Shown: positions 1-64,000 of the stretch, piece after piece
Layout of the letters: each line of letters opens with the position of its first letter
How positions within the stretch are numbered: position 1 is the stretch's first letter
Source: Bugula neritina
Taxonomy: Eukaryota; Animalia; Bryozoa
Length of the DNA: 64,000 nucleotides
Direction of reading: 5' to 3'
NCBI GenBank assembly: GCA_964035545.1
Contig: OZ037767.1
Span: 29,776,628 to 29,840,627 of the forward strand
The notes under the pieces: generated by a model
Told to the model about the DNA's origin: nothing
Seen by the model: only the letters and a program-made list of their open reading frames with translations
Databases searched by the model: none
Made by a program: the position numbers and the translations under genes

Positions 1-222
1 CTTTTATTACAATTTTTATTGCTGTTATATTTTAATATTATATCGTGATGTTTGCTGGTATTTGAACAACTGTATTGTATGAGTTTTAGCACACCTATAT
101 GTATTCTTTATGTTACTTGTAGTTTTTACGATTTAGAAGAAAATTAATAAAAGTGAGAGATTTGTTAAAACTTCTTCTCAGTCCGTACCAAAACCATTTT
201 TGTGGCGAGACCTTGCTCAACA
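1..222 (+). repeat. 5' LTR (partial) of BEL/Pao element
   Basis: Exact copy of the last 222 bp of 6797-7497. Ends in CA and contains AATAAA. Confidence 0.95.
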
Positions 223-766
223 GTAAAAACTTTATCTAAAGTGGTGAAGCAGTAAAGCGCTGCTTCCAAGTGGTGGTGAAAGAATAAAGATTCCTTTCCA
301 AGTGGTTGTGAGAGTCGGCAGTGAAGTCCTCGTCTCCAACTAGAGATAGCAGTCCGGCAAGTTCCATTTCGCAGCATTTTCCCTACTACCTACCCACTCC
401 TTTCCAAGAAGTCGTACCTTCAGCCAAGAGGACAATTTCAGCATTAACATTAACATTTCATTTGGAATTAATTGAAACCTCCATTCATTCCGGAAGTAGA
501 AGAAGGGGTGAGCAATTATATTCTTAAATACCAGGCAATCTAGGGCTTATAGTAACTTAGTATAGGAGTATTATTTGGTCCCTTTGTTGTATTGCATGTG
601 ATGACCTTGCATTGAGGGTGGGGTCGGTTCCTTGTTAATTGTTGAAATTAATTAGTTGGCATTTTCTGGTGGTGTTAGGTTGATGAATTCATAGGTTAGG
701 AAAATTGCTTAGTAATTACTTGACAAATTAGTTGTAACGTTTTAAGTGGTGTTTGAAACAAAAATC

Positions 767-3700
767 ATGTCTTCTATACATAGTGGTAGCCGTATTTCTG
801 AAACTAAGAAAAGTAGCAGAACTAGGGGTTTATCTGAAAAGGCTCAAGAAAATGAGCTGGTAAAAGGATTAAAGTCTGTAAATTCTTGTATCCGTAAATT
901 TAACAAGCTGTTGAAAAGTCAACCAGTTAATAATCCAGAAAATATTTCTGAGATGCAAAGCGCAGTTTTAGAAGCTCAAACCGAGCTGCATGTTCTTGGC
1001 AATTTACCAACTAGCAGTAGTAGTGAAGATCTTAGTGAGGTAGCTAAGCAAGTAGAAACAATGGCTAAAGTTCTTGAATCTATGCAAAAAAGTACTGAAA
1101 TTGATCAAGGGCAACACAGTGCCTCACCTCCTCTTGAAGTTCAAAGCCCTAAGCATTCAACTAAGGCTAGTAGCATTTCCGCTAAAAGTAATAGGTCAAT
1201 TCGAGTGGTTAAGAATAAACTTGCAGCAGCAAATGTTGATATAGAGTTAGAAACTTTAAGAAAGCAAGCACAGTTGAAAGCACAAATAGATGCAATGCAA
1301 TTAGAATTGCAAGCTAGCGAATTAGAAGCTAAAAAGCAAAGAATTATGGTTAGGCGTGACGTATTAGAAGAATATGATGTAGATGAGAGGGAGGAAATAG
1401 AAGACGCTCTTGATGTAATTTCTTTGCATGGCGACCCAATCATTCCTCCTCTCGAAAGAGTAGCTGTAGGTGAAAATTTGAATGTTATAGCACCTAGTTT
1501 AAACAATGAGCATCCAGCAATAGGTAACGGGCAGTCTTTGAGCAGTAAAAATATCAGTGATATACATGTCCTTGCAGATTCTATAACTAAAGCTATGCAT
1601 GTAAATCGTCTCCCCATACCTGAACCACCAGTTTTCTGTGGCAACCCTCTTGAGTATGCTGATTGGGAAATTTCCCTTAGAACTCTTATTGAGAGAACTA
1701 ATATTCCTGAATCTGATAGAATTCATTATTTGAAAAAATATGTGGGAGGTAGTGCAAGGGAGGCAATTAGTGGATATTTCCTACTAAATTGTGATGATGC
1801 ATATTGTAAGGCAAAGGAAATTTTACGTGAACGTTTTGGTTCTAGCTATACAGTAGCTGAATCCTTTAGAACAAAACTAAATAATTGGCCTAAGATCAAA
1901 CCTCATGACAGAATTTCTATTCAGAAATATTCAGATTTCTTGTGCCAATGTGAAGCTGCCATGCTTAGATTTGATGAGTTAAATATTCTCAATGATTCCC
2001 AGCAAAATAAATCCATGTATGAAAAACTTCCTGACTGGATGTCAAGTAGGTGGAAAAGGAAGTTAACGCAATTTAGAAAGGCAAATGGTGCTTATCCAAA
2101 GTTTGGCTTGTTTGTAGAGTTTGTAAAAACTGAATCTGATATTATTAATGACCCTGTGACAGCTAGTGTGGACCATGCTGATAGGATAGATGCTAAAAGA
2201 CCAATAAGCAGCAGTTATAGTAAACCAGTGGCTAACACACGTGTAACTTCTCTTACATCAAGCAAGCACTGTATATTTTGTGACATGAGTAACCACGAAA
2301 TTGATGAATGCTTCAAGTTTGGCAAGTTGTCAGTACATGAAAGAAAGCAGTATGCAAGTAGATATAAGCTTTGTTTTCAATGCCTTAAGGCAAATCACAT
2401 CAAGGCTCAATGCAACAAAGTATGTATCTGCAAAAAATGCCAAGGCAAGCACCCCACTAGCATGCATTATGGTAGTACACGTGACAATGCAGGGAATATT
2501 GGAAGGTCTCCGTCTAATAGTGGAAATTATACCCAAAATGATGGTCATTATAGTAGCAAAGTTACTAGCAAAAGCAGTGTAACCAATGATAAAGGAAATG
2601 TAGCATCAAACATAGATAGTGCTAGCAATGCAAACAACTGTAGTACTGTAAGAGCTAATTCTGGCCTGAGTTCCATGGTAGTGCCAGTCTGGCTGTGTGA
2701 TGCAAGTGCACCCGAAAAGGAAATCTTGGTATATGCTATGCTTGATACCATGTCTGACACTACCTTTATTACAACTCAAGCAGCAGATTGTTTAAATGCA
2801 CCAGGTGAAGCAACCTCATTAAAACTTACAACTATGAATGGCACTAAAAGCTCAAATGAATGCTGTAGGTACAGTGGTTTGATGGTTCGTGGGTATAACA
2901 ATGCTGACAAAATAGCTATTCCTTGTGCATATTCAACTAAAGTTATTCCCCTTGACAAGTCACATATTCCATCTGCCAAAGTAGCAAATGCATGGCCTCA
3001 TTTGCAGCAAATAGCACATGAATTCCCAAGTCTTGAAAATGTACCAGTTTCTATGCTAATTGGTTATGATGTGTCTAAAGCACTTATGCCACAGCAGTTA
3101 ATAGTAGGATCTCATGACACTGACCCATTTGCTGTTAGAACACCTCTAGGGTGGTGCATTGTGGGAAATACCAGCTACCCTGGCAGTAAGCAATTTAGCA
3201 CGTGCTGTAGGACAGTAACCTTGACCAATGAGCATGCATGCAAAAATGAACAGACAGCTGTAACCTTTGATTGTGCTACTGCAAACTCAAGCAAGCAAAT
3301 ATTGCCTCAAAATGTACTTGAATTGCTACAGCAAGACTTCATGGAAAATCAAACTAGAGCATGCACAACTATGTCACAAGAAGATAAGCTATTTGTTTCC
3401 AAATTAGAAGCAGGTATTGAGCAAAATGAAGGGGGTTATATCACCATGCCTTTGCCATTTAAAACTGATGCCAAGCCCTACCTACCCAATAACCGCTTGA
3501 TGGCTGAAAAGCGACTTGAGTCACTTAAGACTAAACTTAGCAAGAATGAGCACTTGAAGCAGGATTATTTAAAATTCATGAATGACGTAATTGATGCTGG
3601 TGATGCTGAGCTAGTGCCAGAGTGTGAAAAATCTCAAAACAACAGTACATGGTACATACCACATTTTGGTGTCTATCATCCCAAAAAACCAAGGAAAATC

Positions 3701-6700
3701 CGAGTAGTTTTTGATTGTAGTGCTAAATATGCAAACCTGTCTCTCAATGACCATCTTATTCAGGGCCCTGACCTAATGAATAGGCTGGTAGGTGTTCTAC
3801 ACAGATTTAGAAAAGGCCAAGTAGGGATTATGTGCGACATACAGAAAATGTTTCACATGTTCAAAGTTCACAAAAATGACAGAGACTACCTTCGGTTTTT
3901 ATGGTACACTGATGCTAGTTTAACAAAAGTAGCAGAGTACAGAATGACTGTACATTTGTTTGGTGCGACATCTTCACCAGGATGCGCCACCTTTGGTTTA
4001 CGTTACTTGGCAAATAAAAATCACGATGCAAACGATGAACACAGTGTTAGAGCTAAAGATTTTATAATCAATGATTTCTATGTTGATGATGGATTATTGA
4101 GCTTAAATTCAGTAACAGACATGGCCAATGTAATTTCTCAAGCAGTGGATCTTTGCAAAACAGGAAATATTAGGTTGCATAAGTTTGTAAGCAACAGTAC
4201 ACAGCTCCTAGATACAATACCAAATTCAGAAAAAGCTGAAACAATTAAGGACTTGAATTTGAACACAGGCAACAGTGTTCTGCCCATGGAAAGAGCATTA
4301 GGCATTAAATGGTGCACGCAGTCTGACAATTTTAAATTCTCAATGAATCTCAAACAAATCGAGCCAGCTACAAAGCGTAGAATTTTGTCAACAGTAGCAT
4401 CTTTATTTGACCCTCTAGGCTTCTTATCTCCTTTCATACTGTGTGGCAAAAAGATTTTGCAATCTATATGTAAAGATGGGACAACATGGGATGCCCCAGT
4501 AAATGAAGATGTTAGTGCTCAGTGGCTCTCCTGGAAACATGAATTTAACATGCTAGACAATGTAGCAATACCTAGATGCATATATCCTGCTAATTTTGAT
4601 ACAATTGTGAAAACTGAGCTGCATCACTTTTCAGATGCTAGTGCAATAGGTTATGGTCAATGCTCCTATATCAGACTTGTAAACAACCATGGTGATGTTC
4701 ATGTTGCTTTGCTTAGCGCTAAATCCAGAGTAATTCCATTGAATAAGTCAGTAACCATACCTCGGGCTGAACTACAAGCAGCTGTAATGTCTGCAAAATT
4801 GGCTGATTCTCTTAAAGCAGATCTTAAAATTGAAAATATCACAGATGAAATATTTTGGACAGATTCAAAAGTTGTTCTAGGCTACATAACCAATGAGGTA
4901 AAGAGGTTTCATGTTTATGTTGCAAATAGAGTGCAACAAATTAGAGATCTTAGTACACCTAACCAATGGCAGTACATTAACACACAATCTAACCCAGCTG
5001 ATATAGCATCTAGGGGAATTTCATCTATTGCCAAGTTGCTAGATTCCTGTTGGTTCAATGGGCCTGGCTTTCTACACGAGTCAGATTTGACTCACATGCT
5101 AACCACTCGGAACAAATTTGATATTGCTAGTGATGACCCAGAGGTCAAAGCCACCACACATGTTGTTGCAGTAAATGACCTCAGTAAATCATGGAATGAG
5201 AAATTCAAAGCTTTCTCTAGCCTCTCATCAGCTGTTAGAGCAATTAGTACACTACAAAAGATAGCTAGGGCTAAATGTAAACAAACCAAAACCACAGTTA
5301 TGTCAGATGTGGCATCAACTGAAAAGGCAAAGATGCAAATTTTAAAATGGGCTCAAATGGAGTTCCTAGCTAATGAATGCAAGGAAATTAAGGCTGGAAA
5401 AGTTACCAAGAGTAACAAAATACTCAAACTTGACCCATTTACTGATAAAAATGATATGCTAAGAGTAGGGGGAAGACTAAAAAATTCAAGCCTTGCCTAT
5501 GGTGAAAAGCACCCTATTATTTTGCCAAAAAAGTCTCACATCACTAAGTTAGTAGTTGACCACTGTCACAAACAAGTAATGCACCAAGGTCGAGGGATGA
5601 CAATTGCTCAAATTCAAAATTCAGGCTATTGGATTTTAGGCTGTAATTCTTTGGTCTCCTCTCAAATAGCTAATTGTGTCACATGTAGGAAAACACGAAG
5701 TGCACCAGAAATTCAAAAAATGGCAGATTTACCATCTAAACGAATAGAACCAACCCCTCCATTCACATATGTAGGCAGTGATTGTTTTGGCCCATTTGTT
5801 GTTAAGGATAACAGAAAAGAATTAAAAAAATATGGGGTTATATTCACATGCATGGCTTCTAGGGCTATTCACATTGAGTTAGTGGACGATTTATCTACTG
5901 ATGCCTTTATAAATGCATTGCGCTGTTTCATAGCTATTAGAGGGCCCATCAGACAATTACACACTGATAGGGGAACTAATTTTATAGGTGCTGCTAATGA
6001 GCTAGCAAGTGTTGCAAAAGAAGCAACTAGAAAAATTGAAAGCTTTTCTGAAAGTAATAGCTTCGAGTGGGTTACAAACACTCCCCACTCAAGTCACATG
6101 GGTGGTGTCTGGGAGCGCCACATAAGAACAATCAGGTCTGTCTTAAACTCAATGCTAGCTATAAACAGCACAAGGCTAGATACTAGTACACTGCGGACTT
6201 TATTATATGAGGTAATGGCAATAGTTAACTGCAGGCCACTAATATCTCAAACAGATGAAAATTACCCAATGCCACTAACTCCCAACCAACTATTAACTAT
6301 GAAGTCCAAAGTAGTGTTGCCTCCTCCTGGTCAATTTGATGAACAAGATGTATACTGTAGAAAACGTTGGAGAGTAGTTCAAGGGTTGGTAAATCAATTT
6401 TGGAAACGTTGGCGCACTCATTATTTGCAACAAATTCAATCCAGGCCAAAATGGTTGAAAAGGGCTGCTAACATTGCTGTGGGAGATGTAGTACTTTTAG
6501 TTAGTGATGACAAAAACAGGCGAGATTGGCCATTAGGCAGAGTAGTGGAAGTATTTCCTAGTGATGACAACTTAGTTAGGAGAGTTAGGCTTAGCATAGC
6601 TGATGCAGAAAAGTTAGACAGAAAGGGTAGAAGAATAAAATCAGAAACACAGCTTGAGAGGCCAATTCAAAAACTAATCTTCTTGTTTAGGCCCTCCTAA
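767..6700 (+). CDS. BEL/Pao gag-pol polyprotein (Gag, three zinc knuckles, aspartic protease, RT, RNase H, integrase)
   Basis: Uninterrupted ORF (first ATG 767; the track starts at an upstream GTG). Motifs: CIFCDMSNHEIDEC, CFQCLKANHIKAQC, CKKCQGKHPTSMH; protease MLDTMSDTTF; RT FYVDD; RNase H HHFSDAS; integrase DCFGP / DRGTNF / GVWER. The PR-RT-RH-IN order and triple knuckle are typical of BEL/Pao. Confidence 0.97.
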   Translation: MSSIHSGSRISETKKSSRTRGLSEKAQENELVKGLKSVNSCIRKFNKLLKSQPVNNPENISEMQSAVLEAQTELHVLGNLPTSSSSEDLSEVAKQVETMAKVLESMQKSTEIDQGQHSASPPLEVQSPKHSTKASSISAKSNRSIRVVKNKLAAANVDIELETLRKQAQLKAQIDAMQLELQASELEAKKQRIMVRRDVLEEYDVDEREEIEDALDVISLHGDPIIPPLERVAVGENLNVIAPSLNNEHPAIGNGQSLSSKNISDIHVLADSITKAMHVNRLPIPEPPVFCGNPLEYADWEISLRTLIERTNIPESDRIHYLKKYVGGSAREAISGYFLLNCDDAYCKAKEILRERFGSSYTVAESFRTKLNNWPKIKPHDRISIQKYSDFLCQCEAAMLRFDELNILNDSQQNKSMYEKLPDWMSSRWKRKLTQFRKANGAYPKFGLFVEFVKTESDIINDPVTASVDHADRIDAKRPISSSYSKPVANTRVTSLTSSKHCIFCDMSNHEIDECFKFGKLSVHERKQYASRYKLCFQCLKANHIKAQCNKVCICKKCQGKHPTSMHYGSTRDNAGNIGRSPSNSGNYTQNDGHYSSKVTSKSSVTNDKGNVASNIDSASNANNCSTVRANSGLSSMVVPVWLCDASAPEKEILVYAMLDTMSDTTFITTQAADCLNAPGEATSLKLTTMNGTKSSNECCRYSGLMVRGYNNADKIAIPCAYSTKVIPLDKSHIPSAKVANAWPHLQQIAHEFPSLENVPVSMLIGYDVSKALMPQQLIVGSHDTDPFAVRTPLGWCIVGNTSYPGSKQFSTCCRTVTLTNEHACKNEQTAVTFDCATANSSKQILPQNVLELLQQDFMENQTRACTTMSQEDKLFVSKLEAGIEQNEGGYITMPLPFKTDAKPYLPNNRLMAEKRLESLKTKLSKNEHLKQDYLKFMNDVIDAGDAELVPECEKSQNNSTWYIPHFGVYHPKKPRKIRVVFDCSAKYANLSLNDHLIQGPDLMNRLVGVLHRFRKGQVGIMCDIQKMFHMFKVHKNDRDYLRFLWYTDASLTKVAEYRMTVHLFGATSSPGCATFGLRYLANKNHDANDEHSVRAKDFIINDFYVDDGLLSLNSVTDMANVISQAVDLCKTGNIRLHKFVSNSTQLLDTIPNSEKAETIKDLNLNTGNSVLPMERALGIKWCTQSDNFKFSMNLKQIEPATKRRILSTVASLFDPLGFLSPFILCGKKILQSICKDGTTWDAPVNEDVSAQWLSWKHEFNMLDNVAIPRCIYPANFDTIVKTELHHFSDASAIGYGQCSYIRLVNNHGDVHVALLSAKSRVIPLNKSVTIPRAELQAAVMSAKLADSLKADLKIENITDEIFWTDSKVVLGYITNEVKRFHVYVANRVQQIRDLSTPNQWQYINTQSNPADIASRGISSIAKLLDSCWFNGPGFLHESDLTHMLTTRNKFDIASDDPEVKATTHVVAVNDLSKSWNEKFKAFSSLSSAVRAISTLQKIARAKCKQTKTTVMSDVASTEKAKMQILKWAQMEFLANECKEIKAGKVTKSNKILKLDPFTDKNDMLRVGGRLKNSSLAYGEKHPIILPKKSHITKLVVDHCHKQVMHQGRGMTIAQIQNSGYWILGCNSLVSSQIANCVTCRKTRSAPEIQKMADLPSKRIEPTPPFTYVGSDCFGPFVVKDNRKELKKYGVIFTCMASRAIHIELVDDLSTDAFINALRCFIAIRGPIRQLHTDRGTNFIGAANELASVAKEATRKIESFSESNSFEWVTNTPHSSHMGGVWERHIRTIRSVLNSMLAINSTRLDTSTLRTLLYEVMAIVNCRPLISQTDENYPMPLTPNQLLTMKSKVVLPPPGQFDEQDVYCRKRWRVVQGLVNQFWKRWRTHYLQQIQSRPKWLKRAANIAVGDVVLLVSDDKNRRDWPLGRVVEVFPSDDNLVRRVRLSIADAEKLDRKGRRIKSETQLERPIQKLIFLFRPS

Positions 6701-6796
6701 ATTTGATACGTGCCCTAAATGAATTAGAACCTACTGAAAGTTAATTTTTTTTGAATCAGTTTAGTTAATTTCCCTGAGTGAAATTAAAGGGGGGAG

Positions 6797-7497
6797 TGTA
6801 AAGGATCTAACAAAGAAGCATGATAGCCCTTGTTACAAATACCACTAGAACTTTTATTTTTAGCTTTTAATGGTGATATTTGTTATTATTAGATAGTTCA
6901 TTCTCCTGTGCAGCAATCAGCTGCCTAATAATAGGTAAAGCCTAACCGCCACCTTTGTTGAAGTCAGCTTTTATGGGTTTGACAGGAACTGATCCATCTT
7001 CCTTTATGAGGTCATTACATGTGCCCCATAGTTAGCTGACCCTAATTATAGCTAAATTTAGATGTAATTACCTTTTCTTTGTGATTGCCCTGGTATTTAA
7101 GGCAGCATTGAAACTCCAAAAAGACAGTCACTCATGTAGCCTAAGCTGAGCTACTTATTTTGTTAAGTTAAGTGACAAAGAGCTAAATTTTGAAGATATT
7201 ATAGCAAGCTCGTCAAGAGAATAAAGGTATTTTATTATTATTCTTTGCTATTTTTAACTTGATAATGCTTTATGTCTTTTATTACAATTTTTATTGCTGT
7301 TATATTTTAATATTATATCGTGATGTTTGCTGGTATTTGAACAACTGTATTGTATGAGTTTTAGCACACCTATATGTATTCTTTATGTTACTTGTAGTTT
7401 TTACGATTTAGAAGAAAATTAATAAAAGTGAGAGATTTGTTAAAACTTCTTCTCAGTCCGTACCAAAACCATTTTTGTGGCGAGACCTTGCTCAACA
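6797..7497 (+). repeat. 3' LTR of BEL/Pao element (701 bp)
   Basis: Starts TGT directly after the PPT and ends ACA. Its 3' part matches window positions 1-222. Confidence 0.95.
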
Positions 7498-7695
7498 ATT
7501 ATTATACACATATATAAAGTGTATAGCCTTTGAAACTATTCACTCTGTATATAATAAGGTTTAAACATTTACGGTGTTCAACGGATAAATTATAGACTGT
7601 TACATTGTATAATTCTGCAAATAAAACATTATACTCAATATTGTGCATATGTGATAAACTGCAAGAAGCACCAAACGCAGTATAGTTTTACTCAC

Positions 7696-9966
7696 CACCA
7701 AAGCTATCTTGTTCATGTAATAGTACTATAGTTCCTCCACTGTTTGTACCAGCTGATGTCAATGATGTGGCAGCAGTTTTTATGAGTTTGAATTTCCCAC
7801 GAGTTTCTAGGTCAGCATACCACTGTGGTTATGTAATACAAAAGGTCAGCAGCTTAACCCTTACGCGATCAATGGACCATATATGTCCCTGAAAGCGACA
7901 CTATCCACAGATCAATGGACCATATATGGTCTTTTAGGTAAATAAACGATAGCGCTTACTTTAAACTTCCAGTTTTCAACCGAAAAGCCTAAAAGTTTTT
8001 GTAATTGATGTTGATAGGGCAGCTTAGTAATTTTGGGATAATTAGAGCCCTTAAATCTGATTAAATTAATAGCTACCAAGCCAGCTAGTTGCTTTTCAAT
8101 TTAATCTCTAAATTTCAGAATTGTCGGTAAATATTAACGCTACTTTTAAATGCATGAAACTGCTGTCAAATCATAGAGAGCCAGTTTATTTTATTCAGAT
8201 TACATTTAGAAGAACATCTAAATAAACAGAAATGTTAAAGTCACTATATTTTGAATCATATTATAAATTAATTTTATCATTTTGAATTTTCAATTTTAAA
8301 ATGGCGGTTTTGAGAGGTCAAATTAAAATGACTTATTTTAGCTAGAATTGAGGTCTCCCGTCACTTTAAGAAGCTTTTTATAAAAGAAGATACTCTTAAA
8401 ATTATAATACCCAGTTTATTTAAAGCCAAAATCAAGTGTAACTTTTTAATAATGAAATTGAAAGTTAAGCAAAATTTGTTAGCAAATTTCGCGATAAACT
8501 CAAACGAGGCTTAAAATTACGTAACTTCAAAGTTGATCGCCAAAGGGTTAAATAACATGTGCACATGAATGAGCCGCCTATGAAAATTCATAGATGCATT
8601 TTTGTCTTTAAAATCAAACAGGTTCTTTGAATATGCTAAGTAAAAATTTTATTATATATTAATTTTGAAAAGATATAGCAAGCACTGGGCTAGTCAGCGA
8701 TTTAATTCCCAGTTTTGGCGATTGGTGGTGTTAGTAAGAGTAACCAGTCAAGAGTCAAAATTGCTGTCTTGTCACAATATAGGCATATCTGTGTGAGCTA
8801 AATGGATTTTTAGTATATTACATCATAAACTGTAAGATAAAAGTTTCACTAAATGAGAATTTAATGTAAAAAAAGAAGCAAATATTGAAAAGTGTGTCCT
8901 CATTCACGCTGTTTGAACACACATGAAGTTTTCCTTCTGCCTGCCAAGTGAAGCAGTGTTTATGCCAGCCATACAGTGTGTACATAGGTGTGTTGGTCAA
9001 CTTCATTCTGTATTTTCTTTTGATAGTCTCTCTTATTATATTGCGGCTGGTAAATCTTAAAGCAAACTCATTATCTTCACCTGCCAGGTAACACAAATAA
9101 AATTTTGTTTCTACTGCAGCCTCAAAATTATTCTAGTTATGAGTTGGGTATTATATCATATATAATTATAATGGAGCAATGAAATTACTGATTCAGTAGA
9201 AGCTAGCGAGGATGACCTTAATCATGTTGTGATTAGCTGCTCAAGTGTTAAATAATGTTTTTGTATTTTATGATGACAAATCTAAAACAATAAGATGTTT
9301 TAGATTATATTTTAAATGTTGAATATAAAAACAAACTTATATTAAATCAGATTACCTGGGACAGAAATAGAAAACAGGTATCTGCCAGTTTCAGTTGATA
9401 GGAAACCTTTAGAAAGCCAGAAACAGCAGGTAAAGTTTGAGAGTGCAGGTAAGTTTTCCTGGTATACATAATCAGTAGTAGATCTGTGTTGTGTGTATAC
9501 TGGGAGTTGCTTGCTCCTGCCACCTTTAGAACATAAATGTTAAGGTGTGTTGCTTAGCAGAATGTTGAGAGTTTTAGACTAATTTAGAAGTATTGAACAC
9601 TGAGTATCATATTTGAATATACAGTATTACAAACATATTACAAATTTATTGAAGCTGTTTAAAGTATATTACAGATATATTACAAAGATGCTGCAGGAAT
9701 AGTTAAAAATCAACTATTTTTTTAAAAACAATTTGCAAAGTCTAAAATTCAAAGGCAAAGTTTGCCAAAAACTGCTGTTGAAAGATTTTTGCAATACAAA
9801 TAATTAAAATGTCTACATATGAAATAACGTTTGGAACCTTACAGTTGGTATAGGGGTTGTATATAATAAAGTATTATATTATGTTATATTAAATACAGCA
9901 TGAACACTCACCTGAAATAAAGCCACAATTTGAGTAGAAAATAATCAAAGTGTGTAGAAAAAGCAT
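7696..9966 (-). CDS. Pentraxin-PAN/apple protein, copy 1 (type A); exons 1-4 only, remainder expected left of the BEL insertion outside the window
   Basis: Exons 9966-9912 (signal peptide MLFLHTLIIFYSNCGFIS), 9523-9356, 9080-8923, 7822-7696. GT-AG boundaries with consistent phases. Motifs FTCCFW, EDNEF, WHKHCFTWQ, LLHEQDSFG. Confidence 0.85.
7858..8547. mobile_element. piggyBac-type non-autonomous element (690 bp)
   Basis: TTAA on both sides (7854-7857, 8548-8551). Ends CCCTT...AAGGG with a 13/15 TIR match. Internal 19-bp direct repeat gatcaatggaccatatatg. The paralogous empty site cagcTTAAataacatg is at ~20281. Confidence 0.92.
8681..8800 (+). repeat. Degraded tRNA-SINE-like fossil in intron 3 (also ~12601-12712, ~20412-20530, ~25174-25285, ~31531-31655)
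   Basis: B-box-like GGTTTGATTCCC / GGCTCGAATCCC, followed by a segment resembling the GTCAGGAAGGGCATCC...AAATTGC body seen in invertebrate SINEs. Present and diverged in all five paralogs. It does not join the flanking exons in an open frame. Confidence 0.45.
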
Positions 9967-11233
9967 ATTCAGCGTTAAGCTGGTGCCTTCTTTATTAGAG
10001 ATGCACATATTTTGAAGCGCCTTCAAACTACATCTCAAGTTTTAACTAAACAACTGAAGAAAGTAATATATATATGTATATTAATATGTAGTATCAAAAA
10101 GATTATTGATTTCCAACATTTTTAATTTACTTATGCATATATATAATTTCTTCAACCTATAATTGCATCTATTTTATTGCCTTTTCTAATTAAGTTCATA
10201 AACAAAGACTCGTTTGTTAATATGCAGGTACTGGAAAGAAAAGAAATTTTACTGTCCATCACTTCTACAAGGCAAAGCTTTAAAGACATGTTTTATATCT
10301 GCAGCTAATAATTTAATTCATTAAGCAGATTAAGACCATTGGATGTGCGACTTAATATTCAAAGGTAGTTGGCAACTTAACAACTCATCAATTATTTTAT
10401 TATATATATTCAACTATATTACCAATAATACTTTATATTGAGTTTTCACTGTTGATGAGTAAAGGTATATAACACCTATATACCTATACGTAACTGTTAT
10501 TACATACCCTGTTTCATTATTTATAGCAGGAGCATCAAACAAACCTGCCAACACATTATCCAATTCAACTGGTTGAGTCAATATTCTGTTCAAACAATTC
10601 CCTGGTGACAGGTAATGACATGTGCTATAAAACCGTATTGTAAGCAAGCAAATTAAGTCAATATTAATATAATATTATTGCTTGAAAGTCAACAAACCTT
10701 TGTGTATTAATGTTATAAGCATTACCATGTATGATTGTAACATCTAAATTACTTATGTGTTTATATGTGATATACATATATATAATTAAATCTTAAATAA
10801 AACAGCACAAAAAGAAAAAAAAATTAATTGTATAAAGTGACAATCTTTTGAATAGCTGAAGCACTGAGCTAACCTAACAACAAAATTTCTATGGCACTAA
10901 TAGGTTATTGTCTTCTCCTGAAAACTTTTCAATATAAGACTTGCACTTAGGCCAAAGAGCCACAACTCTAATAAATGATGCATTCATTGTACATTGTGCA
11001 TTCATTACTTGCAGAAAAATCTTGCAGTGCTAACAAAACTTACAAAAAATAAAAAATATTCTACACAATAAAACCGGAACACGTTTTAAACTCGATATCC
11101 GATTTGCAAAAATTGTTCTTTACAGCATTTTTCTGCAATTAAACACAAAGAAATAAATAGACACAGATATTATACATATTATATAATGATTTATTAACTA
11201 TTACATCATACAGTCACTATATGCTGAGTATAA

Positions 11234-14200
11234 CTAAACAGTACAGTCTCTAGAAGTATAATGTACAGTATATTCTCCATATCCATCTGTTAGACTCACA
11301 TCATCTAGATCTGTGACATCATACAACTCACAACTTCCTGTTTGTATATCATAGTTTACTGACTGACAGAGACTACTGGATGTACAGATACGAATACACT
11401 GTGCAGCTGACTTTACAGTGTGAGTAGATACTGTGTGAGCATCTATTCTAGAACCTTCCACTTTACAGAACATCATTTGCTGACTGTCTCCTCTGTAGCT
11501 CTTTTGAAAAGCTACGGACTCTTTATCTAAAGGGAAGGCAAGTATACATGCAGTGTAACAGATACCTGCAAGCACCTGCAAGCACCTGCAACAGCTCATG
11601 AAAATAAAAATTTAGTCGGTTGATGATTTGCTTAATGCTTACTCATTATACTTGATAATTCATTTAAAAATCATGTCTTTTAGTCTTAAGCAGCTGCTTA
11701 ACTGAATACATCGAGTTCTTTATCTTCTTTGTTTGGCCTAATTATAGATTTCTTACAAAGTAATTGAATATTTATCTGAGTTTTTGAATGTTATAAAAAT
11801 CATTTTGTTTTTTAATACTGGCTTAGCACAGCTCACCATTGCAAGGAAAGTTTTCATAAATTATGTCAGCTTGACCCATAAACTTCAGAGTATCCCAGTT
11901 TATAACATTTCCTCTGTCATTACACCCCAACTCTTCTATTTCTGTCTCTGTTAGTACGTAGTCCCACATGTTGAATAAAGCAACTTTTCCTGGTACTGAC
12001 TGTATCAATTGTAAATCACCTTTTAAATTAAAAAGAGCACATAACTTCAAAGCATAACAAATAACAGTGATAAAATACCACAGGAACCATTTTATTATAC
12101 ATAATTATATAGGATATATAACCTTTTTAAACATCCATGCTCAGTACAAACTGATCGGTCATCAATATGATAATGCTTATACTATATGCAATGTTAAATG
12201 GGTTCATTATAAACTGTTATACTGTGTGCAAATAAAGCATTACTCAATATTGCATAACTAATATGAAATAGTGTCCAGAAAACACAAAGCTACATCAAGT
12301 AGCTTTACTCACCACCAAATTCATCTTGTTCATGTAATAGAATTATAGTTCCTCCACTGTTTATACCAGCTGATGCAAATAATGTGGCAGCAGTTTGTAT
12401 GAGCTTGAGTTTCCCACGAGTTTCTAGGTCAGCATACCACTGTGATTGAATAATATAAAAGTCTGCATTTTCAATAATATTATGTGAATGAGCATGCAAT
12501 TATGAACATTCTTAGTTGCAATTTGTTTGTCAATACCAAACATATTATCCTGCAAAAAGTTTCAAAGTTATATATATGTGTACCAATAAAGAGATTTAGG
12601 GAGCAATAGTCGAATTGAGTCAGTAGATCGAATTCCAGTAACTCGAGTTGTCAGAAAGAGTAATTAGTCAAAATTGCCTTTTGCCACAGTATAAACAAGT
12701 CCGTTTGAGTTAAATAAATTGAAAGTATATCAACTACAAAACTCTAAGTTATATTGACCGAGTATTTTAATATAAAAATATGACTGAATAGTTCAAAGTT
12801 AGTCTTCATTGCCCAGTATCTTCAAGCTGTTCAAACTCACGGCAAGTTTTCCTTCTGCCTGCCATGTGAAGCAGTGTTTATGCCAGCCATAGAGTGTGTA
12901 CATTGGTGTGTTGGTCAACTCCATTCTATATGTATTTCTGAGAGTCTCTTGTATATTGCCGTTGATGAAGCTTAAAGCAAACTCATTATCTTCACCTGCC
13001 AGGTAACAATATTAAAATTACACATACAATGCACTAATAATACAATAAAATTCAATAATAAAGTAATTATAAAATAAAAATTATACAATGCCAATAATAC
13101 CACACAACAATACAGTCCAATAAAATAATACAATAATGCAGTAATAAGACATACAATTATATAATATAACTGTATAATAAAATAACATTGTTAAGCAAAC
13201 TATGCTATAAACTAATAAAATAATATTACATAAAATCAAACAAACGATTTACTTGGCAGAGAAATAGTGAACAGAAATCTATCAACTGTCGTTGGCAAGT
13301 GACTTTTGGAGAGCCAGAAACAGCAGGTGAAGTTTGAGAGTGCAGGTAGATTTTCCTGGTATACATAATCAGTAATAGATCTGTGTTGTGTGTACACTGG
13401 GAGTTGCTTGCTCCTGCCACCTTTAGAACAACATTAGAATAACTAGCTTATAGTGGTAACTTGTATAATAGCTTGGTTTCATCCCAGATAGACGCTTCCC
13501 AGTTGGACGCTATTTTTTATTTTGGTACCATAATAATGTATATGCATTACCTGTTGTATTGATTGCTAAATAGCTAATACGCTTATATAATTATATATAA
13601 TAGCTAATATAAAGTGTTTGGAATAATAGCCTACTTTTCACTGATTTGTGTAGGGCAAAAAACAGTAATACATTAATAATAGACATTATTTTTAATGAAT
13701 ACTTATTAAAGAAATAGTTTTTTCAAACAAAAAGAAATATAGAATATGAAATAATTAAGTTAATGCAGAGCAAAGGAATTTATTTATGTGCTAGATAGCA
13801 AAGAATTGATCCAAGTTTATTTAAATATACATATATTTCAATAATATTCAAATAAGTTGCACATAAAATATATATTGTACCAAAATAAATAAATAGCGTC
13901 TAACTGGGAAGTGTCTACCTGTGATGACACCAATAGCTTGCGTAAATGAGAAGCAAGCACAGCACAGGTTTTATATTTATTTAAAGCAAAGCTATAAAAT
14001 AATGCTATTTGCTTTTAATAACAATTAGTTATATATACAAGCCTTGTTTAACAAGCTTTATTAATTAACATATTGTTTACATGGTTTTACAATAATCTAT
14101 ATATATTACATGATTCTATACATAATATATTTCATGGCTTTATAATATATTACATATATTTGATGATTCTATACATGATAATATGTCACATAATTATATA

Positions 14201-14300
14201 TATTACACCTTGCATTATACTGATAAAATAACATACCTGCAGTGTAATGACTAACACAAAGCTGCCAACTTATGTATAGAAACAGACAATATTTCGTCAT
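11234..14300 (-). CDS. Secreted pentraxin-PAN/apple protein, copy 2 (type B), ~329 aa
   Basis: Exons 14300-14237, 13420-13253, 12995-12841, 12439-12313, 12019-11837, 11526-11234 give a 990-nt open frame. Signal peptide MTKYCLFLYISWQLCVSHYTA. Pentraxin motifs HEQDEFGG, FNMWDYVL, GNVINW. PAN motif CIRIC...CQSVNY...CEL. Confidence 0.9.
13475..13931. mobile_element. MITE with ~55-bp TIRs and 8-bp TSD (Mutator/Merlin-like); second copy at 26051-26502
   Basis: GGTTTCATCCCAGATAGACGCTTCCCAGTTGGACGCTATT... is inverted at the right end. AATAGCTT is duplicated on both flanks. Found at the same site in intron 1 of both type-B genes. Confidence 0.85.
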
Positions 14301-14377
14301 CTTCAACTCAAAGTCTAAGTAGCAAAACCTGGTGGTCCAGTGAAGGCTGTAACTGTTATCTGGACAAACACTGTGCT

Positions 14378-14390
14378 GATTTATATGCTT
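14378..14390 (-). promoter_or_regulatory. Putative TATA box of type-B/mosaic pentraxin genes (also ~27110, ~32980)
   Basis: TATAAAT on the minus strand ~85 nt upstream of the ATG, conserved in three paralogs. Confidence 0.45.
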
Positions 14391-15132
14391 ATTATGACGT
14401 ATTGATTTTACTTATTTATAATATTATTGATTGATTCCTAGCAACTAATGCTTAATAAAACACTTGGATTATTATATTTTATCTGTTTGAATCTTTTGCA
14501 ATTTAGCTTTTAGCTAAGCAGAAAAATATTAAAAGATTTCTTTGATGACGCTGCTTTAATTATTACATTAAATCACTGTTTATTTCTATTATAATGACTA
14601 CTAGTAATGCACACTATAGTGAAACGTAGCAATAAAATTATAATTCTTGTCATCATTCCAGATAATTATTTAGTAGATGAAAGCATTGTATTTATAATCA
14701 ATATATTTTCATTTATTTTGTGAATGTTTATCAAGCATTTTTTTTATCATAAAACAAGACTCAATTTAAACATTTTAATTGCAATTTGTGAATCATATTA
14801 GAAAATTTTATTTACTGTTTTGGCAAATTAGACTTACTTTTCTAAACATTGCTATATTTACACTACTATAGTGAGAACTTTGTCTTCTGTTATTTGAGTT
14901 ATGATTGGAATTAGTTGAATAATTAGACTGTGGTCATAGATTTGCTAACATAAGTTATACGCCTTTGAATATATTATACACTGTTTATTAATAAATCCTT
15001 TAAAATTAAACATGAATAGTTTATATAATTGTATTATGCTATATATTATATTACTGTACATTATATTATATTACTGCACCAGTAGAATATAGCAGTCATG
15101 CATTTACCTTCATAATATTTAGTGTTTTCTGT

Positions 15133-15138
15133 AGCAGT

Positions 15139-15204
<66 letters not shown>

Positions 15205-15228
15205 AGCAGAAGCAAAAGCAGCAGCAGG
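15133..15228. repeat. (CAG)n microsatellite, unit 1
   Basis: 20 pure CAG (15141-15200) with an impure tail. Confidence 0.97.
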
Positions 15229-16179
15229 AGGATTATATTGATTACAATTTTAAAGACTAGCCAATTGTTTGTTTCTATTTTAGACGGATTGACATTACAT
15301 TGTTTTAGCATGCCAGAAATGGAAATAACACCGGATGCACTACCTATATGGACAGGATTTCTAAAATCGACTTTTCTAACAAGTCAAGCAATTCAATTAA
15401 AACAGTTTGAAGATAAAAAAGATTAAAGTAAATATGCAGCAATCAAAGTCACGGCTCAATTTAATCCAATATAGCTTTTGTAACCACATTTGTGACTTTT
15501 TTAAAAACAAGTATGGGCCATCTTATTGTCAAACCTAAAAACATAAATTTAACATAAGAAATAAGGCTACCTTGAAGCTATCAAAGAATAACACGAGTTT
15601 ATTTGAATAATTCCGAAATTATTGGCTTTACAGCCATGACTGTTTTAACTACAATTTCATTGAAATGAAAGTTGAGTTGATTAACTGTTTTTAACTGCTG
15701 AAGTTGAAGCTTACATCAAGCTAAAGATGAGCTATAAAAAGAGCTTTGTTATGTTTGAAGAGTATGTAGACTTTGAAGCCTTGCACATACAAGAAAACCT
15801 GAGCTATAGTGAATGACAAGAAAAGCTGCATAGATATATAGAAAGCCAGATAAAAAATATTAGATACGGGAGAGTAGAACAAAAACATTTACAACATACT
15901 ATAATTTATTAATTGTGTGTTCAAGTGTTACAACAGTGGGAAGAGCTATAACGACAGGCATAAGTATTAACCAATAAAAATAAAGTAGCAGCATTCACTA
16001 ATTAGTATTATGTTTAGCTAAATTTTGTGGTTATTTATAGTTGCTATACACAGCAAAATAGTTACGTCATTTTTTATAGACTTGATGAATGAATTGTTAA
16101 AGTTTTTCTTTCCTTTTCTTAAGATACTGTTTGATTGCTCTGTATTTTCTGGAGTATGTGTTGTTGACATTACATGAGA

Positions 16180-17688
16180 ATAGACCATGTAAAACTCAGC
16201 CAATCAGCGAAGTGTACCAGGTCAATGTCTTACCATTGTAACTGATATAAAATTCTGCAAGTTCAATTGCAAAATGCATGCTTCTAAAAGCTAGTTGTGC
16301 ATTTTTTTTTTCATGCATTATTTAATTTCATATCTTAAATTGATGACTCTTGAAATGATTTTTTAAAATGTCTAAATTAAGTGTTTATAAAACGCAATTA
16401 AAAATTGCATGTCTAGAAAAATGACCTGGTACACTTTTGCAACTTAAAGCCAATTATTACATAACTGCCAGCTTAGTAGTTATTTGTTGTTGCAGCTTGA
16501 ATGGGTTATTGTTTAGCATTGGAAGCTTGCAGTAAACATCTGTGAATTTGGTACATGACTTTGATTGGCTGGTTTTTGAATGGCCCTTTAGTATATGCAT
16601 CTGGATGGCTGGGTAGTGTAGACTCCGCCTACATCTAGCTAATGTACAGTAGCCAATCCACAGTAGTATTACAAAATTTCTGTTTAACAAATGAAATATT
16701 CTGGTCATTTGTTTTGTACTTTACAATAGTAAATATTCTATTCAACTAGAATTTTATTGTATGTAAGCCATGGGAACTACTAAGAGGTTAAATCAACCAC
16801 CCATGCTGGTAATATTGTAGCTCGCAGTAATAACAAGTCCACACCATATAAATATACACATAAGCTATTATGTGCAGCTTATGAATGCTGAAATGACCCC
16901 ATTTCTTACTTTCAATTTGAAAAAATTGTATTACATATTCTGCCACTTCTGCACCAGAAACTTGTTTTCCTTTTAAATTTTGAAAATAGTAGTCAGTTTC
17001 TATAGCAGTCAACATCCACAATAAACAACGTAAGCTTTCAAATAAACTATAAATATATGAAATATTGGTGTGGAAACAATGTAATTTATTCATTGCTATG
17101 ATGAAAAATTACAAGAATATTATATAAAAGCTAGATATAGATTTCTATAAAATGGCACAGGTAAAAATAACACATTTTTACTTCAAATTCTAAATTTCAT
17201 CAGTCACCAATGGTGGCTGTAGATTACAGAGAGCATAGCAGACTATCATAATCATAAGGATGGTCAGCCCACTGAGCAAAATCCAACTCCAACCTTTCAT
17301 TTGGGCTACCAACACACTAAAGCATATAATGTAAGACGCACAAAAAACAGTGGTTTTAATGAAACATGTGAAGGAAGCGAACAGAAAACGTCTTCAACAG
17401 AGTCAGCTGATATAGAGCAACAGAACTCATCTGACAGCCAGCCTCATAGTCAGACTTCATCAGAAGTAACTGAGTTACCAGAATCATCAACTACTCATAA
17501 AAAAAGATCTGCACATTCTATTGATAGACGAAAATCAAAAGTTGGAAGAAAAGGCTCAAAAAGTTCCACGTTTAAACAAAAAGCAACTATTGAAAAAGTA
17601 AAAGTTTTTAAAACTTTCACCACTACAGATGAGCAAACTAAATTCTATACTGGAATACCTACACGTTCTCTATACTATTTTTTAGCAA
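16180..17688 (+). pseudogene. Degenerate THAP + DDE_Tnp_4-type (ISL2EU/Harbinger group) transposase remnant
   Basis: Segment absent from units 2 and 3 (compare ~28840 and ~34885). Translates HKDGQPTEQNPTPTFHLGY (THAP C-terminal PT motif) and DEQTKFYTGIPT (FYTG motif preceding the transposase HTH). Truncated and frameshifted. Confidence 0.7.
16207..16440. mobile_element. Small inverted-repeat element nested in the transposase remnant
   Basis: Perfect 15-bp inverted repeat AAGTGTACCAGGTCA (16210-16224) / TGACCTGGTACACTT (16422-16436). Confidence 0.6.
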
Positions 17689-17799
17689 GCTATATGCATT
17701 AGCGTCTACTTGAATTATTATTTGTAACTTAATTGTCTCATCATTGTATTATATGCAAATATAAATCAAGTTGAAAGCTTTTGACTTTTGTAGCAGCTG

Positions 17800-18568
17800 C
17801 TAAAATTGTGTTGTTGAAATCTTATCCAAAATTTGTGCTAAGATCTTTATTTTAGCTTCTTCAAGTTTCAACTTTTTAACTTCGAGCTCATAGCTTTTAT
17901 CATTTGTTTTACCAAGACGAGAAAGCAAATCTACAGTTTGACTGTTTAAGTGGAATCTGCGACTTTCTAGTTTTCTCCCTCTTTCAATTGGCTTGCGGTG
18001 TTGGTAGTGTTGGCCATGGATAGCTCTCTTTCTTTCTCTTGCTATGACACTCCTTGACTTTTTCTTGTGACTTTTGCACTTCTTGACTCCTCTAAGAAAT
18101 ATATGATGTTTTATACATCTACAAGTTTAAACTTGTATATACATCTCTATACTGCATGTCTTATATACACGCCCTTGGTTATAAAGCTGCAGAATCGTAA
18201 TATTTATAATAATAGATAATTTGCCTTTTTCAATCAGAGCTTCTAATATATTTTGTAATAAAAAGCCTGTAAATTATAGCCAATAATTTAAATTAAAGTA
18301 ATTTGTAATCAGCAGAGAAAAAATATAGAGAAGTAAAATCGCAACCTTGACTCTTCTGAACTCCTCTCTGTATCTGTGTTCTGATTGGACAACAGCAGCT
18401 GAGGTGGCTTTTCTATTGGTGCTAGTTTTGGCAGTTGGGGTCTAGTTTGTTGGAGTTGTCTAACTTGTTGTTCTTGATGCTGTAGCTTGTGATCTTGTGG
18501 TTCTTGCAATAATTGCTGAGATTGTGTGTGCATTTGTAGTTGATGCTGTTGCTCTGCAAGATCAGGTT
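17800..18568 (-). pseudogene. Orphan duplicate of the last two exons of the gene at 34976-47147 (frame intact)
   Basis: Exons 18568-18346 (Gln-rich) and 18091-17800 (basic region, coiled coil, TAG). Near-identical to 35744-35522 and 35267-34976. Splice sites intact; upstream exons absent. Confidence 0.75.
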
Positions 18569-19007
18569 CTTAGCAATATATTGCATATATAAATATGACT
18601 GTATAATTTTTACATGCTAATTTTTTAAGTTATCAAAGCTGGTGCAACTGCTAGTATACAAATGCATGTAGTTCGATCAATTTTTCTTATTAATATAAGC
18701 TTTAAGTTTATAAATACAAACTTATATGCCACAAAACCAAGGCCTATATTGATAAACATTGCTATGAAATTTTATTTCATAAATCGGAAATGGTTTTCTC
18801 AAAACAGCAAAAAAATCATGAAAAGTACTATAATGAATCCAAAACATGCTTTCAATATGAAATCCAATTTGCAAAAATATGGATTAAATTGTTATTTACA
18901 TCAATTTTCTGCAATTAAACACAAAGAAACTATAAATAGACACAGATATTACAACTATGCAATGATTTATTAACTATTACATCATACAGTTACTATACTG
19001 AGTATAA

Positions 19008-21693
19008 CTAAACAGTACAGTCTCTAGAAGTATAGTGTACAGTATATTCTCCATATCCATCTGTTAGACTCACATCATCTAGATCTGTGACATCATACAA
19101 CTCACAACTTCCTGTTTGTATATCATAGTTTACTGACTGACAGAGACTACTGGATGTACAGATACGAATACACTGTGCTGCTGACTTTACAGTGTGAGTA
19201 GATACTGTGTGAGCATCTATTCTAGAACCTTCCACTTTACAGAACATCATTTGCTGACTGTCTTCTCTGTAGCTCTTTGGAAAAGCTACGGACTCTTTAT
19301 CTGAAATAAAGGCAAGCATACATGCACTGTAACAAGCACCTGCAAGCACCTGCAAGCACCTGCAAGCACCTGCAAGCACCTGCAAGCACCTGCAATAGCT
19401 CTGAAAGTACAAATTTCTGCAGCATTTAGTCAGTTGCAATCTGGAGTTCAAAAACAGTATTGGTTGTATTATTGAAGCTGAGATTTTGATGCTTCGCCTA
19501 CTCATTCTACTTGATAATTCATTTAAAAATCTTGCTTTGTTCTAGTCTTAAGCAGCTGCTTAACTAAATGCATTGGATTCTTTATATTATCTTACAAATT
19601 TCTTATCTGAGTTTTTGTCCTTTACAAAAATCATTTTGATTTTTAATAGTGACAGCACAGCTCACCATTACAAGGGAAGTCTTCATAAATTATGTCAGCT
19701 TGACCCATAAACTTCAGAGTATCCCAGTTTATAACATTCCCTCTGTCATTACACCCCAACTCTTGTATTTCTGTCTCTGTTAGTATGTAGTCCCACATGT
19801 TGAATAACGCTACTTTTCCTGGTACTGACTGTTTCAATTCTAAGTTACCTTATAAATGTAAAAAATGTACACTTTGAAATTACAATGACTAAAAGTAATA
19901 AACTACTACACTAAGGTGAATGCGCATAATTATTATACATGTATAAAGTGTATAGCCTTTGAAACTATTCACTCTGTATATAATAAGGTTTAAACATTTA
20001 CGGTGTTCAACGGATAAATTTTAAACTGTTACATTGTATAATTCTGCAAATAAAACATTATACCTAATATTGTGCATATATGTGATCAACTGCAAGAAGC
20101 ACCAAAAGCAGTATAGTTTTACTCACCACCAAAGCTATCTTGCTCATGTAGTAGTACTATAGTTCCTCCACTGTTTGTACCAGCTGATGTCAATGATGTG
20201 GCAGCAGTTTGTATGAGTTTGAGTTTCCCACGAGTTTCTAGGTCAGCATACCACTGTGGTTAAGTAATACATAAGGTTAGCAGCTTAAATAACATGTGAA
20301 TGAGCTGCCTATGAAAATTCATAGCTGCATTTTTGCCATTAAAATCAAACAGATTCTTTGAATATGCTTAGTAAAAATTTTATTATATATTAATTTTGAA
20401 TAGATATAGCAAGCACTGGCCTAGTCAGTGGTTTGATTCCCAGTTTTGGCGATTGGTGGTGTTAGTAAGGGTAACCAGTCGGCAGTCAAAATTGCTGTCT
20501 TGTCACAATATAGGCATATCTGTTTGAGCTAAATAGATTTTTAGTATATTACATCATAAACTGTAAGATAAAAGTTTCACTAAATGAGAATTTAATGTAA
20601 AAAAAGAAGCAAATATTGAAGAGTGTGTCCTCATTCACGCTGTTTGAACACACATGAAGTTTTCCTTCTGCCTGCCAAGTGAAGCAGTGTTTATGCCAGC
20701 CATACAGTGTGTACATAGGTGTGTTGGTCAACTCCATTCTGTATTTTCTTTTGATAGTCTCTCTTATTATATTGCGGCTAGTAAATCTTAAAGCAAACTC
20801 ATTATCTTCACCTGCCAGGTAACACAAATAAAATTTTGTTTCTACAGCCTCAAAATTATTTGAGTTATGAGTTGGGTATTATATCATATATAATTATAAT
20901 GGAGCAATGAAATTACTGATTCAGTAGAAGCGCGCTAGCGAGGATGACCTTAATCATGTTGTGATTAGCTGCTCAAATGTTAAATAATGTTTTCGTATTT
21001 TATGATGACGAATCTAAAACAATAAGTTGTATTAGATTATATTTTAAATGTTGAATATGAAAACAAACTTATATTAAATTAGATTACCTGGGACAGAAAT
21101 AGAAAACAGGTATCTGCCAGTTTTAGTTGATAGGAAACCTTTAGAAAGCCAGAAACAGCAGGTAAACTTTGAGAGTGCAGGTAAGTTTTCCTGGTATACA
21201 TAATCAGTAGTAGATCTGTGTTGTGTGTACACTGGGAGTTGCTTGCTCCTGCCACCTTTAGAACATAAATGCTAAGGTGTGTTGCTTAGAAGAATGTTAA
21301 AAGTTTTAGACTAATTTATAAGTATTGAACACTGAGTATCATATTTGAATATACAGTATTACAAACATATTACAAATTTATTGAAGCTGTTTAAAGTATA
21401 TTACAGATATATTACAAAGATGCTGCAGGAATAGTTAAAACTAAACTAATTTTTTAAAAAGAATTTGCAAAGTCTAAAATTCAAAGACAAAGTTTGCCAA
21501 AAACTGCTGTTGAAAGATTTTTGCAATACAAATAATTAAAATTTCTACATATAAAATAATGTTTGGAACCCTACAGTTTGTATATTTTTGTTGTATATTA
21601 TAATGAAGTATTATATTATATACAGCATAAAAACTTACCTGAAATAAAGCCACAATTTGAGTAGAAAATAATGAAAGTGTGTAGAATAAGCAT
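19008..21693 (-). CDS. Secreted pentraxin-PAN/apple protein, copy 3 (type A), ~327 aa
   Basis: Exons 21693-21639, 21255-21088, 20811-20654, 20253-20127, 19848-19666, 19300-19008 give a 984-nt open frame. LLHEQDSFGGNLELKQS...NMWDYIL parallels CRP LGQEQDSFGGNFEGSQS...NMWDFVL. Confidence 0.9.
19334..19395. repeat. 10-bp VNTR (GCACCTGCAA)n in intron 5; paralogous tracts ~11564-11591, ~23309-23345, ~30467-30514
   Basis: Directly visible: 3, 6, 4 and 5 CCTGCAA units in copies 2, 3, 4 and 5. Confidence 0.95.
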
Positions 21694-22491
21694 ATTCCGA
21701 ATTAAGCTGGTGCTTTCTTTATTAGAAATGCACATATTTTAAAGCATCTTCAAACTATATCTCAAGTTTTAACTAAACAACTGAAGAAAGTAATATGTAT
21801 ATGTATATTAATATGTAGTATTAAAAAGATTATTGATTTCCAACATTTGTAATTTACTTATGCATATATATAATTTCTTCAACCTATAATTGCATCTATT
21901 TTATTGCCTTTTCTAATTAAGTTCATAAACAAAGACTCGTTTGTTAATATGCAGGTACTGGAAAGAAAAGAAATTTTACTGTCCATCACTTCTACAAGGC
22001 AAAGCTTTAAAGACATGTTTTATATCTGCAGCTAATAGTTTAATTCATTAAGCAGATTAAAACCAATGAACATGCTACTTAACATTCAAAGGTAGTTGGC
22101 AATTTAACATCTCATCAATTATTTTATTATATATATTTGACTATATTAACAATAATACTTTATATTGAGTTTTCACTGTTGATAAGTAAAGGTATATAAC
22201 ACCTATACCTATACGTAACTGTTATTACATACCCTGTTTCATTATTTATAGCAGGAGCATCAAACAAACTTGCCAACACATTATCCAATTCAACTGGTTG
22301 AGTCAATATTCTGTTCAAACAATTCCCTGGTGACAGGTAATAACATGTGCTATAAAGCACATATTATAAGTAAGTGAAATGATTCAATATTAATATATTA
22401 TTGCTAATTGAAGGTCAACAAACCTTTGCGTATTGCTAGCATTACTGTGTATGATTGTAACATTTAAGCTTCTCACGTGTTTATGTTTTAT

Positions 22492-22523
<32 letters not shown>

Positions 22524-22977
22524 TTAAATCTTAAATAAAACAGCTGGAAAAGACAAAATAATTTGTTGCATAATATTTGTATAAAGTAACAATCTTCTTA
22601 ATAGCTGAATCATTGAGCTAACCTAACAACAAATCTTCTATGATACTAATAAGTTGTTGTCCTCTCCCGAAAATTTTCCAATGTATAAGACTTGCACTTA
22701 GGCCAAAAGGTCACAACTCCAACAACTGATGCATTGTACATTGTGCATTCATTACTTAAAAAATGAGCTTGCAGTGCTAACAAAACTTACAAAAATAAAA
22801 AATATACTACACAATAAAACCAGAACACATTTTAAACGCGATATTTAATTTGCAAAAATTGTTCTTTACAGCAATTTTCTGCAATTAAACACAAAGAATT
22901 AAATAGACACAAATATTATACATATTATATAATGATTTATTAACTATTACATCATACAGTCACTATACTGAGTATAA

Positions 22978-25900
22978 CTAAACAGTACAGTCTCTAGAAG
23001 TATAATGTACAGTATATTCTCCATATCCATCTGTTAGACTCACATCATCTAGATCTGTGACATCATACAACTCACAACTTCCTGTTTGTATATCATAGTT
23101 TACTGACTGACAGAGACTACTGGATGTACAGATACGAATACACTGTGCTGCTGACTTTACAGTGTGAGTAGATACTGTGTGAGCATCTATTCTAGAACCT
23201 TCCACTTTACAGAACATCATTTGCTGACTGTCTCCTCTGTAGCTCTTTGGAAAAGCTACGGACTCTTTATCTAAAGGGAAGGCAAGCATACATGCAGTTT
23301 AACAGATACCTGCAAGCACCTGCAAGCACCTGCAAGCACCTGCAATAGCTCATGAAAATAAAAATTTAGTGTTGATGATTTGCTTAATGCTTAAAGCCTG
23401 GCCACACGATCGTGAGAATCACACGAAATCGTCTATTTGACACGAAAAAACATTCGTACGAGAAAATTTGAGGGAATTCTAACGAAATCGTCATCGTTGT
23501 GTACACACAACGATGACGATGGACGAAAAATCACAATCCACGATAAGTACCATTTGATTGGTCAATAAAATTCTAGCAACAGTGATTATTTCATTTCTAC
23601 TACGTTTCTCTATATTTGGCAATTTTCTGCTGCTTGTATCTCGTGCAAGACTCTTTCATGGACTAATAAAAATGACTTGTTGCCACCAAAGTGGTATTTA
23701 TTAGGGGTATATATAGTATAAACGCCAAATATTTACTACAAATTTCAAAAATAGCATAAATTAAGTAGTATTACCATGCCTATTTGCATCCAATTACCTA
23801 GTCTTACATTTATAGCAGCTGTAATGTATTTTGCGTAAAATAGCTATTGCAAGCATTATTCAATTCATATTCACATTGTAATCACAGCTTAAACTTTATA
23901 GCTTTGTATTTACGTACATGAGTGAGTTTTAAATTTTTTTTAAAATTTTATATGCATAAAAAATGTGTTTAAAAATTTTACCAATAAACAAAACTAACAA
24001 GTGTACACATAAAATACCAAAAAAATAACAAAAATGGCAAAATCTTTCCTTTATAGTTTATAACTTATATAAACTTGCGGTACCAATTCTGGCATAAAGA
24101 CTTTTCGTCTAACGAGTGTGTGGCTGGTCAATACGAAAAGATAACTCACGAAAATAGTCACACGAGTTTCGTGTGATTCTCACGATCGTGTGGCCAGGCC
24201 TTTACTCATTATACTTGATAATTCATTTAAAAATCATGTTTTTTCAGTCTTAGGCAGCTGCTTAACTGAACACATTGAGTTCTTTATCTTCTTTGTTCAG
24301 CCTAATTATAGATTTCTTACAAAGTAATTGAATATTTATCTGAGTTTTTGAATGTTATAAGAATCTTTTTGTTTTTGTAATACTGGCCTAGCACAGCTCA
24401 CCATTGCAAGGAAAGTTTTCATAAATTATGTCAGCTTGACCCATAAACTTCAGAGTATCCCAGTTTATAACATTTCCTCTGTCATTACACCCCAACTGTT
24501 CTATTTCTGTCTCTGTTAGTACGTAGTCCCACATGTTGAATAACGCTACTTTTCCTGGTACTGACTGTATCAATTGTAAATCACCTTTTAAATTAAAAAG
24601 AGCACATAACTTCAAAGCATAACAAATAACAGTGATAAAATACCACAGGAACCTGAATGTGCATTTTATTATACATAATTATATATAATTTCCAACCTTT
24701 TTAAACATTCATACTCAGTACAAACTGATCGGTCATCAATATGATAATGCTTATACTATATGCAGTGTTAAATGGGTCCATTATAAACTGTTATACTGTG
24801 TGCAAATAAAGCATTACTCAATATTGCATAATTAATATGTAATAGTGTCCAGGAAACACAAAGCTACATCAAGTAGCTTTACTCACCACCAAATTCATCT
24901 TGTTCATGTAATAGAATTATAGTTCCTCCACTGTTTATACCAGCTGATGCAAATAATGTGGCAGCAGTTTGTATGAGCTTGAGTTTCCCACGAGTTTCTA
25001 GGTCAGCATACCACTGTGATTGAATAATATAAAAGTCTGCATTTTCAATAATATTATGTGAATGAGCATGCAATTATGAACATTCTTAGTTGCAACTTGT
25101 TTGTCAATACCAAACATATTATCCTGCAAAAAGTTTCAAAGTTATATATATGTGTACCAATAAAGAGATTTAGGGAGCAATAGTCGAATTGAGTCAGTAG
25201 ATCGAATTCCAGTAACTCGAGTTGTCAGAAAGAGTAATTAGTCGAAATTGCCTTTTGCCACAGTATAAACAAGTCCGTTTGAGTTAAATAAATTGAAAGT
25301 ATATCAACTACAAAACTTTAAGTTATATTGACCGAGTATTTTAATATAAAAATATGACTGAATAGTTCAAAGTTAGTCTTCATTGCCCAGTATCTTCAAG
25401 CTGTTCAAACTCACGGCAAGTTTTCCTTCTGCCTGCCATGTGAAGCAGTGTTTATGCCAGCCATAGAGTGTGTACATTGGTGTGTTGGTCAACTCCATTC
25501 TATATGTATTTCTGAGAGTCTCTTGTATATTGCTGTTAATAAAGCTTAAAGCAAACTCATTATCTTCACCTGCCAGGTAATACGATTAAAATTACAGGTA
25601 TTCACTGCAACAATAATACAACACAATTTAATAATAGAGTAATTACAAAATAAAAATTATACAATGCCAATAATACCATACAACAATACAGTCCAATAAG
25701 ATAATACAATAATGCAGCAATAAGACATACAATTATATAATATAACTGTATAATAAAATAACATTGTTAAGCAAACTATGCTATAAACTAAGAAAATAAT
25801 ATTACATAAAATCAAACAAACGATTTACTTGGCAGAGAAATTGTGAACAGAAATCTATCAACTGTCGTTGGCAAGTGACTTTTGGAGAGCCAGAAACAGC

Positions 25901-27029
25901 AGGTAAAGTTTGAGAGTGCAGGTAGATTTTCCTGGTATACATAATCAGTAATAGATCTGTGTTGTGTGTATACTGGGAGTTGCTTACTCCTGCCACCTTT
26001 AGAACAACATTAGAATAACTAGCTTATAGTGTTGACTCGTATAATAGCTTGGTTTCATCCCAGATAGACGCTTCCCAGTTGGACGCTATTTTTTATTTTG
26101 GTACCATAATGATATATATACATTAACCGTTGTATTGATTGCTAAATAGCTAATATGCTTATATAATTATAATAGCTAATATAAAGTATTTGGAATAATA
26201 GCCTACTTTCACTGATTTGTGTGGGGCAAAAAACAGTAATACATTAATAACAGACATTATTTTTAATGAATACTTATTAAAGAAACAGTTATTTCAAACA
26301 ACAAGAAATATAGAATATGAAATAATTAAGTTAATGCAGAGCAAAGGAATTTATTTATGTGCTAAATAGCAAAGAATTGATCCAAGTTCATTTAAATATG
26401 CATATATTTCAACAATTTTTAAATAAATTGCACATAAAATATATATTGTACCAAAATAAATAAATAGCGTTTAACTGGGAAGTGTCTATCTGGGATGACA
26501 CCAATAGCTTGAGTAAATGAGAAGCAAGCACAGCACAGGTTTTATATTTATTTAAAGCAAAGCTATAAAATAATGCTATTTGCTTTTAATAACAATTAGT
26601 TATATATACAAGCCTTGTTTAACAAGCTTTATTAATTAACATATTATTTTACATAGTTTTACAATAATCTATATATTACATGATTCTATACATAATATAT
26701 TTCATGGCTTTATAATATATTACATATTTGATGATTCTATATATGGTATGTCACATATTAGTTATATATACAAGCTTTGTTTAACAAGCACTATTAATTA
26801 ACATATTATTTTACATGGTTTTACAATAATCTATATATTACATGATTCTATATACACAATATATTTCATGGTTCTATAATATATTACATATTTGATGATT
26901 CTATATATGATATGTCACATAATTCTATATATTAAACCTTGCATTATACTGATAAAATAACATACCTGCAGTGTAACGAATAACACAAAGCTGCCAGCAT
27001 ATGTATAGAAACAGACAGTATTTCAACAT
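22978..27029 (-). CDS. Secreted pentraxin-PAN/apple protein, copy 4 (type B), ~329 aa
   Basis: Exons 27029-26966, 25996-25829, 25569-25415, 25013-24887, 24584-24402, 23270-22978. Same exon lengths and phases as copy 2. Confidence 0.9.
23394..24201. mobile_element. PIF/Harbinger-type MITE (808 bp)
   Basis: 35-bp TIR A(A/G)GCCTGGCCACACGATCGTGAGAATCACACGAAA with one mismatch and a TTA TSD. The empty site aatgcTTActc is at ~11635 in copy 2. Confidence 0.93.
26051..26502. mobile_element. MITE, paralog of 13475-13931
   Basis: Same TIRs and AATAGCTT TSD. Confidence 0.85.
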
Positions 27030-27859
27030 TTTCAACTCAATCTCTGAGCAGCTGTTACCTGCTGTTTCGGCTGAGGGCTGTAGCTGTTATCTGGGCTAGC
27101 ATTGTGCTGATTTATATGCTTATTATGACGTATTGATTTACTTATTTATAATATTATTGAGTGATTCCTAGCAACTAATGCTTAATAAAACACTTAGATT
27201 ATTATATTTTATCTGTTTGAATCTTTTGCAATTTAGCTTTTAGCTAAGCAGGAAAATACTAAAAGATTTCTTTGATGACGCTGCTTTAATTATTACATTA
27301 AATCACTGTTTATTTCTATTATAATGACTACTAGTAATGCATACTATAATGAAACGTAGCAATAAAATTATAATTCTTGTCATCATTCCAGATAATTATT
27401 TAGTAGATGAAAGCATTGTATTTATAATCGATATATTTTCATTTATTTTGTGAATGTTTATCAAGCATTATTTTTATTATAAAACAAGACTCAATTCAAA
27501 CCTTTTAATTGCAATTTGTGAATCATATTAGAAAATGTTATTTACTGTTTTGGCAAATTAGACTTACTTTTCTAAACATTGCTATATTTACACTACTATA
27601 GTGAGAACTTTGTCTTCCGTTATTTGAGCTATGATACAAATTAATTGAATGATTAGACGGTGGTCCTAGATTTGCTAACATAAATTATAAGCCTTTGAAT
27701 ATATTATACACTGTTTATTAATAAATCCTTTAAAATTAAACATGAATAGTTTATATTGTATTATGCTATATGTTATATTACTGTACATTATATTATTATG
27801 ATGCACCAGTAGAATATAGCAGTCATGCATTTACCTTCATAATATTTAGTGTTTTCTGT

Positions 27860-27861
<2 letters not shown>

Positions 27862-27900
<39 letters not shown>
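27862..27900. repeat. (CAG)13 microsatellite, unit 2
   Basis: Directly visible. Confidence 0.97.
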
Positions 27901-27903
<3 letters not shown>

Positions 27904-28964
27904 CAATATATTGATTATAGTTTTAAAGACTAGCCAATTGTTTGTTTCTATTTTAGACGGATTGACATTACATTGTTTTAGCATGCCAGAAATGGAAATA
28001 ACACCGGATGCACTACCTATATAGACAGGATTTCTAGAATCGACTTTTTTAACAAGTCAAGCAATTCAATTAAAATAGTTTGAAGATAAAAAAGAACAAA
28101 GTAAATATGCAGCAATCAAAGTCACGGCTCAATTTAATCCAATATAGCTTTTGTAACCACATTTGTGACTTTTTTTAAAAACGAGTATGGGCCATCTTAT
28201 TCTCAAACCTAAAAACATAAATTTAACATAAGAAATCAGGCTACCTTGAAGCTATCAAAGAATAACAGAGTTTATTTGAATAATTCCGAAATTATTGGCT
28301 TTACAGCCATGACTGTTTTAACTATAATTTCATAGCTGGCATTGAAATGAAAGTTGAGTTAATACTGTTTTTAACTGCTGAAGTTGAAGCTTACATCAAA
28401 GTAAAGATGAGCTATAAAAAGAGCTTTGTTATGTTTGAAGAGTATGTAGACTTTGAAATCTTGCACATACAAGAAAACCTGAGCTAGTGAATGGCAAGAA
28501 AAGCTGCATAGATATATAGAAAGCCAGCTAAAAAATATTAGATACGGGAGAGTAGAACAAAAACATTTACAACATACTATAATTTATTAATTGTTTGTTC
28601 AAGTGTTACAACAGTGGGAAGCGCTATAACAACAGGCATAAGTATCAACCAATAAAAATAAAGTAGCAGCATTCACTAATTAGTATTATTTTTAGCTAAA
28701 TTTTGTGGTTACACAGCAAAATAGTTACATTATTTTCTATAGACTTGATGAATGAATTATTAGAGTTTTTCTTTCCTTTTTTTAAAATACTGGTTGAATG
28801 CTCTGTATTTTCTGGAGTATGCATTGTTGACACTACATGAGAGTTGCTATATGCATTAGCATCTACGTAAATTATTTCAGTATACTTGTCTTGTAACTTT
28901 TTTCATCATTGTATTATATGCAAATATATATCAAGTTAAAAGCTTTTGACTTTTGTAGCAGCTG

Positions 28965-29699
28965 CTAAAACTGTGTTGTTGAAATCTTATCCAAAATTTG
29001 TGCTAAGATCTTTATTTTAGCTTCTTCAAGTTTCAACTTTTTAGCTTTGAGCTCATAGCTTTTATTGTCTGTTTTACCAAGATGAGAAAGCAAATCTACA
29101 GTTTTCTCGCTCTTTCAATTGGCTTGCAGTGACGGTAGTGTTGGCCATGGATAGCTCTCTTTCTTTCTCTTGCTATGACACTCCTTGACTTTTTCTTGTG
29201 ACTTTTGCACTTCTCAATTCCTCTAAGAAATATATAATGTTTTATACATCTACAAGTTTAAACTTTTATATACATCTCTATACTGCATGTGTTAAATACA
29301 CACCTTTGATTATAAAGTTGCAGAACCATAATATTTATAATCATAAATAATTTGCCTTTTTCAATCAGAGCTTCTAATATATTTTGTAATAAAAAGGCTG
29401 TAAATTATAGCCAATAATTTAAGTTAAAGTAAATTGTAATCAGCAGAGAACACATATAGAGAAGTAAAATCGCAACCTTGACTCTTCTGAACTACTTTCT
29501 GTATCTGTGTTCTGATTGGACAACAGCAGCTGAGGTGGCATTTCTATTGGTGCTAGTTTTGACAGTTGGGGTCTAGTTTGTTGGAGTTGTCTAACTTGTT
29601 GTTCTTGATGCTGTAGCTTGTGATCTTGTGGTTCTTGCAATAATTGCTGAGATTGTGTGTGCATTTGTAGTTGATGCTGTTGCTCTGCAAGATCAGACT
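28965..29699 (-). pseudogene. Second orphan duplicate of the neighbour's last two exons, frameshifted
   Basis: Near-identical to 34976-35744 but with a 34-nt deletion at ~29104 bounded by AGTTT microhomology. Confidence 0.75.
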
Positions 29700-30136
29700 C
29701 TTAGCAATATATTGCATATATAAATATGAGTGTATAATTTTCACCATGCTAATTTTTTAAGTTATCAAAGCAACTGCTAGTATACAAATGCGCATGTAGT
29801 TCGATCAATTTTTCTTATTAATATAAGCTTTAAGTTTATAAATACAAACGTATATGTCACAAAACCAAGGCTTATATTGATAAACATTGCTATGAAATTC
29901 TATTTCATAAATCGGAAATGGTTTTCTCAAAACAGCAAAAAAATCATAAAAAGTACTATAATGAATCCAAAACATGCTTTCAACATGAAATCCAATTTGA
30001 AAAAAATATGGATTAAATTGTTATTTACATCAATTTTCTGCAATTAAACACAAAGAAACTATAAATAGACGCAAATATTATAACTATGCAATGATTTATT
30101 AACTATTACATCATACAGTTACTATGCTGAGTATAA

Positions 30137-32900
30137 CTAAACAGTACAGTCTCTAGAAGTATAATGTACAGCATGTTCTCCATATCCATCTGTTAGACTC
30201 ACATCATCTAGATCTGTGACATCATACAACTCACAACTTCCTGTTTGCATATCATAGTTTGCTGACTGACAGAGACTACTGGATGTACAGATACGAATAC
30301 ACTGTGCTGCTGACTTTACAGTGTGAGTAGATACTGTGTGAGCATCTATTCTAGAACCTTCCACTTTACAGAACATCATTTGCTGACTGTCTCCTCTGTA
30401 GCTCTTTGGGAAAGCTACAGACTCTTTATCTGAAATAAAGGCAAGCATGCATGCACTGTAACAAGTACCTGCAAGCACCTGCAAGCACCTGCAAGCACCT
30501 GCAAGCACCTGCAATAGCTCTGAAAGTACAAATTTCTGCAGCATTTAGTCAGTTGCAATCTGGAGTTCAAAAACAGTATTGGTTGTATTATTGAAGCTGA
30601 GATTTTGATGCTTCGCCTACTCATTCTACTTGATAATTCATTTAAAAATCTTGCTTTGTTCTAGTCTTAAGCAGCTGCTTAACTTAATGCATTGGATTCT
30701 TTATATTCTCTTACAAAGTAATTGAGTTTTTATCTGAGTTTTTGACCGTTACAAAAATCATTTTGATTTTTAATGACAGCACAGCTCACCATTACAAGGA
30801 AAGTTTTCATAAATTATGTCAGCTTGACCCATAAACTTCAGAGTATCCCAGTTTATAACATTCCCTCTGTCATTACACCCCAACTCTTGTATTTCTGTCT
30901 CTGTTAGTATGTAGTCCCACATGTTGAATAACGCAACTTTTCCTGGTACTGATTGTTTCAATTCTAAGTTACCTTATAAATGTAAAAAATGTACACTTTG
31001 AAATTACAATGACTAAAAGTAATAAACTACTACACTAAGGTGAATGCGCATAATTATTATACATATATAAAGTGTATAGCTTTTGAAACTATTCACTCTG
31101 TATATAATAAGGTTTAAACATTTACGGTGTTCAACGGATAAATTATAGACTGTTACATTTTATAATTCTGCAAATAAAACATTATACTCAATAATGTGAA
31201 TATGTGATAAACTGCAAAAAGCACCAAAAGCAGTATTGTTTTACTCACCACCAAAGCTATCTTGTTCATGTAGTAGTACTATAGTTCCTCCACTGTTTGT
31301 ACCAGCTGATGTCAATGCTGTGGCAGCAGTTTTTACGAGTTTGAGTTTTCCACGAGTTTCCAGGTCAGCGTACCACTGTGGTTAAGTAACACAAAAGGTC
31401 AGCAGCATAAATAATATGTGAATGAGCAGCTTATGAACATTCATAGCTGCATTTTTGTAATTATAATCAAACAGATTCTCTGATTACACATAGTAATCAT
31501 TATTTTATATGGTAACTTTAAAAAAATTCAGCATGCACTGGCCTAATATCAATGGCTCGAATCCCAGTAATGGCCATTGCTGATGTCCGCAAGGTTAACG
31601 AATCAGCAGTCAAAATTGCCGTTTTGCCACAATATAAACAGGTCTGTTTGAGCTAAATGGATTGTTAGTATATTACATCATCAACTATAAGACTAAAGTT
31701 TCTCTAAATGAGAATTTAATATAAAAAGAGTGAATAGTGAAAAGTGAATAGTTTGTCTTCATTCAAGCTGTTCAAACTCACATCAAGATTTCCTTCTGCC
31801 TGCCAAGTGAAGCAGTGTTTATGCCAGCCATAAAGTGTGTACATTGGTGTGTTGGTCAACTCAACTCTATATGTATTTTTGAGAGTCTCTCTTATATTGC
31901 CGTTGATGAAGCTTAAAGAAAACTCATTATCTTCACCTGCCAGGTAACACAATTAAAATTACACATACAGTAAAACAATAATACAATACAATTTAATAAT
32001 ACAATAATTATAAAAAAACTATACAGTGACAATAATATCATACACCAATAAGATAATAAAATAACACAGTAATAAAACATACAGTAATATAATATAACTG
32101 TATAATAAAACAATAATATGAAAACTTAAACTATATGCAATAAAGTGATAAAATAATACTGTATAAAATCAACAAACAACCAACAAACAATTTACCTGAC
32201 ACTGAAACAGAGAACAGAAATCTTTCATTTGGCATTGGCAAGTAACCTTTGGAGAGCCAGAAACAGCAGGTGAAGTTTAAAAGTGCAGGTAAGTTTTCCT
32301 GGTAGATATAATCAGTAATAGATCTGTGTTGTGTGTACACTGGGAGTTGCTTGCTCCTGCCACCTTTAGAAAACCGGTAAAATAAATGTTAAATGTTATG
32401 TTAAGTCATATATAATTGTTATTGCAATAACAACCTGAGTAAATGACAAGCAAGTGCAGCACTGGTTATATTTTATTTAAAGCAAATATATTTAAGTTAT
32501 ATAAAAATAATTCGATTTCAATAACAAAGTTATTATACATGCCTTGTTTGTCATGTTCTATTAATATCTATTACATGGTTCTACATATTATATTATACTA
32601 CATGGCTCTACATATTATATTATACTACATGGTTCTACATATTATATTATATTACATGGTTCTACATATTATATTATATTACATGGTTCTACATATTATA
32701 TTACACTACATGGTTCTACATATTATATTATACTACATGGTTCTACATATTATATATTACATTGTTTATATATGCATACATATTATATATTACATGGCTA
32801 TATATATAATTTATATATACGGATAAAATAACATACCTGCAGTGTAAGGAATAACACAAAGCTGCCAGCTTATGTATAGAAACAGACAATATTTCAACAT
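30137..32900 (-). CDS. Secreted pentraxin-PAN/apple protein, copy 5 (mosaic: B-like 5' half, A-like 3' half), ~329 aa
   Basis: Exons 32900-32837, 32363-32196, 31936-31782, 31375-31249, 30972-30790, 30429-30137. Open frame. Confidence 0.9.
32570..32800. repeat. 24-bp minisatellite (tattacatggttctacatattata)n in intron 1 of copy 5
   Basis: About nine tandem units. Explains the spurious repetitive ORF 32443-32826. Confidence 0.9.
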
Positions 32901-33789
32901 CTTCAACTCAAAGTCTAAGTAGCAAAACCTGGCGCTCCAGTGAAGGCTGTAACTGTTATCTGGAAAAATATTGCGCTGATTTATATACTTACCATAACCT
33001 ATTGATTTTACTTATTTATAATATTATTGATTGATTCCTAGCAACTACTGCTCAATAAAACACCTAGAGTATTATATTTTATCTGTTTGAACTTTTCACT
33101 AGCTTTTAACTAAGCAATGCATCAGGTTATACAAACATTACGCCTAAAAGTGAATTTGCATGAGGAAAATACTAAACAATTTCTTTGATGACCCTGCTTT
33201 AAATACTATGATGAATCACTGTTTATTTCTAATATAATGACTAGTTGTAATGCAGACTATAATGAAGCTTAGCTATAATTATAATTCTTGTCATCGATTT
33301 TGGATAATTATTTAATAGCTCAAAGTATTGTCTTCATAACCAAATATTTTTATTCATTTTGTGAATGTTTGCAAGCATTTTATTTATCATAAGACAACAA
33401 ATTAATTCAAGCTTTTTATAGTTGCAACATGTCTTTTTATAGTTGCAACATGTCAATTGTATTATAAAATGTTATTTACTGTTTTTTAAATTATACTTAC
33501 TTTTTTAAACATTGCTATATTTACACTACTAGTGAGAACTTTGTCTTCCGTTATTGGAGTTATGATACGAATTAGTTGAATGATTAGACCATGGTCCTAG
33601 ATTTGCTAACATAAGTTATAAGCCCCGTTAAATATATCGTATACTGTTTAATAATTATTCCTTTAAGATTACATATGAATAGTTTTATATTGTCTTATGT
33701 TATATTATATTACTGCACATTATATTATTATGATGCACCAATGGCATATAGCAGTCATGCATTTAACTTCATAGTATTTAATGTTTTCT

Positions 33790-33921
<132 letters not shown>

Positions 33922-34975
33922 GGAAGATTATATTGATTACAGTTTTAAAGGCTAGCCAATTGTTTGCTACTATTTTATACGGATTAGTATTACATTGCTT
34001 TAACATGCCAGAAATGAAAATAAAGCCGGATGCACTACCTAGACAGGATTTCTAGAATTGAATTTCGGAACAAGTGAAGCTGTACTTTAATTAAAAAAAC
34101 TTCCTGATCAAAGAGAACAAAGTATATATTCAGCGATATGCAGAGTCACGGCTCAATTTAATCCAACTTAGCTTTTGCAACCACATTTGTGACCTTTTTA
34201 AAAACAAGTATGGGTCATCTTATTGTCAAACATAAAACCATAAATTTAACATAAGAAATAAGGCTACCTTGAAGCTATCAAAGAATAACGGAGTTTATTT
34301 GAATAATTCCGAAATTATTGGCTTTACAGCCATGACTGTTTTAACTATAATTTCATAACTGGCATTGAAATGAAAGTTGAGTTAATAGCCTACTGCTTTT
34401 AGCTACTGACGTTGAAGCTTACATCAAAGTAAAGATGAGCTATAAAAAGAGCTTTGTTATGTTTGAAGAGTATGTAGACTTTGAAACCTTGCACATACAA
34501 GCGAACCTGAGCCATGCAGTGAATGGCAAGAAAAGCTGCATAAATATAGAAAGCCAGATAAAAAATATTAGATACAAGAGAGTAGAACAAAAACATTTAC
34601 AACATACTATAATTTATTAATTGTTAGTTCAAGTGGTACAACAGTGGGAAGCGCTATAACAACAGGCATAAGTATTAAGCAATAAAAATAAAGTAGCAGC
34701 ATTCACTAATTAGTATTATGTTTAGCTAAATTTTGTGATTATTTATAGTTGCTACACAGCAAAATAGTTACGTCATTTTTTATAGACTTGATGAATGAAT
34801 TGTTAGAGTTTTTCTTTCCCTTTCTTAAGCTACTGTTTGATTGCTCTGTATTTTCTGGAGTATGTGTTGTTGACACTACATGAGAGTTGCTATATTATTA
34901 TTTGTAACTTTTTTCATCATTGTATTATATGCAAATATATATCGAGTTAAAAGCTTTTGACTTTTGTAGCAGCTG

Positions 34976-47147
<12,172 letters not shown>

Positions 47148-49703
47148 CTCAGCGCTAGATTAACTCTTCAGGTATTTTAATTCTGAACACTGATATTTAA
47201 ATTTTTAGCCAATGCTCTGTTTATTGTTGTTGTGATTGGTTAAAGAGAGTCCTTCGCATACTGCAAAATGTTCTTTATTCAAATGAGAATTCAAGTTGGG
47301 TTGAGGCTGTACTATCTTTGACCGTTATCAGAAATTAGGAGCTTATCAATACTATTATGATTAAATGTAAGGTTGAGATACTTCAGGAATTGTCTTATCT
47401 TAACTCTATTGCTTTTAGACCACACCTCTTGTGTGCAACAGCAGATATCCTAAGAGTTGTTTTCTCTTTCGTGTAGACGTGCAGATAACTCTGAATGTAT
47501 CGACTAAAAATAGAAAATTAGCTAAAAAGGCCTTAGCAGCCCCTGCTTAAGCTATGCATAACTACCAGTGAAATAAATATATTAGCTAGTTTTAAATACG
47601 AAGCTTGACTTTTAGCTTATCCAGCGTTTTAAAAGAAAAATGAACGGCATATTTCACATCTTTCTTGGCCTTGGTCCATAGGAGAGGTTAGCAATTGTCA
47701 CTAACTGTTAATTGTGCGGTTTGAAAATGCATTTTTTTATTTTAGTGGTTCTCTTAGTACGACCATACTCTACCGCAGTTCAATTATATTCTGTTCTATC
47801 GTCTCCCCTGCCACCATGTCTCATATGCTCTACCTGATCATAATTGGTACTGCATTAAAGGCTCCAAACACTTTGTATTTGCATATATATGTAAATATTA
47901 GAGTCCACAAACATGAAATATTTTTTATCATATTTGGTTGCGACATTATAGTGTCTAATCTAACTTTTGAACTAAAGCCATGCTGAATAACACAGAGCTC
48001 TCTTACTAATTACAATCTGAACGCCATGTATGCCTGAATTATAAGTCAAGCTTGAAATATCAAGTCAATACTTTATGAATAAAATCTAAACGATATATTT
48101 GATGAAATATGAAAAACATATTTTCTGGCCAGGAAACACTTAATGGCTTAGATAAGGGCTATTACTGTTAATGTATTGAAAATACAGCTTGATATTGTGA
48201 GTGGTAATCAATATTGATATAGCAGCGAAATACATGCATACAGTATATAATTGACGTGATTATTATATGCACGATTAATGATTGTTATATGTTCTCACTA
48301 TACTTGGCATTGCATTGTTCACTTGGGACTGGCTAATAAAGTGAATAATAAAGTATTCCACATCAAAAGTATTTGGGCTTTTATATCTACACTGATTATT
48401 CATTTTCCCTGCTACACAATTCTGTGTTAGGACTATATACCTGATTCGGTCATTCACCCAGTGTCAGCTGGTGCTGAAGCAGTGTGGCTTCCACTTATCA
48501 AGTAAGTTGAATATTTATCAATAGAAATCATAAACAAGTTTGCTCTTGTGTATCTTTATAAGCATATTGCTTTTGTTAAAATATGTTTAGTAGCTGCATA
48601 TATAAGTGAAAAGTATTGGTGATTTGTATTTGAAAAGTTTTGATTTTAAATTTTGTGATAGCATCAAGATCATACCGATAACTTCATAGGCTACATGACA
48701 TCATCTCAACAGATAGGGACATCAACAGGTATATACTAACTACTATATCAACAAGTAGGTTAAAAGCAATATGGTGAGAGCAAACGAAATAGTGTGTAAA
48801 CAGTAAACACTGATTCCAATTATAATGAGTGACTCAACTACATTCTGTATGAATTTTGTACAACACAAACATTGGATGACGCAACAGACTTGTTTGTCTA
48901 CTAAGTAATATGCTGGTAGAATTATATTTTAACCTGTATTGGATAAGCTGTAGCTACTGGTGAACAAGAAAGTGAAAGAACTTAGGCTATCTCAATTTTC
49001 CACTGCATGATTGCACCTAACTAAAAACATTTAAGTGCAGGTTTTGTGGCTTTTGAAAATGCAGTTTATCAGCATTCATTTTGACTGACCAAATTGCCTT
49101 GGTTAGCCAGTGCACCAAATCAAGAGACCCAACTCTAATATAAGAAATGAAGCTATGTCAGAACTGGTTAATAGTACAAAAGTATATATAAAGCCCACTT
49201 CCCATATATCACATTACAGTTACTGCCATGTTATTGCTGCTAAAGCAATCAAAGTGCATATCTATGACTAAAAGTCCATAGTGATTGGTTGAGCAGTTGC
49301 TGATAGATTTAACGGCCATGATTGGGATACAAACAGAATGTGAGAAGTCCCATTAGTTGGCAAAAGTAACAAGTTTAGTAGGCGTTGGGCTAGTTTTAAA
49401 ACTTAATTTTACTAATTTTGAACCGTTCAGAGAAGTGCCTGAGTGAGCATTATTAATAGGAAATTTAAAAGTCAAAACATATGATTTGGGGGTGAGTGTT
49501 TAATACTAATGCTGTCCATAATCTTTTGCTTCGTTTCTGATTCAAAATGAGTAACAATTCCATAATGTAAGTCAATGATAATAATATATTGCAATAAAAT
49601 AGTAATTTATTTAATGCAATACAGGTGTAAGATCTCTTGTAAAATGGTTTTTGAAAAGTCATGTGATATTAAAGGCAGGTGCTCCTTTTAGCCTTTAAAC
49701 ACT

Positions 49704-49869
49704 TAGGGGCAGTAGTGAAGAAATTGAGATAGCCTAAGCCCTAAGTTCTTCAATTTGCTTTTTAAATTTTAGTTTGGGCTAGGTGAAATTTTCTCGCGAG
49801 CATAACTTCTTTTGTCACATTTCTAATCTAGAACACAGGCTTTTCTCAATTTCTCCATTACTGCACCTA
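49704..49869. mobile_element. Degraded short TIR element (TAGG...CCTA ends); related orphan end at ~48980-49019
   Basis: TAGGGGCAGTAGTGAAGAAATTGAGATAGCC is approximately the reverse complement of GGCTTTTCTCAATTTCTCCATTACTGCACCTA. Confidence 0.55.
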
Positions 49870-50500
49870 CCACTCTATAAGGTTGCATTTATTAAATGAT
49901 AAATTTGCTTAAATTTTATTTCTTCTATCATTTTTGTAGAATATATTAGAGTTGATTTTAGTTACATTTCGTTTACAAGAACAATGATAACAGTATATGA
50001 GTTAAAATTTAATTTCGAATGCATATGGAATAGTATGCTTCACCGTGACTCTCAATAATTTATTGATGAGCTTGTCTACTCATACACAGATCCTTGCTTG
50101 CTAAGTAATCAAATCAACAATGATTAAATACATGCCAACAGAAGAGCTCAATTGTTCCCATATCCTCAAGTAATGAGGTGTAGCCAACAGGTAGAAAGTC
50201 CATACACTCGGAGTCTAATTAACTATTGTTTGTGCAGTAATTAATACAATAGACTGTGTTTGTGTCTATTAGCATGCGAGATGTCTGTGTGTAAAGTGAC
50301 ACCATTGATAATTTCTGATTGATTTTCAACCTTAGATTGCTTGGCTTATATTTACAAAGCTTAGCTGAACAAATTAAACTTTATTAGATAGGATGAGTAG
50401 TTTGCATCTGAAGGCTGTAAATGTTTACCTAAAGGTTAGCAGCTGTTGTTTCTTGTCACAGCATAGGAAGAATTCTAAAAAGCATACAGTCAAGCTTTTT

Positions 50501-50787
50501 CTGACGCCAGTCATACTCTCTGCTGACACCGGTCTTACTCTCTGCTGACACCAGTCATACTCTCTGCTGACACCACTCATACTCTCTGCTGACACCACTC
50601 ATATTCTCTGCTGACACCAGTCATACTCTCTACTGACACCACTCATACTCTCTACTGACACTCATACTCTCTACTGACACTCATACTCTCTACTGACACC
50701 GGTCTTACTCTCTACTGACACCAGTCATACTCTCTACTGACACCGGTCATACTCTCTGCTGACACTCATACTCTCTACTGACACTCG
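50501..50787. repeat. 22-bp minisatellite (ctgacaccagtcatactctctr)n with 18-bp variants
   Basis: About 13-14 tandem units. Confidence 0.95.
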
Positions 50788-51600
50788 GAGCTGCCAATGA
50801 AACAACTGCTGTCTACTAAAATTAAAACACAGAGGTTGAGCCAACAAGTCTTTTGTCTGAAAAAAGCTATTGAAAGCTTGCTATATGTTATAGTAATCAC
50901 TCTTATAAACACTTCAACTTAGTGTCTGTTTCTCTCTGTCAAACATATGCAAGCTAGTCTTCTCATCTGTGTGTTTGGTTTGTGGAATTTATAAATATAA
51001 ACTCTGAATATAAATTTGAACTTTGAAAAATGTGTTTATAAAGTTGATAAACAGGGTACAATTGTAACAGTTTTGTTGAAAACTCTGTTTTACCTTACAG
51101 TTGAAAGCTGTTTGCAGTAGTAACTAGTAACCAAAACACCACAGTACTTAAATGTAACAATATAAATATTAATCACTTAATTTGTTAGGAAACAAATCAT
51201 TTGAAAGTAATTCTGTCCCTTGGCAATACTAAACTGATCTTTTATGGGAACACAAGGTGAATAAAAACAGAGATAAGGCTAACGTTGTTATGCCACATAA
51301 TCACTTCAAGAGCTTCTTAGAAGCATAATAGCCATATCGGCAATTTGAACTTTTTAAGCCTCTCTAGCATAAACAAATTTTTATTTAGAATATATATAAG
51401 CAAGCAAAATTTAAACCCAATTTTAGACTTCAATAAAGCAAAGTTTTGCATTCATTTTAAATAGGCAGCAAAATGGGACTTTTTGGTGTGAATTTTATGG
51501 AATATGTATACATGAACATGTGAATATATTATACATATATGAGTATATACATGTACATAATACTTGCACATATCCCACATTGCAGCACCATGTGAAGAAA

Positions 51601-54589
51601 ATGCATTCTCTCCAGTATAAGGGCATTGCTGCTATTACTATGAATATAATGGTGCTGATGGAAGTGTACAACTGTCACGCTGTCACAGTTAAAGGCAGCA
51701 CCATCTACAAGTCTTTTCCCCTCACCAGTACTTCTGTAGCTCAAGGTGAGTTCTTTGACAATTCATCGATTAATTCATATAGTTTGATTTTTATGAAGAA
51801 AAACCGTTGATTTCAACAAAAAGTTGGCACCTGTGACTAATGCACCATTTTACTCGCCTATAAAATATTGGAACTTCTTTGCACTACTTAGATGTTATAT
51901 TTTTAGTATACAAGTTAGCCTACTTTGTGCATTTAAGTCAAGCATTTGATGGTACGTATCATTTATTGTCAACAATTGGTTAACTTTGCAGGTACCCACC
52001 AAATAAATGTGACGAATCACACTCAATATTACAAGCAAGTAAAAAATAACTCAATGAATGTACCAGTTATAGAGGAAGAGTTAACCAATCAGAATGTAAC
52101 GCCATTATTTTCATCCACAATGACTACCAACATTCCAGCAACAGCAGGCTTCTCAGGTGAACTGGCAACTCAGTAAAATTATCAACTATACTATCACTTC
52201 GAGAATAAAAATAGACGTGTATTAGAAGTTGCCTTACCATGAATTGAACAGCCATATTAGTAGGAGTAGGAAGTATCTGTTTCTATCAAAGTAGTAAACA
52301 ACTTTTTGAAAATATAAAATATAACAGAGGAAATTAAAAAAGTTTCCAGATAATTATTCATCAAGATTTACGTTTTAGCTTGTTATGTTTTGACATTGCT
52401 TTAGCTTTTGCTTAAAAAATAGAGTATGAGATGATAGCTACAATAAGCACAGCTATGACAGAGAGTAGCTATTTTTCAGAACTAACTGCAGCGTATTGCC
52501 AGAAATGTTGTCATTTTGTATATTCACATTTTTCTACAATGAGGCGCAGATGTGTCTGGCGGTGGTGCCTGCATATTTTCTTCTGCAAAAAACTAATCGA
52601 GTTGGATTGAGTCATCAACATCAAACAATTTTTTTTCTACTGTTTGTCTTGAAGCAGTAGCATACAGATATATGCAACTATATAGTAATGTATTTTCAAA
52701 TATACTCAGCCATGATGAACTTGAGTGGCGAATCATAATTTGTGATAAACTTCTGATTAAAAATAATCACAGGCTTATAAAAGTATAATTTTTACTTATA
52801 TTTATATTTCACCTAACTAATACAAATGTAGTTCAGCTATTGAAAATACTTATTTTGCGTTTATTTCTAAAACTATCAAATTATCACAATGTATCATTGT
52901 AAGTTGATTTCATACAGAAATATTTTTCCCCATATTTTGTTTTAAAATTGACAACTTTTAGCAAATGCTTCACATTTTACTTCCTGATAATTTGCATTAG
53001 ATTATATATAGAGCATTTTCATAGTGTAGCTTGTAAAACAACTAGTTATATATACCTATATGGTTACTGTGTATATATAAGTGTTTGTCATTATTTATAT
53101 GCATGTATTTCCAGCCTGGTCTGAAACTATAACCAATGTGATCATCATGGCTTTCCTGGGAGGAGTAATCTGTAAATATCTTAAAGTTACCAAAGTGGTC
53201 AGGTTTGTATACATTCTACTCTTGACTAATTCTACTTAGTATTGCATAATATCACAATATTATGATAATCATATATCCTAACAGAACTGGGTCTGTTGGT
53301 TTGAGCTTCTCAACAATCACACATGGTGTTGTTGCTCTATATAGTATGTATTACAAATATAAACGAATAAGCTTTGAACAAAACTATATTATTTACACAT
53401 CACAGCTAACATAAGCCATAAAAACAGGTTCTAAACTGAATAATATGTTATAAATTTGGAGCAATTTTATGAGTTTAGAGGCTTATAATAAAGTTTTGTA
53501 TAACACTGGGGATTAGTTATAATGTCATTGGTGTATGTGATTATTACGAATATCTTCTGCCCCATTGGTTTATATAAAAAGTGTGAAACTTAGTATTATT
53601 TATTATGTTTAATGCTTGCAAACGTGAATTCAAAATCTAAAGGGCTCTTTTAGGTTTATTGAAAATATTTACTTAATATTACGCTTCTATGATATTTTGT
53701 TACGTAGATGTTACTTGTTATGATGGCAAGTGACGTAGGATGTGAAGATAAACAACTCAATGTATTAGTAATTTAATACTTGTTTACACAAATATATATT
53801 TTACGTTAGACTTGTCAATAAACACTATGTGTCTACAGCTTATAACATTAGTTAATGAATTTACACATGCAGACAAATTGCACTCTTACAAAAGACTGCT
53901 TATATGAAAAGCAGTCTTTCTCCTTTCTCTTTATCTGTGTGTAAAACATGACGAGGTAACTCCAATACAAGGAAACATCCCTGTAACATGTGACTGTGTT
54001 CACTTTAGCCTTGGTTACCTATTCTTATATTCTGAATTTGATGTGTTTTAGAAATTTGACACTAGCAGCACAAGAGGCTTTATCTAAACCAAAGGCTAGT
54101 CATAATGATACAGTAGAAGAGGAAAGTGTTGAAGACAGCAGACCTCTAACAAATGATCTAGCTAACACTCCCTCCATAGTTATTCATGATGCAACCGGTT
54201 CAACATACAGCTGTGTAACCTGCAATCATAACATGCATTCCTCACAAACTACTGATGTTCACAGTAACTCTAGAAAGCCTGAAAACCAGACATTAACTGC
54301 TCACAACCCAATATATGAGTTCCGTAAGACCTCTCAGTCGCTGGGAGGCAGATCTCAGTCTACCCCGGTGTTATGCAAATTGACAAATGATCATCACTTA
54401 ACTTATGAGATTATAGATAATATTCAGCCACCTGATAGGTGCAATCGTACCGAGTCAGCTGACCAACAGCATTCTAGTGGAGGAACTTCAAGGGAGTGCA
54501 ACTCCAACTCTAAAAGTTCAATAAATATGCAACAAGACAATGTAGAAAGCTTGACTAGTGATAGGGAAGCAGATTCTGAGTCTATATGA
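51601..54589 (+). CDS. Putative single-pass membrane glycoprotein with tyrosine-motif cytoplasmic tail (~311 aa minimal model)
   Basis: Phase-compatible exons 51601-51745 (signal-like), 51992-52156 (Thr/Asn-rich, four N-X-S/T sequons), 53115-53202 (hydrophobic ITNVIIMAFLGGVIC then basic residues), 54052-54589. Extra small exons near 53285-53960 are possible. Confidence 0.55.
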
Positions 54590-55097
54590 ATTTTAAACTC
54601 GCATAATATAATCTGTGAGAATTGGCATGATGCATTTGGTAAGCTTACGGTAATGAGATTGTATGCAATCTGAAAAGCATATGGCATTTGTCTGTTGATC
54701 TCTTCAAGTGTTACAATTTGTTACTTATATTCAGTATTTGTAAAAATATATAAAGTACTAAAACACTGGTTTGGGTATTGCACATGATTTAAAACTTTGG
54801 CCATTTGACTTTGCTAAAATACAAGAACTACAAAAATAAAGCTAATAAATGGTTCCAAAAGAATTCAAGTTAATAAGCATATAGAAAATAATTTCAAAAA
54901 ATAATACGCAGAAATTGAAAAGTATAACATATTTAGAAAGTTTGTTACAAGGCTGATTAAACATTTTAACAAGACTTTAATTAATCTACTTGAACTAAAG
55001 AATAATAAACTTCTATTATTATAGTTGACATCTGGTAAAAACTTAGTATTGGACATTATAGATATAATATAGTGGTGAGCTATAAAATATTAAAGGT

Positions 55098-55590
55098 TAT
55101 CTGCTACTATATTATCACATATTGATCTATGCAGGACTAGCTATGCAATATGACACACATGAGCATAGCATTAGCTATGCATTGCTGCCCCCAAATTCTA
55201 TTATGAAAACTCAACTACATACACATAGATGTGTGTCCCTCTTATCTGGCGCTACTAAAGGAGGGGGGGGTTGAGGCTACACGTTCATGTGTATGTCGCA
55301 TAGTTTTAATCCAATGATAAAATCAGACTTGTTTTATAAGCAGCTCGGAGTTTGGGGTGATAAGTGCAATATTTTAAAACTCTCGAAGTTGGAGTTACAG
55401 GGCCCCCAACTTCTAACTCAAAAATTTCAAACTATTGCACTCAATTAACCCCAACTTCGAAATGCTTATAGAATGATTCTAGAATTTGGGCGCAGCAATG
55501 CAAAGCCATGCCAACAGCTAATGTGTATCATATTACATAGTTAGTCCTGCATAGAGCAATAAGTGAATATGTAACAATAGTAGCAGATAG
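55098..55590. mobile_element. Foldback/MITE-like element with ~100-bp imperfect TIRs and an internal palindrome
   Basis: 55098-55201 is inverted at 55479-55590. A nested inverted repeat 55337-55470 is centred on GGGCCC. Confidence 0.7.
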
Positions 55591-55599
55591 TCTTTCATG

Positions 55600-56210
55600 A
55601 GAGTGACTAAAATGGGTGACTAAGTCATACAGACTAAGTTAAACTTAGAAGTAGGTCAAAAACTATTTCATTCACTATGTGTATGACTATGAGTATGAGT
55701 ATGACTATAACTTAACTTATATTTATAACTTACAAGTTATAACAATTAATGAATTATAAGATTAAGCTATAACATAATGAACATTAACTATAACAGTATA
55801 ACTATAAGTATTAGTATAACTTATAAAACTAAGTACAACTTAATTTAATAGTAATACTAATATAAATATTTATATTAATGCTGATAGTGATACTGGTAGT
55901 TATAATATTTATTAACATTCACTAATTTTAGTAATTTAGAAATTGAAAGTTTTAATTTCATACTCATAGTCATAGTGATAGTCATTGAGTCATACTAATT
56001 TTCATAGTCATAGTGAGAGTCGTATTGATAGTTATACTGATACTCAGTACTCCGCATAAGTATTAGTATCAGTATAAGTATCACTGCATCAGTATCAATG
56101 TCACTATGACTATCAGTATCAGTCACTGATAGTGATACTATCAGTGATGTAGTATCAGTATCACTATCAGTATGAGTATGATGCTTCTACTGATACTGAT
56201 AGTGATAATC
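55600..56210. repeat. Degenerate hexamer-repeat region (ATGACT/ATGAGT/AGTATC) with inverted blocks
   Basis: 6-nt periodicity; blocks occur in both orientations. Confidence 0.65.
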
Positions 56211-56621
56211 TATTCCTAACTAAAAGGTAAAGACATCGCCGTTGCGAAATTGAATTTGAATATCAATTTGAATTACTAAATCATTAAATATCAAATTCAA
56301 TATAAATATTTATATCAATACAGTGAATATGTAAATACCATTAAGTATGAATATAATTGATAATTATAAAATTAAAATTTTTCATATTTAAAATTTATTG
56401 AAGATTTACTTTAGAAATAGATTTATACTCATATTGATATTGATATTGATCTTACTATTCATTTTGCAGATATAAATATAAAAATATTAACCATTTTTAT
56501 CATGATTAACTTAAACTAAATGTGAAACATGAGATAAAAGTCTAGTATTGATGATGTATTGTGATTCGTATTGCATTCTTTCATCTTAATTTGTGTTATG
56601 TTGTTTTTTTATTTATAGAGA

Positions 56622-59600
56622 ATGAGGCAGAAAACTATTTCTGTATATTTATTTGTCCCCGTTGTAATGCTTTTGATATATATATGGCATCTTGTCTCCA
56701 AAACTTCTCCAGCCCTACCAATGGGTATGTCTAGCTATTGCATAATATTCTAAACTATTTACCGTGTCGTGTCATATATAACTAGATCATTTCAGCGGTT
56801 AGTGTTGTGAAAATTGTAAACTTTCCAAGTGGCAATCATACTTTTTGTTAACAATGATCCATAAGATTAGCTATTCTTCCTCTTTATGATTTTCTCAAGA
56901 TGGTATTATTATATGCAATATATATTATATGTATATTCTATATTATATAATATATTTTAATATATCTAATCAGTGTCTGTTGTCATCCACTGCAATGTTT
57001 GTGTATTTAAAGCATTCTCAAAACCAGGACTGACCAGGTGGAGTATAAATAGCACCAAGAATGAGTTCTATGTAATTACTATGCTTTCCCTTTATACTGG
57101 TAAGCTTCTTTTTATTTAATAAACTGTCTTTTTTAACTCTTTGCTAAGTTGAATATTTTTTTTATTAAGTATAAACTTTGATTCCCTTCTCTTATTGTTA
57201 TTTTCTGATAACAGAAAACAGTAAGATAGGCTAGCACAAATCAGGTACTAAAGTTTTTTGTTTAAATCTACACGACCATACAATGTTGAATAAACCACAC
57301 CTGTTGAGATTGTAAATAAGTAGGAAAGCATACCATACATTGCCATGTGTTATTGTATACATTGTATGTATGTCAGGTCATAAATGGCCTGGTTATGAAA
57401 GATTCACAGTAGAAGAATTAAATGAAAGAGACAATGAATACCTCCTGGCACTGGAGTCTAATATTAATCATCCTTTGATAAAAGAAGTTCACTTGTTCTA
57501 TACAGAAGAAGAAGCTCTAACAGTATGTCTTCACTTCACAGACAGGATTATTCTTACATAGTATTATTTTGTTTTTCTTTAGCCAAATTTATATTTGTTG
57601 AGAAAATCTAGAATTTTAAAAGTTGAGAAAAGGGAGATGACTCACTATTATGTAAAGTTTGATTGAATTATCGAAAGCTGTTGGCCATTTTCTTCTACTT
57701 CAATTGTAATTTTTCTCTCTAAATTAAGTTAATTGCTAATTTATTTCCTTCTCTTTCTTCACAGGTTGTTAAGCAACAGAAATTTCGTAATCAAGATAAG
57801 ATAATTCCAGTTAAAACAGAACGAAGAATTCATATGATGGATTTCTTCTATTATGCATCTAAACATCTATTGGATAAAACAATTATAGCTTTAAATGGAG
57901 ATATAGGTAATGATTTTGTTCTTTTCTGTGTGAATGTAGTATGGGTACTCTTAGTTATAACTGCTGCAGGCCATTTCTTGTAGTTGTCTCTCCTAGTCAG
58001 CTAGTGTGTTAGGTTCCGCTCGTCCCAGGAGTACCCTGCTAGTACTTTAGAAAAGAGTATCGGTTGCTTTGTCTGTTTGCAACATTTCTCAAGGTATATT
58101 CAATAATAGAGTACTGTTATAGCATGTCAAATGATGTTGCAGTGTAAAGCACAGTTGGTAGTGTTTGAAACTCTCTGGACTCTCTAATGGCGATCATAGG
58201 CTTAAAAAGTTGCGAAACACGGTTTCAGAGTAATCTTTTCTTGCCAAATCTCTTGAAGATATTTTTATACATTTTATATGATTTCAGTGGTTGGCGAAGG
58301 TTTTGACATCATAGACACTGTCAAGTTGCGAGACAATCGTGTTCTGTACAGTTTGACTAGACACGGACACCAAAGAGGAAACTGCACTGTTGAGAATTAT
58401 TGTCTGGATAAAAAGTACCAAGGTAGGAGTCATTCTGTTTTCAGTTCTCCCGCAACTACTTTGACTGGTGCATAAGAAACTTTTGTGAAACTCATTAATT
58501 ATATCAAGTGTTGTCCTCCCTTGAAAATATAAGTATTAGGCAGACAACTTCTAGTTATTAAACTCTGTTGCTTGTAAGAATTAAACCTAATTTATGTAGA
58601 TAAGAAAGAAGCAAGCTACTATTCTATGACACTGTAACCCATAAACCTGTTGGTGTGTTCAGTTACTGTGGCTTCTTCACTTATCTATAAAATCGGTGAA
58701 TTGTATTAAAAACTAAAACTATCAAAAATCTTGTTTATTACATAATTTACAGATAAACTATACGTTGGCCTATATTGATGAATTTTTTTTAACCCAATGC
58801 ATAGGGCATTTCTAACCAAATGCCTTTTTGGCATAAAAATAATTTAGTTCCCAAGTGACTTATGTTTCTAAGTGACTTTCGTTCCCCAATAATTATGTTT
58901 TCTTTGAACAGGATCTCATGATACACATGTGTTTCATTTGGCTCAACCATTAGATCACAAAATACTGCTCAAACTGGACTATCCTATCAATATGTGGCAA
59001 GCTGAAAATGGTATGTATTTTGCATCGGACCTCATTTCCTTTTCTTTGCTGTATGTTTTTTACTACCTAGCATGCATGCATGTTCGCTATAGCATTGCAA
59101 CTTATTTATCTTAAATGTTGTGTATGATATTTATAAAATAATGAGTTATAATATAACATGGCTATGTTGATACATTCATAGAATATGTCGAATATTTGTT
59201 AAATACAATTTAGCTGAAGACCCTGTAACTAAAATAGAAGGCATAGTTCGAAAGTAGTTTAAAGTGGACTAAACACACAAGAATTTTGTTTCTCGTAAAG
59301 ATGGAACGTTAAATATCTAAGCATGTGCCTGGAAAAAACCTGACCTAGTTTAATCCACTTTGTTTGCTGATGTCCTGCTCATGGTTTTGCTCAAAAAAGC
59401 TTAGTGTTGTCTCCTCTACACACTTTACCACATATAATGATTGAATAAAATTTGATTTACTTGTAGGCATGTTGGGTGTGTTTCAAAATGATTTGAATTT
59501 TACGCTACATAACCCGTGTCGTGTCCTAAAAACCTACCACCATCATTGTTCTCATGTGCACAAGCAAGGGGCGCACAACTCTATAAAGGATCCTCCCTAT

Positions 59601-59657
59601 AACTTTCTACATTCTCAGCTTGCTAAATCGCCACCTGCTGGCACTCTACTCTATTAA
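56622..59657 (+). CDS. Type II membrane protein, putative GT-A-fold glycosyltransferase-like (~300 aa)
   Basis: Seven exons 56622-56724, 57013-57099, 57377-57522, 57765-57906, 58288-58422, 58912-59010, 59467-59657 give a 903-nt open frame. N-terminal anchor ISVYLFVPVVMLLIYIW. Motifs ALNGDI, YSLTRH, GSHDTHVF, NPC..LKTYHHHCS. The exon structure is firm; the function is inferred. Confidence 0.8.
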
Positions 59658-60160
59658 TTGTTACTTTTTATATAGGTTTATACTTTTATTCAAGCCACCA
59701 GTCTGTAAGCTGTCTTTTTCTATCAACTAACTTGTTTCTGACATTTTATGCAATCATAAGACCCCCCTCAGCTTTCAACTGAATCCCAGTCTATTGTGAT
59801 ATGTTTATACTTGACTTAGACTCTCATTGTTTTAGCTTAAGTTCTGTAATTTTTTTTGTAATCTCTTACTGTGCATTCCACTGACTTGCGTTATCCCTGA
59901 CCAAATTTTTCTACATATTATTTTGTATTTGTATGCTGGGCATTCCCCTAATCAAATTACTGCTCCCAGGTATGATTATAATGAAATTTTTTGATGACTA
60001 TTGTATTTAAAAAATATGTATTTATACTCGACTAGTGACCCACTTTTAATGTAATAAAATAACTGAATAAAATCTTTTTAGAAATGGTTATCATAAATTA
60101 GTATAAATAACAGCAACATATGACTTTAGGAATATGTTAGTATAAAAAGAGGTTAGTGTC

Positions 60161-63100
60161 TCAAACCAGTTCAGCTTGGTAGGCCATAGCTAAGGATTTT
60201 AGTTTGCCAAATGACCTGTGTACATGCTTCATCTCAGTGGATGCGTACCCAACACTGTCCATGTATCTAGCCTCTGCCACAGCCAGCACCTTCTCTTCTA
60301 GCCATGACGCGTTCTTTAGAATAAACTTGTTGCGGTTCTACAATATGAGAAAATATGCAGACCAAAATAATTTCAACTGATCTATTAAGCAACATGAGAA
60401 TAAGCCTTTAGAAAATCAATGTGTGAAACCATCTCAATTCAAATGAAATGCTGTTGCATGTTTACAGGCAAAAATAATGCATTAAAACCCTCAAGCATCT
60501 GGTACTATTCTTTGTCTAAGGTCCTGTTATGTCAGAGTGAATACCAGCTTGTCTCAAGTGACCCTATACTCTGATAATGGTTGGCTAATAGTGGCAGCCG
60601 ATAGAATATGTCTGACTAGTCGTCAATATCTCCGACAGCAACCAGAGTTGCCAGAGACGTCTGCTAATATAAAGTGTGGCCAGGAAGTGAAAATATCACA
60701 ACCACCGCAAAGTACCATTTACACGCTTTTACCACACGAAGCTCTACTGCAACCCTCACTGTTCTCCATTATGTAGGGTTACATATTAGGTAGGGTTCTC
60801 TATTACTTACGGGGCATATCTATTACGTATAGGGATTTCGGCAATTGCTTACCTCTTTAATGTTAACAACAGAGGTGAGGGAATTCTCGATGTGTAGTAC
60901 AAGACAACTCCACATCTTCTGGATACCAGAGTCAACCAGATACTGAACACTCGGCTGATTCATCTTCAACAAATCCTCCAGGAAAGTAATGCCTGATTTA
61001 CAGAAGGTTAGACTGTGCTCCGTCAGTGATATGTACAGCTTGTCTGATTCTACAAAAGGAACATAGGCTACACGTTGTACGCACTCAGTGGTGGAATAAA
61101 TGATAGTAACTCAAGCCATGTGATTAGAACCCCCCTAGCAGATGAAGAATTGACAGTGTCATCATTTCCTAAATAAATAATGCTTAAGAAAAGTATAGCG
61201 TTCATAGCTCTACTATCTCCAATTCAAGAGAATAAATCAATAGTTGGAACAGCTTTCACTGCTACAGTACTACAGTAGTCATAGTAGGAAGTTATAGTAC
61301 TACCAGTAGTCAAAGTAATGAGTCATAGTACTACCAGTAGTCGTAGTAGAGAGTTATAGTACTACCAGTAGTCGTAGTAGAGAGTTATAGTACTACCAGT
61401 AGTCGTAGTAGAGAGTTACAGTGCAGAGTCACAGTACATACAGTAAACACTCACAGTGACTGTATAGAGCATATTGAACACCCACCATGAGACACGTGAC
61501 TCTCTATGTCTGTGAAGCCAGCGCTAATCATACTGTCTAACAGAGAGTTTAACTTGGATTTACTCTGAAAGTGTTTTGGCTGCCAATCATCACTCTACAG
61601 GACAAGATGCAAGACTGTTACATGTCATTACTGAAGAGAATAACACTAACATTGTATGAGATAGTAGATGAAAACAATGCTAAGTTGGAGTTATAGGCCC
61701 CTGAACATGAGGTGTGAACAACTGCTTACCAGTTCATTCTAGAGAGTGTCTAGGATAAAGTGACATCACATTAAAGGTAATGAATCAATTCAAAATAAAT
61801 TTATATTACTAGAAGAGAATAAAATAGACGTCAAAAAATGAATTTCATCCAATTAAAAAACATGTTTGTTTTGGTTTCATACATGTCCAAATAAATTATA
61901 TTGAGGATAACTTCTGCAGAAATATATTATTATGATCCAGAGGGGTTAACCTGAACAAATAACTCTAACCTCTGCTCTTTTAGCACAGGAGTCCAAAAAG
62001 TTGTGGATGTGTTCTTCAATTGATCTCTCTACATCTTCGTGTATCAGAGAATTGAACATAAACTCTAAGTCTAAACCAACTTCTTGTAGCTGCAAAAACA
62101 TTTAAAAGTTTCAAATGCGATCATAGACACAACATTCAATTTTACGTATTACTAGTTTGCTTGGGTTGTTTCATTAGTGATTTACAAAAGTACTTTGAAT
62201 AAGTAAAAGCTTGAAAAAAATCATACTTTTCCAGGGAAGGTACAATTGATGAAACCAACACATGCATAGTTATGGACTTACAATAACCAGAATAAAGGAA
62301 ATGGGTTGATAACTACTGATACACCTATAACTCTGAAGCATCAGTGAATTCTAATGAGTGAAATTAGAGCAGCGAGTCTATTTACTAAATGCTAGAGTTG
62401 CATTGGAATCATAGCATTTGGTTGAACATCATAACTGATACTCCAACACATTCTTATGATACCATCACTGATACTTCAACACATACTGATGACATCATCA
62501 CTGATACTCCAACACATACTGATGACATCATCACTGATACTCCAACACATTCTTATGACATCATCAAAGTCCAAACCGATGATGTCATAAAGATTAATCA
62601 AGAAAATCAAATTAACATTTGAAACGCATCTGGTATCACCATACTCATTACAATTGACCTCTCCAGTTGATCTGAACACACTTGAAGACATAAACCTGAC
62701 GCTCACCTTTGTACACGAGGTTCTGGCTATATACACACAGTCAGCTATAGCAGATATTCCTGACTTACTACCAAATACTTGTCTCTTGTACACCTCTACA
62801 AAGCTTTCTAGCTCCTCTCTAGCCCACACAATCACACCTGCAGCATATAAACCCAGGCTATTGTATGTGTCACCTACACTAAAAGGCCTGTGGTATATTG
62901 TGTTTAGCTCTTAATCTGTCCTGTAGCCACTCTTTACAGCTCAGAGATATCAAAACAAATCATCAATACAAACTCTCAGCTAATATATTAAAACATCAAA
63001 TCACACAGAAAAAGAAATAATATAAAGAAGATATAGAAATATAAGAATCTCTGTCCAGGAATGGATAAGAAAATATTGAATTTTGCAAATTTGTCAAAAT

Positions 63101-63988
63101 AAATTTCATCAGGTTAGGACTGAACTCTCCACACTGGATGGTGATACGATTTATAGAGTACATCTACCACAGTGTTTATACGATGCTGCTGTAATAAAAA
63201 TTTTCCATATAAATAGACGGAGTTGACTATTTCGTAGTTTCACCTGAAAAACAGCCATAGAACTGCTGAGGAAAAGCCTTGTAGAACTCCTTGCATGTCT
63301 CTTTGAGTGTATCGAAAAATACTTCACAAAGTCGTCTGATATATAGGCTGGTGGCGCCCTCTATCTTCAACTGTCTCATGTTATATCTAATCACTATGTC
63401 TCTATTCTTCAGGAAGAGTCTACATGCCTGTGGGTAAGTAAAAATTCATAAGAAATGTCAGCTGGCCAGATGTCTGGACTTGTATTAATAAAACTAGAAC
63501 CACAGCCAAGTAGTAAGTTGTGATCTTGAAACACTTCCAGCTCTTTGAGTAATTATTCTGGACATTAACATCCTTGGAAACTAATCTGAAGACATGCAGC
63601 TATAGCTTTAAATCTCCTCCATCAGACACCTTTCAATATTCCAGCAAAAAACTAGAGTACGTAAAGTCCAATACTGGAACTATTGAACATTTACTTTCTA
63701 GTAACAACCTGAGGTACTGAGTCTTAAGAGTTGCATTGCGGTTTCAAGCCTCCTTATATGGTATTTTGTCATATATCATATATTATATCATCTCATTTGT
63801 AAAGATTTAATCAGACATACTAGGTAACTAAACTGACACTAACCTGTGCTGACTTGCCGAGACGTATGAGCTGAGTGACAGCTGTGCGGGCACTGTTTGT
63901 CCCTGACCTCATTGTTCTCTCGGGAGGAGCGAGCAACTCCTGCATCAGAATATCCGTGAGCTGCTTGACTCGGTGATCTACTCTTGCA
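60161..63988 (-). CDS. EXOC8: Exocyst complex component 8 (Exo84), C-terminal half; gene continues beyond the window
   Basis: Exons 63988-63844, 63427-63244, 62837-62707, 62089-61970, 61594-61486, 61049-60853, 60337-60161. RVKQLTDIL...AVTQLIRLGKSAQACRLFLKNR...RQLKIEGATSLYIRRLCEVFF and VWAREELESFVEVYKRQVF match recalled EXOC8 sequence. Confidence 0.93.
61265..61420. repeat. 31-bp intronic minisatellite
   Basis: (tagtactaccagtagtcgtagtagagagtta) x ~5. Confidence 0.9.
62428..62565. repeat. 30-bp intronic minisatellite
   Basis: (catcactgatactccaacacatactgatga) x ~4.5. Confidence 0.9.
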
Positions 63989-64000
63989 CTGTGGGTAAAT

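Follow-up and report, generated by a model that had tools for sequence, protein, structure and literature searches.

A pentraxin gene array with a homogenised C-terminal PAN domain in Bugula neritina: a candidate recognition family

Pentraxin genes with a C-terminal PAN domain lie head-to-tail on the minus strand of contig OZ037767.1 of the bryozoan Bugula neritina, within a 64,000-nucleotide stretch (the window). This locus raises the question of whether such an array encodes recognition proteins, with diverse heads and a common tail, or whether the same pattern is better explained in another way. The original prediction counted at least five such paralogs, A to E, at 7696-32900; this proved correct but an undercount, as copies F to I follow copy E within the next 22 kb, beyond the left edge of the window, and the whole array consists of nine intact genes, A to I. 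The gene models also held: copies A to D have six exons each (Table 1), bounded by AG acceptors and GT donors, with phases 1, 1, 0, 1, 1 in all four, coding lengths of 990, 990, 984 and 990 nt, respectively, and no internal stops, in agreement with four predicted copies of six intact exons encoding a signal peptide, a pentraxin and a six-cysteine apple domain. Intron 4 of copy E contains a Pao element, beyond which exons 5 and 6, also intact, occupy the stretch 563-1343 nt to the left of the window. All nine frames remain intact despite three transposon insertions in introns, as expected from the proposed tandem expansion with maintained frames. An assembly artefact was rejected, given that exon 3 differs by up to 42% between copies and that a second assembly also has the array.

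Table 1. Features of the array and its mobile elements and repeats, in positions of the window.
Feature	Position	Strand	Details
Copy A, 329 aa, six exons	30137..32900	-	32837-32900 (putative signal peptide), 32196-32363, 31782-31936, 31249-31375, 30790-30972 (pentraxin), 30137-30429 (linker, PAN and stop)
PAN core of copy A (homogenised tract)	30137..30384	-	Exon 6 minus its first 45 nt; same tract in every copy
Copy B, 329 aa, six exons	22978..27029	-	26966-27029, 25829-25996, 25415-25569, 24887-25013, 24402-24584, 22978-23270
Copy C, 327 aa, six exons	19008..21693	-	21639-21693, 21088-21255, 20654-20811, 20127-20253, 19666-19848, 19008-19300
Copy D, 329 aa, six exons	11234..14300	-	14237-14300, 13253-13420, 12841-12995, 12313-12439, 11837-12019, 11234-11526
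Copy E, exons 1-4 in window	7696..9966	-	9912-9966, 9356-9523, 8923-9080, 7696-7822
BEL/Pao LTR retrotransposon, intron 4 of copy E	1..7497	+ (opposite to copy E)	ORF 746-6700; two identical 701-bp LTRs, right at 6797-7497, left beginning before the window
Intron 3 insertion in copy E (terminal inverted repeats, TTAA ends)	7857..8548	.	Probable piggyBac-type miniature element
Intron 5 insertion in copy B (miniature DNA element, terminal inverted repeats)	23390..24202	.	
10-bp minisatellite just upstream of exon 6 acceptor, copy A	30462..30514	.	Other copies: 23308-23345 (B), 19333-19395 (C), 11564-11591 (D); shorter or degenerate in E-I

The first exon encodes a hydrophobic stretch of 18-21 residues, judged by eye, which would be a signal peptide, leaving a mature protein of about 308 residues, that is, a subunit of about 35 kDa; with no membrane anchor, the proteins read as secreted. 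Exons were searched singly, without a spliced model as query, and frames and dN/dS were likewise derived for each exon separately, whereas full-length searches and folding used public proteins, namely, KAF6030105, a near-copy from the draft assembly, and one protein from Logan. Both domains scored above cut-off in the HMMER check proposed with the original prediction: exon 5 at 32.3 bits against Pentaxin (PF00354; cut-off 25) and exon 6 at 41 bits against PAN_1 (PF00024; cut-off 21.4). Exons 2 to 4 alone gave no Pentaxin match, but the full-length KAF6030105 reaches 75.3 bits over profile positions 17-189. The PAN exon carries six cysteines in 9/9 copies. ESM Atlas matches to giant-virus PAN proteins shared only 103-106 of 256 features and were not counted as kin.

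A structure model of the pentraxin protein (pLDDT 89.8) had NPTX1, a Limulus SAP-like pentraxin, NPTX2 and CRP as its top Foldseek matches, at TM 0.7-0.8. That neuronal pentraxins, which are not immune proteins, figure among them is a point against the recognition reading, and in favour of a rather unlikely alternative, namely, that these are secreted matrix, adhesive, skeletal, neural or gamete-surface proteins in which a calcium head and a PAN tail cross-link glycans or proteins. In the same direction, the PAN folds match cuticlin and ZP proteins, and PAN domains have been reported in lophotrochozoan, albeit not bryozoan, shell proteomes (PMC13425148). The head carries five cysteines, and hence possibly a free one, which would suit cross-linking: the pair equivalent to CRP C36-C97 aligns and is present in 9/9 copies, and two further cysteines are common to the bryozoan family. 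Against a structural role, however, the array copies have no coiled-coil or repetitive structural region, and the deep head types kept across two assemblies, together with the copy turnover described below, are more typical of recognition families.

The head, joined to the PAN domain by a short linker, is a divergent, bryozoan-type pentraxin, whose residues were mapped to CRP by sequence alignment at 25% identity, not by model coordinates. First, the pentraxin signature, which we take to be H-x-C-x-[ST]-W-x-[ST], is broken in the nine copies by Lys two residues before the Cys and by Ala, Gly or Val in the final position. Second, among the CRP calcium ligands D60, N61, E138, Q139, D140, E147 and Q150 (PMC6503050), the equivalents of E138-Q139-D140 and Q150 are invariant in 9/9 copies, which suggests that the core calcium ligands are kept throughout; position 61 is N or D, whereas positions 60 and 147 vary, with S at 60 in copies F, G and I and with Q, D or N at 147 in seven copies; copies A and C have all seven ligands. 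Third, neither the phosphocholine site nor the C1q site seems to be conserved. The residue opposite E81 is Arg, the equivalents of T76 and of F66, itself without clear conservation, lie within the most variable segment, where the alignment is weak, and Y175 is opposite a gap.

Replacement changes between heads cluster in codons 6-26 of exon 3 (CRP 64-84, including F66, T76 and E81) and codons 1-8 of exon 5 (CRP 145-152), segments that align to the ligand pocket and calcium loop of CRP. By parsimony counts on recombining copies, omega is 0.67 and 0.94 in these two segments, respectively, and 0.10-0.37 in the framework segments; depending on the copy, the exon 3 segment carries a net charge of -1 to +7. 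In no segment was omega significantly above 1 (variable segments 0.6-1.3; best 1.33, p 0.23), which leaves positive selection on the putative binding surface hypothetical. Values close to 1 are also common where surface loops simply drift. Moreover, variable segments at CRP 41-50 and 119-131 match what we take to be the subunit interface, not the ligand face, which is a further point against the recognition reading.

The tail behaves differently. Among array copies pS is 0.025 in the PAN core and 0.31-0.38 in pentraxin exons 2-4, and for deep pairs the silent differences number 36/62 in exons 3-4 but 1/53 across the PAN core (p 8.5e-12, Fisher). This near-identity among copies, even at silent sites and beside divergent heads, is what is new here; the mean PAN-core difference among the nine copies is 1.4%, and its omega of 0.36 is not unusually low. 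One PAN-core site is fixed between the two assemblies (9/9 versus 14/14). A clade confined to one assembly is rejected for exon 3 (p-AU about 1e-52), whose types are common to both assemblies, but not for exon 6 (p 0.18). The pattern is repeated in a trio on chromosome 7, where the pS of pair a-b drops from 0.79-1.0 beyond the tract to 0.09-0.19 across the 3' half of PAN. The fixed PAN difference, the shared deep pentraxin types and the chromosome 7 repeat together point to local gene conversion that homogenises the PAN core within the array. In the single-copy C6 gene, the deficit of silent differences is absent from the PAN exon. Silent divergence among paralogs is thus lost locally, a difference is fixed between lineages, and a single-copy relative keeps the usual silent rate, all as expected under concerted evolution. 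For the PAN exon we rejected constraint at the RNA level: there was no folding signal (z +1.41) and no Rfam match, and the single-copy paralog evolves at a normal silent rate.

Could the whole array be a dosage or near-neutral birth-and-death product, with redundant copies, relaxed surface loops and a PAN uniformity that is purely mechanical, the most similar stretch converting most, perhaps helped by the minisatellite? The absence of any omega significantly above 1, the 10-bp minisatellite adjoining the tract in all copies, and the joint homogenisation of silent and replacement sites are all compatible with this explanation. We nevertheless consider it improbable, for three reasons. First, the PAN of the second array is 39%-identical in sequence, yet the tract is placed in the same way. 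Second, the exon 2 framework and codons 9-60 of exon 5 match PAN in protein conservation but are less homogenised. Third, both assemblies retain divergent heads although conversion is frequent. That two independent arrays each restrict conversion to PAN makes a clear evolutionary signature, whose function can be tested.

The family is older than the array. The B. neritina genome has 17 PAN-exon matches of the family. Eight dispersed paralogs have the pentraxin-then-PAN order, one of them found as spliced contigs, and it also occurs in Watersipora subatra, whose PAN exon scores 36.2 bits against PAN_1, and in a third species, a metagenome host. The predicted inverse architecture, with a C-terminal PAN, thus stands, but not as a recent invention; in the searches made, the pairing was seen in these three species alone. 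A low-reach search for full-length homologs returned only bryozoan proteins and one metatranscriptome-like protein, a first metagenome scan gave no match, and in the literature searched we found no description of a pentraxin-then-PAN family and almost nothing on bryozoan pentraxins. From its genes, the array looks like an undescribed recognition family.

Copy number turns over between the two assemblies, with two G-type copies here and at least three per contig in the second, a draft that contains indel errors and may include duplicated haplotypes. Silent-site differences between pairs of one type amount to 0.16-0.24, compared with a flank mismatch of 0.09. Both observations would suit an allorecognition locus, at which haplotypes differ in the set of heads displayed for colony self/non-self discrimination. 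This is a far-fetched explanation, however, as the proteins are secreted and without a membrane anchor, and the comparison is between two assemblies, one with the draft's defects, which may be different cryptic species (PMC11480708).

Returning to recognition, we give a probability of about 0.5 to the reading that the array encodes calcium-dependent recognition proteins of varied specificity with a shared PAN module. Calcium would be held by the head's retained Glu-Gln-Asp loop together with the Gln that corresponds to CRP Q150, and the head would grip a surface ligand, more probably an anionic glycan or lipid than phosphocholine, with the variable pocket segments conferring different ligand preferences on the copies. 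The near-identical PAN tail may be a shared docking or assembly module, such that heads of different tuning all act on a single partner downstream. Copy number would change by unequal crossing-over, gene conversion would keep the tail uniform, and old head types would persist; the likeliest setting would be microbe recognition, in defence or symbiont handling. The idea of a variable sensing domain joined to a constant module survives as a sequence pattern. Its effector-recruiting part does not follow: PAN is constant even at silent sites and specific to each array, and therefore gene conversion explains the constancy, needing no functional cause and by itself demonstrating no such role. Pentraxin and PAN domains have, besides, been shuffled into many invertebrate mosaics, and an immune role is putative.

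It is tempting to speculate further, although we hold this to be doubtful, that cheilostome bryozoans own a soluble, germline variable-plus-constant recognition system, in which selection keeps old heads and selection-favoured conversion keeps one PAN tail per array, for a receptor of its own or for mixed oligomers. Were this true, in B. neritina, which hosts a bryostatin-producing symbiont (PMC11480708), it could include recognition of that symbiont. In any case, the family offers a small, concrete set of candidate recognition proteins that could be expressed, in which the head types are defined and the tail is common to all.

Among known systems, the short pentraxins (CRP and SAP; Limulus CRP and SAP-like) share with the Bugula proteins the fold and a signal peptide followed by one pentraxin domain, CRP adds the cysteine pair and core calcium ligands, and horseshoe-crab CRPs are comparable in their multigene variation. 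Short pentraxins are defined by a 20-30 kDa subunit with a pentraxin domain alone (PMC6503050), whereas the Bugula proteins are larger and have the C-terminal PAN, five introns, Lys for the signature His and two extra cysteines, in addition to the apparent differences at CRP positions 66, 81 and 175. The long pentraxins PTX3, NPTX1, NPTX2 and NPTXR likewise join a pentraxin to a second module, and NPTX1 and NPTX2 give the best sequence and fold scores; their extra module, however, is an N-terminal coiled coil, while in Bugula the signal peptide exon joins the pentraxin directly, with no domain before it. The draft annotation labels near-copies 'NPTXR', a best-hit name and not orthology. Invertebrate mosaics (pentraxin with C-type lectin, fibrinogen, WSC, vWA or F5/8; fibrinogen with PAN; F5/8 with PAN) likewise combine a recognition domain with a second extracellular module by lineage-specific shuffling; the present family is set apart from them by its particular pairing. 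Finally, the array differs from snail FREPs and sea-urchin Sp185/333 in its unrelated domains and small repertoire (nine copies, three to four head types), but it has in common with them clustered paralogs, copy-number change, gene conversion, and conserved and variable parts.

Self-comparison revealed overlapping duplications spanning window 7.5-36 kb, and six-frame translation of the window showed pentraxin-like and PAN-like pieces recurring on the minus strand, from which the exon boundaries of five gene models (copies A-E) were placed. These match the original prediction of head-to-tail, minus-strand pentraxin plus PAN paralogs. Namely, copies A-D have six intact exons each, with every intron GT-AG and in phases 1, 1, 0, 1 and 1, and encode 327-329 residues free of stops; copy E has four exons inside the window and its last two, also intact, just left of it. 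Intron 4 of copy E is occupied by a BEL/Pao retrotransposon whose two 701-bp LTRs are identical. In profile searches run exon by exon, exon 5 scored above the Pfam cut-off for Pentaxin and exon 6 above that for PAN_1, as anticipated. The same five junctions are present in KAF6030105, a public near-copy modelled from a draft assembly of Bugula neritina.

The genome search matched exon 5 and exon 6 nine times each within 53 kb of this contig (C3), copies F-I following left of the window, and all nine genes of this C3 array are intact. Eight further, more divergent genes share the exon series, on contigs C7 (three in tandem and three single) and C6 and at the tip of C3. The C6 paralog occurs with its introns removed in two Logan contigs, as six blocks whose sizes match the exons, which supports the gene structure family-wide and has no bearing on expression of the array. 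On C7, a lone exon 5 at L011:7547-7681 (C7:14.65 Mb) lies next to a complete paralog but in the opposite orientation, and is likely an inverted partial duplication.

Other features of the window are included in the table. The block co-duplicated with the array contains a Gln-rich stretch of 86 codons and a Lys/Arg-rich one of 108, which keep about 85% identity to the other assembly, conservation no higher than in the flank; neither gave a Pfam match or occurred elsewhere in the genome. They are possibly 3' exons of a neighbouring gene starting near 37.3 kb. The Exo84_C match probably marks an exon of exocyst component 8.

Features located in the window and in related stretches
Feature	Location	Strand	Remarks
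BEL/Pao element, young	window 1-7497	+	identical LTRs; open 1984-codon frame; in intron 4 of copy E, host exons intact
Ty3/gypsy element	window 42197-46933	+	gag-pol frame open over 1347 codons; LTR identity 99.4%
Block co-duplicated with array	window 34900-36000, 28900-29930, 17700-18800	-	two stop-free stretches
Exo84_C match, weak	window 62479-62910	-	E 4.5e-5
Variable segments	exon 2 codons 39-48; exon 3 codons 6-26; exon 4 codons 12-30; exon 5 codons 1-8; exon 6 codons 1-14		
Second tandem array, three older paralogs	L006-L007, C7:3.897-3.912 Mb		3' half of PAN exon homogenised
Unannotated PAN exon	L019:28327-28630, Watersipora subatra OY755168.1		missed by public model XP_067951392.1, which stops within intron 5

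The same exons are carried by Watersipora subatra, whose PAN exon, absent from the public model, lies 8.8 kb beyond the annotated stop and is joined, as in Bugula, at a phase-1 junction; this model is probably truncated. The exon series including PAN, in several paralogs, also occurs on contigs from ENA metagenomes. Judged from these shared exons, the pentraxin-PAN fusion dates back at least to the split between Bugula and Watersipora. Thus, the recent tandem expansion originally proposed applies to the C3 array only, and not to the architecture. Watersipora subatra has, in addition, a gene in which two pentraxin domains of the bryozoan type follow each other in tandem, and for which no PAN exon was seen within the fetched stretch (L020).

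Replacement changes among the copies concentrate in five segments, four of them in the pentraxin domain and the fifth being the linker that starts exon 6. In the alignment to CRP, the segments of exons 3 and 5 fall at residues 64-84 and 145-152, where the ligand pocket and calcium loop lie, and those of exons 2 and 4 at 41-50 and 119-131, which we take to be subunit interface. By parsimony counts, omega (dN/dS) is 0.64-1.33 in the variable segments versus 0.10-0.37 elsewhere, and is significantly above 1 in none of these segments. On these counts the framework is under purifying selection, and diversifying selection on the variable segments is plausible.

The PAN tail behaves differently: among the nine copies, silent divergence falls from 0.31-0.38 in exons 2-4 to 0.20 in exon 5, and to 0.025 in the PAN core (exon 6 after its first 45 nt). 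In deep pairs, 36 of 62 silent sites of exons 3-4 differ, versus 1 of 53 in the core. The homogenised tract is local and has divergent sequence on both sides, namely intron 5 with the first 45 nt of exon 6, and the 3' flank from about 50 nt onwards. Head types A/B/C, H, F/G and I all recur in the draft assembly in other numbers, although its copy counts are soft given indel errors and perhaps both haplotypes. In exon 3 trees, copies cluster by type across assemblies and grouping by assembly is rejected, whereas for exon 6 such grouping is not rejected; at one site of the PAN core, the two assemblies are fixed for different bases (all 9 versus all 14 copies). Between assemblies, the silent difference is 0.045-0.054 in the core versus 0.09 in the flank; over some 53 sites, the core value departs from the neutral rate by no more than chance allows. 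The C7 trio shows the same contrast: in its deepest pairs, silent sites of the pentraxin exons are near saturation, while the 3' half of PAN differs at 0.09-0.19 of them. No silent-site deficit was found in the PAN exon of the single-copy C6 gene, nor any RNA structure signal in the PAN exon. Gene conversion within each array is the simplest cause of this uniformity, and it may be either favoured by selection or a by-product aided by a 10-bp minisatellite beside the acceptor. The predicted pairing of a variable domain with a constant module thus stands as a sequence pattern, with conversion as the simplest cause of the constancy.

The pentraxin domain of KAF6030105 was modelled with a pLDDT of 89.8 and matches NPTX1, a Limulus SAP-like pentraxin, NPTX2 and CRP. 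Residues were mapped by sequence alignment to CRP, weak in the pocket, using published residue roles (PMC6503050). E138, Q139, D140 and Q150 are invariant in the nine copies, position 61 is N or D, and positions 60 and 147 vary; since the core ligands are kept, the heads likely bind calcium, perhaps differing by copy. In the same alignment, Arg stands opposite E81 and a gap opposite Y175, making phosphocholine binding and a CRP-type C1q site unlikely. A Lys replaces the pentraxin signature His, and as the head has five Cys, one may be free.

The analysis shows that the genes are intact and of secreted type, that the fold and the core calcium ligands are retained, that variation is clustered, that the tail is converted and that copies turn over. 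In the proposed mechanism, the heads would bind surface ligands calcium-dependently, with preferences differing by copy, the PAN tail would engage a common partner or mediate co-assembly, and the proteins would help to recognise microbes; we give this reading even odds (about 0.5). A non-immune role, whether matrix, adhesive, neural or gamete, is unlikely, as is near-neutral redundancy of the copies, and allorecognition is distinctly improbable.

The pentraxin-PAN family is real and intact, and apparently undescribed: the literature searched yielded no paper on this pairing. In the ESM Atlas, the top feature matches of KAF6030105 were PAN-containing clusters from giant viruses (Nucleocytoviricota), 385-419 residues long; they share few features with it, and we treat them as a lead only. 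The array proteins are not long pentraxins, and although we propose a likeness to short pentraxins in the way of working, the extra domain and the apparent lack of a phosphocholine pocket set them outside that group. They belong among invertebrate mosaic lectins; among the matches found here, pentraxin also occurs joined to modules other than PAN, and PAN to lectin domains other than pentraxin.

Follow-up and report, generated by a model that had tools for sequence, protein, structure and literature searches.

The copies in a tandem pentraxin array of the bryozoan Bugula neritina are mosaic genes, and their products differ chiefly on the calcium-binding sheet, the part that in human CRP binds the ligand. 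The array, at ~29.754-29.810 Mb (G000:C3), has nine intact genes, and the larger part of it is spanned by the window, i.e., the whole stretch of 64,000 nucleotides that was analysed. A reading of that window made from the sequence only had counted five copies (here c1 to c5, of which c1 and c3 are termed type A, c2 and c4 type B, and c5 is mosaic); p1 to p4 precede the window start.

Are the encoded proteins pentraxins? Judged by Pfam match and by the CRP-like fold of modelled relatives, they are. Full-length family members match Pfam Pentaxin (PF00354; 6.6e-21), with 75.3 bits for P0137 and 72.5 bits for P0136, annotated Bugula proteins with 85-90% identity to the B-type window copies, and exon 5 of c5 reaches 30.6 bits by itself against a cut-off of 25. 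The structural models are of database relatives, P0137 and P0025, not of the window copies: the AF2 model of P0137 resembles SAP (Z 23.5), CRP 1gnh (Z 22.6, 2.4 Å rmsd over 194 residues) and NPTX2 (Z 23.8), P0025 has a TM-score of 0.75 to CRP, and taken together human CRP (1B09/1GNH), SAP (1SAC) and NPTX1/2 have the same fold at Z 22.6-23.8 and 2.2-2.5 Å rmsd over ~193 residues. Exon-wise profile searches of PDB sequences gave no match for exon 3 and weak NPTX matches for exon 2 (E 0.15).

The double calcium site of CRP has as ligands D60, N61, E138, Q139, D140, E147 and Q150 (PMC6503050). The putative Bugula counterparts of E138-Q139-D140 and of Q150 are invariant in 9/9 copies, and an ungapped alignment to CRP residues 133-164 keeps the ligand columns; the E147 equivalent is E, D, Q or N. 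The DNE motif, and with it D60-N61, is present in six of the nine; p1 has SNE instead, p3 and p4 have SDE, and some copies may on that account differ in calcium binding. Further points of likeness to CRP are both cysteines of the C36-C97 disulfide and an NMWD motif, and the differences are two to three extra residues between E62 and C97, about eight more in the exon-4 loop, and candidate phosphocholine pocket residues that are variable or of another kind. The classical pentraxin signature is H-x-C-x-[ST]-W-x-[ST]. It is only partly kept: the copies have W-H-K-H-C-F-T-W-Q-A (HKHCFTWQA), in which C, T and W fit but the His is displaced by one position and A, G or V takes the place of the final S/T. 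Unlike CRP, SAP and NPTX, the Bugula proteins add a C-terminal PAN/apple domain, encoded by exon 6, which scores 40.2-40.8 bits against PF00024 (cut-off 21.4) and has six cysteines in every copy; in a full-length family member the PAN_1 match is 3.5e-9.

Each gene consists of a signal-peptide exon (18-21 aa of signal peptide), four pentraxin exons (2-5) and the PAN/apple exon 6, with a short, variable linker between the pentraxin part and a nearly invariant PAN/apple domain. All models are on the minus strand, with AG/GT at each junction and intron phases 1,1,0,1,1; all nine reading frames are intact, and the indels in the patches described below are all in frame. The vertebrate CRP gene has two exons, whereas the pentraxin part in Bugula has five coding exons.

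Table 1. Coordinates, in the window unless otherwise stated, of the pentraxin genes, their variable patches and two inserted elements.
Feature	Position	Strand	Details
c1 (type A)	7696..9966	-	exon 1 (signal peptide) 9966-9912, exon 2 9523-9356, exon 3 9080-8923, exon 4 7822-7696
c1 exons 5-6	L034:7883-8062 and 7287-7574	-	before the window start; intact reading frame, AG/GT junctions
c1 patches	exon-2 patch 9407-9356; exon-3 patch 9063-9010	-	
c2 (type B)	11234..14300	-	exon 1 14300-14237, exon 2 13420-13253, exon 3 12995-12841, exon 4 12439-12313, exon 5 12019-11837, exon 6 (PAN) 11526-11234
c2 patches	exon-2 patch 13304-13253; exon-3 patch 12978-12928	-	
c3 (type A)	19008..21693	-	exon 1 21693-21639, exon 2 21255-21088, exon 3 20811-20654, exon 4 20253-20127, exon 5 19848-19666, exon 6 19300-19008
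c3 patches	exon-2 patch 21139-21088; exon-3 patch 20794-20741	-	
c4 (type B)	22978..27029	-	exon 1 27029-26966, exon 2 25996-25829, exon 3 25569-25415, exon 4 25013-24887, exon 5 24584-24402, exon 6 23270-22978
c4 patches	exon-2 patch 25880-25829; exon-3 patch 25552-25502	-	
MITE-like insert, 810 bp	23393-24202		in c4 intron 5
c5 (mosaic)	30137..32900	-	exon 1 32900-32837, exon 2 32363-32196, exon 3 31936-31782, exon 4 31375-31249, exon 5 30972-30790, exon 6 30429-30137
c5 patches	exon-2 patch 32247-32196; exon-3 patch 31919-31869	-	
BEL/Pao retrotransposon ORF, 1984 aa	746..6700	+	Peptidase_A17, 1e-47

Within the window c1 looks truncated because its intron 4 (8.3 kb) holds the BEL/Pao retrotransposon, antisense to c1, and homology to the other copies stops at ~7497. 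The idea that c1 is a truncated pseudogene was rejected, as exons 5-6 were found intact outside the window, at a distance of 8.3 kb. Also rejected was the possibility that the PAN reading frame belongs to another gene, one with a signal peptide of its own, since the intron phases match and both RNA contigs and GenBank models join exon 5 to exon 6. For c3, RNA-derived contigs are confined to exons, with one running from exon 3 into exon 4 across the junction 20654|20253, and for c4 contigs from two runs join exons 5 and 6 exactly at 24402|23270; these spliced contigs stem from variants non-identical to the assembly copies and support the shared gene model rather than the expression of each copy. 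In GenBank, the Bugula neritina proteins KAF6030105.1 and KAF6024822.1 share these exon joins, down to the B-type exon 1. Family members there have only automatic names, e.g., 'NPTXR'.

Where, then, do the copies differ? The sequence-only reading had placed the divergence in two patches, at the end of exon 2 and the start of exon 3. Its bounds, 8923 and 32363, are reproduced as the last base of c1 exon 3 and the first base of c5 exon 2, and the patch and flank peptides it quoted were all found verbatim at the exons it named. Of 309 aligned residues 57 vary among the five window copies, 24 in the 37 patch columns against 33 in the 272 others (Fisher p = 1.5e-11), so that the concentration it had noted holds; 58% of the variable columns of these five copies lie outside both patches, with lesser clusters where exon 3 ends and exon 5 begins and another midway through exon 4. 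When all nine copies are compared, no other part comes near exon 3 in variability, with 42-46% identity between types. The most variable columns are 65, 73 and 78. The exon-3 patch of type A is strongly basic, as had been claimed, with a net charge of +5/+7; the same patch has -1 in p1 and p2 and ranges from 0 to +2 in the other copies (B, c5, p3 and p4). The first A copy has GFLSTETG and the second GFLSTKTG.

CRP, defined functionally as a cyclic oligomer of 20-30 kDa subunits that binds phosphocholine in a calcium-dependent way, has F66, T76 and E81 among its pocket residues (PMC6503050). In the AF2 model of P0137 the exon-3 patch forms strands E, F and G, immediately past the D60-N61-E62 motif, and these are the strands that bear the CRP pocket, so at the level of region the earlier proposal of a match to that pocket is supported. 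At the level of residues it is not firm, as the alignments disagree. Ungapped and hmmalign alignments put R or S at F66, as proposed (across copies the ungapped position has R, S, G, Y or H), but phmmer, comparing a Bugula family member directly with CRP, has a conserved F/Y/V there instead. The equivalents of T76 and E81 shift by one to three residues among alignments (a conserved R/H occupies the ungapped E81 position), and with four alignments in conflict residue-exact transfer of these two was abandoned; an alignment of exon fragments with full-length relatives was rejected for misplacing the exon-3 patch. Columns 65, 73 and 78 are predicted to be on the sheet face and in the F-G turn near the calcium site, not at the far edge. 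The exon-2 loop, going by the hairpin connectivity of the AF2 model, is probably at the sheet edge, far from or opposite that site.

The mosaic c5 is B-like from exon 2 through intron 2 into the first part of exon 3 and A-like downstream of that: its intron 2 diverges 16% from B and 49% from A, and its introns 3 and 4 diverge 18.5% and 4.3% from A but 30% and 38% from B. The exon 2 of p3 and p4 is A-like and their exons 3-5 are very different; an A-type exon 2 is found with two very different exon-3 types, and in segment trees c5 and p3/p4 switch clades. Divergence between A and B falls from 5′ to 3′, from ~45-48% (unalignable) in introns 1-2 through 30% in intron 3 and 33% in intron 4 to 19% in intron 5 and 1.4% in exon 6, the PAN exon being homogenised among copies. 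In parallel, exon 6 and the greater part of exon 5 have synonymous depths of 0.18-0.38, where exons 2-4 have 1.0-1.6. Trees that are discordant along the gene, together with segments of much lower silent divergence, agree with concerted evolution or gene conversion among tandem paralogs, and the paralogs are mosaics. That the 3′ part of the gene (exon 6, its 3′ flank and all but a little of exon 5) stays nearly identical suggests gene conversion or else unequal crossing-over, and the 5′ part is made of old, deeply diverged segments re-assorted by recombination in intron 2 and within exon 3.

This history bears on tests of selection. Codon analysis on a single tree gave patch omega of 1.5-2 (2dlnL 20-22), an artefact of the mosaic history that is lost with segment trees. 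With segment-specific trees, omega in seven segments, of which the exon-2 and exon-3 patches are the second and third, is 0.17, 0.53, 0.90, 0.39, 0.37, 0.34 and 0.35, with synonymous depths in the same order of 1.21, 1.62, 1.51, 0.98, 1.22, 0.38 and 0.18. The exon-3 patch is thus indistinguishable from omega = 1 (LRT 2dlnL 0.1), segments outside the patches have 0.17-0.39, and patch dN, at 0.16-1.15 times intron-2 divergence, is not above the neutral intron rate; diversifying selection at patch level, which the sequence-only reading had put forward, is by that reading's own criterion not established. Nor are the patches simply unconverted old sequence, the outcome that reading had named as its alternative: in synonymous depth they exceed the conserved blocks beside them no more than ~1.3-1.5 fold (1.5-1.6 against 1.0-1.2), against a 4-6 fold difference in non-synonymous depth. 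Because synonymous depth is roughly uniform within exons 2-3, what distinguishes the patches from the invariant blocks there is amino-acid constraint, not age.

We think it somewhat probable, reading from the sequences, that the genes encode secreted, calcium-dependent recognition lectins in which scaffold and PAN domain are constant and the recognition surface varies from one mosaic paralog to another. In the sequences themselves, buried alternating hydrophobic positions and the putative calcium ligands are fixed, and exposed positions of strands E-F-G and the adjoining loops evolve near neutrally (omega 0.5-0.9), with one or two codons faster. The constant PAN module may serve assembly or bind a partner common to the copies, and the patch types, including the strongly basic A, would give differing ligand preferences. 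Could the patches instead be little-constrained surface positions drifting at the mutation rate in redundant paralogs, with no adaptive meaning? This is rather unlikely, though the patch omegas, the ratios of dN to intron divergence and the loss of the single-tree signal all agree with it, as does the lack of any replacement excess in the young pairs c1-c3 and c2-c4, and relaxed constraint alone can account for most of the pattern. However, site model M2a beats M1a (2dlnL 19.8 with five segments, 9.3 with seven; p about 0.01 or below) where a parametric bootstrap of these fixed-branch-length tests (17 replicates) had a highest null 2dlnL of 2.9, a modest signal, lying mainly at column 73, that comes from nine recombining paralogs in small segments with fixed branch lengths and that halves when the patches have their own trees. 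The class concerned, with omega ~4-5, has 1.7-4.4% of codons, column 73 belonging to it with P = 0.99 and having changed at least five times among the nine copies. Also against drift are the 12 replacements to one silent change between B and c5 in the exon-2 patch, the intact frames and in-frame patch indels, the large, type-specific charge shifts, and differences between the two GenBank Bugula proteins that again fall in the same columns. Positive selection at a few exposed positions is, on these comparisons of sequence, plausible, and selection for patch diversity is suggested even as the patches change at about the neutral rate.

That part of the variation tunes the assembly of homo- or hetero-oligomeric rings, not ligand binding, is very unlikely. 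The candidates would be the E-F turn and two loops, the C-D loop of exon 2 and the variable one of exon 4. Because D-E-F-G is a meander in the AF2 model, the C-D loop (columns 39-46) and the E-F turn (68-71) would be on the edge opposite the calcium-ligand turn. In the CRP ring, residues 40-42 of one protomer touch the 115-123 loop of the next. That this loop is intersubunit (PMC10594506), and that Limulus CRP is built of three gene products with identical ends (PMC6503050), count for an assembly role, but the position of the three most variable columns, near the calcium site and away from that edge, counts against it. A bolder extension of the lectin reading, which we regard as doubtful, is a cassette system. 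Half-sites flanking intron 2 (the exon-2 loop with strand D, and exon-3 strands E-G) would be shuffled by recombination in intron 2 and exon 3, the PAN 'effector' would be kept by conversion, and mixing in the ring would yield a combinatorial repertoire. Should that be true, and given subunit mixing like that of Limulus CRP, nine genes could provide a much larger repertoire of recognition specificities.

A close parallel is with Limulus polyphemus, whose CRP is likewise multigene, with identical N- and C-terminal stretches and a differing middle, but is without a PAN domain and has phosphocholine as known ligand; the mosaic and conversion pattern and the gene layout seen in Bugula are absent from that account of Limulus CRP (PMC6503050). 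Within the literature searched, no paper turned up on pentraxins of bryozoans or on proteins that combine a pentraxin with a PAN domain. To our knowledge, bryozoan innate immunity is almost undescribed. For others with such families there is a lesson of method, in that standard dN/dS on a single tree would here falsely report strong positive selection. For the family itself, the locus is a compact case of a familiar design, a conserved calcium-lectin scaffold that is joined to a constant partner domain and presents a variable sheet for recognition, upheld by a mix of conversion and recombination, and its natural variants, A, B, c5, p3/p4 and p1, are material for finding which positions of the pentraxin sheet set specificity.

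Divergence among the five pentraxin-PAN gene copies of the window (c1 and c3 of sequence type A, c2 and c4 of type B, c5 a mosaic) is, as the sequence-only reading had claimed, concentrated in two patches, the end of exon 2 and the start of exon 3. Of the 37 protein alignment columns of these patches, 24 vary within the window's five copies, versus 33 of 272 elsewhere (p = 1.5e-11). The span within which this had been noticed, 8923-32363, starts and ends at exact exon bounds, every peptide quoted from it was found in the window copies, and the flanking blocks, TNTPMYTLYGWHKHCFTWQAEG and the initial two-thirds of exon 2, show little or no variation.

In this AT-rich, animal DNA the five gene models of that span are on the minus strand, with AG/GT at all junctions, intron phases 1,1,0,1,1, and exons 2-6 open throughout and stop-free; Pfam places Pentaxin in exon 5 and PAN_1 in exon 6. 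A signal-peptide exon, whose phase fits and whose donor site matches the consensus, lies 270-1030 bp 5' of exon 2. One main form, MLILHTFIIFYSNCGFIS, belongs to the A-type copies, p3 and p4 (p1 has a related form), and the other, MLKYCLFLYISWQLCV..YTA, to B, p2 and c5, where p1-p4 are four additional intact copies found by a whole-assembly search, which extended the array 22 kb ahead of the window. Exons 5-6 of c1 also precede the window, and so the array comprises nine intact genes. An exon-5 profile search of the genome recovered precisely the nine, with 139-152 bits; the best pentraxin exons elsewhere have at most 88 bits. Searches and predictions were run with single exons or with related database proteins (P0137 and P0136, both from Bugula, and P0025), joined window sequences being used for local alignment and codon analysis only.

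In RNA-type runs of this organism, Logan contigs cover exons and are absent from introns; one, found in two runs, has the exon 5-exon 6 splice precisely at 24402|23270, and another splices exon 3 onto exon 4 at 20654|20253. Each has a variant sequence, so both derive from alleles or paralogs outside this assembly. B. neritina GenBank proteins share 85-90% identity with the B-type copies, and KAF6030105.1 and KAF6024822.1, automatically named 'NPTXR', have identical exon joins, B-type exon 1 included. RNA-derived contigs over 19008-24584 also show family variants missing from the assembly, with linker KESMPFVKRHAR and exon-3 end KVGKKLA, so that other individuals hold further alleles or paralogs.

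When all nine copies are compared both patches stand out even more than with five, and further variable spots are the exon-3 end, an exon-4 loop, the nine opening codons of exon 5 and the linker between pentraxin and PAN. The exon-5 start is the counterpart of CRP's Ca loop at 145-152, with E, D, Q or N at the position equivalent to E147; apparent omega (dN/dS) was ~2 in a five-segment analysis.

Do the patches correspond to the ligand pocket of CRP, as had been proposed? The alignment of P0137 to human CRP has E 1e-11, superposition of the P0137 AF2 model (mean pLDDT 74.6) onto NPTX2, SAP and CRP gives Z 22.6-23.8, and P0025, a 330-aa relative of identical two-domain layout, has TM 0.75 to CRP. 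The columns of the Ca ligands, taken from a published list (PMC6503050), align without gaps and are conserved. Read from the P0137 model in alignment columns, the C-D loop occupies 39-46, strand D 47-54, the D-E turn 55-57, strand E 58-67, the E-F turn 68-71, strand F 70-77, the F-G turn 78-79 and strand G 80-83, which makes the exon-3 patch the E-F-G part of the sheet, the holder of the ligand pocket in CRP. Its fixed hydrophobic columns 62, 64 and 66 alternate with variable 63, 65 and 67, as they should in a strand exposed on one face. While the placing of this patch on the pocket strands stands, the exact residue equivalences are insecure, since alignments disagree: the F66 position, to which R or S had been assigned, has R/S/G/Y/H in ungapped and hmmalign alignments and a conserved aromatic in the direct phmmer one, and the T76 and E81 equivalents shift 1-3 residues among versions. 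D-E-F-G form a meander in the model, from which the D-E and F-G turns would share the Ca-site edge and the exon-2 C-D loop and E-F turn the opposite one.

A-B divergence declines from the 5' to the 3' end of the gene. Between the two types, introns 1 and 2 are unalignable (~45-48% mismatches), and the difference is 30% in intron 3, 33% in intron 4, 19% in intron 5, 1.4% in exon 6 and 7% in the 3' flank; the PAN end is homogenised among copies. Copy c5 resembles B in exon 2, intron 2 (16% different from B, 49% from A) and the exon-3 patch, and A from mid exon 3 on (intron 4 differing 4% from A, 38% from B), while p3 and p4 have ~83-87% identity to type A across exon 2 and 1.7 kb upstream and diverge strongly from it in exons 3-5. 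Segment trees bear out these switches, by which exon-2 and exon-3 patch types combine differently.

Diversifying selection, which had been proposed for the patches, is suggested at most. Pairwise Nei-Gojobori omega for A-B is 0.48 and 0.64 in the exon-2 and exon-3 patches; B-c5 has 12 replacements to 1 silent change in the former (omega 4.6) and 5 to 1 in the latter, where p3-p4 has 6 to 1. Conserved blocks have omega 0-0.2 with dS 0.2-0.36. Under a purpose-written Goldman-Yang codon likelihood, with synonymous-time branch lengths and each segment on its own tree, M0 omega is 0.17 for the conserved part of exon 2, 0.53 for its patch, 0.90 for the exon-3 patch (2dlnL against 1 = 0.1), 0.39 for the rest of exon 3, 0.37 for exon 4 plus the exon-5 start, 0.34 for the rest of exon 5 and 0.35 for exon 6. 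The patches have a synonymous depth of 1.5-1.6, compared with 1.0-1.2 for adjoining blocks and 0.18-0.38 for the 3' end, so what sets the patches apart within exons 2-3 is amino-acid constraint, and what separates the 5' half from the 3' half is homogenisation. Divided by the divergence of the adjoining intron 2, patch dN comes to 1.15 (c2-c5), 0.83 (p2-c2), 1.1 (p2-c5), 0.64 (c1-c3) and 0.16 (c2-c4). A single whole-gene tree gave an apparently significant patch omega of 1.5-2, rejected as an artefact of the mosaic.

Constraint in the patches is three to five times weaker than in the rest of the protein and their rate roughly neutral, and pure relaxed constraint is the main rival explanation for them. 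Beside it stand the site-class mixtures, computed on per-site likelihood grids and to be read with within-segment recombination, the nine sequences and uncertain alignment between the most diverged types in mind: M2a is favoured over M1a with five segments (2dlnL 19.8; omega 4 in 4.4% of codons, columns 46, 73, 155 and 193) and with seven, the patches on their own trees (2dlnL 9.3; omega 5 in 1.7% of codons, column 73 with P = 0.99 and column 46 with P = 0.70). Parametric bootstrap under M1a through the identical pipeline reached at most 2.9 among 17 replicates. The evidence that one or two exposed codons change faster than neutrally is modest and fragile. That the patches affect subunit assembly is a minor rival; they are real and sited on the pentraxin recognition sheet.

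The window also houses mobile elements and repeats (see table). The BEL/Pao ORF is antisense to the pentraxin gene within c1 intron 4, lengthening that intron, between exon 4 and exons 5-6, to ~8.3 kb, and the Ty3/gypsy-type element encodes protease, RT, RNase H and integrase domains in a 1347-aa ORF. Contig depth over the MITE-like insert is very high in RNA-type runs, indicating an abundant or transcribed repeat family. The 133-aa ORF may be mobile or spurious, because its stretch is unique in the window and missing from the c4-c5 spacer.

Coordinates of the window, of variable stretches and of repeats and mobile elements
Feature	Position	Strand	Detail
Window	G000:C3:29,776,628-29,840,627		
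BEL/Pao LTR retrotransposon	746-6700	+	uninterrupted 1984-aa ORF; Peptidase_A17 1e-47, DUF5641, DUF1759
~700-bp insertion	7860-8550		c1 intron 3; found in no other copy
133-aa ORF	17301-17702	+	c2-c3 spacer; no Pfam match
Hypervariable pentraxin-PAN linker	e.g. 19300-19262		exon-6 start
Hypervariable first nine codons of exon 5	e.g. 19848-19822, 12019-11993		
MITE-like insert, 810 bp	23393-24202		c4 intron 5; 36-nt terminal inverted repeats
27-bp repeat	32572-32755		c5 intron 1; 6.8 copies
(GCA)44 run and similar CAG/CTG runs	33790-33922, ~15100-15310, ~27830-27980		spacers 5' of B-type copies
Ty3/gypsy-type LTR retrotransposon	42197-46933		314-bp LTRs, 99.4% identical
Three tandem distant pentraxin exon-5-like matches	G000:C7:3,899,940-3,910,736		other chromosome; 64-88 bits

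The pattern is already known for recognition-gene families, and the array is like the Limulus CRP genes, whose ends are identical and whose middles differ (PMC6503050). Possibly novel are the bryozoan pentraxin-PAN architecture and the re-assortment, cassette-like, of segments across intron 2; no paper on either was found in the literature searched. On the best reading, the proteins would combine a conserved Ca-lectin scaffold, whose recognition surface varies, with an unchanging PAN module, an arrangement that recombination and conversion would maintain.
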